A DNA stretch of 60,912 bases, filler included, from Stramenopiles sp. TOSAG23-6 (Eukaryota), in NCBI GenBank assembly GCA_900128565.1. It is 11 parts of 11 records of this genome, joined end to end, with 100 filler letters (N's around TTAATTAATTAA, not from the genome) between each part and the next. Parts side by side here need not be neighbours in the genome. Positions count along the whole stretch, not along the records: positions 38,913 to 44,347 come from LT636908.1; positions 44,448 to 49,876 come from LT636909.1; positions 49,977 to 55,401 come from LT636910.1; positions 55,502 to 60,912 come from LT636911.1; 7 more parts are not named here. One strand, given 5' to 3'. Below, one piece after another: positions 1 through 60,912 of this stretch. Positions within the stretch are counted from its first letter, which is position 1. Every line of letters starts with the position of its first letter. Under the pieces are notes generated by a model. The model was not told the origin of the DNA. It made no database searches and was given only the letters and a program-made list of their open reading frames with translations. The translations under genes and the position numbers were made by a program.

Positions 1-82
1 AATTTCGAATTTATTTTTCGTACGAAATTTTGTACCTAACAAATTTAAGTTTTTTTTTGTTGAAATATTTTCCAAAATACAT

Positions 83-1801
83 GAAAAAAGATTTCTTGTC
101 ACTGTTATTAAAGATCTCCTTGGTCTCTGTGAAGCGAAAAGAGGAAAAGATAATAAGGCTGTCATTGCGAGCAATATAATGTATGTAGTTGGTCAATATC
201 CTCGATTTTTAAAGGCACATTGGCGCTTTTTAAAAACTGTTGTTAATAAACTTTTTGAGTTCATGCATGAAACTCACCCTGGAGTCCAAGATATGGCGTG
301 TGACACATTTTTAAAGATTTCTCGTAAATGTCGTAAAAAGTTTGTTGAACGTCAACCCGCAGAAAGAATGGCATACATCGAAGAATTAGTCGCGAACTTA
401 CCGTCAATTATTTCATCCCTGGAAACTCATCAAGAACATGTCTTTTATGAAGCAGTTGGCTACATGGTTGCCGCGGAACAAAATCAAGAACGTCGAAAAG
501 AACTTTTGTTAAAGACTATGGAAAGACCTAATGCAGATTGGAAGAGAGCTATGGATGATGCTGGAAAGAATGTAGAGTCTTTAAAGGCCCCAGAGCAGAT
601 TAAAATTATCAGCAAAACAATTCGTACTAATATTTCTGTTTGTCGCTCAGTTGGTCAGCCCTTCATAGCTCAAGTTGGAATTATATACAATGATATGCTT
701 AACGTGTACAAAGTTTACAGTCAGCATGTCCAAGGAGCTGTTCAACAAGGCGGCGAGCGTGCAACAAAAACGACGGAAGTTAGATTGATGCGTGCTGCGA
801 AGAAGGAAATTTTGCAATTGATTGAGAGTTTCATCGGTAAAGCAACTGCTAGCAACGCAGCGATGGTAGCATCACACTTTCTACCCCCAATGTTAGATAA
901 TGTTTTGGGTGATTATCACAGAAGTATTAAAGAAGCTAGAGATCCAGAGGTATTATCTCTGCTTACTACAATGGTAAGTACTTTACAAGGTGAGATTCTA
1001 AGTAACGTCCCTACCATTATGCAAGCTGTATTTGAAGTGACTTTAAATATGATTACGACTAATTTTACAGATTTTCCAGAAATCCGGAAGAACTTTTTTG
1101 CGTTACTTAAATCTATTGTCAAGAATGCATTCCCTGCCATTTTTCAATGCCCTGAAACTTATCAGAGAGCTGTCATAGATGCGATTGTGGGTGCCTTCAA
1201 ACACACGGAACGCATCGTGGCTGAAATTGGACTTGATATTCTCCTTCGATTTTTGAATAATGTTCGTGCTGATGATGGTATTGCTCAAGGTTTCTACAAG
1301 TCATACTTGCTCGTTCTTTGTCAGGAAATCTTCTCAGTACTGACAGACAAACTGCATACTCCTGGTTTTATGAAGCAGTGTAATATTTTACAGTATATGT
1401 ATCACTTGGTCGAAAACGGTAACGTGACTATGCCATTATACGATTCAAGTAATCCAACACATGTACAAGTTAGTCCTACACCTTTGCCGAACAACATCTT
1501 TATTAAACAGTATACTGTGAAAATGGTAACATCAATATTTCCGAATGTAAATGCTCAAAAGGCGCAAGGTTTTGTTGTTGGTCTCTGTGATAACTCAAAA
1601 GAGTCTAGTGAACTTTATACTCATGTTCGTGATTTCCTCATTCATACTAATGAATGGGGCGAAGATGATNAGGACACTCTTGATCGAGAGGTTGCGAGAA
1701 ATCAAGGTATTGCTGCAGCACAGGCGAATAAGCAACACATGATGTCTGTTCCAGGTCTTTTGAAGCCATCGGAATTACCTGATGATATGGATGATATTTA
1801 G
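83..1801 (+). CDS. XPO1: Exportin-1/CRM1, C-terminal part (5'-partial; exon follows a repeat intron ending ...AAAATACAT at 82)
   Basis: EKRFLVTVIKDLLGLCE...KDNKAVIASNIMYVVGQYPRFLKAHWRFLKTVVNKLFEFMHETHPGVQDMACDTFLKI and C-terminal VPGLLKPSE, all hallmark CRM1 motifs. Confidence 0.97.
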   Translation, partial: EKRFLVTVIKDLLGLCEAKRGKDNKAVIASNIMYVVGQYPRFLKAHWRFLKTVVNKLFEFMHETHPGVQDMACDTFLKISRKCRKKFVERQPAERMAYIEELVANLPSIISSLETHQEHVFYEAVGYMVAAEQNQERRKELLLKTMERPNADWKRAMDDAGKNVESLKAPEQIKIISKTIRTNISVCRSVGQPFIAQVGIIYNDMLNVYKVYSQHVQGAVQQGGERATKTTEVRLMRAAKKEILQLIESFIGKATASNAAMVASHFLPPMLDNVLGDYHRSIKEARDPEVLSLLTTMVSTLQGEILSNVPTIMQAVFEVTLNMITTNFTDFPEIRKNFFALLKSIVKNAFPAIFQCPETYQRAVIDAIVGAFKHTERIVAEIGLDILLRFLNNVRADDGIAQGFYKSYLLVLCQEIFSVLTDKLHTPGFMKQCNILQYMYHLVENGNVTMPLYDSSNPTHVQVSPTPLPNNIFIKQYTVKMVTSIFPNVNAQKAQGFVVGLCDNSKESSELYTHVRDFLIHTNEWGEDDXDTLDREVARNQGIAAAQANKQHMMSVPGLLKPSELPDDMDDI

Positions 1802-1932
1802 TTCTATTTATGTTTGAATGACATGTCTCAGTTGCATTTTTGTGAAAAAAAAATAAAAAAACCCTAATATTGAAACTTTTAGAAATGAATGAAAAATTCT
1901 TTTTTATACTTATACTCAAATGTCACTTTTCA

Positions 1933-3936
1933 CTATTTTGAAATATTATTTTGGAAAGAAATACCACTTGGATTTCTGCCACTACCGGGAACTCTACCGG
2001 GGACGCGATATCCTTTAACATAATCTTTCATCCCATTTCTGTCTCTATTTGAAGAATAACGAAGCCGAAAAAGTAAAAATGTTCCAAGTAAAATACCTAT
2101 AAGGATCATAGGAATTCTCATCCAGGATATATCATGTTTTGGTGGTTTGTAAGGTAAAATAGATCTAAATATACGCACTACACCTGATGCATTTTTATTG
2201 CTTTGTAATGCACTGGCTAATACGACAGATGGTCCTATAATATGGCGAGAACGTGGGATAAAGACAGCTGAAGTTGCCATAAAAGACGTTAAACAAGTTG
2301 TATTCATTTCATTCCCTTTTTTATAGGTATCTCTACCCATGGAATCAAATAACTGAGTGGTATGGAATTCACTGTAAAAAGTAGATATAAGCCCATTTTG
2401 AGATAGATTTGTTGTGTTGTACACGTTAAAAGATTGTAAATATTCACTTTCATTATTTTCTATTACATTTTCTATTACATTTAATCGCACAAGGTATCCC
2501 TTCAAAGCGACCAATTTTGTGCTTCCTACAGTCACAGCATCTGGAGCAGACACTTTATACAACATGGCACACCCATATGAGTTACCTCTACTTTGAATAT
2601 TATCTGGATCATTTCTTTGCACTCTCGTATTAAACACAAGTATATTACCCACTCCAGTAGAAGCATATATTATTGAAGGTGACAGTAGATCAAATGAAAT
2701 ATCGGAAATTCCATTTTCATAATGGGGTACTTGACACATAACGATTTTACTTCCTTTTCTTGCAGTATTTAGAAAGCCAATACTCATACCACCAGAGGAA
2801 AAGACCACACGAGAGCCCAACTGTCGCATTAATTGCACCGCATTTGAACTGTTGAACTCCAAAGAATCAAAAAGAGTCCCATTTAAATTAAAAATTTTCA
2901 TATTTCCTATGCTTGTTCCCACCATTGTCGTTCGAAGTTTACCCGGTAATTGTAAAGGGATGATTGAAGTTATGTTACCAACAAATACAGATTCAATGAT
3001 GGATCTGATTGTCAAACGTACTACAAGTCCATTTTTAAGTATATTTTCTGTATCCATTTTTGTACCTGACATTTTCCCGTCGGATGTTTTTTTAGATCGA
3101 CCTAAAATCACGTTTTGATTCCAGAGAACGACTAAATCGTGAACATATACTGAATTATCTGAACTTGATGTAATCACGACAGGATCTTTGGGGTTGGAGA
3201 AATCACATTTTATACTTATAATTTCTTGACTATGTCCTGTGTGGTATGAAGTTAGTTTTTCTCCCATATTGGAAAAAAATAGTAAAGATCCATCTCTATC
3301 ACCAACAATAATCAATTCATTTGGTATTATTTCTCCATCTGATTTTCTATTTGAATATTTTCTATTCAACGACACCACATCAAGAGCTGATACTCCTTTT
3401 TCTACAACTATTTCACTAAGCAAAATTAAATAATCATCAAATTTTCGTCTACGATTTTTCTCCTGAAACCTTTCTTCTTGTTTGCTAGGGACATTCAGAT
3501 TTTCTTTGGCATCAATCTCTGACCCGGAATTAAGATTTGAATTGAATTGCGAACTGCGAGGATATTGATTGAGTTTTGATGCACTATTTGATCGAGAGAG
3601 TATCATTTCTATAAATGCATCAATGTCACCACCATCAGAAGTGGTTGGAATTTGAACACCAGATATAATAGCCTCACGCAAACGCTGTAAAATATTGATT
3701 TTTTTATGACTCTGAGTAATTAAATGTTCAGTTTCGCGCATCTCTCTCAAAATTACTTCCAAAGCTAGTTTTATTTTACCTCCTGTGACGGTGTCTTCCG
3801 AATCAGCAGTACTAGTGTTGTCGTCAAATGAAATTTCCCCTATAGGTGATACTTCAACTTCCACAGTTCCTGTTGCAAGAATTGACGAAAAAGATGCACC
3901 CAATAGAAGCAATGTATACAGAGATCGCATTGACAT
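1933..3936 (-). CDS. Single-pass membrane protein with signal peptide, coiled coil and beta-propeller-like ectodomain
   Basis: Intronless 667-aa ORF with hydrophobic N-terminus, WD-like IIVGDRDGSLLFFS and C-terminal TM (IPMILIGILLGTFLLF). Recalled resemblance to plant At1g75140-type proteins is unverified. Confidence 0.7.
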   Translation of the reverse strand: MSMRSLYTLLLLGASFSSILATGTVEVEVSPIGEISFDDNTSTADSEDTVTGGKIKLALEVILREMRETEHLITQSHKKINILQRLREAIISGVQIPTTSDGGDIDAFIEMILSRSNSASKLNQYPRSSQFNSNLNSGSEIDAKENLNVPSKQEERFQEKNRRRKFDDYLILLSEIVVEKGVSALDVVSLNRKYSNRKSDGEIIPNELIIVGDRDGSLLFFSNMGEKLTSYHTGHSQEIISIKCDFSNPKDPVVITSSSDNSVYVHDLVVLWNQNVILGRSKKTSDGKMSGTKMDTENILKNGLVVRLTIRSIIESVFVGNITSIIPLQLPGKLRTTMVGTSIGNMKIFNLNGTLFDSLEFNSSNAVQLMRQLGSRVVFSSGGMSIGFLNTARKGSKIVMCQVPHYENGISDISFDLLSPSIIYASTGVGNILVFNTRVQRNDPDNIQSRGNSYGCAMLYKVSAPDAVTVGSTKLVALKGYLVRLNVIENVIENNESEYLQSFNVYNTTNLSQNGLISTFYSEFHTTQLFDSMGRDTYKKGNEMNTTCLTSFMATSAVFIPRSRHIIGPSVVLASALQSNKNASGVVRIFRSILPYKPPKHDISWMRIPMILIGILLGTFLLFRLRYSSNRDRNGMKDYVKGYRVPGRVPGSGRNPSGISFQNNISK

Positions 3937-4234
3937 TGATTCGCAATTTTAAAATGTAAAATGTGGAAGGAGAGAATCTAGAATTTCAAATCTAATCAAA
4001 TCATTGTTTTGTTGGGTCGATTTTTTTGAAGATTACGATACGATTTCGCAAGGTTCTTCAAATTGATAAATTCAAATTATAATAAACAAAAAGTCAAACG
4101 CGCCGGTCACAGACATCAAAATTTGACAAGAAAGGTTTTGACTTTTGAATGCAAAAAAATATAAAGAACAACAACACGAAGAAGTAAATAAAAATAAGTG
4201 CTTGTAGCAGTTGCGCTTTTCAATCAAAAGAACT

Positions 4235-5104
4235 ATGTCAGATGTGGAAGTTGAGGGTATTTCACCAGAAATGGCATCTGCTCTAATCGCATGGGTTCAA
4301 ACATTTGAGGATCTTTCCTCTCGGGCTTCTTCATTTTCTGATTTATCTGATGGTATTCTCCTTTTTGAGATTGGTAGTCGTATTTCCCCTGATTGCTTTG
4401 ATTTGTCAAATATTAAACGCGAAGTATCTGATAATTGGTTGCTTCGAGCAGAAAATATACGAAAATTGATTACTGGAATGAAAAATTTCTATATGGATGT
4501 TTTAGGTAGAACTTTGACGTCTAAAGAGGTCACTGCGGCTAAAATTGCTCGTGAAGCTGACGTTGATGAAACCTGCAAGTTAATTTCCCACTTATTAGGT
4601 TGTGCGGTGCAGTGCGAGAATAAAGGAATTTTCGTAGCCGCCATCATGAAACTTAATCAAGCACACCAAGCTCAATTGATGCTGGTCATTGATGAGGTTG
4701 TGAATGCTGGTGCAAATATGGCACCGTTGAGTCCTACTAGCTTTGGATCTGACGAGAATGATGTTGACCTCATGGACATTGGTGGAAGAATGGGCACTGG
4801 TACAGAAGGTATGCGAGATTCATTCAATGACTTTGGAGATGATGATATGTATACCGCTCAACAGGATGAAATTGTAAAATTGAAAAAAGATAGTAAGTCC
4901 TTGGCTGCCCGTGTCGCTGACTTAGAATCAACAAATAAAAAATTGTTAGACGAAGCACGATTTTACAAGGAACAACATGCCGATCTTCAGAACGCTGACA
5001 AAGAGAAATTAGCGCGAGATCGTGTCAAAGAGGTTCAACGTCTAAAGACAGTAAAAAACGCTCTTTCAAAACGAGAATTTGAACTTACGACAGAATTACA
5101 AGAT
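4235..5104 (+). CDS. HOOK: Hook-family protein, N-terminal CH-like domain and coiled coil (3'-partial)
   Basis: ALIAWVQTF..SFSDLSDGILLFEI..NWLLRAENIRKL..LLGCAVQCENK..IMKLNQAHQAQLMLVI. Confidence 0.85.
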
Positions 5105-5207
5105 GTATGTATGTTTTATTTTTTTTTTAACAAAAAAATCGAATTTTTTTTTTATAAAAATTTTGTACCTAACAAATTTTTTTTTCAAATATTTTTCCAA
5201 AATACAG

Positions 5208-5405
5208 GGATGGAGGAAAATGAATATTTTGCTATGTGAAGGGGAAGAACTTCTAAAACCTGAAAGCAAACATGTATCGCATGATATTGTCGCTCTTGTT
5301 TTTTCATCATTCGATAAAGATAAAAGTGGAACTCTGAATAAATCTGAGATATTTCGTGCATTTCGTAATCTTGGTCAAATCTTGACTCAAGATGATCGAA
5401 ATTAT
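5208..5405 (+). CDS. Internal exon of an EF-hand protein, probably a different gene from HOOK
   Basis: FSSFDKDKSGTLNKSEIFRAFRNLG EF-hand loop, flanked by repeat introns. Confidence 0.6.
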
Positions 5406-5570
5406 GTATGTTTTATTTTTTTTTTTAATTTGAAATTGAATTTTTTTTTCGTACGAAATTTTGTACCTAANNNNNNNNNNNNNNNNNNNNNNNNNNNNNN
5501 NNNNNNNNNNNNNNTTAATTAATTAANNNNNNNNNNNNNNNNNNNNNNNNNNNNNNNNNNNNNNNNNNNN

Positions 5571-6710
5571 GAATTCTTTTGATCGATAGAATCTCCACGT
5601 TCGGACTTATCCATAACAAAATTACCTACAATATTTAAAACTAATGTGATCAAAAAGAATCTAAACCCTGAATGGCTCGAACTTTTCACTATTGAATACG
5701 CCAGCTGGGAGATTTGTCGAAATGCTACAATCCATCTCGAAGTTTGGAACTCCGATGGCAAATCAGGAAAAGATATTCTTCTTGGTAAAATTGATGTAAC
5801 TCATTTACATGCACCAGGATTAAGGAGTGGTCGGAGTCAACGAAGAATGTTGGCGTTGTCTGGTGGTAGTTGTGGTGATGGTGGGCAGATATCTATTCAA
5901 CTGACACTCACTGGTTTTGATGATCAGCAAGAGGAAACAGAAGAATTGAGAGAACGACGTATGCGAATTTATTCTGAATGGGAATTGAGAAATGAGGAAA
6001 GACTTCAAATGAAGCAAAATATTGAGGAAGAAAAGTTTCAGATAGCTAGACGAATCCAACAGAAGAAAGAGTTGAGAAAGGAAAAAAAAGATTTGAAACT
6101 CAAGTTGAAAATACTAAGAAAGAAAACAAGGGAAGCAAAGAAAAAGGCAAGACGTAAGAGGGAGAAAATACTTGGAATTGATATAAATACAGATGAAATG
6201 AAACATTTGAAATATAACCGTAGAAAAAGACGCGAAGAAAAGCGTGAAAGACGAAAACAAAAAGGAATGAAAGATACTTCTAAAACTACTCTTGATGCAT
6301 CAAATGAAAATAATTTGGCGAGTGCTCTATTAAATCTCAATTTAAATAAAGAAGAAAAACAAGAAGAAAAAGAGCAGAAGGATACTATCCTTGGAAGTAA
6401 TAAAATTGATGGTCAACTTCAAGAATATATTCGAGAACAAGCGATTCATTCAATATTTCCACCTCTCATTGGTCAGGTTTTATTCGACCGACCGAAGGAT
6501 GCAGTAGGATATAGCATTCAGAAATTTTACGAACGCTTTCCCAAACACGTACGTTTTATTTTTTTACAAAAAAATCGAATTTATTTTTCGTACGGAATTT
6601 TGTACCTAACGATTTTTTTTTTGAAATATTTTTCCAAAATACATAAAGTATGGAACAAAATTGCAGCAGATGTTATTGATGATGTGCTGGAACCTTCTGT
6701 ATCTATATGA
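5571..6710 (+). CDS. C2-domain, coiled-coil and Dpy-30/RIIa-like dimerisation domain protein (5'-partial; repeat intron 6549-6644)
   Basis: FKTNVIKKNLNPEWLELF..LEVWNSDGKSGKDILLG (C2) and LQEYIREQAIHSIFPPLIGQVLFDRPKDAV. Confidence 0.7.
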
Positions 6711-7064
6711 AATCATTTGAATTAAATATGAAATGAGAGTAAACATTCGTAGCAACAATGACTTTCTCATAGATGATCATTCTGTGTTTTATAATTACAA
6801 ATAAATAATAAATCAAGTTTAAGAAATAAGAATATTTTTGTTGAATGGGCAATGATTACATTATATTTTTTTAATTTTTATATTAAAACTTTCTCAATTT
6901 ATATATACAAAAGTTACACACTTATATAATATGCCGTGTAACAAAAGAGAAAAATTCACTTATATATATTATACGTAAATACAAATACCTACAATACCTA
7001 CAATACCTCGCAATACCCCATTATACAGATAAAAAAAATTGAACTATACCATACAATTTAAATT

Positions 7065-8567
7065 TTACCGCTGATGATATTTCGTGTAGCCTTCAGGATG
7101 AATTAACAGACACAACGCAGTTGGAGTGAGACGACTTGAGCGAAAATTCTTTAATGCAAAGAAAATATCTTCAAATGCAGCTGTAATACGCGGAGATGCA
7201 TAACTAGAAGCAGCAAGATTCTCACCTGGAGCAAATGGGTCTTCAATGAGAAAACCACTAGAACCAGCAGAACCAGTAGCAACACCAAAACCAGGAGAAT
7301 TTCTTACAAAATGGTATCCACCTTTCTCTACTGATATACCTGTATTTCTTAAATTAAACGCTGTGCCATAATATTCAAGAAAACGAAGTAAAAGGACTCC
7401 AAGAGAATCACGAGTAAGTGGCTGTCCAACTCCTGCACTTTCTGCTGACCAAGTTCTTACACGATCTGTCGAGATAGTTGCAGCTGCAACAGCACCATTT
7501 TTTACTAAATCTACAACTGGAAGAAGATCCACTTTATTATCTCCAGTAGACGTATCGTTTATAGTATCAGAATTGAAATTTGTCATATTTTGACTTACAG
7601 CGGAAGAAGCCATTTGCAAAAAGCTAATAACGAGCATTGTAATCGAATATGAACTAAGTCCACCACTAACAGATTCATTTAAACCTCTACCTCGTAAGAG
7701 TGCTTTGATTATCAACACCAAAGGTCTAAGCAATGGGAGCTCATTTACTGTAATAGTTTTATTAGCTTTTTGGACATATTTGGCTTCAACTTTTTCATTT
7801 GAAGCTTTATCGTCTTCATTTGAANCCTCAATAGTTTCATTTGAAGTAGGCTCAGCAGATTCATTTGAAGTAGGCTCAGCAGATTCAGCAGATTCACTCA
7901 ACTTGTCTGTTTCAATTATTTCAGAAGTTTCAGATGTTTTCTGCTTCCCAAGAAAATCGGAGACAAGTCCGGCAGCTTGTAATCCATTGTGACATAAACG
8001 TGGATCATGGCCCTCCAATGCAAATCCCATAGTGACGTCAATTTGAAAAGGAGGTTGAGACTGACTATCACCATCACTTGGAACACGAAGTTTGAGAATT
8101 GGAATGCGAGCAGTGTAAATATGACGCACAGAATCTACCCAACTAGCAGCTTCTAGCGCAGCTTCAACTTCTTTCAGGCGCTGAACAAAAATTCCTCGGT
8201 GCTTTGCTCGATCCACCATAGAAGTTTGTTGTTCACCTGCAGCTACGCTCTCTTCTAAATCAGGCGGNGGTGGGAGAAATACCACAACGTCAACGTCACT
8301 GTCTGGTAACCACAATCCCGTACTGATACTTCCGTAGTGAATGACACGAGCTTGAGGTATAATGGATGTAACGGCATCGTTTAATTTCTCTAACGCTTGA
8401 TGTAGGCGAGTGCGTATCGGCGCCACAACTGTGTCCACGTAGTCTTCATAAATGGATATCTCTTGCACAAGACGCATCGACAAACTATCCGTTGGTTTAT
8501 ATAAGTTCACTTTGGAACCTTCACGCAACCATACAGGAAGTTGCCTGGGTGGAGTAGATGAGCTCAT
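7065..8567 (-). CDS. TENT4: Non-canonical poly(A) polymerase, TRF4/PAPD5/TENT4 family
   Basis: YGSISTGLWLPDSDVDVVV nucleotidyltransferase motif, ARIPILK, GGLSSYSITML, LGVLLLRFLEYYG and IEDPF. Confidence 0.9.
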   Translation of the reverse strand: MSSSTPPRQLPVWLREGSKVNLYKPTDSLSMRLVQEISIYEDYVDTVVAPIRTRLHQALEKLNDAVTSIIPQARVIHYGSISTGLWLPDSDVDVVVFLPXPPDLEESVAAGEQQTSMVDRAKHRGIFVQRLKEVEAALEAASWVDSVRHIYTARIPILKLRVPSDGDSQSQPPFQIDVTMGFALEGHDPRLCHNGLQAAGLVSDFLGKQKTSETSEIIETDKLSESAESAEPTSNESAEPTSNETIEXSNEDDKASNEKVEAKYVQKANKTITVNELPLLRPLVLIIKALLRGRGLNESVSGGLSSYSITMLVISFLQMASSAVSQNMTNFNSDTINDTSTGDNKVDLLPVVDLVKNGAVAAATISTDRVRTWSAESAGVGQPLTRDSLGVLLLRFLEYYGTAFNLRNTGISVEKGGYHFVRNSPGFGVATGSAGSSGFLIEDPFAPGENLAASSYASPRITAAFEDIFFALKNFRSSRLTPTALCLLIHPEGYTKYHQR

Positions 8568-9298
8568 TATTACTGGTCGTACGTATTTAACGCTTATTCC
8601 TTATANTTTTTGTAGTAAATGCAATATTGCGTACTGAATAGTACAACAAGTTCAAGTACTAAAGTGATCTTCATTTGATTTGAACTGGACTGAATCACCC
8701 ACGATACCCGGTACTGAATGAATTATTGGAACAAACCTGTTTCGCTAGTGCTTCGTGTGTTCGCTTTTTTCTGTCCTTTCTGCACTCTTGGGCGGCTGAG
8801 CATGAAACACAGAAACTTTGTCTGGTGGCATAGAAATTTCCTGAAATTTTAACCACGTCATATTTGGTACAAGATCTATGTACGATGCATACGAATTTTG
8901 AAATTTTGCGCTATTTCATGAGATATTGATGAAATTTCATGAAATTTGAAGCCCTAGCCCTAATATTTTACTAAAATTTGTTAGGTACAAAATTATCTAC
9001 GAAAAAAAAACACGAAATATTTTCAAAAATTTGGATAAAAAAGCACTTAAAAGTCAAAATTAAATGCTTTGCATGCATGTTTACTTGTTTTAGACATGAT
9101 ATTCTTGTTCAGCATGCCTCAATTAACTTACATAGAATCTCATTTATATAAAAATAGATTTTTTGTTTTTATTCATTCTGAGTTAAGCAAGAGTAGTACG
9201 ATGGTCTGNATATTATTATTACTGTATTATTTTTCATTTCAATATTTGTTTTTATAATTAAAAAGTGAAATTTATGATATAGCAATATTTTTTTTTTC

Positions 9299-10993
9299 TC
9301 AGGCCCCCATGGCAAATAATAAAGGACACGGTAATTCTAAATCATTCTTCACTGCATCTAAATTATGTAAAACTCCCCAACCTGACGGCTTAGCAAATGC
9401 TGCCTGACAACTAAGCTGTTGAACTGCACGAAATTGTCGAGCAGCTTTATTCCTCCGTGTAGTATCTCCCAATTTATTTGAAACAAGTGCAATCAAATGA
9501 AGAACTCGTATCACATTTGTTACATCTTCGGCCACTACAAAACGTTGAAGTGCATCATCAAAGTTTGAAGATATTCGAAGCAGCGATTCTTTACATAATT
9601 GTTCGTCATCATTTGTCTGTTTCAAACCTAATTTCTTACTTAAAATCAACATTTCTGCCTCTGCAAGTCCACAAAATATTTCACCTTGAACATTTGGGAA
9701 ACAATGCTCCATGGCATATGGCATCACTGTTAACAATTGTTTTAAAGCTCTTTCTGGTGCCCCAAGACTGCAATGAACTTTTGCTAATGAAACAACACAT
9801 TCCGCATGCACTGATCGTAGTTGAAGTCGTTCACAAAGAGCAGTTGCTCGAAGAAGAGGCGGGACCGATGCGGCAGGATTAGATGGACTTACTTGATTCA
9901 TTACTGAAGCTAATAGGAGATATATGTGTATTGTAATAAATATGTTTTACATTTTGAAATTCGTTAGGTACAAAGTGTAACAAAAACAATTGAAATCTGA
10001 AATGAAGTATGAAAACGTATATGAACATTTTGTTTGTGAAGTCCATTTTTTGCACATAAAGGTAGCAACTGCTCAATGACAAAAACTGCTCTTTCATATT
10101 GACCTCTTTTAATCATTATTTGAACGGCACAATAGCAAGCTTCTACATATTTGGAAGCATTGTTAACAACATCACATTCACAAGATGGTAGTGATAAAGA
10201 TAATAACATTGATCCAATCGCTGAAGCTCGGCGCAGTTCGCCTTTGAAAACCGATCTTTTATGAAGTGCAACACATAGATTTCTTACCCAGCCCACAGGG
10301 GCACCAACAATAGGATACAACTTTCTGATTCTTAAAAGAGTAGTAATAGAAGCTTTATGCATTGACATTGAACTATTTTTGGTTTCATTCTTGTTCTCAA
10401 AAGTTGTGTTTTTATAGTGTTGATGACTCTCTAAAGTTGCCATGAGCATACTCAAACTAGTACCTGGTGCCTCACCACTTTCAAGACGAGCTAATTTACA
10501 TAAAGCAATACAATTTTCGAGAGAAGATTCCTTCTTTCCTGCATAGCAATGTAGTTTTGTAACCAAAGCTAACCGAGCTAGAGTTTTGTGACCAAATTGT
10601 TCCCATGCGTTTGATCTCATTAACTCCCTTTTACCACCGACGGCATCACCATACGAGTGACAAATACCGACTTTATTTGAGGGTCTTTCTCCCGTAGCTA
10701 ATGATTGATGATTACTTGTTGTATTAATTGAGTCTGAAGAAGGAACTGTTACGTCAAACGAACTGTGTAAAGTTTCCCAAACGTCTAATGGGCGCTGACT
10801 CCATCGATTCTCTGTATTCATTGTGCCACCACGAAATCGTTGATGTGAAGAATCCCGACCACCAACTGTTGTTCGATCATCGCATTTATTCCTATCAGAT
10901 GATGCTACATTACTACCATTATCACCATTACTTCGCCCATCATTTCTATCAGAGCTTCTATTTCGATAAAATTCATATCCTTTCGACTCTATC
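9299..10993 (-). CDS. ANAPC5: Anaphase-promoting complex subunit 5 (5'-partial; AT-AC repeat intron 9926-10020)
   Basis: TPR-like helices and VPPLLRATALCERLQLRSVHAECVVSLAKVHCSLGAPERAL..LGDTTRRNKAARQF, matching the APC5 C-terminus. Confidence 0.75.
9926..10020 (-). mobile_element. Repeat-family intron with AT-AC ends
   Basis: Minus strand CAT|ATACGTTTTC...GTACCTAAC...CAATACAC|ATA joins NVH to IYLLLASVMNQ in frame. Confidence 0.8.
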
Positions 10994-11140
10994 ATTAAAA
11001 AAATATATTTTTTTGTAAAATTTGTTAGGTACAAAATTTCNNNNNNNNNNNNNNNNNNNNNNNNNNNNNNNNNNNNNNNNNNNNTTAATTAATTAANNNN
11101 NNNNNNNNNNNNNNNNNNNNNNNNNNNNNNNNNNNNNNNN

Positions 11141-22261: not shown

Positions 22262-25066
22262 TTTTGTCAAAATAAGAAGATACTTCAAGATGCTCTTGGG
22301 GCAGCTTTGTCAGATATGCTAAAAAAACGGATCTTCATTAGCAAATGTACTTGTAATGAAACCTCAATGAAGAAACAAGCATTGCGGAAAAGTAGTGGCT
22401 TTATTTGGAAAAGTTTTGATGAAAGAATGTTCGCTACATTAACATATTCTTTGCATTTCTCGGCCAAGCTTGCAGTAAATGCACATATGTGGACAAGGTA
22501 TTTATTACTCATTCAAACTATAGATCAAAAACAATTTAGTCATTTGTTCTTTGCAAAACTAAAACAAAATGTTCCAAGCCTGACGCTTGATCCAAGTAAA
22601 GATTTCATTAAAATTGTCACAACAGTTCCATCAACAGTTTCATTAATGAATCAATCCTCAAAAGTAAGCGATGTATCTGATTTTTACACAATAAATCTGA
22701 GAATAAAAATGAATCGATTAAAAGTGAAATCTGATGATATTAGAAAAAGTGAAGAAATGGCTCTCAAACATTGGCTGATTGCTGCGTTGCCTGGAATCGA
22801 GGGAGACATTAAAGTAGAATCTTGTCCTTTAGATGTCAAAACACAAAACGAAACAGAAAAACTTTGGACTCTTGTTTACAACAGGTATCACTCTCAATTT
22901 CGAAAAGTGTATAAACAAAACATAAAAGCTCAACGAGTGCATTTCAATAAATTATTCAGGAATAGTGGAAATTTTATAATTAGGCGATCTTGTGAAGATT
23001 GTGAAAAGTCACACGAGGAAATATTTTACAAGAGGCTTACAAAATTAGACAAGTATAATCCTTTCAATGATTTCTTTCACTTTTGGTCAAGTAATGAAAA
23101 TGTCTTAAATGTTGACTTTGAGCTATATTCAAATTATGATGATGCTATTAAAGGTAAAACGGAATCTAGATGGCAGGTTTGCACATATAATAAAAAGGGA
23201 GTTGGATTTCCTGGTCTGTGTGGTCCAAATAAAGAAATGTTTGATGCTTTCAATGCTTACGATGCTTCTCTTCGCTGGAATATCAACGACGATTTGAGTA
23301 AAATAGGGACAAATAGCAGAAAAATTGCCTTCTTCATTCACAATAATACACCAAATATGGAAGCGACCTTTCAACTAATAATGCCTGTTCCAGCAGGAAA
23401 AAATCCGAACCCAAGTAATATTTCAAAAAAAACGACGAAGCTTTTACTTGACTACAAAACAACTCTGCTTCCAGAAGGATATTTCCTTGCATATAGCAAT
23501 CAGAATGGCGAAATTGAAAATGGTATTTTCACACCTATTGAATTAGGATTTATAATTCGAAAAGAAGAAACCTTAAAGGGGCTCATTTTTAATACAAAAG
23601 GAATGACCACAAGATCATTTTGTATCGGTGTAGTAGTGAGATCAGCTTGTTTCATTTCGCCTCAGATACACAGCAAGGAAGAGTGTATGTCCATCGATGG
23701 CTGTAAATGGGTAGAAGAAATGCGAGGTACTGGTTCAAATATTACTTGTGATGGCGTACCTAATAATTGCAATACTATGCATTTCAATGGACAAAAGTGT
23801 GAAAGAACACCAGGTTGTAAATTCGTTCCTAACGGCTTCCTAAGGTCAAATCTGAAGAAACTCCACCTAGGAACAGCTACAAAGCAAATCCAAACTACCA
23901 AGATTGCTAAAAGTACTCGTCCGGTAAATATAGAAGGATTAATAGAGATAAGAGCTGCACTGAAGGATAATGCAGATGTATGGTTATCTCCCCTTATAAC
24001 TGCATTACAAGCAACATTTGGCGAATTTTTAAAGATACCACTAGAAGACATATTTCTTTCTCAGATATTTGTGAAAAGTGACACCGCATATCCCAATATT
24101 TGCACCATGGATAAAATTTCAACTAACAATGATACATATAAAAGTGCAAAAGTTACTGTTTCATTTTCTGCGATGCTTAAAAACGAAAACATTCTGAAGG
24201 CAGAGTATTTTATTTTTCAACTAGAACAACTGCAAAAGGATAAAACGGTTTCAAAGCGTTTTGCTGAACGCCTCGTTGCAATTACAGATGAATTAGGTAA
24301 ATACAGATTCTATATACCCAAATCCGGGAATAATTTCGATTGTTATCCTATTCAAATATGTAATATAGAAATTAGCGAACATACACGAAATATGGCACAA
24401 CAACAAAACAAAGCAAAAAAAAACCTTGTTCCTGAAAATTTAGATCTTATTCCTACAAACTTAAATTTTATTTCAGAAAATTTAAGAAAGGAAATATTTT
24501 CTAAGCAAAATACTAATGCAGAATTCGTAGATTCAACTCACATCTATGAACCAGAAGCTATTTCTATTTATCAAAATACAAACTTCGAAATTGAAAATTC
24601 TGCTGTTGATATAGAAGCTGTCGATGTTGCACTAGTATTTCTCGGTATAAATACATCGTCATTAATTTCCCAAGAAATTCGAAAAATTGGCCCCGCTATT
24701 TTGGAAGCAATCTCTACAAATTCCCCTAAAGGTAATGACAATAAAATTACTGTGACTATTCGAGATTTCTTAATGATAAGAACTCCCAAATTACTGAATT
24801 CCGGGGGACGTGCGGATATTCGATTGACATCTAACCATTACACACCCAAAGAAATGATAAGGAAATTTATTGCTGCTATGAATGATAATACCTTAGTATT
24901 TTGTAAATCGCTAAAAGCTTTTCCTACTGAATTTGAGAGACGTTTACTTGGCAAAACAGGTACTAGGCTTACCATGGCTAAGCTGTGTGTACCAACACTG
25001 CGTAACGTATGTCATAATGAAGAGAGTAGTATGAAAACATGCGATGATATAATCTACGAGAATTAA
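22262..25066 (+). CDS. Large uncharacterised, probably extracellular protein (5'-partial, intronless)
   Basis: Over 919 aa open, with Cys-containing modules (RRSCEDC..FYKRLT..WQVCTYN..GFPGLCGP; CMSIDGCKW). Confidence 0.65.
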   Translation, partial: FCQNKKILQDALGAALSDMLKKRIFISKCTCNETSMKKQALRKSSGFIWKSFDERMFATLTYSLHFSAKLAVNAHMWTRYLLLIQTIDQKQFSHLFFAKLKQNVPSLTLDPSKDFIKIVTTVPSTVSLMNQSSKVSDVSDFYTINLRIKMNRLKVKSDDIRKSEEMALKHWLIAALPGIEGDIKVESCPLDVKTQNETEKLWTLVYNRYHSQFRKVYKQNIKAQRVHFNKLFRNSGNFIIRRSCEDCEKSHEEIFYKRLTKLDKYNPFNDFFHFWSSNENVLNVDFELYSNYDDAIKGKTESRWQVCTYNKKGVGFPGLCGPNKEMFDAFNAYDASLRWNINDDLSKIGTNSRKIAFFIHNNTPNMEATFQLIMPVPAGKNPNPSNISKKTTKLLLDYKTTLLPEGYFLAYSNQNGEIENGIFTPIELGFIIRKEETLKGLIFNTKGMTTRSFCIGVVVRSACFISPQIHSKEECMSIDGCKWVEEMRGTGSNITCDGVPNNCNTMHFNGQKCERTPGCKFVPNGFLRSNLKKLHLGTATKQIQTTKIAKSTRPVNIEGLIEIRAALKDNADVWLSPLITALQATFGEFLKIPLEDIFLSQIFVKSDTAYPNICTMDKISTNNDTYKSAKVTVSFSAMLKNENILKAEYFIFQLEQLQKDKTVSKRFAERLVAITDELGKYRFYIPKSGNNFDCYPIQICNIEISEHTRNMAQQQNKAKKNLVPENLDLIPTNLNFISENLRKEIFSKQNTNAEFVDSTHIYEPEAISIYQNTNFEIENSAVDIEAVDVALVFLGINTSSLISQEIRKIGPAILEAISTNSPKGNDNKITVTIRDFLMIRTPKLLNSGGRADIRLTSNHYTPKEMIRKFIAAMNDNTLVFCKSLKAFPTEFERRLLGKTGTRLTMAKLCVPTLRNVCHNEESSMKTCDDIIYEN

Positions 25067-25112
25067 AAAAAAAACTAAAGTTTTTATTCTTAAATGTTTA
25101 CAAATAAAAAAC

Positions 25113-26831
25113 TCACACTGGTATATTATTTACTTTCTCAATGAAACTATAGAGAGTCCTAGTCTTCTTATACAAAATTATTGAGCCAACAGAAGCAATA
25201 AGACCAACACACGATATAATAATCATCGATAATCTATAACAAATATTTCCATGACAAGACAAAATTTCTTCTGCATCTATATGAGAATGATTATCATATA
25301 TTCGACTAAATAGTAGGACAGAGAATACAATTGATCCCAACATTGGACCAAATTGTAAAAAGCTGTAGATTGCGCCAAGATTTGTTTGTCCAAATAAGTC
25401 AGAAGCAATAGTTGGTAGAAGTGCCCATAGCATACCGTAAGCAAAACCAATAACTACCATAATAGGACAGAGAGCCGTATATGATGTATTGAAGGCAAGG
25501 CAAATACAACCAATTGTATTTAATACCGTTGAAACGACAAAAAATATTGGGCCAGTCAGAGCTCGCCCCGCACAGTTTGACACAGACACAATTGTAACCA
25601 GAAATGATACACATTTTGAGTCATATCGGCCTTTCAAAGCTTGACCAATTTGAGCCAAGTTATTTATTACAGTCAGGCCAGCACCCGTACCAGAAAATAC
25701 GATGAGGAAGAATAACCAAAAATTACACGACTTCATCGCTTCTAGAAATGTAAAATCTTCTCTTAAAGTAAAGCTTTGAACCCTCTCAGGAGTCACATCA
25801 CTATTTACACTGTTCATACTCGAACAATGTACTGGTTTTGTAGCGTCTCTAATGTCAATGGTATCAGATATGCTACTACTATATGCACTGTCTGCTAATA
25901 GAGGTTGACTTATACGTCTCCCACGTTGGTGCTGTGGCTCCACAACCGTAGATTTTTCAACCGTCTCAGTGTTCTCATTGACCACATTTTTTTGAATAAA
26001 CGGAATTCCAAGGAAAAGCAACACGGCGCCAAATGTCATGCATGATAATATTTTCTTCGTTCGAATGCCACTTCCCCAACCCATGTTTTCGAAAATGGTA
26101 CTTGATGTAGTCAAAACTACCATGAGACCAACAATACCAAACCCATAAATGAAGGATCTCATGGACACTTGTCCAAGCCGCTCCATTTCTGAAACTTTTT
26201 GCATAAATATGATAGCAACTATTATTACAATGCCACATATAATGGGTATCGTAAGCAAAAAATCTTCTGTTGAAGAAATATCGATATTAGAGGACTCAGT
26301 TGGTGGTAAAAAAAAACTTGAGAATAACTGGGCAAAAAGAGATGCTCCTAAACCATTCAACGCTTTCAAAAGTGCAATAACATACCCTCGGTGTTTTGGA
26401 AAATTATAAATATTCGTTACAATTATTGATGTGTCCAACCAAGGTAGAGACTGTGACGCTAACCAGTAGTAAAATGAAACACTAGCAAGGCTCGACTTAA
26501 TTCTTTTTGTAATAGCTAAATAGAGCAAAGACCATCCAGTTACGGTAAGGAATAATCCCACCGAAGCAGTTTTCTTTGCCCCATAACGATCATAAAAAAA
26601 CCCAGCAGCTAACCCAAAGTAACCGCCAACGTTTCCTAATGTACCAACTACTTGCACGTGCGTTTGGTTCCATCCAAAGACTTCTTTTGACTTAAAGATA
26701 GGTGCAAATAACGCAAACGTATAAACGACACCACAACTCAAAGAAAGAATTAATGACGCAACAAGAGATACCCACCGAATCCTTTGGTTATCACAAATTT
26801 GCATAGGAGGTTTTAGAAGATAATTATACAA
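25113..26831 (-). CDS. MFS transporter, nodulin-like/NFD4 family
   Basis: About 12 TM helices; GVVYTFALFAP, AGFFYDRYG, NFPKHRGYVIALLKA, GAGLTVINNLAQIG and ASDLFG. Confidence 0.88.
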   Translation of the reverse strand: MYNYLLKPPMQICDNQRIRWVSLVASLILSLSCGVVYTFALFAPIFKSKEVFGWNQTHVQVVGTLGNVGGYFGLAAGFFYDRYGAKKTASVGLFLTVTGWSLLYLAITKRIKSSLASVSFYYWLASQSLPWLDTSIIVTNIYNFPKHRGYVIALLKALNGLGASLFAQLFSSFFLPPTESSNIDISSTEDFLLTIPIICGIVIIVAIIFMQKVSEMERLGQVSMRSFIYGFGIVGLMVVLTTSSTIFENMGWGSGIRTKKILSCMTFGAVLLFLGIPFIQKNVVNENTETVEKSTVVEPQHQRGRRISQPLLADSAYSSSISDTIDIRDATKPVHCSSMNSVNSDVTPERVQSFTLREDFTFLEAMKSCNFWLFFLIVFSGTGAGLTVINNLAQIGQALKGRYDSKCVSFLVTIVSVSNCAGRALTGPIFFVVSTVLNTIGCICLAFNTSYTALCPIMVVIGFAYGMLWALLPTIASDLFGQTNLGAIYSFLQFGPMLGSIVFSVLLFSRIYDNHSHIDAEEILSCHGNICYRLSMIIISCVGLIASVGSIILYKKTRTLYSFIEKVNNIPV

Positions 26832-27097
26832 AGTATACTGTTGGAGAATAAAAAACTAATACTCTGAGTGATGTGAAAATATGTTTTTCTACAATTCAGG
26901 AACTCAATAGCTAGATGATGGCAAATGTGTGGTACAAACAGCAGAACAGTTAGTTGCAGATGACAGGTGAGATTTTCACTGGCTCTCTAGTAGCCTGATA
27001 TGATATCATATCATATCTACGGATTTTCGTACAAAATCGTGGTAAGTCTACGATTTTTTCTAAATTGCAAATATTTTTATAATTGTATTTTAAATTC

Positions 27098-27600
27098 CTA
27101 TTTTACAACATCTACACCTGTACCTGCTCTAAGAGCTTCATGCATATTAATCTCTTTGAGCTTCTTACAAAAAAGTGACGAATTTGTCATTTCAAGCATA
27201 TTTGGAAATAATCTCAAACTGTCTATTTCTGTGTTCTCTTCTACCTCTTCATCCTGTTGCCACCTTAAACGAATTTCTTTCCATCTTTCATGCTTCACAC
27301 GTCGAATAAAGTCTTTCATATTGGCTGACTCACCTTCAGCAAAAATCCATCCTGGGCGACCAATTTTGCACAATCCTGTCACTTTTAATTCAGAACTGAT
27401 TTTGTATACAAATTTTTGTTTGACTCTCATATGATGCGTCCAGAAAAAAACACGGGTTATTTTTGAAACACTTGAAACTCGCTCTGGGAGCAATTCTCGG
27501 GGAATTTCAGCGTTTATTGTAGTCGCTGTATCTGAACCTTTAGATGACGAGTTATTAACATCTGTTCTAAATTTGGAAAACCAAGCTCTAACTTTCGCAA
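27098..27600 (-). CDS. RWDD2: RWDD2-like protein, DUF1115 domain (5' end uncertain)
   Basis: RVFFWTHHM..SSELKVTGLCKIGRPGWIFAEG..FIRRVKHERWK..LKEINMHEAL. Confidence 0.7.
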
Positions 27601-27816
27601 CATACTTCTAAATCTCGGTAATCCCATTGCCTTAACAAATAACTCTTTTTTGCACCAACTACTAAGTCTGTCACTTAAGACGACGTACGGATCAGGGCGA
27701 AAGTAATGGGTTAAAGNNNNNNNNNNNNNNNNNNNNNNNNNNNNNNNNNNNNNNNNNNNNTTAATTAATTAANNNNNNNNNNNNNNNNNNNNNNNNNNNN
27801 NNNNNNNNNNNNNNNN

Positions 27817-28247
27817 GTCAAATCCACGAAAACTAAATTCGAAATTTAAGTCAACCAGCGGAAGATAAGATGAAAGATCAAGCTCTGACTCTAGGGATTA
27901 GTGCACTGTCGTATGATTTTATTGGTACGAATCCTGATGAAGCATCGTCTGAAGTGGGTACTCAGCAGATACCAACATATTGGCGCAAGACTATCCAAGA
28001 CCCAGCAACTCTACAGTTATTGTTTGATGTACGTTTTTTTTACAATTTCGAATTTATTTATTTTTTATAGAAAAGTTTGTACCTAACGATTTTTTTTTGT
28101 GTCATATTTTTTTGTACTACATGTATATCAGGCCAATACCGCACCACATTCAGCTCAAGCTCTCGAACTCATTATGTTACTTGCAGCTGTTCGTAGGTCA
28201 ATTTTTTCAAGTGCGAATGAACGGAAACTTTTTTTAGCAAGGCTTAT
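27817..28247 (+). CDS. XPO7: Exportin-7/RanBP16 fragment (2 exons; GT-AT intron 28029-28122)
   Basis: LSYDFIGTNPDEASSEVGTQQIPTYWR..TLQLLFD|VYQ..LAAVRRSIFS..ERKLFLARL. Confidence 0.88.
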
Positions 28248-28379
28248 GTGCGTTTTCATGATTTTTTTCAATTTCGTTTTTTTTTCATACGCAATTTTGT
28301 ACCTCAGATTTTTTTTTTTGTATGAAAATTCTATGCCTAATGAATTTCATATGTTTTGAAATATTTTCTTACAATTTAT

Positions 28380-29288
28380 GTTGCATTGACTAGAGCTAAA
28401 TCAAAATTAATTATCATTGGTTCTGTTAGTACATTAAAAAATGATCAAATTTTATCAAAATTAATAAGTTTAGCAAATAAAAATTCGTGGATTTGTCAAA
28501 TTCCAAGAGATGGTTTACAGTACTATCCAACGTATCTAATGAACCCTAACCCTAACTCGTCCAAAACATCTACAGTTGTACAACAAATAAAGACATCAAA
28601 AAATATTGAAATGAAAAAAAATCAAAAAAATCAAAAAAATCAAAAAAAATGCAAAAATGGTTTGATTGATAATTTATCGGCAATTGAATGGGACTCTTTA
28701 TTTGATTCAATTGATGATGATGAATTAATGTCAACTGTAGATCCTACTAACCCTAACCCTAACCCTACTTCATCTTGTCATATCGATCAAAGTGAAACTA
28801 AAAATGAATATAAAAAAAAAAAAAACCCTAATTCCATGACTTTACCACCACCGAAGAGATTTCGTGCAAGTCAAACAATTTTACAATCACGGAAAACACG
28901 AAATACAGGTAATTTTTCCACAGATCATGTTGGTTCAATCACACGAAATATCCTCTTAGAGACGGAAGGACCAACGTATTCCACTAGTAGTAGTAGTAGT
29001 AGTGTTGTACTAAGTAATTCGAATAATAAACGACGAAAGAGACAACAACAACAAGTGCGTAACCCTAACCCTAATGATAACAATACCACGAATGGAAGTA
29101 ACTCTCAACAAATTCCAAATTCGTTACGTACAAAAGTTGGTACAAAAAAAACTCAAAAAACACAAAATTCAATTTCAAATTTATTTTGTACAAATGAAAA
29201 TAACAAAAATATGAAAAATATGATACGTCCTACCATTGCTACAGATAATACAAATGTGGGTTATCGAAAAAGACGAAAAAGAAACTAA
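28380..29288 (+). CDS. DNA2: Last exon of an SF1 (Upf1-like) helicase, probably DNA2
   Basis: Helicase motif VI VALTRAKSKLIIIGSVSTL followed by a low-complexity tail. Confidence 0.65.
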   Translation, partial: VALTRAKSKLIIIGSVSTLKNDQILSKLISLANKNSWICQIPRDGLQYYPTYLMNPNPNSSKTSTVVQQIKTSKNIEMKKNQKNQKNQKKCKNGLIDNLSAIEWDSLFDSIDDDELMSTVDPTNPNPNPTSSCHIDQSETKNEYKKKKNPNSMTLPPPKRFRASQTILQSRKTRNTGNFSTDHVGSITRNILLETEGPTYSTSSSSSSVVLSNSNNKRRKRQQQQVRNPNPNDNNTTNGSNSQQIPNSLRTKVGTKKTQKTQNSISNLFCTNENNKNMKNMIRPTIATDNTNVGYRKRRKRN

Positions 29289-29389
29289 ATATTTAACAAC
29301 CCTAACCCTAAGTAAACAAAATTTTATCTCTGTATTTGTAGTATTATTTTTGGTGTACCAAATTTTTCTTCTAAAATTTAAAAATTCTT

Positions 29390-32225
29390 CTAAAATTCTT
29401 CGGAACAGTCTGACTCCACATCGATATCATCACAATTTGTATTACTATATGATACATTTTTACTATCATTATCACTAATCGAAGCCAAGTTTTCAATCAT
29501 TGTCTTTTCGTTATTAAATTCATCATTTGTTTCTATAGTTGTACTACTATTATTATTAAATTCATCATTTGTTTCTATAGTTGTACTACTACTATTATTA
29601 TTATTATTATTAAATTCATCATTTGTTTTTATAGTTGTACTACTATTATTATTATTATTATTTTGTGATAAACAAACTGACAATTTATCATTGCAAATAT
29701 CATCAATAAATGCAGAAATAGTCATAACATTTTTTGATGCTTGAGTAGCATTCATTTTTTTACACTTTACAATTTCTTCACTAATAGCGGAAGGATTTTC
29801 GTCTTCATTTTGAACAATTACAATTGACGATGCTGCACGCCACCTGCATGGTTTGTATAGACAAAAATATGTCACTTAAAAAAATGTTAGTATAGGTTTG
29901 TATAATAAAAACAAATGTTGGCATAGGTTTGTATAATAAAAAAAAATGTTGACATAGGTTTGTACAATATTTTCCTTTCAAAAAAAAAAAATATATATAT
30001 ATATATAAATATTAGGTATACAATTTCGTATATAAAATGATGAAAACGTACAATCCTCCAGCAGCTTCCACGAGTCGTTTAATGATGATTGGTCGGAATG
30101 GGCGTCTAATATTATTATTAATAAAAACATGAATACCGTCTAAAAGTCGAGCAGTTTTGTTATTTTTTTGTTGGTATGAACAATACATTGGATGTAAGTG
30201 ATCACTTTCAGCTGCAAACAGTTCATTAGGGTTAGGGTTTGTAGGGTTCGCCTTATTTTCTAATTGAATCAATGAATTTGACTTATCAAGTGAAGAATAT
30301 AACCATGACGGTGATAAAATCCAAGATTTTCGTGCTAAAGCAAAAATCAGTTTTAGAGATCGTGAGTCACCCATTTAGTTTAGAAAATATGTTGTTACAT
30401 TGAATTCTTTTGTTAAAGGTACAAAATTTTGTAAGAGAGTTTTTTTTTAATTTGGGGAAATAAAAGAAAAAAAATGTTAGGTACAACATTTTTATAAAAA
30501 AAATATACAGATAAAAAAATCATGATGAAAACGTACATGTATATCAAATGAGTTATATGTATTGTGGAAAAATATTTCAAAAAAAATCTAAAAAAATTGT
30601 TAGGTACAAAATTTCGTATGAAACATAAATTCGAAATTGAAAAAAAAATAAAACATACATTCTCCTCATCTTTTTTTTGTTTTGCTATTTTCCATTTTTG
30701 TTTTTTTCCCTCACATTTTTGTATTATAGATGATGCAATACCTTGTAGAACAGGTTCATCCATACACGAAATCCCAGAAAATCCAATATTCATTACTTTA
30801 GTTGACAGTTTCATTTTTTTTGTATTTTTTATATTTTTGTTTTGACATTTTCTTTTATTAGATTGTTTACTACTTTTTGTATTTTTTGGTATTTTAGGGA
30901 TTTTTTGTTTTGTTTTTTTTACCTTTTCTATTTTTAATTGAGATATTGGCAGATTTAATTCAACATTAAAACCAGGAATTGTAACACGAAATCTTGGTAG
31001 AGATTTTTTAGATTTTTTTTTTTTTTTTTTGAACTTTGTTATGTTTTTCAACAATTTGCTCTACAATTTTTTCAACAATTATACCATTCACACCTCTATA
31101 AGGCCCACTACCACCAACAATTACATTTTGACCTTTTTTTAACAAACATTGTTTTGTTGTTTTTGTATTTTTTGTATTTTTTGTATTTTTTGTTGTTTTT
31201 GTATTTTTTGTATTTTTTGTTGATTTTGTTGTTGTATCTTTTGTTGATTTTGCTGTTTTATTTTTTGTTGTATTTTTTGTTGCATTTTTTGTTGATTTTG
31301 CTGTTGTATTTTTTGTATTTTTTGTATTTTTTGCATTTTTCGTTTTTGTATTTTTTGTTGATTTTGTTGTTGTATTTTTTGTTGATTTTGTTGTTGTATT
31401 TTTTGTTGATTTGGTTGTTTTATTTTTCGTTGTTGTATTTTTTGTTGATTTTGTTGTTGTATTTTTTGTTGTTGTATTTTTTTCCTCCAGAATCAATTTT
31501 GATGACTTATTATTCAAACTGTTCACTTTATCCCATAAATTTTCAGAATCATCATACACACCAGCATCAATTAGTTCTTGAGTAGACGCAATTGATTGAC
31601 TTGAACACAACTCAGAATCAATACGGGGTACAGCAGAGGGAAGATTTTGCTGCGTAGTTAATTCTGTACCTAATGTATTTACTGTTGTATTTGAATTGTT
31701 TTGATTGGACGTTTTGATAGTTGTTGATTGATGGTTTACTTGAGTGGTAGATAATATATCGGATTGACAAGATGGATTACTATCAACAAAGAAAGGTGTG
31801 ATCGATACTTCTGACTTTGTTGTCAAACACAAATCTATCCATGAAGGAGAGACCAGTGGAAGTTTATGTTCAAAAGCGTATAATTTAGCAGCAGATGTAC
31901 CGTTCATCCATATAACATGTGTGATACCATGTGAGCGACAAGACTTAACTACTTTAGCACCTAATTGTTTTAATTTGGAAGCAACAGGACTGGAGGCATC
32001 CACTGTGCCGTCACTTGTAAACACTGATACAAAGCACACAACTTTGGATAGAGGTTTATTCTTGTTTACATTAACGGTTGCATCGTTCTGATGCTGTGAA
32101 TGTAAAGTTTGCTTTGAAAAGTTGTTGTTTTTACCTTTTTTCGATAGTTTGGCGCTTCGCGATTTCGATAGTTTTGTGTTTCTTGCCTTGGATAACTTCT
32201 TTGATAACTTAGACACTCGACCCAT
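29390..32225 (-). CDS. MCPH1: Microcephalin-like multi-BRCT protein (repeat introns, 20-nt micro-exon 30537-30556, probable homopolymer frameshift near 31020)
   Basis: N-terminal BRCT KLKQLGAKVV..ITHVIWMNG..PLVSPSWIDLC; C-terminal BRCT ITHLIYM|GDSRSLKLIFALARKSWILSPSWL; TKNTT repeats. Confidence 0.7.
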
Positions 32226-32515
32226 CAGCCGAGAGACAAATGTATTGGAAACAAAATGAATATAGTATAAAGATATGCACAGTATTGTAGTAGAAATGGC
32301 TTAAATATATAATTATTCACGTTGTTTGGAGTTTTGATGATAACACTTTGTGCTTTTCGACAGTATATAGCTACTACTATAATTTATAAACTCTAATCAA
32401 GAATTAATTTAAGTCATTTTTGATGATTTCAATGTTTTCTCGTATTTCGTGTTGTGTTTTTTAATAAATCGAAGTAAAGACAAAATTAATTAAGGTATAG
32501 TCTTTTCTTTTTATT

Positions 32516-33268
32516 TCATGTACAAAAGGAAATTTCTTTAAAATTTGAAACAATATTTACAGGATTTCTTTCCTGGCATGTATTATGATTATTCGTCACA
32601 TTGCTATTTTTATCATTTTTCATGAGCTCTGAAGCATCTTTTGACTTTTTTTTACCAAATATGATAAGCCAATTAAGAAAATCTAGTCCCATGCCAGCTG
32701 AACTATGTTGCACCTTGGCACTAGGTGCAAATCCAAAAGAAAGTCCAATTTCAATTAAGTATGGTTTTAAGTACGGATTTCCATTTTTGTATGTTTTGTT
32801 ACTTTCAAAGTCTTGACCTACAATGATATCTACAGCAACAATTGTTAATTCACAATTAATTTTGGAAATATTTAAAGATTTTGAATTTCTGATTTCTTCT
32901 TGAGCACTTAAAACTCCAGCTTTTATTGCTTTAGTCGTAACATCTTCTATTCTCTCCCACATTTTGCTCCATGACTCACCAGTATGCTCCTTCACAGAAT
33001 CTATGAAATTGGTATGTGGTACCATAGTACCAGTTCTACCTTTGACATTGGTAAAATGTTTGTTTATGAAATCAAAACTATCACTGTTACCCATAGTCAT
33101 ATGTCTAGTTTGTTTTTCTTCTTCTTTTTCATTAAACGTTTTTTTATATGGAGCACCGGCAACCCGTACTAAAAAATATTTCTGGTATATATGAATTTTT
33201 AGCGTGGGTTCGACGGACTCTATAACAACATAAACCCTGATTTCACTTTTTTTATTTGATAGTAAAAG
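32516..33268 (-). CDS. Tubulin-tyrosine ligase-like protein, C-terminal part (5'-partial)
   Basis: IRVYVVIESVEP..IYQKYFLVRVAGAPY..HMT..AVDIIV..PYLIEI, ATP-grasp/TTL motifs. Confidence 0.72.
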   Translation of the reverse strand, partial: LLLSNKKSEIRVYVVIESVEPTLKIHIYQKYFLVRVAGAPYKKTFNEKEEEKQTRHMTMGNSDSFDFINKHFTNVKGRTGTMVPHTNFIDSVKEHTGESWSKMWERIEDVTTKAIKAGVLSAQEEIRNSKSLNISKINCELTIVAVDIIVGQDFESNKTYKNGNPYLKPYLIEIGLSFGFAPSAKVQHSSAGMGLDFLNWLIIFGKKKSKDASELMKNDKNSNVTNNHNTCQERNPVNIVSNFKEISFCT

Positions 33269-33490
33269 NNNNNNNNNNNNNNNNNNNNNNNNNNNNNNNN
33301 NNNNNNNNNNNNTTAATTAATTAANNNNNNNNNNNNNNNNNNNNNNNNNNNNNNNNNNNNNNNNNNNNTTTTATGTTTTTTTTTTTTTACCGAAAAAAAA
33401 AAAAATCGAATTTTTTTTTTTATAAAAATGTTGTACCTAACGATTTTTTTTTTTTCGGTAAAAAAAAAAAAATATTTTTCTAAAATACAT

Positions 33491-35285
33491 TTATTGTTGC
33501 TTCGCTGGAAAAATAGTGCTGATATACATTCTTCATTATCAGGCCCATTACTTTCCTCTATTGGACCACTTCTCTCATTAGGCGCCAACTTGGAGAATGA
33601 TAATGAAATAGTTCAAAATATCTGTGATTGTACTACTTGTTATTTACGCTGTGCTCCTTTATCTATTGCGAATTTTGTCGGACCAGACGGGAAATTTGGC
33701 GCAGTCCATGTATGTTTTATTTTTTTTGAAATTCGTTTTTTTTTCGTACGAAATGTTGTACCTAACAAATTTTAGTTTTTTTTTTTTTAATATTTTTTCA
33801 TAATCCATATTCTGGCTTTATTGAAACGAATGCTCTCCGTACGAAACGATGGTAAATCGTTGTTCTCAGATGTAGCATTGTGTGATATTGGTATATGCAT
33901 TACACAAACAATTAGATGTTTTGGCACTGGTGGGTCTAAATATAATGTCGATCAAATATACGTTTTCATTTCAATTTCGAATTTATTTTGTTTTTTTCAT
34001 ACGAAATTTTGTACCTAACAAAAAAAATCAAAAAAAAAAATATTTTTTCACAATATATTCTTTCATCGGATCAGTTACGTGATTTACTTTTTGCTGTTTT
34101 GCAGAGACTGGTCATTGGTAAGTATGTATGTTTTATTTTTTTTTTAACAAAAAAATCGAAGTTTTTTTTTTTATAAAAATTTTGTACCTAACAAAATTTT
34201 TAGAATTTTTTTTGAAATATTTTTACAAAATACATCCCGCCATAAGAGAGTCTCTTGTAATCGTATTTGCCCAACTTATTCATTCTCATGGAGTTGAAGT
34301 CTTTATGAACGTGATAAATAGTATGCAAGCTCCTCGTCTAGATGTTGCTGCAACTGCACGATATAGTGAGGTATCAGGGGATACTCCGAGTGCTCTTGTG
34401 TGTATCCTACGAGAATTAATTGAGCATTGCCCAGTCATTCATTTGGAATTTGATAAAAAAATAGTTCTTCTTGCTCTTGCTAAAATATTGGCCTCAGGTG
34501 ATGTTCGATGTAGAGAAATTTCTGTACCAGGTGATGCTCCTAGTCTCAAAGGTCGTACTAGAGCTGCTGCTGCTGCTGCAAAACTACGAGGCGAAAATGA
34601 AGTCGCAAATTTAGTTCCTTTTATTATCAGAGCATATGTGTGTTTTTATTTTTTTTTTTTTCCGGTAAAAAAAAATCGATTTTTTTTTTTTTGAAAATTT
34701 GGTACCTAACGTTTTTTTTCAAATATTTTTCCAAAATTTATGCTCTTCTCATCCGAGGATTAGTAGCTGCAAAAGCTGCTGCTGCTCTATCTACCCTAGA
34801 TGAAGATGAAGACGAGTGGGAGTTTGAAGATTCAGACGGCGAACCTTTCTCCGATGATGAATATGATGAGGAGGAAGACATTAGTGATAACGTATGTTTT
34901 TGTTTTTTTTTTTTAGTAAATAATTTTTTTTTTTTTGAAAATTTTGTACCTAACAATTTTTTTTTTTAAGAAAATTTCAAAATATTTTTCCAAAATACAT
35001 GACGATAGTAATGGGATGTTTGGAAATATTATGCTTTCGGAACTCCTGGAGATGGGACATCAGTCGGCAGATTCTTTAAATGTATCGAATCATAGAAATG
35101 TTTATGAGAGAGATGAAAAAAAATATTTAAGTGAAATTGACCCATTAAACGATGTATCACTTATTGAACAACTCGGTTTGTTCTTTCAAGCGTCAATTCA
35201 AAGTGGTTCACCGATGAAGGAATGTATTAATTATATTAGTCGTGCTGATCAAGAAGCTTTGAAGCGTTGCGAAATTCTTCATTGA
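33491..35285 (+). CDS. IPO9: Importin-9, C-terminal part (introns 33710-33808, 33958-34058, 34126-34235, 34638-34741, 34892-35000)
   Basis: LRDLLFAVLQRL..AIRESLVIVFAQLIH..KIVLLALAKIL..GRTRA, acidic loop, DPLNDVSL. The frame is restored by removing five introns that all end in AT. Confidence 0.82.
33958..34058 (+). mobile_element. Repeat-family intron with AT-AT ends
   Basis: CAA AT|ATACGTTTTC...GTACCTAAC...CAATATAT|T CTT gives DQILSSDQLRDLL. Confidence 0.75.
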
Positions 35286-35435
35286 AAATGGTGTTGAAAC
35301 ATCTTTTTATACATAATAAATTAGTTTCGATTATATTTAAAAGAGGTCACATCGTCTTTATTATATTAAATACGTTTTGCTTATATTTAGATAAGTGAAA
35401 TACGATATGCGTTTGTATAAATATGTTCTTTATAT

Positions 35436-38400
35436 TTAGATAAGTGACATACGATATGCGTTTGTATCATTTTCTTCTTTTGAAGACTTGCGATTTCGTG
35501 ATCTTTTTGATGCTTTAGGTGAAGAACGACCCAAAACAAAAAGTAGATCTGGTTTCAAATTTTCTTCCTTCATCTTTTTGTGAACCAATTCAAGCGACAT
35601 GCCTTTTTTATGCATTTTTGCAAACGCCTTGTATCTCTTTCTCTCCTTCTTTTTGCGCTTCTTTCGATTTTTTGGTGAAACAGGTTTCAATTTTAGTCGA
35701 GATGCCATAAGTTTCCACTCTGCAGAACTCTGCAATGACAATAACGAAGATCCTACAGCATTACACTTACGTAACAGTGCAGATTTCTGGTCTGATACCC
35801 ATTCAACCCAAATGCTCACAGCTAATGTAGCTTTAGCTATTGTGCCTCCTGGTGTTACGAGAACCAAATCATTTGTTTCTATCATACTACCTTGTCTTCT
35901 AGGTGTCGATGGCACACATACTTCGAAACAATTATTTGCAGATTTAACTTTGAAAATAGTCAGAGGTACTTGCAAAGTAAACAATAATGTCGCCTCCTTT
36001 TCATCATAAATTGTGCTATCACCAATTCTTTTAGTGTGTCCATTAAGAATAGGATTGTCTTCATTATCGATTTCAGTTTCACCTATGGTATTATTACTCG
36101 ACATCACATTGATTTTTACAATGCCGTCATCGTGTGATGTGGATATTAGATCACATTGCCTTATATTATAAGCAAATTTCAATGTTTTATTCCAAACAGG
36201 GTGAACTGTTCCGCTTTCAATTTGTGTGTGAAGACTTTTGGTGTCGTCGTTTGTATGTAATTGTGGAAAAACAACTGCAAAAATATTTGTACTTCCCTTC
36301 CAATTGGACTCATATACCTTTCTCGCCGATGCGATGTGAACACATAAATTAAGCGCATGTTCATTATCCTTTGGACAATTTTTGGCATGTTGTTCTTCTT
36401 CTTCCCAAAAGGCTTTTACTCGTTCTATAGGTGTATTCGATGCAGTTCTTTTGACATCGAATTCCTCCTTTTGGATTTTTTCTTCGGGTTTCATTTTAGT
36501 ATTTTCATCTTCTGGATCTTTTGTATTTTCATCTTCTGCATCTTTTGTATTTTCGTCATCTAAATCTTCAATAAGTTCACCTTCTGGATCTTTTGTATTT
36601 TCATCTTCTGCATCTTTTGTATTTTCGTCATCTACATCTTCAATAAGTTCACCTTCTACATTTTTTGAAAAGACCCGTGCAATATCTCCTTCCGACTTGT
36701 TGGTTTGTAATATTTCTGATGAGGGCACTTCGTCTTCATTGTCTTTTGTTTCGTTACTTAATTCTACTTCTAGGTCTATGTCATGTTTAAAACTTTCATT
36801 TTCCGCCGTTTTCATAACATCTTCACTTTCAGCTTTTGCAGAAAATCCAGTTTTAGTTTCGGTGTCTCCACTTGCTTGTTTTGCTTCTATTTCATCCACA
36901 GAAAATCCAGTTTTAGTTTCAGTGTCTTCACTTGCTTGTTTTGCTTCTATTTCATCCACAGCTATCGCATAGCCCACTTCTACATGTTGTCTTGTTTTCA
37001 AAGGTAGTCTTTCATTTGATTTTGTACCATCTGATTCCTCTTCTGCTTTTGTCTCAACTAATTCTTCTTTTGCTTTCATTTCTGCTTTTTCTTTTGCTTT
37101 CATTTCGGCTTTTCCTTTTGCTTCCATTTCTGCTTTTTCTTTTGCTTTCATTTCTGCTTCTTCTTTTATTTTCAACTTTGCCAAATTAGCGGCTTTCAAA
37201 TCAGATTCTTTCTTTATTCTAATGCGATTCATAAAGTTCAACAATGTCCGCTGGATCACAGAAGCAGCGAGATTATGAACATCACTAGATTTAAATGCCC
37301 CAATAGTACCAATTACCATAGCCCGCGAAGATGGACGAGATGAGAATTTTAGAATGGACTTACTTGACCGTTTACTTTTGAGAATTTCCATTGCATCTTC
37401 AAAGTCTACAACTCCAATGGTATCATCATTATCCAATGCAATGAGGTACATTCCCAGCTGAACTCCTTTCGCTTTGAGTACTGGTTCATTTAAAAGTCCT
37501 ACGGCAATATGGCTTTTAACTCTTAATCCTAGCCCCATAAAACCCGCGGCAAACAATGCACCAATTGGCCATGTTTCAATGACTACTTCTATTTCTTTGT
37601 GTATTCGATTCATTACACTTTTGACATCTTTATTTTCACTCGTATCAAATACATTGGGCCTTGACCACCGCATTGACAGTGTACCCACGGACTCGTCTAT
37701 TGTACCATGCTCTCTAATAGCAAGTATTTTTATATGTTGAATTCTTTCTGATGATACACCTGATAGACTTAATTTACATTCTGCGAATGGTTTTATAGTT
37801 TTCTTGACAGATTTACCAGAAGTGGAGTTACTATACGAAACATGCAATAAACGAAAATCGATTTCTGGTTGTTGTATTCCACTGCAACTGAGAAAAAAAT
37901 GTTTATTCCATGTTATATTTTTTGCTTTTGGTACTTTTTCTGTGGATGCAGAGAGTACTTCATCAGTCATCAAATTAAATTCCTCTTTTTCTGTAAAAGT
38001 AGTATTTTTTTCGCCCACTAAAAGTTTACAAATTACTTTGCGAGATTCTCTAAATAATGCTGGATTCGGAAGATTACTCGCACTAAATAAAGATACCCTA
38101 ATAATTGAACCAGGTAATGTTTTCTTGTTTTGTATATTTGCATCTCTCAATTCTAAAACTTGGAGACTTGCTGACTTCTTCCGGAAAATGGATTGGATTT
38201 TTACAACCGATGTATTATATGGATCACATTCAACAGCATGCGCGATTGACTTTGCCCACTCGATAATTTCCAATGGTGGCCGCATAGTAAATCTAATTTG
38301 TAGTTTATGCTTACGCTTTACTTTCGCTGTAGATAAGGATTGTATGACCTCGTGGTAATTACCGCTGGTTATATGTGAATCGCCGTTGATGGCATTAATA

Positions 38401-38731
38401 TACATTCCTAATTCTACGCCATTTTTTTCACATAAAAATGGCTCTCCATTTGACTTTAAAATAAAGCTCTGCACTCTGGCACCACGGCCTCCATATCCTG
38501 GCATAAGATTCATACCAAGTTTTTCACGCCTCTTTGTAAGAGTGACATCTATTGTACGCCCACTGCGAGGCGCCACTAAACAATGGCTAACTAATTGAGA
38601 AACAACGGCCTTCTGCCATGACAGCATCATTGAACAACCAGGGAGTATGAAGCTGTATGAGTCAGGTAATAAAGACATTATAGGAACATTGATAGCCCCT
38701 TTCGAAGAACGACATTTTTGAATGGCAGTAG
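35436..38731 (-). CDS. Large PDZ, IQ and C2 domain protein with acidic tandem repeats (5'-partial)
   Basis: Two PDZ-like units (KLGMNL..GVELGMYINAING; GVQLGMYLIALD), IQ motifs (VVKIQSIFR, ASVIQRTL), two C2-like units, and EAEMKAK and EDENTKD repeats. Confidence 0.7.
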
Positions 38732-38971
38732 ATGTATTGTGAAAAAAAGTTTAGTTGAAAAAATCGTTAGGTACGAAATTTCGTATGAAAAAAAAATAAA
38801 TTAGAAATTCATNNNNNNNNNNNNNNNNNNNNNNNNNNNNNNNNNNNNNNNNNNNNTTAATTAATTAANNNNNNNNNNNNNNNNNNNNNNNNNNNNNNNN
38901 NNNNNNNNNNNNAAATTTTGTACCTAACAAATTTAAGTTTTTTTTTTTTGAAATATTTTTCCAAAATATAT

Positions 38972-39845
38972 GCGGATCTGCAGATCTTACTCCATCCAAT
39001 ATTACAATGAACGAACATTGGGGTGGTGATTTTCAAAAATCAACTCCAAATGGTCGTTATATTCGATTTGGTGTACGTGAACATGCGATGGCAGCTGTTT
39101 GTAATGGCATGTATGTTTTTTTTTTTTTTTTTTACCGAAAAAAACAAATCGAATTTTTTTTTTTGGTTTCGTACGAAATTTTGTACCTAACAAATTTGAG
39201 TTTTTTTTTTTGAAATATTTTTCCAAAATACATGTATGCTTTTGGTGGAATTGTACCAGCATGTGCTACATTTCTCAATTTTATTGAATATGCTTATGGA
39301 GCAGTGAGGCTCTCAGCATTGAGTAAAATGTATGTTTTATTTTTTTTTTTTTTTGTATGAATTTATTTTTTTTATAGTACATTTTGTACCTAACGATTTT
39401 TTTTTATAGAAAATTTTGAAATATTTTTTTTTCGTACGAAATTTTGTACCTAACAAACAATTTTAGATTTTTTTTTGAAATATTTTTCCAAAATACATGC
39501 GTGTCTTATATATTATGACACATGACTCCATTGGTCTTGGTGAGGATGGTCCAACCCATCAACCTGTGGAAGCATTGACAATGTGTCGTGCTACTCCAAA
39601 TTTATTGGTTTTTCGACCTGCTGATGGTAATGAAGTTGCAGGATCCTATTTACAAGCTCTTTCATCTGTGAATTCACAAACACCTTCCGTATTGGCTCTC
39701 TCCCGGCAAGGGACTCCAATTCTTCCTGGATCATCAGCTTCATCTGTTGCTTATGGAGCCTATATCATTGATAAAGAAGAACCAAACACAGATGGATCTG
39801 CACCTGCATTAACATTTGTTGCATCAGGAACTGAAGTTGCTTTAT
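38972..39845 (+). CDS. TKT: Transketolase, internal exons (GT-AT introns 39111-39233 and 39330-39498)
   Basis: [47 protein letters not shown] and [18 protein letters not shown]. Confidence 0.97.
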
Positions 39846-39978
39846 GTATGTTTTATTTTTTTTTAAATTTTTTTTTTCTGTAAAAATAATGTTTTTTTTT
39901 CGTACGAAATTTTGTACCTAACAATTTTTTTTTTTTTTTTGGTAAAAACATTTTTTGAAATATTTTTCCAAAATACAT

Positions 39979-42143
39979 CTGGACAGCATCCACAGCTAGG
40001 GATCTTGTAGATGGCTTCAAACATTTTTGGGACGGCTCCAAGCTTTTATTTGCTGATATAAAAGTTGGTACGAAATTAGTTGGTCGTGTAACACAAGGAC
40101 ATTCTCTTACTCGTCGAGAACGCAGACAGTTAATACGCACAGTCAATGACGTCATGTTAATGGTTCCTGTATGTTTTATTTTTTTTTTGTTTTCGAAAAA
40201 AAAAAAAAAAAAAAATCAAATTTTTTTTTCGTACGAAATTTTGTACCTAACACATTTTTTTAGATTTTTTTGAAATATTTTTCCAAAATACATGTGTCTG
40301 TGTTTTTCTTAGTGCCATTTCTTGAATTTTTACTGCCCGTTGCCATCAAACTTTTTCCCGGGATGTTGCCGTCTACTTTCACTACTGAGTTGAAGCGACA
40401 GGAAAATATGAAGAAACAATTGTCTGCACGTGTCGCACTGGCAGGGTTTTTACAGGAAGCAACGACAACGTATGTTTTATTTATTTTTTTAACCGAAAAA
40501 AAAAAAATCGATTTTTTTTTCGTACGAAATTTTGTACCTAACAATTTTTTTATAATTTTTTTTGAAATATTTTTCCAAAATACACAATGGCAAATGATAT
40601 CAAGAAGAAAAAGTCTGGCGAACTTGCAGCTACGGCGTCTGATTTACTAGGTATTATTGAAAGTGCGCGTAATGGGGAACCAATGAGTAATGATTCTTTA
40701 CTAACCATGACACAAATGTATGTTTCAATTTGTTTCAAATTTTTTTTACATTTTTTTTTTTTTTTTATTAATTTTTTTTTTCATAGTAAATTTCGTACCT
40801 AACAATTTAAAAAAAATATATATATTTTTCACAATACATGTTTAAAGACGAAATTACATTGGGATCAATGCAACGTTCTCAATTATCTGCTTTATGTCAG
40901 TATATGGGTCTAAAATCGTATGGTACAGACGCTGTTTTGCGTGTTCGACTACGATCTGCCTTACGAACGATCAAGCACGATGATCGTCTGATTATGTATG
41001 TTTTATTTTTTTTTTTTCCGGTAAAAAAAAAATCGATTTTTTTTTTTTTGGTTTCGTACGTAATTTTGTACCTAACAAATTTTCAAAATTTTTTTTGAAA
41101 TATTTTTTCAAAATACATGTATGAAGGAATTGATTCTATGAATAAGGATGAATTACAACAAGCTTGTGCTGAACGTGGAATGCGTTCTACAGGTCTAACA
41201 AAATGGGGTTATAAAAGAATTTTACACGATTGGTTGGATTTATCAATTACACATAAAGTTCCAACATCAATGCTTATCCTTTCAAGGGCGTTAAATATTA
41301 CTGCCAAAACTGAGCGAATGGAAGCTATAGCTCAATCTCTTGCGGGCATGGATGATGAAGTTGTTAAAGAAGCTGTCCTGGAAGCAGCTGTGGACAATTC
41401 ACCTTCTTTAAAGCTTGATACACTACGTATACAACAAGAATTGATTGAAGAAGAACGTGAGCAGGCTGAATTCATTGAAGAAAAGAAAAGAGAAGCAGAA
41501 GAGGCGGAATTAATTAAAGAAAAGCAAATGGAGACTTTAGAAGCCGATGTTTCTGTTATGACTCCTGATGAATCTCTACAAGACATATCAATATCAGAAA
41601 AAGATACATCTATTAGTCTTGAAACTATTATTGACAGAGAACGAAGTAAAGTTGTGAAAGAATCACGAAAAGAAATTGATGATGCGATCCAAAGAGATAA
41701 AATTAGAGATGCAAAGGAGGCTTTAACTATTGATCCATCGGAGATATTAGTTGATCCAGCAGCGGCGACAGTACTCGATGATAAGTCAAACACTGTAGAC
41801 AATAGAAATAACAATGATAAAGATGATGAGGAAGAAAAAGCATTGGATAAACTCAAGGCATGTTTTATTTTTTTTTTTCAATTTTTTGTCAATTTTTTTT
41901 TTCATAGTAAATTTTGTACCTAACGATTTTTTTTATTTTTTTTACGAAAAAAAAAAAAAATATTAATTCACAATACATGCATCTGATTTAGAAGTATTGA
42001 ATTTATTAATGTCCGATTCTGCGATGGATGCAGAGAGAGGTCGAGTTGCTGAAATGCTACTTCAACAAGAAAAACTTGAAAGGGAAAGAGTTGAAGATGA
42101 AGAAGAAGAATTGCAGGAACTTGCGAATGTCTTGGAAGAACAT
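39979..42143 (+). CDS. LETM1: LETM1/MDM38 mitochondrial inner-membrane protein, partial (introns 40169-40293, 40470-40585, 40718-40839, 40996-41118, 41858-41978)
   Basis: KHFWDGSKLL..LTRRERRQLIRT..VP|VSVFFLVPFLEFLLPVAIKLFPGMLPSTF, DDRLI|MYEG and ELQQACAERGMRS. Confidence 0.95.
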
Positions 42144-42293
42144 GTATGTTTTATTTATTTTTTTTTCGTAAAAAAAAAATTGAATTTTTTTTTTTTTTTT
42201 TTTTTTTTCGTAAAAAAAAAAAAAAATTTTTGTACCTAACAATTTTTTTTTTTTTTGGTAAAAAAAATTTTGAAATATTTTTTCATAATTCAT

Positions 42294-43718
42294 TAATATT
42301 GGAGGTACAGCTTCTGCAGGCAAAGGAGGTTCGTTTTTTTTTAATACGTTTGATGAGAGATTTATGCTCAAAACAATTAGTTTAAAAGAATTGAAAGTTT
42401 TAGAAGAATTAATTGAAAATTATCCTCAACCAAAACTGAAAAATAATAATAATACCCGATTTGCTTATATAAGAAGACAATATCAAAATGATCCCAAAAA
42501 TAATCAAAATATAGATTCGAACCGCGATGATTGGACACTTTCTTATACAGATTATGTATGTAAACATCGACATGTAGGTTTTATTTATTCAATGTATTAA
42601 TTTATTTCAATTTTTTATCCATTTTTTATCCATTTCAAAAATGTTTTTTTTNGTTTTTTTTNCATTTTTTTTTTTGAAATTTCAAACCTAACAAAAAAAA
42701 AATAAAAAAANANAAATAAATAAATACAATACATGAATCGTTATTGATGAAAATTGTNGGTTGTATCACATTAACAATGAAAGAATATGGCCATCATAAA
42801 CAACATTTCTTAATCTGTTCAAATATTTTCCCTCCAACGTGTATGTTTTTTTTTTTTTTCAAATTTTTTACCTAAATATTTTTTTCATAGGAAATTTTGT
42901 ACCTAACAATTTTTTTTTTTTTTTTTACGGAAAAATTTTTTTTTGAAATATTTTTCCAAAATACATCTGTTGAATATGTTGATGAAAAATATGACTTAAA
43001 AGGTTCAGTCATAAATCGTGGATCAAAACAACCAGCCGTTGGAACGAGACAGGTTTGTAAGCATTGTCATAGAGGTTTTACTGTTGTAGATGTACGTTTT
43101 TTTTTTTTTCAATATCNTATTCCAAATAGTACGAAATTTTCATACAAAAAAAAAAAAAATATTTTGTATTTTTTTTTCAATACCACAAAATTTTCATACA
43201 AAAATTTTTTTATTTTTTTTATTTTTTTTATTTTTTATTTTTTTTGAATTTTTTGAATTTTTTTTTTCACAACACATGTCAATCCAATTGAATTATATAA
43301 AAAGCATGTCGCCACTCGATTAGAAAAGTTAGCATCATGTATGTTTTATTGTTTTGAAAATTTGAAATTTTGGAAATTTGAAATTTTTTTTTTCGTACGA
43401 AATTTTGAAAATTTGAAAAGTTTTTTTTCGTACGAAATTTTGTACCTAACGTTTTTTTTAGATTATTTTTTTAAATATTTTTCCAAAAATACAGTAGACG
43501 ATTGGAATGAAAATTCAAGAAAATCAATTACCTTACATTTAAGTGAAGAAGATCAAATTATTTCTACTGANAACCCTATCCCTAACCACTATCTTTATAA
43601 TAATAATAATAATAATAATTCAATTGATGTGGATATTGAAAGCAACAATAGTAGACATCATAACAGAAACATTTCAATAGATACGAAATATTGTATCCAC
43701 AATGAAAATAATACTACA

Positions 43719-43749
<31 letters not shown>

Positions 43750-44250
43750 CAAAAGACAAAAATTCATGTCTGTTTTATTTTTTTTTTTAAATTTGAAATT
43801 GAATTTTTTTTTTTTTTTTGTTTTTATAAAAATTTTGTACCTAACCCTAAATTTTAGTTTTTTTTGAAATATTTTTCTAAAATAAATGTCAGACTTTGTT
43901 CCATAGAATATTTTGTGGATTTTGTGGAATATTTCAAAAAAAAAAAAAAACATTTTTTTAAAAATTCTGTAGTATCAAGAGAAAGAGCATTATCAGCTTC
44001 AAATGTATATTGTTCCGCTGGTTCAAGATATCATGAACCGAGTACGTGTAACCCTAACCCTAATTTTCAATTTTATGTTTCATACGAAATTTCGTACCTA
44101 ACTAAAAAAAAAAAAAAAAATTAATGAAAATTAACGAAAATTAATTTTTTTTTGAAATATTGTTTCACAATATTTTGGTACTTTTGAAAGATAATGACTT
44201 AAAAAATCGAATTATACTTAGTAAAAAATCTGTTACTCATTTAAGGAGAA
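42294..44250 (+). CDS. Phosphatidylinositol-phosphate kinase (PIP5K family), multi-exon, partial
   Basis: SAGKGGSFFFNTFDERFMLKTI, SLLMKI, SNIFP, EKYDLKGS and TLKDNDL. Confidence 0.85.
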
Positions 44251-44447
44251 TATATGTTTTATTTTTTTCAATGTTTTGTCAACATTTTTTTTTTTTTTTT
44301 TTTTTGGTAAAAAAATTTTGTACCTAACAATTTTTTTTAGATTTTTTNNNNNNNNNNNNNNNNNNNNNNNNNNNNNNNNNNNNNNNNNNNNTTAATTAAT
44401 TAANNNNNNNNNNNNNNNNNNNNNNNNNNNNNNNNNNNNNNNNNNNN

Positions 44448-44679
44448 CTTAGAAGTATTGAAATGGTTAAGAAGTCAAAATCCACCTTGTCCATGGAATG
44501 AACTGACGTGTAGTGAAGCAGCTAAATATGGTCACTTGGAAGTATTACAATGGGTAACAAGTCAAAATCCACCTTGTCTGTGGGATGAAGGCACATGTAT
44601 TATTGCAGATGCAAAAGGTCACTTGGAAGTATTACAATGGTTAAAAGAAGTAAAAGCACCAGGATATCAAAATTATTAG
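44448..44679 (+). CDS. Ankyrin-like repeat protein, C-terminus (5'-partial)
   Basis: Repeated LEVLKWLRSQNPPCPW..AAKYGHLEVLQW. Confidence 0.75.
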
Positions 44680-45078
44680 TATTTCAAACTCCATTGGGTT
44701 CAAAGAGTATATTATATATATGATATACAACCGAATTAGCTAATAATAAAATCATGGTAATATATTTAAAATTTAAATGTATGATATATATAATTGTAAT
44801 AAAACTATAATCTATGATCTTCTCAGACGTATTTGAGTAATATAATTTACTATATAATTGTAATATTTTATAGATATGTACAAAACTGTCACATTTATGC
44901 TCTCCCTTTTTATTTTTCAGAATATGATGGCCTTCTTTTTTTTTGCAAGTTCGATTAGAGATGCATTTGAGATTGATGATTTCAGTTCGATTGAGTTGTT
45001 AGTTAAATAATTTCAAATTTCGAAATTGGTATTTTTATTATCAAATCTTAAAAATGAATAAATGAATGAGATTCTCAA

Positions 45079-47630
45079 TCATTTCATACCTCTCATTTTT
45101 TCTTTTTCATCTTCTTGTTCTTCTTTTATTTTAATTGATTCCCAATCGACCGAGACTTTCTTATTATATTTTTGAAAATTCGAATCTGTTTCTTTCTTTT
45201 GCCGTGTATTGTAAAAAAATATTGTAGAAAAAAAATTGTTAGATACGAAATTTCGTACGAAAAAAAAACAATTTAAAATTCATCATGAAATACGTACGTT
45301 GTTCCAAGTAATTTTGTCGGTATCCTACAACTGTATCTACATGTGTTTGATTCTTAGTAGCTAATTTTAGTGCTCTTTTCCATCGAAACAATCGAATATT
45401 TAATTTAATTGCTCTATATATCATGGGTGGGGATGCTTGCAGCAAAATATTTTCGGCTTCATCAATGGCACCCCGATACACAGCTAATTCGGCATTTCTT
45501 CTTTCTTCAACTGGTATACCTTTCATATACAAAACAAATTGTAGTTTTGCCATTTCGGAAACTTTTGCAAGAGCTATTTCAGCAGTGCTAAGATGTCTAC
45601 CCCACAATGCCATTGAAGCTAGTGCAGCCCAAAGTTCCTTCCTTTTCACAAATCTACACAATGTATTGTGAAAATATTTTTTTTGTAACAAAATTTGTTA
45701 GGTACAAATTTTCGTACGAAAACAAAATTTAATTTGAAATTTAATTTTGAAAACGTACATCGAACAGCTTCATTCCACTGCTGCTTTACAATAAATGCAT
45801 ATAATAATGGTGGATACGGTGATACTGAAGCAGTAACAATGGATCCATCAGATTTTCTTACTGTAACCCGGGAACCAAAGTTTGAAACAATAAAAGGATG
45901 TTTACCAAAGCTTGCCGCATCACTGACAATTTTTGTTTGTTCAAGTAAGTCTTTATCCACATAAACGCTATGTGGATAAACCCATGTAACAAGTTTACCA
46001 TCTGTACAAGCAGAGAGCATGAATTGTAAAAAAATATTTATTTTTTGTAAAATTTGTTAGGTACAAAATTTTCATAGTAAAAAAAACAAATTTTGAAAAA
46101 AAAAACATACATGTCAGAAGAATCATTCCATTCTGATGTATCGCACATGGTGACAAGCTTTACTGGTTTTTGTCCCAGTTTTACGACATAAAGATCACGA
46201 TTTGAATCTACAAAAGAGATCATTGGATCTCTAGACTTTGTAAATTGACTCAAATCTAATTCTTGGATATCACGTGAATGCACTATAGGTTTACCTCTAG
46301 GTTGTCCTGTGTGTACATCAAACACTATGAAACTTTTACGCATCGACGAATTGAGAATTGCTATTTTGTCTGCACTGAGGGATATAGCACGCTCATTCAG
46401 CATTTCTGCGCGCAATCCTTTAAATCTAGGATTAGACAAAACACGACCTTCATAATTATATACTTGAATGCCAGCAATAGCATTCACCATTACGAACAAA
46501 CAATCACTTTGAATAATCATTGTTGGAGGATGTCTTAAATCAAATATATGCGGCGTGTTATAGTTATCCACAGAGTAAATATGACATTGAGAAGATGTAG
46601 TCACAATTAAATGACCAAATGCAATAGACATGTCAATCACACGGCTACGGAAATCAATTTTTTCACTGTTTTCAGTCATGCAATTCATTACTTCTATTCG
46701 ATTTGCATCGGTTAGAGTCACTTCAATGTTTTTCCATTCCAAACGTCGATTGACCAAAGTACTAATAATAACACTCCCAACGCCACCGGCACCAGCACAG
46801 CTTGTACCATCATCAGTCCACGCCAAGCGTAAAAGTGAACCACTCTGAAGTCGAGATCTTGAATAAGACCAACCTGTTTGATCACAGAGCCGAAGTAAGT
46901 TATATGATCCAACAGAAAAACATTCACCAGTTGGAGACCAGGCGATAGAAGTAATGACATAGTCAAATGGGGCACTCGAGTACAAAAGACGCCCATATGA
47001 ATCCCACACTTTATATTTACAGTCTTCACCACATGAAATAATCTTACCATTCACTGGATTCCAGTCTGCTTCAGTGACAATACCATCGTGCGCTTTCCAT
47101 TGAAGATGTTTCCGATCAATCTTTGTTGTTTTTATTAACAAATCCCGACCCTGGGTAAATAAAAGTTGATCATCATTAGGTGCCCATCGTACACTATATA
47201 TTGGATGTTTTGATTTCATGATTGTGGCTCTTAACTGTCCCGTGCGGGAAAAAGTTTTCACTGCTCCATCCTCACCACCAGTTACAATTACATTTCCTTG
47301 AAAACTCCAACGAACGCAAATGACAGCACCACGATGAGCTTCAATTTTTTTTTCTATACGACCAGATTTATGTATCAGACAAAACGAACCATCTGTACAC
47401 CCGGAAACGAACATATCTGCTACCATATTATGTGTTGTAGGCTGCCAATGAAGACTTGTTACATAAGTGTTAAATGTAACTAAAGTTGGTTTGAGGAGTT
47501 CTCCACTGGTTGACCACAGGCTGATTGTTTTATCATCTGATGCTGCAATTACTTCATTATTTGGAGTAAATTCAACTGCTGATACAACTTCGTCGTGATG
47601 CCGCTGTACTTTTGCAATATCAAGTCGCAT
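45079..47630 (-). CDS. IFT80: Intraflagellar transport protein 80, complete, 4 exons (introns 46019-46110 GT-AT, 45661-45758 GT-AT, 45204-45297 GT-AC)
   Basis: WD40 repeats WKAHDGIV..WNPVN..SCGEDCKYKVWDSYGRLLYSS, RLCDQTGWSYS; spliced EAVR|LCRFVK and YLEQ|RQKKETD..VDWESIK. Confidence 0.96.
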
Positions 47631-47933
47631 TTTACTTTTGCTAATTGTCCAGAAAGATAAAAACCGTAGTATAATTATCTACTTTGTCGGTTGAAAACCA
47701 AATCTTTTTTGGAACCGTTATAACTTATAACGTCCTTTTTGAAACGAACACGAAATCTCAAAATCTCAAAAACAAAAAACCGTTACAAAATATATGACAT
47801 CTTCCTTTTTTGATCGTCCAGAATGTTTACACACGGCTTTTTACTTTAACAAGATTCAATATTATTATATTATTATATTTTTCTGTACAACAAAGTAAAT
47901 AAATATAAACGAATATATACAAAAAAATATAAA

Positions 47934-49115
47934 ATGTCACATGCTGTTCGTACAGCAAAACCAAAGTTAAGAAATAGAAAAAAGAATATAGGCATTCCTG
48001 GAAGCCCTATCGGCCCAGGTCTAATTGACGACAATGGGATATATTCAAGTATGCGTAGCTTACTCTCTCAAGCTTTCGATGATTTTGACACAGACAAAAA
48101 TGGATATATAGATGCCGAAGAACTCGAAAACCTCTGTAAAATGTTAGGCTCTAGACTATCAAAACAGCAAGTAGAAGAATTACTTCAGGAATTAGATACT
48201 AATAGAAGTGGTTCCGTCGATAAAACCGAGTTTATTGCGTGGTGGTTGAATAAAAAAAACGAAGCTAGAAGGAAGTTACGAGCAGAAAAACTTGGTACAA
48301 AGCCAGGCAAAAATAGATCTCAAATGTACAGTACACATCTACTACCGCAACTCCCCGGAGCAGCCCCGGTACGATTATTGGATGCGAGACGCAATCGAAA
48401 GTTGACAGACCGAGATACTGAAATGTTAAGAAATCGTGTAAAACTTTTAAAAGTAGAAGAACTCAAAACATTAAAGCGTATATCAGATGCAAACTACCAA
48501 GCTGCTAAAATATTTAAGAGGAAACAAACACAGACAAATAAAATGATGCGGCGAGTGGAAAACGCGAGAACAGAACTAAAGAGAAATAGGACAGCACAGG
48601 AGCAAAACTATGTATGTTTTATTTTTTTCAATTTTTTATCTAATTTTGTTTTCGTACTAAATTTTGTACCTAACGATTTTTTTTTGAAATATTTTTTCAC
48701 AATATATGTCAAAAAAGAACTTGCCAGAATTTCTAAATTGAAAGCAGCTCGAGCAGTGGTAGCACGAAAGAATGCAGCTGCTCAACATATAAAAAATGAA
48801 AGAAAAAGATTGAACAACATTAAAAAACAAGAAAATGATCAATTGAGATCAAAGAGATCTAAAAGAAAAAAACAAATTTTGTCGATCCGTCAAAAAGTCT
48901 TTGAAGAAAAGTTGAAACGAGAAGACGAAAGAGCCGAACAAGCTGAACTTGTCTATTTATCGAGAGTAATGCACGAACAACAATTACAGAGGGAAAAGGA
49001 ACAGACTCTTCGTGAATTAGAAAAAAGAGAAGCTGAATTAATTGGTAGATTACAAAATGCACACTTAATGCAAGAAGAAGCTTTACATAGTCTAGGTCGT
49101 GTCTTGACACAATAA
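47934..49115 (+). CDS. EF-hand pair and coiled-coil protein (in-frame 96-nt GT-AT intron 48612-48707)
   Basis: DTDKNGYIDAEE and DTNRSGSVDKTE. The intron reads through as VCFIFF..FVPN..KYFF. Confidence 0.8.
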   Translation: MSHAVRTAKPKLRNRKKNIGIPGSPIGPGLIDDNGIYSSMRSLLSQAFDDFDTDKNGYIDAEELENLCKMLGSRLSKQQVEELLQELDTNRSGSVDKTEFIAWWLNKKNEARRKLRAEKLGTKPGKNRSQMYSTHLLPQLPGAAPVRLLDARRNRKLTDRDTEMLRNRVKLLKVEELKTLKRISDANYQAAKIFKRKQTQTNKMMRRVENARTELKRNRTAQEQNYVCFIFFNFLSNFVFVLNFVPNDFFLKYFFTIYVKKELARISKLKAARAVVARKNAAAQHIKNERKRLNNIKKQENDQLRSKRSKRKKQILSIRQKVFEEKLKREDERAEQAELVYLSRVMHEQQLQREKEQTLRELEKREAELIGRLQNAHLMQEEALHSLGRVLTQ

Positions 49116-49233
49116 AATTTCAAAGTGGGAAGGAACAATAACTTTCTCTTGCTTTGTAAATTATACGTATAAATATTTATAACAACTTTTAATTAGTTTA
49201 TTTTCTATAAGACGTTTCGTTGATATCAGTGTT

Positions 49234-49876
49234 TCATTTTGTAATATTCCTCGGAGGTGGAGGATGTGCCCGATGAATGGTTTTTTTTTGAGGAGGATGG
49301 GCATTATAATGCGCCTTTTGAGGAGGAGGACGAGGAGTATAATGTTTTGTTTTACGTGATGGAGGTCGTCTTTGATGAAATTTAGGTATATCCAGTTTCG
49401 ATTTTTGTGGTGGTGTTGGCTTGAGCTTGAGAGGCGACTGTTTTGAAACTTTTCTGGGCTTCTTTTCAACGTCTCCTTCTTTCGCAATTATTATTTCTTC
49501 TTGTTCTTTTTTTACACGTTCGAGCTCTGCTTTTGCTTGGTATTCCTCGTGCTCGGCCTCAACCATTGATCGCTCTAGATTTATACGTTCGACTTCGAAT
49601 TTTGCATCTTCTTCACGGCGTACGCTTTCGGCATACTTCTTATTTGCTTCCTGTTCCTTGCTTATGGCATCAGCTTTAACTCTCTCCAATCGCAATTGCT
49701 CTTTTTCCACTAAGGCTTCTTCTTCTCGGAATGTTTGTTGTTTTAGGCGTAATTTTTCAGCTTCATCGTTTTGTTCTTCTTCAAGGCGTAATCTTTCAGC
49801 CTCATCTTGTTGTTTTTGTTCAAGATGTAATCTTTCAGCATCATCTTGTTGTTCTTCTTCAAGACTTTCAGCTTCA
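49234..49876 (-). CDS. Coiled-coil and Pro-rich protein, C-terminus (5'-partial)
   Basis: EAERLRLEEEQ repeats followed by a PPPQK tail. Confidence 0.6.
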
Positions 49877-50011
49877 NNNNNNNNNNNNNNNNNNNNNNNN
49901 NNNNNNNNNNNNNNNNNNNNTTAATTAATTAANNNNNNNNNNNNNNNNNNNNNNNNNNNNNNNNNNNNNNNNNNNNAAATTTTGTACCTAACATTTTTTT
50001 TTTTTTTTAAA

Positions 50012-52063
50012 TATTTTAACTCTGCCCTACAGTTCTCGATTCGTACACCTGAATTAATGTACACATACTTTGAAGATAATTATCTTGATGCTCCAGACAC
50101 GTTGGGGCCGTTTGACCACGAACAGTTTGGAAAATATTTGCAATCATTGAAACCTATTGTCAACTATCTAATTAAAGGTGCTCCGCCAATGACTGATCAA
50201 AGTCTACTTGCTGTATCTTCGCGAACCTTCATCCGAGGCAGAGAACAAGATGCGGATGAAGCTTTTCAATTTTTCACACAAAATAATCTTAAAGATCGGG
50301 GTTATTTGGTTAATTTTGAGAATTCTCAAACTGGTTCGAAGTTTTCGAAGGAGGACGCTGATCTCGAAGCACGTTTGGAAATTCAAGAAAAGGCACTTCA
50401 GAGGCAAGCCTCAATTACGACTATAAAACATTTGAAAATGAAAGTAACACTAGTTCGTGACATCGAATTACAAGGTAATGAAACATGCGATTCTTTAACA
50501 AAAGACTTAACTCATCAACTGAATATAAATAAACCTGACGAAAATGCAAACGTAATAATTGGGATATACTTGGAGCGATTATCATTTAAAAAAACTAGTG
50601 TAAACAATATTTTTGATTTTCAAGTGATATCATCTAGACAACTACAATCGGAGGAGGATCAGGAGGATCAGGAGGATGATCAGGAGGAGAAGAAGGATCA
50701 GGAGGAGAAGAATGATCAGGAGAATGATCAGGAGAATGATCAGGAGGAGAAGAAGGAGGAGAAGAAGGAGGAACTACAATTGACTAGATGTAGGGTTAAG
50801 TTTGAGTATGAATTAAGAAAAGGGGGAGATGCAGCGAGTATTGATCTTTCTCCAAATTTTAAAGTTCAACTTCAAGAAAAAAAAACCCTTCCAAATGGAA
50901 AAAAGAATACACTTCCTGAATTGATTTCTCGGAGATGTAAAGGGGAAGGTGAACTTGAGGGAGAAAGTTGGGAATGGGATCCCTATAAAGATGTATTCAG
51001 GGGAGGAAATCAAGATAAAAACCAGGTTAAATCGACTAATAATTTCCCGAAGATGAAAAAAAATGCTGACAAAGTGGAACAGCCTGGTGATTTCTTCATT
51101 GAACTTGATGGACATTGTGAGTTTGGTGAAAATGGAATAGTGCTTATGGTCAGTCGGGAAATTGAGGACCCAAAACAAACCCCTCAAAACGCACTCCCAT
51201 TGATTAAACTTACAGATGACATTGATGACTTGACGGAAAAAATTACGATAAATTGGAAGGAATATGAGATTTCTTCATTTATAAAACATCTTGGGGATGG
51301 TAAGGGTGGGCATTACGTTGCATTTCAAGCATGTTATGAACCTATTGATGGTCCATGTACAGATGATGAGTATGCAACACTATACAATGATAATCATACA
51401 CCTGAACTCTTAACAAAAAAACGATTTTTGGAAGAAGCAAAAAAAGCAAGAGTTCTCTTTTTGAGACCAAAAAAGCGTAAAGATGCGGTGATTAGCTTGC
51501 ACAATCAAGCTAGTTCCAGAAGCAGCGGTAGAACGTTCAAAGGACGAAAGGCTATATATCGTATCTTTGATGAAGTTGTCATATTGCAAGCTTATTTTGA
51601 AAAACATCTTCAACATATTGCTGCAGGTAATCGTGATGTCAACAAGGTTGACAAAAAAGGACGTACACTATTGTATGATGCTTCAAAGAAAGGTTTTGTG
51701 GGAGTAGTTAAACAACTTATCACTGCTGGTGCTGATGTCAATCAGACTGATAATGCCCCATTGTATATTGCTTCATATAAAGGTTATGCAGGAGTAGTCA
51801 AACTACTTATTGATGCTGGAGCTGATGTCAATAAGGCTTTTCAAAATGGAGTTACACCATTGTATGCTGCTTCACATCAAGGTCATGATAAAGTAGTTGA
51901 AGAACTTCTCAAAACAAAGGGAATTGATGTCAATCATCCCAAAAAAAACGGAGTTACGCTATTGCAAAAAGCTTTGAAAGTTGCACAACAGAAAGGTCAT
52001 GTTAGAGTAGTTGAATTACTAAACGCGTATGCTGCTAATGACAATAAGGCTAATGATGACTGA
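50012..52063 (+). CDS. Ubiquitin-specific protease (C19) fused to C-terminal ankyrin repeats (5'-partial)
   Basis: YFNSALQ (end of Cys box), EQDADEAF, HLGDGKGGHYVAF (His box), YNDN, then TPLYAASHQGH ankyrin repeats. Confidence 0.8.
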   Translation, partial: YFNSALQFSIRTPELMYTYFEDNYLDAPDTLGPFDHEQFGKYLQSLKPIVNYLIKGAPPMTDQSLLAVSSRTFIRGREQDADEAFQFFTQNNLKDRGYLVNFENSQTGSKFSKEDADLEARLEIQEKALQRQASITTIKHLKMKVTLVRDIELQGNETCDSLTKDLTHQLNINKPDENANVIIGIYLERLSFKKTSVNNIFDFQVISSRQLQSEEDQEDQEDDQEEKKDQEEKNDQENDQENDQEEKKEEKKEELQLTRCRVKFEYELRKGGDAASIDLSPNFKVQLQEKKTLPNGKKNTLPELISRRCKGEGELEGESWEWDPYKDVFRGGNQDKNQVKSTNNFPKMKKNADKVEQPGDFFIELDGHCEFGENGIVLMVSREIEDPKQTPQNALPLIKLTDDIDDLTEKITINWKEYEISSFIKHLGDGKGGHYVAFQACYEPIDGPCTDDEYATLYNDNHTPELLTKKRFLEEAKKARVLFLRPKKRKDAVISLHNQASSRSSGRTFKGRKAIYRIFDEVVILQAYFEKHLQHIAAGNRDVNKVDKKGRTLLYDASKKGFVGVVKQLITAGADVNQTDNAPLYIASYKGYAGVVKLLIDAGADVNKAFQNGVTPLYAASHQGHDKVVEELLKTKGIDVNHPKKNGVTLLQKALKVAQQKGHVRVVELLNAYAANDNKANDD

Positions 52064-52487
52064 TAAACCCCATTGCAAGTTGCTCAATCTCACAAAGGAA
52101 AAGTTTTAAACCAGCAATACAAGAATGTAATATAGCTGTTACCACGCGCAGTATCAGACAAAACAGGACTCCAAGTGAGATTTGAAGCAATTCAAACGGT
52201 ATAGTATTTTTATTGAGGATAATAATCATGTGATTGCAAGATATGGCAAGTAAAACAATCACCACAAGTAATAACATTATGAACTTGGATATACACATTT
52301 GTATATAATAAAATTATTCATATATCAAAATTATTTTGTTTCTTGTTTTAGTGTATAATAAACTTTGATTACACTGTTATAAAAAAAAATTAAAAATATA
52401 TTTATAATAATTACATTTACTTGATTATAATAAACACATTAAAAATATATTTATATTAATTACATTTACTTGATTGAACCCTATATA

Positions 52488-55307
52488 TTAATTACATTTA
52501 CTTGATTGTACAATACAAACTTTACCTTGTTTTGTTCCATATACAAAACCCATGCCTGGTTTTGGATGAAAAAGAGCAATATTTATATCATCATTGACTT
52601 TTTTAATAGTATTAATAAATTTCATATCTGATGTTCTTACAATAGATGCAATTTTACGATTTTCATTACCCGGTACACCACCATCATTACGTCGTTCATT
52701 ACTTCTTTTTTGATATCCTACAATAATAAAATGACCTGTTGGTGAAAATTTCACGGATGTTATTTCTTTTGCATTTTTAGGTGATACTTTAACTGAAGTA
52801 TATTGTGAAAAAATATTTAAAAAAAAAAAAAAATGTTAGGTACAAAATTTCATACAAAAAAAAAAAGTTTGAAATTGGTAAAAACTATGATATGAAAAAA
52901 AAAATGATGGTATAGGGTTAGGGTTAAAAACGTATATAATTTCACGTCTTTCTTCTCCATTCAATGAAATGACGGCTATACAATATTTTCTTTCACAACA
53001 TTGATTTCTTTCGCTAAATTCTTGAGATTCTGTAGTTTCTGTTGAACATGTTTGTGCCACATTATTATTTATTGTATTCTTTGAAATTTTTATACCAGAA
53101 ATATTTGGACTTTTCCTTTTTTTAGGTAATTTTATTTTTATTTTTGTTTGTTTTTTTTGATTATTATATTTGTATTCTTGTTGATTACGAATAGGGTTAC
53201 TATCAAAATGTATTGTAGGTATATTATCATTTTGATTTCGTTTTTTTCGTTTTGGCCATGACATGGATTTTCGTATATTTCGTGTTTTTTCAAAGTCTAT
53301 TGAAGAAAATTTAATTTTATTATGAAAATGTCTACAAAAATATTCAGAAAATATATTTGCATTATTTACACATTTTGGTATAGAATAATAAAAATTATTT
53401 ACTGTACGTTGATTTGGATTATATACTATATTACAAATTGGAAATTGGATTTTTGGTTTCACCATTCGAAATGGTGTTGGACTAATACTACTACTTTCAT
53501 ATTTCGTGTTTTCATGATTTTTTTTTTTTTCCCCAAAACGTTCCAAAGACAATTTTTTTTTTATTTGTTGTTTTGATTTTTTTTGTTGTTTTGTTTTTTT
53601 TTGTTGTTTTGTTTTTTCAGTAGTTGGTGTTGTCACTTTATATTCAGACAAACCTGTTTCTGTTTCATTATAATGGGGTATATAAGCATGAATAGTGAAA
53701 CGTCCATTTTTAAAAAGATGTGGTTTTTCACCATATAATTTGAAATGCAATTGATATTGAATACTCAATAACATTTCATTATTTATATTGACTTGTTTTG
53801 CAGTTGGAACAAAATTGGCAAAAGCAAATGATTCATCATACAAACAGTTTCGTTCCATTTGAACTTGATTACGTAACAAATTATTATACGAAAAAAACCA
53901 ATCCTCAATAGCTTCATTTGTCTTATTCACGTCAATACAAGCAACAAGTATTGTGAAAAAATATTTCAAAAAAAAAAAATTAAATTTGTTAGGCACGAAA
54001 TTTCGTATGAAAAATTAAAATTTCAAAAAAAAAAAATTAAATTTGTTAGGTACGAAATTTCGTATGAAAAATTAAAATTTCAAAATAAATAAATAAATTA
54101 GACATTCATATAAAACATACAATACAGCTTTCAGAAGGATGAATACCAAAGCCACCATCATTATAGAGTAGAGCATGATCAACAATAACTTGTTTATTTG
54201 ACAACACAAATTGATTTGTAATGTCATTATTACAATATTTCGTGTTTTTTACATGTTTTGTATTTTCACAACGTTTGGATTTTGGAATTTCAATTTCTGT
54301 TTCCAAATCATTCATAGTAATACCTATAGATTGTAAAGCATATATTTTGGAAAAATATTTCAAAAAAAAAATCTAAAAAAAATCGTTAGGTACAAAATTT
54401 TTATAAAAAAATAAATTGAAAAAATATTTCAAAAAAAAATCTAAAAACATTTGTTAGGTACAAAATTTCGTACGAAACCAAAAAAAAAAAATCGTTTTTT
54501 TTTTGGTTTAAAAAAAAAATAAAATAAAACATACATGCCATCGACGTATCCGTGAATTATCATAATTAAATGAATAAAATCCAAAACGAGCTTTACATTG
54601 TGGACATTCTAAAACACCTGACGATTTTGGAATTTCAAGAATTGCTGAACATTTCATTCCACTTCCAATTTTGTTTTCAAAAGTATGTAAAGGTGGATAG
54701 TTTATTTTTTTTTCAAATTCATTATTACATTCATTTGGTTCATTTGGTTCATTTAGTGTATTATCAAAATGTCTATTTGAATTATTATTTGAGTTCTTAT
54801 TTAAAGTATTATTTGAGTTATTATTTGAGTTATTATTTGAGTTCTTAGGAGTATATTCCCAAATTTCACCTTTACATTTTACAAAATTTGTAGCTGTATA
54901 ATCTTTACTAATTAATCTATGTAATACATTTGAATAAGGAACTGGAGACACTTCAGATCGAATGACTGGTAATTCTATTGGAACATTTAATTGATTTTGT
55001 TTTTCTAAATGTAATTTTGTGAGAAATGCATCGATTGAAAAATCATATAGTGTAAAGTATATATCAAATTTAATATTTGTTTAGATTGTATTGTATATTT
55101 TTTTTTTTTTTTTTCAAATTTCAAAATTTTTTTTTTTTTTTAAATTTCAAAATTTTTTTTTTTTTAATTTTAAATGTCTAATGAAAACGTATATATTTCG
55201 TGAGTTGTACTGTATTATTCGGTACCGGGTCTCCCGTTACAGGTAATGTTGTTTCACCTACAATCAAAAACTGTCCAGATGGTGGAAATTCAACACATCG
55301 AAATGCA
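52488..55307 (-). CDS. AMBRA1: AMBRA1-like split WD40 protein, multi-exon, 5'-partial
   Basis: FRCVEFPPSG, LLYNDGGFGIHPSESCI|VACID, ITSVKFSPTGHFIIVGY and DINIALFHPKPGMGFVYGTKQGKV. Confidence 0.7.
53946..54120 (-). mobile_element. Repeat-family intron with apparent GT-TT ends (TT duplication) and a doubled core
   Basis: TGT ATT|GTATGTTTT...CACAATAC TT|GTT GCT TGT, in frame (SCIVAC). Confidence 0.65.
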
Positions 55308-55583
55308 TATAGTATGAAAAAATATTTCAAAAAAAAAATTTAAAGTTTGTTAGGTACAAAATTTTTTTACCAAAAAAAAAAAAAAAAAAAAAAAAAAAAT
55401 TNNNNNNNNNNNNNNNNNNNNNNNNNNNNNNNNNNNNNNNNNNNNTTAATTAATTAANNNNNNNNNNNNNNNNNNNNNNNNNNNNNNNNNNNNNNNNNNN
55501 NATTTCAAAAAAAAAAAACTAAAATTTGTTAGGTACAAAATTTTTATAAAAAAAAATCAAGTTTGAAAAAAAATAAAACATAC

Positions 55584-58380
55584 ATCATCATTTGAAGAAT
55601 TTTCATCCGATGGATCATTTGTATCTTGAACATTGGTGAAAGGATATTTCGTGAATGATAAATCGATTATTGATTCAAGCTTCATGTATTTTGGAAAAAT
55701 ATTTCAAAAAAAAAACTTAAATTTGTTAGGTACAAAATTACGTACGAAAAAATAAATTCGATTTTTTCGTTAAAAAAAAATAAAACATACATTGACTCGG
55801 TGGTTGATTGATTCGGCAATTGCATTTGTTCACGCCAAAGCCCGTTGAAATTCGCAAGAGATTTTTTGAGAGAGATTTTACTTATAGAGTCATTTGATGA
55901 AATAGAATTTTGGTGTAATGCGTTGACAACTTCAGTATTTAAATCTGGTCTATTTGAGACATAAATATTTTCTTGAGAATTCTTTGGTGGTAATGGTGAA
56001 AGACTGAATTGTAAAGGTAATCTTGATTGAGTCAATATTTGGGTTTGACTTTGTATAGTATTATTTATGTCGCTATTCTCATTATCATTATTTACGTTAT
56101 CATCCGAATCTGGAATCATCCAATCTGAATTTGTACTTTTCGACTTTTTTTTCTTTGATAAAGCCTCTTTTACTCCATTTGCCTTTGACTGAAAAGAAAA
56201 TTCAAGTATTATGAAAAAATATTAAAAAAAAAAAAGTAATTAGGTACGATATTTTCTACGAAAACATATTTTCAAAAAATTGAAGTGGATAACGTACAAG
56301 AATACGGGCGACACGCAAAGAATCTGCAGTTGATAGTAATGTATTTTTGGAAAATATTTTCATTTTTTTTGTTAGGTACAAAATTTAGTACGAAATATAA
56401 ATAAAATTAAAATTGATTCTGAAAACATACGTTGTTTTGGTAAACTTGAAAAATCTGAAGATACATATTTACTTATATATTGCAACCAACTAGATAGAGA
56501 AGCAAAATTTGCTCTAGTATCTGCTAAATCCACAGCGAATTCTTCAATTTTCAATGCTAATATTTCAATACTTCTAATTAATTTATCTGCGCCTTTTGGT
56601 GTCCATCCAACTTGGGTAAACCATTGTTTACAACGTGCCATGCCTCGCATTTCGCCAAGTCTGAAAACGATTACTTTTACAGGATGTTGAAGATGATTTC
56701 TTACAAGATTAGAAATATCAATACACATTTTATCAAGAGCAATTTTCATTCTTTTCAATGCACTCTCAGTGGTCAAAGTAGAGTTAGAAAAGAATTGTGT
56801 TAAAGCGTCATTTGTACCAGATGAAAGTAATGTAAACAATTCATCTTTTGAAGTCTTTGTATGTCCGTACATGTAATGTAAAAAAATATTTCAAAAACAA
56901 AAAAAAAATATTAGGTACAAAATTTCGTATGAAAAAAATTGTAATTTTTTTTTTCAAAAGTTATACAATACTTTTGTAATAAGAGTTGCATTGCTTCCAT
57001 AATGTCTTCAAGTGACTTGATGCCATCTTTCCAAATTTTTTCTATTTTTATAAGTGCAAACTCAGTGTGCTGTATCATACACGAAATATTTGTACTATGT
57101 GTCGCTAAAGCTAACAGATATATCGTGAAAACAAATGTAAAAAAAAAATGGTTAGGAACAGTTTTTTTTTTATGAAAAATTGTTAGGTACTACGGAATTT
57201 TCTATGAAAGAAAAACGTACTCGTTCTCTTTGGTTCCACAAACAACTACTATTTATCACTACAATTTTAGAGTTGTTACTTAAATCAATAATGTTATTTG
57301 AGTCAATATTAAAAAAAAAAAATTTGTTAGGTACAACATTTCGTACGAAAAAAAAATAAATTCGAAATTGAAAACAAATAAAACAAACATGTTATTTGAG
57401 TCAATGGTACTTTTTCTAAAAGAATAGCTGCTCTTATTTTGTAATTTCATGGCTGACATTGATGAACGTTCAACTTTTGAAGGTGGTCGAAGAGTAACTG
57501 TGATTGTTGTAAGATCAGCTGAAGTACAGACATCTTGAACTGCCGTGCATTGGGAAGTATTCAATAAAACACCAGATGAATCTTCAGGAATAATCGCTAA
57601 ATTAATTGTGCAACACACAAAATCACCAAATATAGATAATGCCAATGTGCCACTAGCATCACCACTAATGAGAACATCTTGTTGGCTTAAACGCTGCGTC
57701 TGTGAAGGAAGAAAGGTTTCTACAGCTGCACTCTCGAAATTAGCAAATGCTTGTGTCTTTGGTAGCGGAGGTGGCACCAGAATAAATCTAGAAGTATCGT
57801 CAAAAAATTGAACTTCATTTTCGCGTAAAACTCTTGTGTTTCCCATATTTTGATATCTTTTCGACTGTGGTAGCGGTCGTCGACGACGGAGACGCCAGTG
57901 TTCCCTTTGGACAATAGTCGAAGCTTCAGTTTTTGCTGAGGGCATTGTTGTTGGCGAAAACTTCCGTTGTTGACTTGGCCACTGCAAACATGTCACCGCA
58001 GATTTATGTTTATATGCTAATGGAGTTCGTGGTAGCGCTTCTTTTCTTTCGGTGTCGTAGAATACTAACGAACCGTCTTCTAACCCAAGAGCAAGTGTCT
58101 TTCCGTCGGGTCTCCAAGCTATTGCCGTCAAATTTGCGCTAAAAGCAGATCCTGGAATATTAAATAGATTTTGCCACGGTCGGGACCATCTAATTACACG
58201 CAACTCGTTATCTTTTGTCGTCATTGCCAATAAATCCATCTCAGGGCAACAAGAAATTAACGAGATTTCAGAAGCCATGAGCTTGTCATGGATCTCAACC
58301 ATGAGCATGGGTCCTTCGTCCTCTTCCTCAGAAGACGAACAAGCTGACGAAGAATCTTCTTTCATTTCATCATCGCTCAT
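55584..58380 (-). CDS. ANAPC4: Anaphase-promoting complex subunit 4, multi-exon, 3'-partial
   Basis: SCCPEMDLLAM..WQNLF..AIAWRPDGKTLALGLEDG (APC4 WD40) and ELFTLLSSG..LTQFF..IVFRLGEMRGMAR (APC4 long domain). Confidence 0.88.
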
Positions 58381-58754
58381 TTCTGGGTTGTTGTCTTACT
58401 AAAATCAAATATAATGGACTAGATACACTAACTAGAATGCTCTTAAATCCACAGTACACAGATTTTTAGCACTTTCAAGTTTCTTTGAAGTTCAAATTGT
58501 CAAAAACGACGTCAAAAACTCAAAACTTCAATTTTGTGCAACAATAATTGACTTGTGGTGGTACCCGGAAACAATCATTTTTGTGGGTGTCGCGAGCACG
58601 TGTCATTCTCTTTGTTCTGGATGTACAAACACTCACATAGAAGTCTCTACTAGTAGCCAAGTTTATTTAGACTCCCCGGGTAATATTGCATTTACACGAC
58701 TTGAGTTCATAGATACATTATAATTGTATTCATTCACACAGTAATAACCTGAAA

Positions 58755-59198
58755 ATGGCATCTAAAATTGGGAAAACAGTAGTTAACGTTGCCGCTGCAA
58801 ACTACAAAAGTACGAGTCCAGGACAATTCGCTCTACTGCGAGGTGCCGTGATTTCAACAAAAATGGATAAAACTGCTGTAGTGCAGACACTAAGACTTAG
58901 AAAACATCCTAAGTATGGACATTACGAGCGTATTAGAGACCGTTTTGCTATTCACGATGAAGAAAACTCTTGTCGTGTTGGTGATATGGTTGCGTTTCAA
59001 TACGCTGGGAAAAAAATTAGCTGGACGAAAAAGTATAACTTAGTCGATATTTACAGACCTCAAAACTATATCAATCGTGATAATCCGTCTCAACTAGTTC
59101 CTTTAGAAACTGATTTAAATAAAGAAATCACCGAAAGACGATTTAAAGGAACTCCCTTTGATGTGCGCTTTTCTGCAGAAGACTCGAGTAACAACTGA
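58755..59198 (+). CDS. MRPS17: Bacterial-type ribosomal protein uS17, probably nuclear-encoded mitochondrial
   Basis: LRGAVISTKMDKTAVV..HPKYGHY..AIHDEENSCRVGDMV, with an N-terminal presequence-like extension. Confidence 0.85.
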   Translation: MASKIGKTVVNVAAANYKSTSPGQFALLRGAVISTKMDKTAVVQTLRLRKHPKYGHYERIRDRFAIHDEENSCRVGDMVAFQYAGKKISWTKKYNLVDIYRPQNYINRDNPSQLVPLETDLNKEITERRFKGTPFDVRFSAEDSSNN

Positions 59199-59660
59199 TT
59201 GAACTACACATGTAACCCTAACCCTAATTGTTACTAGTACAAAATACGAAACAACGAAAAAACAACGAAATATTGTAATGAAAAATATTTCATGCTAACA
59301 ATAATGATGTAATGAGTGTATTTATAAACCAATCGTTCGAAATGTTTGCATAGTATAGTAGAAGTAGTTTTACTTTATACAAAAATCATATAAAATATAT
59401 AGCGTTGTTGCACACATCTAATTATTAAACAAATATTTTTTTTTCGATCGGTTCCCGGTACCTATACATCGATCGGTTATTTTTAGATACACAGTTACAC
59501 AAAGATTTAGATCATCTTGTCGTAGTATCCAAAGAATTTCAAATTGAGCTAACCTTTCATTGAAGTGATTCAATATTTTTTGCCAATAGTATCACATCAA
59601 TAGTATCCTTTGACATCTGGGTACATACGCGGCACTAATAAAGTCAGATTTTTGAAAGAA

Positions 59661-60912
59661 ATGAGTTCAAGCAAAGATGACAACCTTGAACAAATTTACA
59701 GGGGAAAGTATCCATTCACAGTTAAAGACCTTACTAGTGCAATGATATCCGCTGGAGCACGTGCAAGTCTATCGCAAATGAGAAAATTCTGTTCCGAGCA
59801 TAATCTAAGACTTCGATCTAGTGATAAGGTTACTCTGGAACAATTTAAAGAATTTGTATATACTGTGAAAGACGGAAGACGAATTCAAACTTCTAGGTCG
59901 AAACTACAAAAGGAGACATCTTCTTCACCTGTGAATAGACGTAGTATGGCGAGCAATATGTCTCATACCACAGATGATTCACTGGACAACTCATTCAATG
60001 ATATTAGTCCAAGAAGATCAGCGAAAACTTTATCTCGCAAAGAAGAAAAAGAATTAGAAAATATTTATGCTGATGAAAAACCACTTCCCTCAAATAAAAT
60101 GGCAATGGCACTTCGTCAAATTGGTCTACAACCTACTTTACAACAAACTAGAACATTTCAGCGTAAGGAAAATCTTACACAAAGTGAATACGTTACATTN
60201 AAGCAATTCAAAGCATTCTATGCTCATTGCAAAGGTATAACNTCAAATGTGTCAAAATCTAGAAATACAAACATAAACTTTGANGAAGGCGATAGAATTG
60301 AAGCTGACTTTGAAGGTCGTGGGCGTTACTACAAAGGGAAAATTAAAATGAAACGATCTGATGGTACATATGATATATCNTACGACGATGGAGAAAGTGA
60401 GAGAAGAGTCAAAGCTTCTCTNATACGCTCTTTAGAAAGNAGTTCTTNAGATAAATACAGTGATAATAATAAACTTCGTGAAGGTGATCAAGTAGAAGCG
60501 GACTATGCTGGAAGAGGTAGATATTTTCGTGGTAAGATTACAATGTGTCGCTCAGATGATACATATGATATTAGATATGAAGATGGTGATTCTGAAAGAA
60601 GAGTTAAACGAAATTTGATTCGCTCACTAGAAAAATCAAAACCAACAGGAAGAAACAAGTTTAGCGATGATGACAGTGACGATAATCTAGATACCATATC
60701 NCGCANAGATGAAAAAGAATTAGCAAATATTTATGNTNATGAAAANCCACTTCCTTCAAATAAAATGGCAANGGCACTTCGTCAAATGGGTCTACGACCA
60801 TCTTTACAACAAACTAGAACATTTCAGCGTAAGGAAAATCTTATGCGAACTGATAATGTTACATTTAAGCAATTCAAAGCATTCTATGCTCATTGCAAAG
60901 GTATAACGTCAA
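59661..60912 (+). CDS. Tudor-repeat protein with degenerate EF-hand-like modules (3'-partial; absent from the ORF track)
   Basis: Open from ATG 59661; two Tudor units EGDRIEADFEGRGRYYKGKI..DGTYDISYDDGESE; ~216-bp direct repeat at ~60032-60248 and ~60697-60912. Confidence 0.78.
   Translation, partial: MSSSKDDNLEQIYRGKYPFTVKDLTSAMISAGARASLSQMRKFCSEHNLRLRSSDKVTLEQFKEFVYTVKDGRRIQTSRSKLQKETSSSPVNRRSMASNMSHTTDDSLDNSFNDISPRRSAKTLSRKEEKELENIYADEKPLPSNKMAMALRQIGLQPTLQQTRTFQRKENLTQSEYVTXKQFKAFYAHCKGIXSNVSKSRNTNINFXEGDRIEADFEGRGRYYKGKIKMKRSDGTYDIXYDDGESERRVKASXIRSLEXSSXDKYSDNNKLREGDQVEADYAGRGRYFRGKITMCRSDDTYDIRYEDGDSERRVKRNLIRSLEKSKPTGRNKFSDDDSDDNLDTIXRXDEKELANIYXXEXPLPSNKMAXALRQMGLRPSLQQTRTFQRKENLMRTDNVTFKQFKAFYAHCKGITS

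What the first reader, a model, noticed from the sequence alone, without database searches (positions are those of the whole stretch)
9926..52935. The donor also varies: AT-AC, AT-AT and GC-AT members of the same family
Seen: ATACGTTTT donors in ANAPC5 (9926-10020, AT-AC), IPO9 (33958-34058, AT-AT) and AMBRA1-like (52798-52935, AT-AC). LETM1 41858 has a GCATGT donor, although a 4-nt slide would make it GT-AT. Known: GT/AT interchange and tolerant terminal dinucleotides are typical of U12 introns (RTATCCTT, branch TCCTTAAC), whereas GTATGT and CTAAC resemble yeast-like U2 signals. Inference: RTAYGTTTT plus TTTTGTACCTAAC could be a diverged minor-spliceosome class or a U2 class with U12-like tolerance.
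Basis: partly seen in the sequence, partly recalled or inferred. Interest (0 to 1): 0.8.

Follow-up and report, generated by a model that had tools for sequence, protein, structure and literature searches.

The report
Intron family with non-GT, non-AG ends
A marine protist's genes are full of copies of one short transposon-like intron that usually ends in AT instead of the near-universal AG, and a few copies also begin with A or GC instead of GT, which suggests an unusually tolerant splicing machine rather than the rare 'minor' spliceosome.

Summary
All four cited introns are at the stated coordinates and belong to one repeat family: GTAYGTTTT ... TTTTGTACCTAAC ... AATACAT. The branch motif has 69 hits against 0.9 expected.

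Of 34 curated members, 25 are GT-AT, 3 GT-AC, 2 GT-AG, 2 AT-AC, 1 AT-AT and 1 GC-AT. Of 37 unique family 5' ends, 6 start with A.

Seven G-start junctions with non-AG 3' ends are colinear with homologues or Pfam profiles, six to the residue and one within one position. The A-start intron in the APC5 gene (10020-9926) is the only splice variant that aligns without a gap to the closest homologue. It admits no GT or AG register. The other two A-start introns rest on family alignment and reading frame only. No RNA contig bridged them.

A U12 reading is not supported. There is no ATCC donor and no TCCTTAAC. The branch site lies 32-60 nt from the 3' end.

Best reading: a MITE-like introner family in a MAST-3-like stramenopile, removed by a U2-type spliceosome that tolerates other first and last bases. 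The snRNAs could not be searched because no genome is held. I rate it a new variant of a known kind.

The parts
9926..10020 (-). A-start family intron in the APC5 gene. It runs ATACGTTTTC...TTGTACCTAAC...ACAATACAC (AT-AC, 95 nt). The equally valid registers are TA-CA, AC-AT and CG-TA; none has GT or AG.
   Evidence: Sequence. Exon 2 matches human APC5. Splice variant A is gapless against P0121 and scores 248 bits, against 243, 236 and 234 for the three alternatives.
33958..34058 (+). It runs ATACGTTTTC...TTGTACCTAAC...CACAATATAT (AT-AT, 101 nt).
   Evidence: Sequence. It aligns with the family. The consensus register is in frame. It is not validated by homology or RNA.
52798..52935 (-). It runs ATACGTTTTTAACCCTAACCC...TTGTACCTAAC...CACAATATAC (AT-AC, 138 nt).
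   Evidence: Sequence. Family alignment. In frame. Not validated by homology or RNA.
41858..41978 (+). GC-start family intron in LETM1. It runs GCATGTTTTA...TTGTACCTAAC...CACAATACAT (GC-AT, 121 nt). Because GCAT is repeated at both ends, five registers are possible, including GT-AT.
   Evidence: Sequence. In frame. The neighbouring LETM1 exons match the Pfam profile.
44252..44347 (+). Partial family intron that starts ATATGTTTTATTTT and has a branch motif at 44318. The 3' end is lost in an assembly gap.
16701..16791 (-). Partial family intron that starts ATATGTTTTATTTT, preceded by gtat, so a GTAT-ATATG reading is also possible. The 3' end is lost in an assembly gap.
56200..56269 (-). Short ATATGTTTT...TCGTACCTAAT...CATAATAC element in the APC4 gene. 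The consensus register is not in frame. The in-frame readings are AT(56267)-AG or A1 with a 3' end 2 nt before the AG. Boundaries are unresolved.
   Evidence: plus my own reading of the frames.
40169..40293 (+). Reference G-start member (GT-AT) in LETM1. The junction is validated to the residue, and the AT-AC register is excluded because the flank is CT.
   Evidence: The Pfam LETM1_RBD profile ends at position 21 on the last residue of the upstream exon and resumes at position 22 on the first residue of the next exon.
40996..41118 (+). Reference G-start member (GT-AT) in LETM1.
   Evidence: Profile positions 119-169, then one split codon, then 171-228.
39330..39498 (+). Reference G-start member (GT-AT) in transketolase, with two internal branch-motif units.
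   Evidence: The Transket_pyr profile reaches 99 on residue 30 of the upstream exon and resumes at 103 on residue 2 of the next exon. The three residues between them fill positions 100-102.
46019..46110 (-). Reference G-start member (GT-AT) in IFT80.
   Evidence: The junction reads ...NDSSD-M-LSAC... and is colinear with P0002 (78% identical), P0003 and P0014.
45661..45758 (-). Reference G-start member (GTACG...ACAT) in IFT80.
   Evidence: The junction NEAVR-L-CRFVK is colinear with P0002, P0003 and P0014.
45204..45297 (-). G-start member that ends in AC (GT-AC) in IFT80. Its branch variant is TCGTATCTAAC.
   Evidence: Sequence. The junction YLEQ-R-QKKETD has the same length as in P0002.

Best explanation
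The A-start and GC-start introns are variant copies of one MITE-like 'introner' family that fills the genes of a MAST-3-like marine stramenopile.

**The family.** A copy is about 92-195 nt long and has three blocks:
- a 5' block GTAYGTTTT;
- a central block TTTYGTACGAAATTTTGTACCTAAC that supplies a UACUAAC-like branch site;
- a 3' block ATATTTTT(C/T)CA(A/C)AATACAT.

Most copies are preceded by AT and also end in AT. The excised unit therefore looks like the element plus one copy of a 2-bp target duplication, and its removal restores the reading frame.

**Proposed mechanism.** I propose that the major (U2-type) spliceosome removes them.
- The 5' site is set by GUAYGU and the branch site by CUAAC.
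- The 3' cut is placed about 40 nt downstream, after the conserved ...AYA-N.
- The identity of the last base is largely free: mostly T, sometimes C or G.
- The same tolerance lets copies whose first base has mutated from G to A, or whose second base has mutated from T to C, still be spliced at the homologous positions.

**Shown.**
- The family exists.
- Seven G-start junctions use non-AG 3' ends.
- One A-start intron (APC5) uses the family ends.

**Inferred.**
- The type of spliceosome.
- The transposon origin.
- Correct splicing of the other two A-start copies.
For: **Family.**
- The branch motif has 69 hits against 0.9 expected and GTAYGTTTT has 42 against 2.4.
- Thirty members align along their whole length to a 108-nt consensus.

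**Register.**
- The GT...AT register keeps the frame open in 26 of 27 introns. Registers shifted by a non-multiple of 3 do so in 10-16 of 27.
- The one miss is a chimeric join between transketolase and LETM1.

**Junctions validated by homology.**
- IFT80, three introns, against P0002, P0003 and P0014.
- LETM1, two introns, by Pfam profile coordinates 21|22 and 169|170|171.
- Transketolase, two introns: one exact and one within one position.

**A-start intron in APC5.**
- Variant A (10020-9926) aligns without a gap to P0121 across GLHKQNVHIYLLLASV.
- It beats both GT-AG variants in 9 of 9 homologues.
- It beats the GT(10026)-AC variant in 6 of 9, ties in 1 and loses in 2.

**Family census.**
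- Of 37 unique family 5' ends, 30 are GT, 6 AT and 1 GC.
- Of 34 curated introns, 27 end in AT, 5 in AC and 2 in AG.

**Target-duplication signal.**
- The 5' flank is AT in 24 of 34 against a 10% background (p = 4e-17).

**Nearby GT-AG alternatives carry no weight.**
- They exist within 45 nt for 32 of 34 members.
- Six of the seven validated G-start introns have such alternatives yet, by homology, use the family ends instead.

**Lineage.**
- The best protein hit is 96% identical and is labelled GSMAST32 by its source.
- The next named hits are oomycetes.
Against: **No RNA evidence for any junction.**
- The one read-laying run gave no contig bridging the importin-gene introns.
- I did not lay the APC5 or WD-gene contigs.

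**Two of three A-start introns lack homology support.**
- They have in-frame GT-AG alternatives: 33947-34074 and 52945-52793.
- For APC5, the GT(10026)-AC variant is only 5 bits worse than variant A against P0121, and it is slightly better against 2 of 9 distant homologues.

**The U2-type assignment rests on motif resemblance alone.**
- No snRNA of this organism could be examined.

**The target-duplication case is incomplete.**
- The flank equals the intron's last dinucleotide in 22 of 34, which is not more than composition predicts (permutation p = 0.16).
- The inverted terminal repeat is only about 7-8 nt.

**The curated set is biased.**
- I chose the 34 partly for consensus-like 3' ends, and one helper script required A at position -2.
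- The share of AT ends and the 'invariant A' therefore lean towards the consensus.

**First and last bases.**
- The link between a first A and a last C is only suggestive: 2 of 3 against 3 of 31, Fisher p = 0.05.
Confidence: 0.6

Rival explanations
1. The family, or at least its A-start members, is a diverged U12-type class removed by a minor spliceosome whose U11, U6atac and U12 have co-evolved with RTAYGTTTT and GTACCTAAC.
For: - AT-AC ends occur in 2 of 34 members.
- Terminal bases are tolerant, as in U12 introns.
- The donor and branch motifs are unusually long and rigid, which is typical of U12 introns (recalled).
- Some stramenopiles keep a minor spliceosome (recalled).
Against: - The donor has GTT where U12 introns have CCT.
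- RTATCCTT has 6 hits against 3.8 expected, and TCCTTAAC has 0.
- The branch A lies 32-60 nt from the 3' end, far beyond the recalled U12 range.
- A-start copies differ from G-start copies of the same element by a single base. They would need the same machinery as 30 GT members whose GTAYGT plus CTAAC signals look like U2-type signals.
Confidence: 0.07
2. The A-start copies in the importin-like and WD-repeat genes are not spliced at the family ends. They use nearby cryptic GT...AG sites instead, so the AT donors are only apparent.
For: In-frame, stop-free GT-AG alternatives exist: 33947-34074 and 52945-52793. No homologue or RNA contig decides between the readings.
Against: - Such alternatives exist for 32 of 34 family members. 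Six of the seven validated G-start introns have them yet, by homology, use the family ends.
- The alternative donors GTCGAT and GTGAAA do not match the rigid GTAYGT seen in 30 of 37 family 5' ends.
- In APC5 the equivalent GT-AG alternatives lose in 9 of 9 homologue comparisons.
Confidence: 0.15
3. The family is excised without the spliceosome, as proposed for the non-conventional introns of euglenids, hemistasiid diplonemids and Amoebophrya. Pairing between the intron ends would define the cut sites, so terminal dinucleotides would not matter.
For: - The ends are partly complementary: GUAUGUUUU against AAAAUAC.
- A 4-bp terminal helix appears in 3 of 8 minimum-free-energy folds.
- Short direct repeats sit at the borders, as in those systems (PMC7789003 and PMC12621601, passages and sections read).
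Against: - Folding is weak. Seven of 8 introns do not fold better than their shuffles (z from -1.45 to +1.33), and the three A-start introns show no end pairing.
- The family has a strong, fixed donor and a fixed branch motif at a spliceosome-like distance. The non-conventional classes lack these (PMC12621601, section 5, read).
Confidence: 0.1
4. The A-start copies are dead introns or artefacts: amplification or assembly errors, chimeric joins, or copies in decaying genes that are never removed correctly.
For: - The assembly has clear artefacts: an inverted-palindrome contig and a chimeric join from transketolase to LETM1 inside a family intron.
- No independent DNA run was laid on these sites.
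Against: - Long open frames continue on both sides of all three introns.
- Both APC5 flanks are colinear with one homologue, so that contig is not chimeric there.
- A at position 1 recurs in 6 of 37 independent copies, too often for random error.
Confidence: 0.08

Closest known systems
MITE-derived non-canonical introns of the tunicate Fritillaria borealis (Henriet et al. 2019, seen only through passages of the review PMC11282704)
   Same: - Many short, similar, transposon-like introns with inverted terminal repeats and target duplications.
- The 3' ends are AC or AT, created by the duplicated target.
- Removal is thought to be by an adapted U2 spliceosome.
   Different: - The Fritillaria donors are mostly AG, and its splice sites are highly diverse.
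- Here the donor is a rigid yeast-like GTAYGTTTT with a fixed branch motif, and GT-AT dominates.
- The host is a stramenopile protist, not an animal.
Introner elements of Micromonas, Aureococcus and other aquatic eukaryotes (PMC11282704, PMC12130899 and PMC7789003, passages read)
   Same: - A multi-copy element that carries its own splice signals.
- A short target duplication is co-opted as one intron end.
- The hosts are aquatic protists, including a stramenopile.
   Different: - Described introners use canonical GT or GC with AG.
- One survey checked families with mainly unfamiliar splice sites by hand and discarded those lacking transcript support (PMC12130899, methods passage).
- This family ends in AT, AC or AG and tolerates A at position 1.
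Non-canonical introner elements of Amoebophrya, and non-conventional introns of euglenids and hemistasiid diplonemids (PMC7789003 passages; PMC12621601 sections 3, 5 and 11)
   Same: - Non-GT-AG borders and short direct repeats at the junctions.
- A proposed MITE origin.
- Standard gene finders fail on them.
   Different: - Those classes have no conserved donor or branch motif.
- They rely on 8-20-nt or G/C-rich end pairing.
- Here the signals are fixed and the folding is weak.
U12-type AT-AC introns and rare U2-type AT-AC introns (recalled: Patel and Steitz; Wu and Krainer; Parker and Siliciano on the pairing between first and last bases)
   Same: AT-AC termini occur. A first A combined with a last C is the combination known to be compatible with the second catalytic step.
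   Different: - There is no ATCC donor and no TCCTTAAC branch site.
- The branch lies far from the 3' end.
- The default pair here is G...T, which fits neither known class.

Membership tests
U12-type (minor spliceosome) introns | Donor consensus /RTATCCTT | tested here: not met
   The family donor is RTAYGTTTT. RTATCCTT has 6 hits in the window against 3.8 expected, and none lies at a family intron.
U12-type (minor spliceosome) introns | Branch site TCCTTAAC close to the 3' end (about 10-26 nt, a recalled figure) | tested here: not met
   TCCTTAAC has 0 hits. The family branch A lies 32-60 nt from the 3' end, median 42.5, and 38-40 nt in the three A-start introns.
U12-type (minor spliceosome) introns | U11, U12, U4atac and U6atac snRNAs and minor-specific proteins present in the genome | not testable with these tools
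   No genome is held. Rfam on the window gives 0 matches.
U2-type spliceosomal introns | GT-start donor able to pair with U1 and U6 (GTAYGT-like) | tested here: met
   Thirty of 37 family 5' ends are GTAYGTTTT. Pairing with the organism's own U1 and U6 could not be tested.
U2-type spliceosomal introns | Branch site of YNYTRAY / TACTAAC type upstream of the 3' end | tested here: met
   ACCTAAC or ATCTAAC is present in all 30 aligned members, at 32-60 nt from the 3' end.
U2-type spliceosomal introns | 3' end YAG | tested here: not met
   Only 2 of 34 end in AG; 27 end in AT and 5 in AC. Seven G-start junctions with non-AG 3' ends are validated by homology.
Introner / MITE-derived introns | Many similar copies in unrelated genes | tested here: met
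   There are 69 motif hits across about 11 independent contigs. The 30-member alignment shows conserved blocks throughout. In four RNA runs, 123-1238 contigs were laid, mostly on the family stretches.
Introner / MITE-derived introns | Target-site duplication at the borders | tested here: inconclusive
   The 5' flank is AT in 24 of 34 (p = 4e-17 against background). Two AC-ending introns have AC flanks. However, flank equals end in 22 of 34, which is no more than composition predicts (p = 0.16).
Introner / MITE-derived introns | Terminal inverted repeats | tested here: inconclusive
   GTATGTTTT against AAAATAC gives about 7-8 complementary bases with one bulge. This is short, and it is absent in the GTACG...CACAAT subfamily.
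Introner / MITE-derived introns | Presence or absence at orthologous sites in relatives, or an autonomous partner element | not tested
   Pattern scans of the viral, metagenome and genome collections returned only chance matches: 25 of 25 loci lack the family architecture.
Non-conventional (euglenid / hemistasiid / Amoebophrya) introns | No conserved donor or branch motif; extensive pairing of the intron ends | tested here: not met
   The donor and branch motif are fixed. Only 1 of 8 folded introns beats all its shuffles, and the A-start introns show no end pairing.

The most novel reading that the evidence does not exclude
In this MAST-3-like stramenopile the major spliceosome no longer needs G at the last intron position, and only prefers G at the first.

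- The 3' cut is set by the element's own ...AYA-N tail, at a fixed distance from a rigid branch site.
- This allowed one transposon-like element, together with its AT target duplication, to spread as a genome-wide class of GT-AT introns.
- GT-AC, GT-AG, AT-AC, AT-AT and GC-AT members would be working variants of that class.
- Existing gene models for this lineage, built with canonical-site tools, would then be systematically wrong.
Probability: 0.5. Interest if true: 0.8.

Novelty: new variant of a known kind. Interest (0 to 1): 0.62.

Why it matters
**Splicing mechanism.**
- The AG at the 3' end is one of the most constant features of spliceosomal introns.
- A uniform, abundant GT-AT class that keeps a textbook donor and branch site would be a clean natural system. 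It would let one ask how the second catalytic step picks its site, and how far the first-to-last base interaction can be relaxed.
- A-start copies ending in C or T would serve as built-in test cases.

**Transposon-derived introns.**
- It would add a stramenopile lineage to the few known cases (Fritillaria, Amoebophrya, euglenozoans) in which transposon-derived introns carry non-canonical ends.

**Annotation.**
- The only near-identical public gene model found (P0001) reads into these introns and then forces other splice sites.
- Gene counts, completeness scores and any inference of gene decay in such single-cell genomes may therefore be distorted.
- I did not test that wider claim. The supplements of the MAST papers, which may bear on it, were closed.

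Tried and rejected
**RNA evidence.**
- The look-up of sequencing runs listed 6 RNA runs with small word shares.
- It laid 123-1238 contigs, mostly copies of the family, and listed many cross-copy joints.
- No listed contig bridged an exon-exon junction of the importin-like gene. Fifty-two joints were not shown.
- This says nothing for or against splicing. In hindsight the transketolase/LETM1 contig would have been the safer choice.

**More family copies elsewhere.**
- Pattern scans for the A-start donor plus branch motif gave 10 loci in viral contigs and 7 in metagenome contigs.
- A scan for R-start donors gave 8 loci in genome contigs.
- All 25 loci are single chance matches without the family architecture.

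**Close homologues of the importin-like gene.**
- Two searches with single exons among longer proteins found none.
- The PDB and Pfam also found nothing.

**Whole-genome snRNA search.** Not possible.

**An AT-AC register for the whole family (both borders moved 2 nt upstream). Rejected.**
- It is impossible in 10 of 34 members, whose flank is not AT.
- In LETM1 intron 40169-40293 it would replace a proline that human and yeast LETM1 conserve at this position (recalled).

**Diplonemid origin. Dropped.** I considered it because of the TTAGGG-like repeats and the literature on non-canonical introns. I dropped it after the IFT80 search, where the best hits were a MAST-labelled model and oomycetes.

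**Covariation of the first base with position -1 or -3.** Only suggestive (p = 0.05 and 0.07).

**Literature.**
- A search for 'MAST-3' + 'introns' + 'splice' found 2 unrelated papers.
- Passages of three MAST single-cell genome papers mention no non-canonical introns.
- One search was rejected for a term with an apostrophe, and I did not repeat it.
- Gawryluk et al. 2016 is not held.

Full report
**What the window is.** It is not one stretch of chromosome. About eleven contigs of roughly 5.45 kb are joined by N44-TTAATTAATTAA-N44 linkers every ~5,550 bases. One contig (11141-16600) is an inverted palindrome. Another contains a chimeric join inside an intron: transketolase exons run into LETM1 exons at 39846-39978. 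The DNA is eukaryotic and AT-rich, and it is held by marine DNA runs and seawater metagenomes. An IFT80 exon has a best database hit of 96% identity to a gene model that its source labels GSMAST32. The next hit is an unnamed 78% relative, followed at 42-58% identity by more unnamed environmental proteins and, among the named hits, mainly oomycetes. I therefore treat the organism as a MAST-3-like stramenopile.

**The observation.**
- 10020-9926 (-): ATACGTTTTC...ACAATACAC.
- 33958-34058 (+): ATACGTTTTC...CACAATATAT.
- 52935-52798 (-): ATACGTTTTT...CACAATATAC.
- 41858-41978 (+): GCATGTTTTA...CACAATACAT.

All four carry TTGTACCTAAC. That motif has 69 hits with at most 1 mismatch against 0.88 expected. 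GTAYGTTTT has 42 hits against 2.4 expected. ATAYGTTTT on its own is weakly enriched (12 against 4.8; 1 of 100 shuffles reaches 12). However, 6 of the 12 are followed by the branch motif within 125 nt (p = 4e-5). Besides the three cited A-start introns there are two ATATGTTTT copies cut off by gaps (44252 +, 16791 -) and one unresolved short copy (56269 -).

**The family.** I aligned 30 of my 34 curated introns, leaving out the four longest (39330, 42144, 43339, 54534). They give a 108-nt consensus: GTATGTTTTATTTTTTTTTT...TTTTTTTTTC.TACGAAATTTTGTACCTAACAAATTTT...TTTTTTTTGAAATATTTTTTCAAAATACAT, with conserved blocks throughout.

The 34 are 92-195 nt long (median 108), and the branch A lies 32-60 nt (median 42.5) from the 3' end. 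Their ends are GT-AT 25, GT-AC 3, GT-AG 2, AT-AC 2, AT-AT 1 and GC-AT 1.

I excluded the following from the 34:
- copies cut by gaps;
- the palindrome's duplicate copies;
- the chimeric intron;
- copies whose 3' end did not resemble the consensus (for example 3039, 12635, 13757, 19510, 20167, 20802, 30536, 44005, 54120, 56971).

The share of AT ends is therefore biased upward. The 'invariant' A at position -2 is partly built in, because the helper script required it.

**Are the non-AG ends real?** Yes.
- The consensus register keeps the frame open in 26 of 27 introns tested. Registers shifted by a non-multiple of 3 do so in 10-16 of 27. The one miss is the chimeric join.
- In IFT80, three junctions are colinear with a 78%-identical relative and with two more distant ones...NDSSD-M-LSAC......NEAVR-L-CRFVK... 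and ...YLEQ-R-QKKETD....
- In LETM1, the Pfam profile stops at position 21 on the last residue before intron 40169-40293 and resumes at position 22 on the first residue after it. It runs 169 | split codon | 171 across intron 40996-41118.
- In transketolase, the profile is colinear across 39330-39498, and within one position across 39111-39233.

No AG lies at any of these 3' ends.

**Which register?**
- Moving both borders 2 nt upstream would make AT-AC introns. That is possible only where the flank is AT (24 of 34).
- In intron 40169-40293 the flank is CT, so that register is excluded there. It would also replace a proline that human and yeast LETM1 conserve at this position (recalled).
- GT...AN is the one register that fits all members.

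**The A-start introns.** For APC5 I built four splice variants inside a script and compared them with nine homologues found by the representative search.

Scores against the closest homologue, P0121:

| Variant | Intron | Bits | Alignment across the junction |
|---|---|---|---|
| A (AT-AC) | 10020-9926 | 248 | gapless: GLHKQNVHIYLLLASVMNQVSPSNP against GLHAQRARLLLLLASVLARVCPTNP |
| D (GT-AC) | 10026-9926 | 243 | 2-residue gap |
| B (GT-AG) | 10016-9910 | 236 | 4-residue gap |
| C (GT-AG) | 10016-9904 | 234 | 6-residue gap |

Variant A beats B and C in 9 of 9 homologues. Against D it wins in 6, ties in 1 and loses in 2. Given junction A, the only possible registers are AT-AC, TA-CA, AC-AT and CG-TA. 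This intron therefore has neither GT nor AG.

For the importin-like and WD-repeat genes, both the family register and one GT-AG alternative are open, and nothing I could run decides between them. That alternative carries little weight. In-frame GT/GC-AG alternatives within 45 nt exist for 32 of 34 family members, and six of the seven validated G-start introns have such alternatives yet use the family ends. The alternative donors GTCGAT and GTGAAA also do not resemble the rigid family donor.

**Transposon-like features.**
- The 5' flank is AT in 24 of 34 members against a 10% background (p = 4e-17).
- The intron's last two bases are AT in 27 of 34.
- Two of the five AC-ending introns have AC flanks.
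- This fits an element GTATGTTTT...AAAATAC with a 2-bp target duplication, in which the intron is the element plus one duplicate.
- In four of the ten members whose flank is not AT, restoring AT would be a synonymous change (my reading).
- The case is incomplete. Flank equals end in 22 of 34, no more than composition predicts (p = 0.16), and the inverted repeat is short.
- Contigs often break inside family copies.
- Hundreds of RNA-run contigs match the family stretches.

**Which machinery?**
- U12 features are not met: the donor lacks ATCC, TCCTTAAC has 0 hits, and the branch site is far from the 3' end.
- Non-conventional, structure-guided excision is unlikely. Of eight folded introns, only one folds better than all its shuffles, a 4-bp end helix appears in three, and the A-start introns show no end pairing.
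- GTAYGT plus a CTAAC branch site at about 40 nt looks like a U2-type intron whose last base is free.
- A-start introns end in C in 2 of 3 cases against 3 of 31 for G-start introns (Fisher p = 0.05). This hints at the known A...C compatibility of first and last bases (recalled), but n is tiny.
- The organism's snRNAs could not be examined.

**Known relatives and novelty.**
- The closest described systems are the MITE-derived AG-AC and AG-AT introns of Fritillaria (passages of PMC11282704), the canonical introners of Micromonas, Aureococcus and others (PMC11282704, PMC12130899), and the non-canonical introners or non-conventional introns of Amoebophrya, euglenids and hemistasiid diplonemids (PMC7789003 passages; PMC12621601 sections 3, 5 and 11).
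- None of these combines a fixed yeast-like donor and branch site with a default AT 3' end.
- A library search for MAST-3 with introns and splicing found only 2 unrelated papers. Passages of three MAST single-cell genome papers do not mention non-canonical introns.
- The near-identical public gene model P0001 reads into two family introns (...SSDMYVFFFKI......AVRCTF...) and then uses other sites, so the class seems to have gone unrecognised there.

**Verdict.**
- The minor-spliceosome reading is not supported.
- The tolerant-U2 reading is the best available, and it sits within a larger and more interesting picture of a GT-AT introner family.
- One of the three A-start introns is established by homology.
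- RNA evidence is still missing for every junction.

Noticed in passing
window 5471-5570, 11041-11140, 16601-16700, and so on every ~5,550 bases: The window is a chain of contigs of about 5.45 kb joined by N44-TTAATTAATTAA-N44 linkers. Genes on different pieces are therefore not neighbours in the genome.
   Followed up: yes
window 11141-16600: This contig is an inverted palindrome around ~13,870. Every ORF and intron appears twice in mirror image, which is probably an amplification or assembly chimera.
   Followed up: partly
window 39846-39978: This family 'intron' joins transketolase exons to LETM1 exons, and it is the only family member out of frame. It looks like an assembly join through the repeated intron sequence.
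   Followed up: partly
window, e.g. 12282-12293, 13605-13616, 21802-21921, 28544-28768, 29063-29074, 29300-29311, 30226-30237, 44052-44063, 52912-52923: Short telomere-like (CCCTAA)n runs have 28 hits with at most 1 mismatch against 0.1 expected. Many lie inside long open frames, where they read NPNPN. Two lie just after the donor of family introns.
   Followed up: no
protein P0001 against window 45204-47678 (-): The 96%-identical public gene model reads into the family introns (MYVFFFKI, CTF), skips 19 in-frame residues elsewhere, and uses other splice sites. Canonical-site gene finders appear to mis-model this genome.
   Followed up: partly
window 39330-39498, 54340-54534, 19510-19693, 54007-54120: Some introns hold two tandem copies of the internal unit with the branch motif, which suggests internal duplication or nested insertion of the element.
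   Followed up: no
window 36862-36921: RNA contigs from two runs (X7 record 14, X9 record 28) skip exactly 60 nt inside a repetitive KAEMKAKEK-coding stretch of the 1104-aa ORF. This is more likely a repeat-length variant than an intron.
   Followed up: no
window 33369-34278, 34643-35006, 38647-38812: In four RNA runs the summed contig depth over the family-intron stretches reaches hundreds to thousands, against 0-6 over the exons. Family sequence is therefore abundant in RNA libraries, whether as pre-mRNA, excised introns or carried-over DNA.
   Followed up: no
window 56200-56269 (-): This short ATATGTTTT...TCGTACCTAAT...CATAATAC element in the APC4 gene is not in frame under the family register. 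An AT-AG reading two bases in would be in frame.
   Followed up: partly

Follow-up and report, generated by a model that had tools for sequence, protein, structure and literature searches.

The region examined here (33369 to 47630) carries an IPO9-like gene, transketolase (TKT) and LETM1 coding sequence, further reading frames and, on the minus strand, an IFT80 gene; copies of one short repeat lie inside these frames. It takes up contigs 7 and 8 and part of contig 9 of the window, the whole 60,912-nucleotide stretch of DNA that was analysed, in which 11 independent contigs (5470 to 5411 bp, ordered by length) are joined by linkers of the form N44-TTAATTAATTAA-N44. Amplification chimeras are present in the assembly, namely the palindromic contig 3 and a join between TKT and LETM1. 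The family copy at this TKT-to-LETM1 switch (39846..39978, plus strand) leaves a frame that is not continuous after removal (open length, 9 codons) and is probably a chimeric join rather than a real intron; no run covered 39663-39912.

The top protein match was a GSMAST32-labelled protein (96% identity), with oomycetes among the next named matches (47-48%). Judged by protein similarity, the host lies near the MAST-3 stramenopiles, outside the lineages with which an earlier note on this DNA had compared it. A diplonemid or euglenozoan host was considered and rejected, since the closest protein is the GSMAST32 one and the host is therefore a stramenopile.

A repeat family within coding frames

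An nhmmer profile built from 17 copies gave 68 matches at E<1e-3, which merged into 63 elements and, after subtraction of the mirror half of the palindromic contig 3, left 57 unique copies in about 55 kb, at unrelated gene positions over 10 of the 11 contigs. For detailed analysis we curated 34 complete copies inside reading frames, picked by family likeness and frame continuity, a procedure that would miss introns outside the family. Most of these (28 of 34) were entered on frame evidence alone, and three LETM1 and two IPO9-like junctions among the 28 were checked afterwards by homologue alignment. Median pairwise identity among the 34 was 74% (maximum, 95.8%, with some pairs 90 to 96% identical), compared to 45.7% in shuffled controls. 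The proposal of the earlier note that a single repeat family sits inside these genes is thus upheld by both copy number and likeness.

The element is short (92-195 nt) and non-coding, with the general form GTAYGTTTT ... TTTGTACCTAAC ... TTTYCAMAATAYAT. Read in order, it consists of GTAYGTTTT, a T-run, an A-run, TCGAA, a T-rich part with CGTACGAAA, then TTTGTACCTAAC, a T-tract and, finally, TTGAAATATTTTTYCAMAATAY plus two bases. The likeness spans the entire element, including AAAAAAATCGAA, CGTACGAAATTTT and TTGAAATATTTTT, which have no known signal role. Copies occur in many genes, in sense orientation within coding frames, and no antisense copy was seen in the window.

Several features resemble those of a mobile element. 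The last two bases of the exon equal the last two of the intron in 23 of the 34 copies (permutation mean, 17.1; P = 0.0026), and these matches include AC/AC twice and TT/TT twice. The ends form imperfect inverted repeats of 4-9 nt (GTAT..ATAC), and a family copy is located no more than 60 nt from 12 of the 21 contig ends. No autonomous transposon or empty site was seen in the window, and two scans of metagenome contigs returned no insertion polymorphism and no cognate autonomous element. Taken together, copy number, contig breaks at copies, inverted ends and the 2-nt direct repeat support the transposon derivation that had been suggested earlier; we infer that this origin is well supported but not proven.

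Exact removal of the copies

The reading frame stays open in all 34 curated copies when the sequence from the first G to the last base (family-aligned ends) is cut out. Direct evidence came from two contigs of one polyA seawater metatranscriptome (run X8; low depth, 2.4 and 2.6), which omit three copies exactly. Because the RNA junctions all belong to the AT/AT kind, they cannot by themselves separate GT-AT from AT-AC. In TKT (plus strand), X8 record 17 joins 39103 to 39231 through 4 bridging letters, an exact removal of the 123-nt GT..AT intron at 39111..39233, whose cut position is ambiguous owing to a shared 8-nt CATGTATG. The same record joins 39327 directly to 39497 across a 169-nt composite GT..AT intron made of two copies (39330..39498); shifts of -2 to +1 would give the same mRNA, and the spliced product agrees with solved transketolases. 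The third RNA junction lies in LETM1, where X8 record 21 joins 40993 to 41117 across a 123-nt GT..AT intron (40996..41118, plus strand), and DDRLIM|YEGIDS aligns with homologues without a gap.

The other LETM1 introns, also on the plus strand, were assessed by homology. Splicing of the 125-nt CT|GT..AT|GT intron at 40169..40293 yields LMVP|VSVFFLVPFLEF, with the proline kept in 15 of 15 homologues, whereas the shifted reading would place a histidine at this conserved position. The 116-nt AC|GT..AC intron (40470..40585) leaves a frame open for 68/71 codons, its junction falling in a variable stretch in which the aligned methionine is kept, and removal of the 122-nt GT..AT intron at 40718..40839 gives TQM|FKDEITLGSM, gap-free against 15 homologues.

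IFT80 (minus strand) has three introns. Intron 1 (46019..46110; 92 nt; GT..AT, ending ..ATTCAT) gives NDSSDM|LSACTDGKLVTW, which corresponds without a gap to NDSSDMLSAICDGKLVTW of P0002 and to nine other homologues. Intron 2 (45661..45758; 98 nt; GTACGT..ACAT) gives EAVR|LCRFVK, and RLCR[FY]VK is found in 10 of 11 homologues. Removal of intron 3 (45204..45297; 94 nt; AC|GTACGT..ACAC) gives LEQ|RQKKETD, equal in length to 10 homologues; use of the in-frame AG 12 nt downstream would remove 4 residues, as in P0001. The annotated model of the closest protein (GSMAST32, 96%) is wrong at all three junctions because canonical sites were apparently forced. Thus, three IFT80 and four LETM1 junctions are gap-free against homologues, one of the latter being also covered by RNA. 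Exact removal is therefore shown at nine junctions, three by RNA and six further by homology, and the rest are supported by frame continuity.

In the IPO9-like gene (33371..35000, plus strand), which holds six family copies, six joined exons make one open frame of 424 amino acids. The copies lie at 33371-33490 (5' end lost at the contig start), 33710-33808, 33958-34058 (AT..AT), 34126-34235, 34638-34741 and 34892-35000, and the endings of the five complete introns and the truncated copy are CCAT, ATAT, ACAT, TTAT, ACAT and ACAT. Against P0227, the sole homologue found, two of the five junctions are gap-free and three adjoin small gaps. Six other introns of contig 8, all on the plus strand, were placed by family alignment and frame continuity: 41858-41978 (GC..AT), 42144-42293, 42841-42966, 43339-43494 (GT..AG), 43768-43887 and 44042-44175 (GT..TT). 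Beyond the region, a 96-nt GT..AT intron (..ATATAT) interrupts a coiled-coil/EF-hand-like open reading frame at 48612..48707 (plus strand; frame open 254/135 codons). An A-start intron, ATACGT..ATATAC (AT-AC), lies at 52798..52935 (minus strand; frame open 359/102 codons), and the curated set holds a second A-start AT-AC intron at 9926-10020 (minus strand).

The individual examples in the earlier note therefore stand: the TKT intron at 39111-39233 is skipped exactly in RNA, the proline of the LETM1 junction VP|VSVF is kept, and the IFT80 introns 45661-45758 and 45204-45297 (GT-AC) give junctions that align without a gap to 10 of 11 homologues, all but the mis-annotated P0001. The IPO9 introns do all end in AT, one of them beginning with AT and not GT. 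The same note had allowed that raw DNA might show AG where the assembly has AT; a metagenome DNA contig from another study (X3 record 2; 39209-39353), which comprises an exon with element ends on both sides, retains ACAT|G.

Intron ends and the manner of removal

The 34 curated introns comprise 23 GT-AT, 3 GT-AC, 3 GT-TT, 2 AT-AC, 1 AT-AT, 1 GC-AT and 1 GT-AG, so that 33 of the 34 have a non-AG ending, a canonical GT/GC-AG pair occurs once, and the dominance of GT-AT over GT-AG reported previously holds. As the final base, T occurs 28 times, C 5 times and G once. The 5' end is far more regular, with +1 G in 31 and A in 3, +2 T and +5 G in 33 each, and +6 T in 34/34; GT begins 30 and GTAYGT 26 of the 34 (consensus, RTAYGTTTT). 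A branch-like TACCTAAC, whose role is assumed, is found 32-74 nt upstream of the 3' end (median distance, about 43 nt); a T-rich tract and then the conserved 3' block come after it. The candidates ending in AG are 19496-19673, 43339-43494 and 5105-5207, the last being ambiguous with 5109-5211; TACCTAAC is present in the AG-ending 19496-19673 and in a truncated AG-ending copy at 49977.

Could nearby cryptic AGs be the true acceptors, as the earlier note had considered? In 27 of the 34, the 30 nt to either side contain no in-frame AG, and an AG 10-17 nt past CTAAC is skipped in 12 of 34. A reading shifted by -2 is possible in just 23 of the 34 and would yield eight different end pairs. Judged from the sequence and its homologues, the 5' end is most consistently read as GT and not as this shift, and at 40169, the sole validated junction able to separate the two, the homologues demand the GT-AT cut.

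It is reasonably probable that these elements form, in a marine heterotrophic stramenopile, an introner-like family of introns, probably derived from a transposon, that the spliceosome is likely to remove without needing a 3' AG. The copies have a yeast-like 5' splice site (GTAYGT), the branch-like motif, a T-rich tract and, at the 3' side, a conserved block. Excision begins at the first G and extends two bases beyond the conserved ..AATAY, those two being mostly AT and less often AC, TT or AG. The last two intron bases often copy the two exon bases ahead of the element, in the manner of a target-site duplication, so that removing the element with one copy of the repeat would restore the original frame. 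A spliceosome that does not require the final G could use the conserved 3' block, or distance, instead of an AG to position the 3' cut. The earlier note, because of the non-AG ends, had invoked relaxed 3' recognition or a new splicing route, and those ends support this pair as an either/or. As a tentative, more specific form, the spliceosome of this lineage may work without the 3' AG rule, using a ruler from the 3' block (TTTYCAMAATAY plus 2 nt) that leaves the last two bases free, and a transposon whose target duplication supplied those two bases may have filled the genes.

Alternatively, a minor (U12-like) spliceosome might be responsible, its snRNAs having co-evolved with the element in parallel to the transposon-driven U12-type expansion in Physarum. 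It would accommodate G (31 of 34) or A (3 of 34) as first base, the C that ends two of the three A-start introns, the RTAY at +1 to +4, as in RTATCCTT, and the free last base (T, C or G), as in U12-type introns, for which PMC1557818 describes splicing of AT-AN and GT-AT. We nevertheless consider this unlikely: +5/+6 is GT and not CC, so the RTATCCTT 5' site is absent; the T-rich tract after the branch-like motif is a U2-type trait; and the association between +1 and -1 is weak (P = 0.05, n = 3). The position of TACCTAAC, 32-74 nt from the 3' end, also differs from that of a TTCCTTRAC motif near the end. The U12 branch motif usually lies 10-20 nt from the 3' end, and its distance has also been given as 45 nt or less. 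An Rfam scan of the window for snRNA genes gave 0 matches.

The ends of the elements could also be brought together by RNA structure and removed independently of the spliceosome, as proposed for euglenid nonconventional introns. G+1:C-3, U+2:A-4, A+3:U-5 and U+4:A-6 can pair in 32, 29, 33 and 24 of the 34, respectively, GUAU/AUAC pairing forms a stem in 18 of 34 minimum-energy folds, and short direct repeats are present at the junctions. The +n/-(n+2) register is that of the Euglena CAG/CTG pairing (+4..+6/-8..-6), as set out in PMC4770533 and PMC11282704. This pairing, however, amounts to just four weak base pairs. Neither the IFT80 introns validated by homology nor the GTACGT or ATACGT copies show it, and it may thus be a relic, explicable as a leftover of inverted repeat ends. 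The strong conventional 5' splice site, the conserved branch-like motif and T-tract and the stramenopile, not euglenozoan, host also make such a route improbable.

That these are ordinary old introns, alike only through very strict splice signals in T-rich sequence, would fit the fact that the best-conserved blocks (the 5' site, TACCTAAC and the 3' block) are all possible signals, that TACCTAAC recurs in AG-ending introns and that every copy seen is in sense orientation. It is very unlikely given the likeness through stretches without any signal, the pairs of near-identical copies, the contig ends that lie at copies (12 of 21) and the depth in a DNA run from seawater, in which element parts exceed exons by a factor of hundreds to thousands (summed over all organisms). 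Hardly any weight can be given to elements removed from DNA, like the eliminated sequences of ciliates, or to assembly or amplification artefacts, with RNA made from element-free DNA: the 2-nt direct repeats and inverted ends do recall TA-bounded eliminated sequences and the assembly does contain chimeras, but the independent seawater contig X3 record 2 joins exon to both flanking element ends, no element-free DNA form was among the joints listed, and two kinds of nuclei are not known from stramenopiles.

Comparison with known systems and biological meaning

This family is reminiscent of the introners, or MITE-derived introns, of Micromonas, Aureococcus and dinoflagellates: many near-identical short non-coding copies at unrelated gene positions, with their own splice signals, inverted ends (imperfect here), a short direct repeat (in most copies here) and exact removal. 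Unlike the introners of Aureococcus, which have canonical splicing motifs according to PMC7789003, 33 of 34 copies here are non-AG, and the direct repeat is just 2 nt. Amoebophrya, likewise a marine protist, has repeated introns with inverted and direct repeats that lack GT-AG ends, and more than 60% of its introns are non-canonical. Its inverted repeats (8-20 nt) and direct repeats (3-5 nt) differ, however, and no dinucleotide dominates at either end, whereas here almost every 5' end is a GT within a full GTAYGT site and the 3' ends belong to one class, A/T then T/C.

For the U12-type introns of Physarum polycephalum, the proposed source of mass gain is an element that has inverted ends and a direct repeat of 2 nt; position +1 may be G or A, the last base varies and GT-AT is present. 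In those introns RTATCYTT is retained, a TTTGA branch motif sits 9-12 nt before the 3' end, and most endings are still AG or AC, in contrast to the GTAYGT 5' site, far-upstream branch-like motif and main AT ending seen here. Euglenid and hemistasiid/eupelagonemid diplonemid introns share a non-AG majority, ends able to pair in a +n/-(n+2) register and direct repeats at the junctions, but have no conserved 5' GT or U1-type site and have variable borders (CT-CG, TG-GC and others, each <12%), and the host here is a stramenopile. In Fritillaria borealis, non-canonical introns have taken the place of most standard ones, the former being thought to be MITE derived and probably removed by a U2-type spliceosome; its splice sites have been described as highly divergent, whereas here the 3' end alone departs, and does so uniformly.

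Few signals in eukaryotic genes are as constant as the AG that ends introns, and in the few lineages known for breaking this rule on a large scale, the borders are messy and variable. Because a normal 5' site and a conserved branch-like motif are combined with one main non-AG ending, this family is a good natural case for the choice of the 3' cut. No paper on AT-ending repeat introns in MAST-3 was found. PMC5778133 gives few predicted genes for a published set of MAST-3 assemblies (3289 in about 19 Mb and 2694 in about 21 Mb), and its main text makes no mention of unusual introns. The gene catalogues of these abundant uncultured ocean grazers may be systematically damaged. If the ruler reading is true, the group would provide a natural system with a uniform non-AG acceptor rule, and the failure of gene prediction in the lineage would be explained.

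Introns as copies of one repeat family

A family profile built from 17 copies (threshold, E<1e-3) matched the window 68 times; merging gave 63 elements, of which 57 were left without the mirror half of the palindromic contig 3, and element density is about 1 per kilobase. These 57 unique elements bear out the repeat family that an earlier note had seen among the introns, as does sequence identity: among 34 curated complete copies (92-195 nt; median, 109.5 nt), pairwise identity had a median of 74% and a maximum of 95.8%, compared with 45.7% and a maximum of 62% for shuffled copies aligned by the same method. The order of the element is GTATGTTTTATTTTTTTT .. AAAAAAATCGAA .. TTTTTTTCGTACGAAATTTTGTACCTAAC .. 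TTTTTTTTGAAATATTTTTCCAAAATACAT, and it recurs around the occurrences of TACCTAAC, all of which were listed with their flanks. At the 5' end of the 34 copies, position +1 is G in 31 and A in 3, followed by T at +2 (33), A at +3 (31), G at +5 (33) and T at +6 (34). At the 3' end, the conserved bases are C at -10 (28), A at -9 (34), A at -7 (32), A at -6 (33), T at -5 (33), A at -4 (30), C or T at -3 (26 and 7), A at -2 (31) and T, C or G at -1 (28, 5 and 1). A branch-like CTAAC is found 32-74 nt before the 3' end, and a small hairpin (TTTGAAA-TATT-TTTCCAAA) often stands ahead of the last six bases.

The window holds 11 contigs of 5470 to 5411 bp in falling order of size and is not one genome stretch; the contigs are joined by N44-TTAATTAATTAA-N44 linkers (5471-5570, 11041-11140, and so on), and adjacent contigs are not genome neighbours. 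Contig 7 (33369-38812), contig 8 (38913-44347) and part of contig 9 (44448-49876) make up the region of the finding. G+C content in the window is 22-37%, and Rfam and tRNA scans of it gave no matches. Twelve of the 21 contig ends fall within 60 nt of a copy, the pattern expected when a high-copy dispersed repeat breaks up an assembly. Over 38913-42651, element parts reached depths of thousands to tens of thousands, versus 0-7 for exons, in a seawater DNA run and two seawater metatranscriptome runs (X5 and X9), figures that sum all contigs and all organisms and are not a copy number; in the polyA metatranscriptome run X8, depth was below 60.

Two contigs have an unusual structure. Contig 3 (11141-16600) is a perfect palindrome with a fold point near 13870, its plus-strand copies recurring on the minus strand, and has the look of an inverted chimera made during whole-genome amplification. 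In contig 8, the sequence changes from a transketolase exon to an internal part of LETM1 at one family copy (39846-39978), where the frame is broken and reads give no cover; this switch probably arose by chimeric joining through the repeat. Among the contigs placed on 38913-42651, none from any run covers 39663-39912. On the minus strand, 35439-38750 is an uninterrupted 1104-aa ORF that encodes a single C2 domain as well as long acidic repeats; its first intron is a family copy cut by the contig end.

Exact removal and the ends of the introns

Contigs from three metatranscriptomes and one DNA metagenome (X3), all from seawater, were placed on 38913-42651. X8 record 17 (221 nt; three pieces with 0, 1 and 0 mismatches) matches 39037-39103, 39231-39327 and 39497-39549, and X8 record 21 (212 nt) matches 40872-40993 and 41117-41206. 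Counting four bridging letters, these RNA contigs, of low depth (2.4 and 2.6) and from one run, lack exactly 123, 169 and 123 nt, that is, 39111-39233, 39330-39498 and 40996-41118. The transketolase element at 39111-39233 had been put forward as a GT-AT intron, and record 17 skips exactly its 123 nt. X3 record 2, a DNA contig from another study, is unbroken over 39209-39353; independent DNA therefore carries the exon and both flanking element ends, including ..ACAT/G, and the AT of the assembly is not an AG in this other DNA.

Homologues support the same cuts. A search with exon 1 of IFT80 (region 45079-47630) found a GSMAST32-labelled protein, P0001, at 96% identity, the homologue P0002 at 79% and many others. 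Removal of 46110-46019, 45758-45661 and 45297-45204 gives the junctions DM/LSA, VR/LCRF and LEQ/RQKKET, all three gap-free against 10 of 11 homologues, as the earlier note had predicted for the latter two. The exception is the annotated P0001, from the closest relative, whose gene model is wrong at each of the three: it continues into the first intron (MYVFFFKIY), lacks 14 residues before the second junction and has R-CTFVK in place of RLCRFVK, and at the third takes an in-frame AG 12 nt downstream, with four residues lost. Four LETM1 junctions are gap-free against 15 homologues. In the IPO9-like gene, six exons give one open frame of 424 aa; against P0227, the sole homologue found, two of five junctions are gap-free and three adjoin small gaps. 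A word-indexed search for longer proteins with an IPO9-like exon found no match, and a full HMMER search found only 2.

When cut at the family-aligned ends, the frame is open in all 34 curated copies. Their ends are GT-AT in 23, GT-AC in 3, GT-TT in 3, AT-AC in 2, and AT-AT, GC-AT and GT-AG in 1 each, so that among them GT-AT is indeed dominant and AG rare, as first claimed. Six more copies cut by contig ends, outside this frame set, have family-aligned 3' ends of ACAT (four) or ATAT (two). Nearby cryptic AGs were ruled out by frame in 27 of 34 copies, where the 30 nt on each side contain no in-frame AG, and by homology at IFT80 intron 3; an AG 10-17 nt after CTAAC is passed over in 12 of 34. 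As for the GT-AG examples in the earlier note, 19496-19673 does end in AG, but the HOOK-like intron on the plus strand is ambiguous: its 5' end carries a duplicated GTAT, and 5105-5207 (GT-AG) and 5109-5211 (GT-AT) are readings of equal size that differ by one residue (G or V).

At many junctions the cut is ambiguous, because exon and intron end in the same two bases in 23 of 34 copies, including the three seen in RNA; a cut 2 bases upstream then gives the same mRNA. This shifted reading yields AT-AC in only 11 introns and eight different end pairs overall, and AT-AC as a general reading is contradicted at 40169-40293 in LETM1, where the final exon bases are CT and those of the intron AT; the proline there is conserved in 15 of 15 homologues, which demands the GT-AT cut, as had been proposed. 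A single rule covers every copy only when GT is read first. In a minority, the first base is A (ATACGT or ATATGT): the complete copies at 52798-52935 (minus), 9926-10020 (minus) and 33958-34058 (plus), two of which end in AC and one in AT, and incomplete copies at 16791 (minus) and 44252 (plus).

Signs of a transposon, host and precedents

A transposon origin had been proposed for the family, and two features agree with it. The ends are imperfect inverted repeats, in which GUAU pairs with AUAC to leave a 2-nt 3' overhang, and the 2-nt direct repeat in 23 of 34 copies exceeds a permutation mean of 17.1 (p = 0.0026); the nine introns that lack a final AT contribute two AC/AC and two TT/TT cases. 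Such a repeat is consistent with a target-site duplication whose second copy would be the intron's final two bases. No empty site, autonomous element or antisense copy was seen, and metagenome contigs scanned with P0002 and with the 22-nt core of the element gave no match.

A marine diplonemid host was first suspected because of TTAGGG-like runs and because single-cell genomes of marine diplonemids reportedly contain nonconventional introns, which could not be confirmed there in the absence of transcripts (PMC12621601; PMC10161547; PMC6221363). This host was rejected, since the best IFT80 match is the GSMAST32-labelled protein and oomycetes, at 47-48%, are among the next named matches. Short telomere-like runs (CCCTAA/TTAGGG) lie inside some introns (44049-44065, 52900-52920, 21835-21950 and 20262-20275), and two copies have the run immediately downstream of the 5' splice site.

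Repeat-derived introns with non-canonical ends are known in Amoebophrya, Fritillaria, hemistasiids and Physarum. A literature search, covering main texts, found no report of such introns, non-canonical splice sites or introners in MAST-3, and supplements may bear on novelty. A large plankton genome paper is silent on unusual introns (PMC9903769), and in the main text of a MAST single-cell paper "intron" occurs two times, each in the methods (PMC5778133). What seems new is the lineage, together with the uniform GT-AT rule.

Route of removal

GTAYGT and TACCTAAC with its T-tract resemble strict U2-type signals, which occur in yeasts. TACCTAAC is also present in AG-ending introns (19496-19673 and an incomplete copy at 49977), which, together with the U2-like signals, points to a spliceosome as the agent of removal.

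The serious rival is a minor-spliceosome route. U12-type introns can begin with A or G and leave the last base free (PMC1557818), and Physarum has a transposon-linked U12 expansion that includes GT-AT introns; however, neither the +5 and +6 bases nor the spacing between the branch-like motif and the 3' end agrees with this route. A structure-guided route like that of Euglena shares the pairing register of the family ends but not the conserved 5' site. The GUAU/AUAC stem occurs in 18 of 34 minimum-energy folds and is absent from the validated IFT80 introns, so it looks like a relic, not a requirement. The DNA contig X3 record 2 carries the exon together with the element ends, which makes an artefact or elimination from the DNA unlikely.

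Judging by these sequence signals, we infer that a spliceosome cuts the element out of the transcript, and that in this family the conserved 3' block or a fixed spacing, not an AG, may set the 3' cut.

Follow-up and report, generated by a model that had tools for sequence, protein, structure and literature searches.

Nearly all introns in the window, by which is meant the whole 61-kb stretch of AT-rich DNA that was analysed, are copies of a single repeat of ~100 bases. The spliceosome cuts these introns before the donor G and two nucleotides past a conserved ATAC, and they therefore end in AT and, less often, in AC, TT, or AG. The family is best explained as short mobile introns of the introner type. 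As for the origin of the dinucleotide that follows ATAC, the best reading is that 2 bp of the target are duplicated on insertion at (C)AT(G) sites, which is moderately supported and to which a probability of roughly 0.5 can be attached.

The intron family and its host

Judged from database matches to its genes, the window derives from a MAST-3-like marine stramenopile and not from an animal such as the tunicate Fritillaria; its IFT80 is matched best, at 96%, by an entry labelled MAST3, followed by stramenopile entries. More than 45 sense-oriented family members lie in the window, and an nhmmer search with the element gave more than 60 matches. The members share a common layout, in which GTAYGT is followed by the branch-like box TACCTAAC, by a conserved block at the 3′ side (ATATTTTTYCAMAATAC) that ends in ATAC, and then by two nucleotides, with a median intron length of 109 nt. 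The yeast-like GTAYGT donor is constant across the family and the bases before it vary, the branch-like box lies a median of 43 nt from the 3′ end, and a T-rich tract is present in each copy. Likeness extends beyond the splice signals to a palindromic CGTACG box and a module of A-runs and T-runs, and some introns contain internal tandem copies of modules. The best pairs of copies are 85–91% identical over whole introns, and the genes that host the copies (TKT, LETM1, IFT80, ANAPC4, HOOK, C2, EF-hand, and PIP5K) are mutually unrelated. From a seawater DNA run, 7,220 contigs were placed on 3.7 kb, nearly all of them on parts of the element. An Rfam search of the window gave no match, and no consensus RNA fold or pairing, including a terminal hairpin, was predicted for the family.

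Counts below refer to a curated set of 38 unique introns. It excludes introns interrupted by N masks, one arm (the second) of a perfect palindrome, and the elements at 39846 and 42144, both of which probably sit at chimeric joins; about nine copies without fixable ends also stand outside the set. The assembly is chimeric at the very repeat under study, and every count is drawn from a single window of 61 kb. Individual introns are listed in Table 1.

Table 1. Introns of the family, with flanking pairs given as upstream/downstream dinucleotide and positions counted along the window.
Position	Strand	Feature	Evidence or remark
5105..5207	+	HOOK intron, AT/AG; 5′ end GTATGTATG	
9926..10020	-	Intron starting ATACG, AT/AC	Frame kept, 208 codons
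13165..13273	+	Intron, TT/AC	Best-scoring family copy
34892..35000	+	Intron, AC/AT	Synonymous Asn codon
39111..39233	+	TKT intron, AT/AT, GT..AT	Frame kept at core+2; RNA contig X9 record 24 links 39103 with 39231, 3 ambiguous nt (CAT)
39330..39498	+	TKT intron, AT/AT; internal tandem copy of branch/3′ module	Start of RNA contig X9 record 26 (39497) consistent with this end
39846..39978	+	Element at probably chimeric join of TKT 5′ part and LETM1 middle; not counted	Out of frame at core+2; Pfam: TKT before, LETM1 after
40169..40293	+	LETM1 intron, CT/AT; upstream CT kept	Junction Pro conserved in 4/4 homologues; the alternative, His, scores 9 lower
40470..40585	+	LETM1 intron, AC/AC, GT..AC	Spliced LETM1 without stop codon
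40718..40839	+	LETM1 intron, AT/AT	Frame; LETM1 homologue alignment
40996..41118	+	LETM1 intron, AT/AT	Frame; LETM1 homologue alignment
41858..41978	+	Intron GC..AT, AG/AT; downstream AT removed	RNA contig X5 record 14 runs from 41857 straight into 41979, no extra letters
42841..42966	+	Intron of PIP5K-like gene, GT/AT	
43339..43494	+	Intron, AT/AG (GT..AG, two nt past ATAC); internal tandem duplication	
44042..44175	+	Intron, GA/TT, GTACG type	
45204..45297	-	IFT80 intron, AC/AC	Frame kept; junction gap-free against P0002 and P0003
45661..45758	-	IFT80 intron, AT/AT	IFT80 homologue alignment
46019..46110	-	IFT80 intron, AT/AT; core ends ATTC	IFT80 homologue alignment
48612..48707	+	Intron of EF-hand gene, AT/AT; core ends ATAT	
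52798..52935	-	Intron starting ATACG (A at +1), AT/AC	Frame kept at core+2; 359 + 102 open codons
53946..54120	-	Intron, TT/TT, GT..TT	Frame kept, 84 codons
54340..54534	-	Intron, AT/AT; internal tandem duplication	
55684..55790	-	Intron, AT/AT	
56204..56297	-	ANAPC4 intron, TT/TT	Frame test ambiguous; in-frame CAG 15 nt downstream
56339..56430	-	Intron, AC/AT	Synonymous difference
56871..56971	-	Intron, AA/AT	
57118..57220	-	Intron, GA/AT	
57291..57388	-	Intron ending in the same 17 nt as the exon upstream of it	Exact direct repeat, copies at 57389–57405 and 57291–57307; frame kept, 335 + 39 open codons

Splicing two bases past ATAC

Removal of the core (the element from its donor through ATAC) plus the two following nucleotides leaves no scar. 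This had been proposed in the earlier note, and it is borne out by a reading-frame test, RNA contigs, and homologue alignments. When core plus 2 nt were removed from the curated introns, the frame was best kept in 33 of 38, ambiguous in three, and not kept in two. Two RNA contigs join 39110|39234 and 41857|41979. At the protein level, IFT80 spliced at core+2 yields a product of 755 aa, and its alignments with P0002 (78% identical) and P0003 are free of gaps at all three junctions. LETM1, once four introns are spliced out, is free of stop codons and can be aligned with four homologues. For the TT acceptor at 54120, a search found no homologues against which to check it. Where the two flanking pairs differ, the mRNA keeps the upstream pair and loses the downstream one, as indicated by RNA at 41858 and by homologues at 40169. 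A few introns (19495, 19829, 21474, and 20167) form an exception and are cut at the end of the core instead.

The acceptor of the curated introns is AT in 28 cases, AC in five, TT in three, and AG in two, so that 36 of 38 end in something other than the canonical AG; only about five further AG-ending introns occur in the window. AG dinucleotides upstream of the core+2 point are ignored in splicing, with an unused AG located 8–15 nt past the branch box in 12 of 36 introns. Position alone, which the earlier note had taken to set the 3′ site, is not sufficient, as the choice of acceptor is not free: only AT, AC, TT, and AG occur downstream, and of the upstream pairs CT, GT, AG, GA, and AA none recurs there. 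AT|G stands at both junctions, a parallel to the AG|G of canonical introns.

Identity of the flanking dinucleotides

All of the flanking pairs named in the earlier note are present in the sequence. They include AT/AT in TKT (39111, 39330), LETM1 (40718, 40996), and IFT80 (46110, 45758), AC/AC at 40470–40585 and 45204–45297, and TT/TT at 53946–54120 and 56204–56297, the last with an in-frame CAG 15 nt downstream, as well as the mismatches AC/AT (34892), CT/AT (40169), and AT/AC (9926). The broader claim that the flanks are usually identical was upheld only in part. It was examined by the “relative match” test of Gozashti et al. 2022 (PMC9860276), in which observed identity is compared with that of shuffled downstream dinucleotides. 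By this measure, 24 of 38 pairs are identical against 18.6 expected (p = 0.007), and identities other than AT number four where 0.95 would be expected (p = 0.006). With a strict set of 30 introns there were 19 identities against 14.5 expected (p = 0.01), the removal of one TT/TT pair gave p = 0.03, and the addition of six odd introns gave 26 identities among 44 (p = 0.002). Flank identity therefore exceeds what the AT preference alone would produce, though on four pairs, since the excess is carried by only two AC/AC and two TT/TT, and one of these (56204–56297) has an ambiguous frame and the alternative CAG.

The minor spectrum is alike on both sides of the introns, with AC occurring five times and TT three times. 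The remaining pairs, 14 of 38, are unequal, and well-conserved copies are among them; three of the four best-scoring copies are mismatched (13165, TT/AC; 40169, CT/AT; 6549, AC/AT). In five of the 13 mismatched pairs tested the difference is synonymous only, the fourteenth having been checked for reading frame only.

Two other ways of relating the flanks were considered and rejected. The AC/AC and TT/TT pairs are direct repeats and not complementary, which rules out complementarity in place of identity. A 3-nt duplication parsed as ATG fails because exon 2 begins with G in only 21 of 36 cases, and no signal of a locus-specific match was found at positions -3 or -4.

Target preference and signs of mobility

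The data support a preference of the insertion sites for AT within a CATG-like context. The upstream pair is AT in 24 of 38 introns (63%), compared with 9.4% of exon dinucleotides; G occupies +1 at 13 of the 19 AT/AT sites against a background of 25%, and CATG is found at four of the 19 against a background of 2.8%. The inverted ends described in the earlier note do exist as GTAT/ATAC, but they amount to only 4 bp, where at least 6 nt would be expected of the terminal inverted repeat (TIR) of a DNA-transposon introner or MITE. Moreover, a compensating 3′ change was seen in none of ten GTACG or ATACG copies; there is no TIR covariation. Two of the three ATACG introns, a small sample for any link between A at +1 and C at the last base, end in AC.

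The DNA transposon that the note had invoked is not borne out by the window either: apart from the 4-bp TIR, no transposase domain was detected in the approximately 35 window ORFs or exons tested, and none of the copies lay clearly antisense or between genes, with 30 on the same strand, 13 ambiguous, and three at the borders of opposite-strand neighbours. The window holds very little intergenic DNA. Contigs from DNA run X3 span four borders between element and exon, and among the joints listed, which are a minority, none removes an element. Metagenome contigs searched with protein P0002 and with the element pattern yielded no match, a search of viral contigs yielded none, and a search of genome contigs yielded only eight, which were bacterial and due to chance.

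Competing explanations

Under the preferred reading, copies would enter coding DNA with a preference for (C)AT(G) sites and would duplicate two target bases in the process. The downstream duplicate would become the acceptor dinucleotide and leave with the element, such that the original frame would be restored. The acceptor would be limited to A or T followed by T, C, or G, and insertions at other targets would therefore either have changed their downstream copy or never have been duplications. Against this reading stands the upstream CT at 40169, which belongs to an anciently conserved Pro codon, so that a CT duplication at this site would have needed a change to AT; the 14 unequal pairs, the five upstream types that never recur downstream, the 4-bp TIR, and the lack of transposase domains and of antisense copies in the window count against it as well.

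A possible, though less probable, alternative is that the element brings its own acceptor (consensus end ATACAT) without any duplication and enters after AT or AY as a proto-splice site. Its route could be reverse splicing with reverse transcription, or else microhomology, and the AC/AC and TT/TT pairs would reflect chance or microhomology. Such an origin fits with a downstream AT in 28 of 38 introns regardless of the upstream pair, with the mismatched flanks of well-conserved copies and the ancestral CT at 40169, with the sense orientation of every copy within genes, with the absence of a TIR past 4 bp and of a transposase, and with an AT|G at both junctions like the canonical AG|G. It does not readily account for the locus-specific identity (p = 0.007, or 0.002–0.03 under other inclusion rules), for the exact 17-nt direct repeat at 57291–57405, or for a CATG-like target that is palindromic, as would be expected of a cut at the DNA level. 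In addition, AC and TT ends are spread over different subtypes, and thus were not inherited from one master copy.

A bolder extension of the duplication reading is rather doubtful. It is conceivable that this heterotrophic stramenopile lineage has largely abandoned the AG acceptor, and that its spliceosome reads the long 3′ block and cuts at a fixed point two bases beyond. The pair duplicated by a transposon would then be excised without a scar, and a single introner family could thus fill nearly every intron position. If true, wholesale non-canonical splicing would have arisen independently once more, beside its origins in Fritillaria, Amoebophrya, and the euglenids.

It is unlikely that the introns are old and immobile residents of a compact genome, with a likeness due to long, strict donor, branch, and 3′ signals and a flank identity due to consensus only. 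The conserved columns do coincide with three signal blocks, the remainder being A/T runs, and the median pairwise identity between copies is 73%, with no pair in the window above 91%. Nevertheless, the similarity outside the signals, the internal tandem copies of modules, the very strong over-representation of element parts among metagenome contigs, and the locus-specific excess of flank identity all argue against immobility.

Finally, a shift of the termini by two, giving AT..AC introns cut before the upstream AT and after ATAC, is highly improbable: three introns do start with A (ATACG), two of them ending in AC, and AT/AT pairs yield the same mRNA either way (2–3 ambiguous nt in RNA contigs), so that the two readings are indistinguishable at those pairs, but the RNA contig at 41858 retains the upstream AG and loses the downstream AT, the conserved Pro at 40169 demands that CT be retained, the GTAYGT donor is constant while the preceding bases vary, and the branch box lies ~43 nt from the 3′ end. 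Branch sites of U12-type introns are much closer to the acceptor, and their donor is of the ATATCC type. The introns described here do not resemble minor AT-AC introns, in that their donor is GTAYGT, their branch box lies a median of 43 nt from the 3′ end, and the mismatched ones are cut at the G.

Relation to known mobile introns

The underlying principle is already known from introners and from Fritillaria. Henriet et al. reportedly described non-canonical introns of the tunicate Fritillaria borealis in 2019. According to two sources (Soo et al. 2026, PMC13326754; review PMC11282704), a YAY triplet that precedes the donor and also closes the intron is read as the target-site duplication (TSD) of MITE-derived introns in this animal, and the introns are processed by the major spliceosome. 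As in the window, most F. borealis introns lack GT/AG, and 3′ ends of AT and AC occur. There are also differences: the tunicate belongs to a different kingdom, its 5′ ends are non-canonical too (AG/AC, AG/AT), and its families are diverse, whereas the window has a strict GTAYGT donor, one dominant family, and no locus-specific match at position -3.

Introners of Micromonas pusilla and Aureococcus anophagefferens (reported by Huff, Zilberman and Roy 2016; review PMC11282704) are likewise short, non-autonomous repeats that form many introns. They take one splice site from the element and the other from the target duplication, leave no scar, and show a strong sense-strand bias in genes, all as seen or proposed here. 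They differ, however, in TSDs of at least 3 bp, clear TIRs, and GY-AG ends, compared with a proposed 2 bp, a TIR of 4 bp, and 36 of 38 non-AG ends in the window. In introner families such as that of Chrysochromulina sp. (Gozashti et al. 2022, PMC9860276), the element supplies the donor and the TSD the acceptor, an arrangement that the earlier note had proposed for the present family, but there a 4-bp TSD yields AG, while the co-opted pair here is AT, AC, or TT. Introners of the dinoflagellate Amoebophrya (Farhat et al. 2021, PMC7789003) are similar in being non-canonical, with direct repeats across the exon/intron borders, and were read as MITE-like; their hairpin-forming inverted repeats of 8–20 nt and direct repeats of 3–5 nt contrast with a family for which no terminal hairpin is predicted.

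No MAST report was found in the literature searched on introners or non-canonical splicing in MAST-3 and other stramenopiles, and term searches within the MAST genome papers covered found no discussion of introns or splicing. If the pattern is genome-wide, it would add a further, phylogenetically distant case of mobile introns coupled with a relaxed acceptor rule. Because the donor and branch signals stay strict, the family would then be well suited to the question of how a 3′ splice site is defined once AG is dispensable. Moreover, the arrangement AT|GT...AT|G mirrors the canonical AG|GT...AG|G, and it could show whether matching dinucleotides at exon and intron ends stem from insertion or from recognition. 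There are also practical consequences, in that assemblies break or falsely join at the intron repeat, and gene models based on GT-AG are probably damaged systematically in such genomes. For example, P0001, the public CDS nearest to the IFT80 of the window, is wrong at all three introns.

Structure of the repeat family

Eleven clean copies of the intron repeat were used to build a profile, which matched the window more than 60 times, on both strands. In the alignment three blocks are common to the copies: a 5'-terminal GTAYGTTTT, a central AAATTTTGTACCTAAC, and ATATTTTTYCAMAATAC plus two nucleotides at the 3' end. The spacers between them contain A/T stretches that differ in length and the palindromic box CGTACG. 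The element has a median length of 109 nt, with a median of 43 nt from the last branch-like box to the 3' end, and the best pairs of copies, which reside in unrelated genes, are 85–91% identical (median identity 73%). In four introns, two tandem modules of branch box and 3' end give two branch-like boxes (Table). All copies with readable context lie in sense orientation within a gene: 30 are on the same strand as the gene, 13 are ambiguous by a crude ORF measure, and three border an opposite-strand neighbour gene. No antisense copy was found among those in the window, and the search for an autonomous transposase that the earlier note had suggested found no transposase domain in about 35 ORFs or exons of the window. 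The terminal inverted repeat (TIR) is 4 bp long, without covariation.

Position of the splice sites

The earlier note had inferred that a DNA transposon makes a 2-bp target-site duplication (TSD), and that splicing removes the element together with one copy of it. There is good support for scarless excision of the element together with two bases downstream of it. When introns were excised from the element's G through two bases beyond the ATAC-equivalent position (core+2), the best-supported reading frame was preserved in 33 of 38 curated introns, with three ambiguous (6549, 56341, 56206) and two that did not fit (43768, 28248). Metatranscriptome RNA contigs from two runs contain the junctions 39110|39234 (with three ambiguous bases) and 41857|41979. 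IFT80 spliced at core+2 encodes 755 residues and aligns gap-free with two orthologues over all three junctions, each of which carries an insertion or deletion in P0001, the nearest public predicted CDS. Joining LETM1 over four introns gives a reading frame free of stop codons, and the product aligns to four homologues. GT-AG-based annotation fails for this genome. P0001 itself shares 96% identity with IFT80 of the window and is mis-spliced at all three introns, with an 8-residue read-in at the first intron and deletions at the other two.

The acceptor pairs of the 38 introns are AT (28), AC (5), TT (3) and AG (2). An unused AG lies 8–15 nt past the branch box in 12 of 36 introns, and earlier YAY triplets are present in all 36 examined; the acceptor is therefore neither the first AG nor the first YAY. 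Some family members are cut differently, three with an AG end at the core position and one ending at the core AC, and the proposal that the acceptor is set purely by position was not supported. Of the three introns that start with ATACG rather than GTACG, two have AC as their last bases and the other has AT; this may be a hint that the bases at the two ends of an intron are connected, but three cases are too few to judge.

Identical flanks yield the same mRNA whichever copy is removed, while mismatched flanks do not. At 41858 (upstream AG, downstream AT), the RNA contig retains AG and drops AT. At 40169 (CT/AT), the retained CT gives a Pro conserved in four of four LETM1 homologues, where AT would give His. 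The introns are therefore GT...AT, and a reading as AT...AC was rejected on these two sites.

Origin of the matching flanks

The comparison of flanking dinucleotides covered 38 unique introns. Of a perfect palindrome with arms of 2,834 nt only the first arm was used, so that the four introns it doubles were each counted once. Also excluded were introns interrupted by N masks (5406, 33371, 38741, 38912, 44302, 49985, 10950), the elements at 39846 and 42144, which are probably false joins, and about nine copies whose ends could not be fixed. Six odd introns, also excluded, were restored in a second count. The flank-pair observation proved real: 24 of 38 pairs are identical, against 18.6 expected when downstream pairs are shuffled (p = 0.007). 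Non-AT identities (Table) number four against 0.95 (p = 0.006). The excess persists in a strict set (19 of 30, 14.5 expected; p = 0.01), with one TT/TT omitted (p = 0.03) and in the 44-intron set (26 against 19.0; p = 0.002). The signal sits at the first dinucleotide position (33 against 28.8; p = 0.002), the same test giving none at the second, and positions -3 and -4 give no match signal. RNA pairing does not account for the matches, because the repeats are direct rather than complementary.

It is plausible, and statistically suggestive, that the two removed bases are a target duplication; the excess identity favours this, but 61 kb do not establish it. Several points count against a simple TSD. 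The flanks differ in 14 of 38 pairs, and three of the four copies with the best scores belong to these; at 40169 the ancestral pair is CT; where the upstream pair is CT, GT, AG, GA or AA, the downstream pair never matches it; the TIR is short and lacks covariation; and neither a transposase domain nor an antisense copy was found. Thirteen mismatched pairs were tested at first, and in five of them the difference is purely synonymous; drift of the exon copy at a later time and an AY target preference fit this equally well. At the typical divergence between copies of about 27%, a 2-bp duplication that decayed neutrally would still be identical in roughly one half to two thirds of pairs. This estimate is close to both the 63% observed and the 49% expected without duplication, and the window alone therefore cannot decide for or against duplication.

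Upstream AT occurs at 24 of 38 introns, against 9.4% of exon dinucleotides. Among 19 tabulated AT/AT sites, G follows the downstream AT in 13 (background 25%, p = 8e-5) and CATG occurs at four (background 2.8%, p = 0.002). A palindromic target is consistent with cutting at the DNA level; the G could equally be a splicing preference. In one intron (57291), the terminal 17 nt copy the preceding exon sequence exactly, and excision keeps the frame.

Relation to known introns

Known introners include some that bring one splice site themselves and obtain the second from a TSD (PMC9860276; reviewed in PMC11282704). The published account of F. borealis introns, with AT and AC acceptors and a YAY triplet on both sides (PMC13326754), resembles the window's pattern, and Amoebophrya introns have direct repeats spanning their borders (PMC7789003). 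The window family differs in lineage, in having a donor and branch box that are strict and yeast-like, in being a single dominant family and in its 2-nt register. The window's pattern was not found in print, though supplementary species lists of introner surveys may bear on that.

Organism, assembly and other features

The window is gene-dense, eukaryotic and AT-rich (G+C about 30%), with 923 N's as regular masks. The long IFT80 exon is 96% identical to a protein source-labelled GSMAST32, and the next hits are a metagenome-derived relative at 78%, followed by Incisomonas and oomycetes at 46–48%; the organism is therefore a MAST-3-like heterotrophic marine stramenopile. A Fritillaria tunicate, suspected from the likeness to the F. 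borealis introns, was rejected on these hits. Parts of the DNA are present in two DNA runs of small size and in several metagenomes and metatranscriptomes from seawater; from one seawater DNA run, 7,220 contigs fall on a 3.7-kb stretch, nearly all over element segments.

Two long open exons are orphan coding regions: neither has a Pfam family, and the minus-strand one had no homologue among 1.8 billion representatives. The inverted duplication that forms the palindrome, which probably extends through masks to about 10950 and 16791, looks like amplification or an assembly chimera rather than biology. TKT, ending after its pyrimidine-binding domain, runs out of frame through one element into mid-LETM1, and the LETM1 tail passes through another to enter a PIP5K domain at its position 11; the assembly seems to have joined unrelated genes at the repeat. 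Finally, telomere-like (CCCTAA)2-3 motifs give 21 exact matches (0.01 expected) at 15 unique sites, inside ORFs (where they would read NPNPN), just past intron donors and in 3' flanks; in every case looked at, CCCTAA reads in the sense direction of the local gene.

Table. Coordinates of features in the window
Feature	Position	Strand	Remark
ATACG-start intron	9926-10020	-	in frame at core+2
ATACG-start intron	52798-52935	-	in frame at core+2
ATACG-start intron	33958-34058	+	in frame at core+2
Identical non-AT flanks	40470		AC/AC
Identical non-AT flanks	45297		AC/AC
Identical non-AT flanks	54120		TT/TT
Identical non-AT flanks	56297		TT/TT
Tandem-module intron	39330-39498		
Tandem-module intron	43339-43494		
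Tandem-module intron	53946-54120		
Tandem-module intron	54340-54534		
Intron with 17-nt exon copy	57291-57388		
IFT80	45060-47630 (compared with P0001)	-	
Long IFT80 exon	46041-47678	-	
Orphan exon	52839-53945	-	
Orphan exon	22262-25063	+	
Inverted duplication	11037-16704		arms 11037-13870 and 13871-16704; 100% complementary, no spacer
TKT/LETM1 join element	39846-39978		
LETM1/PIP5K join element	42144-42293		
(CCCTAA)2-3, example sites	28544, 28751, 29063, 29300, 44052, 52913, 59216, 21803-21921
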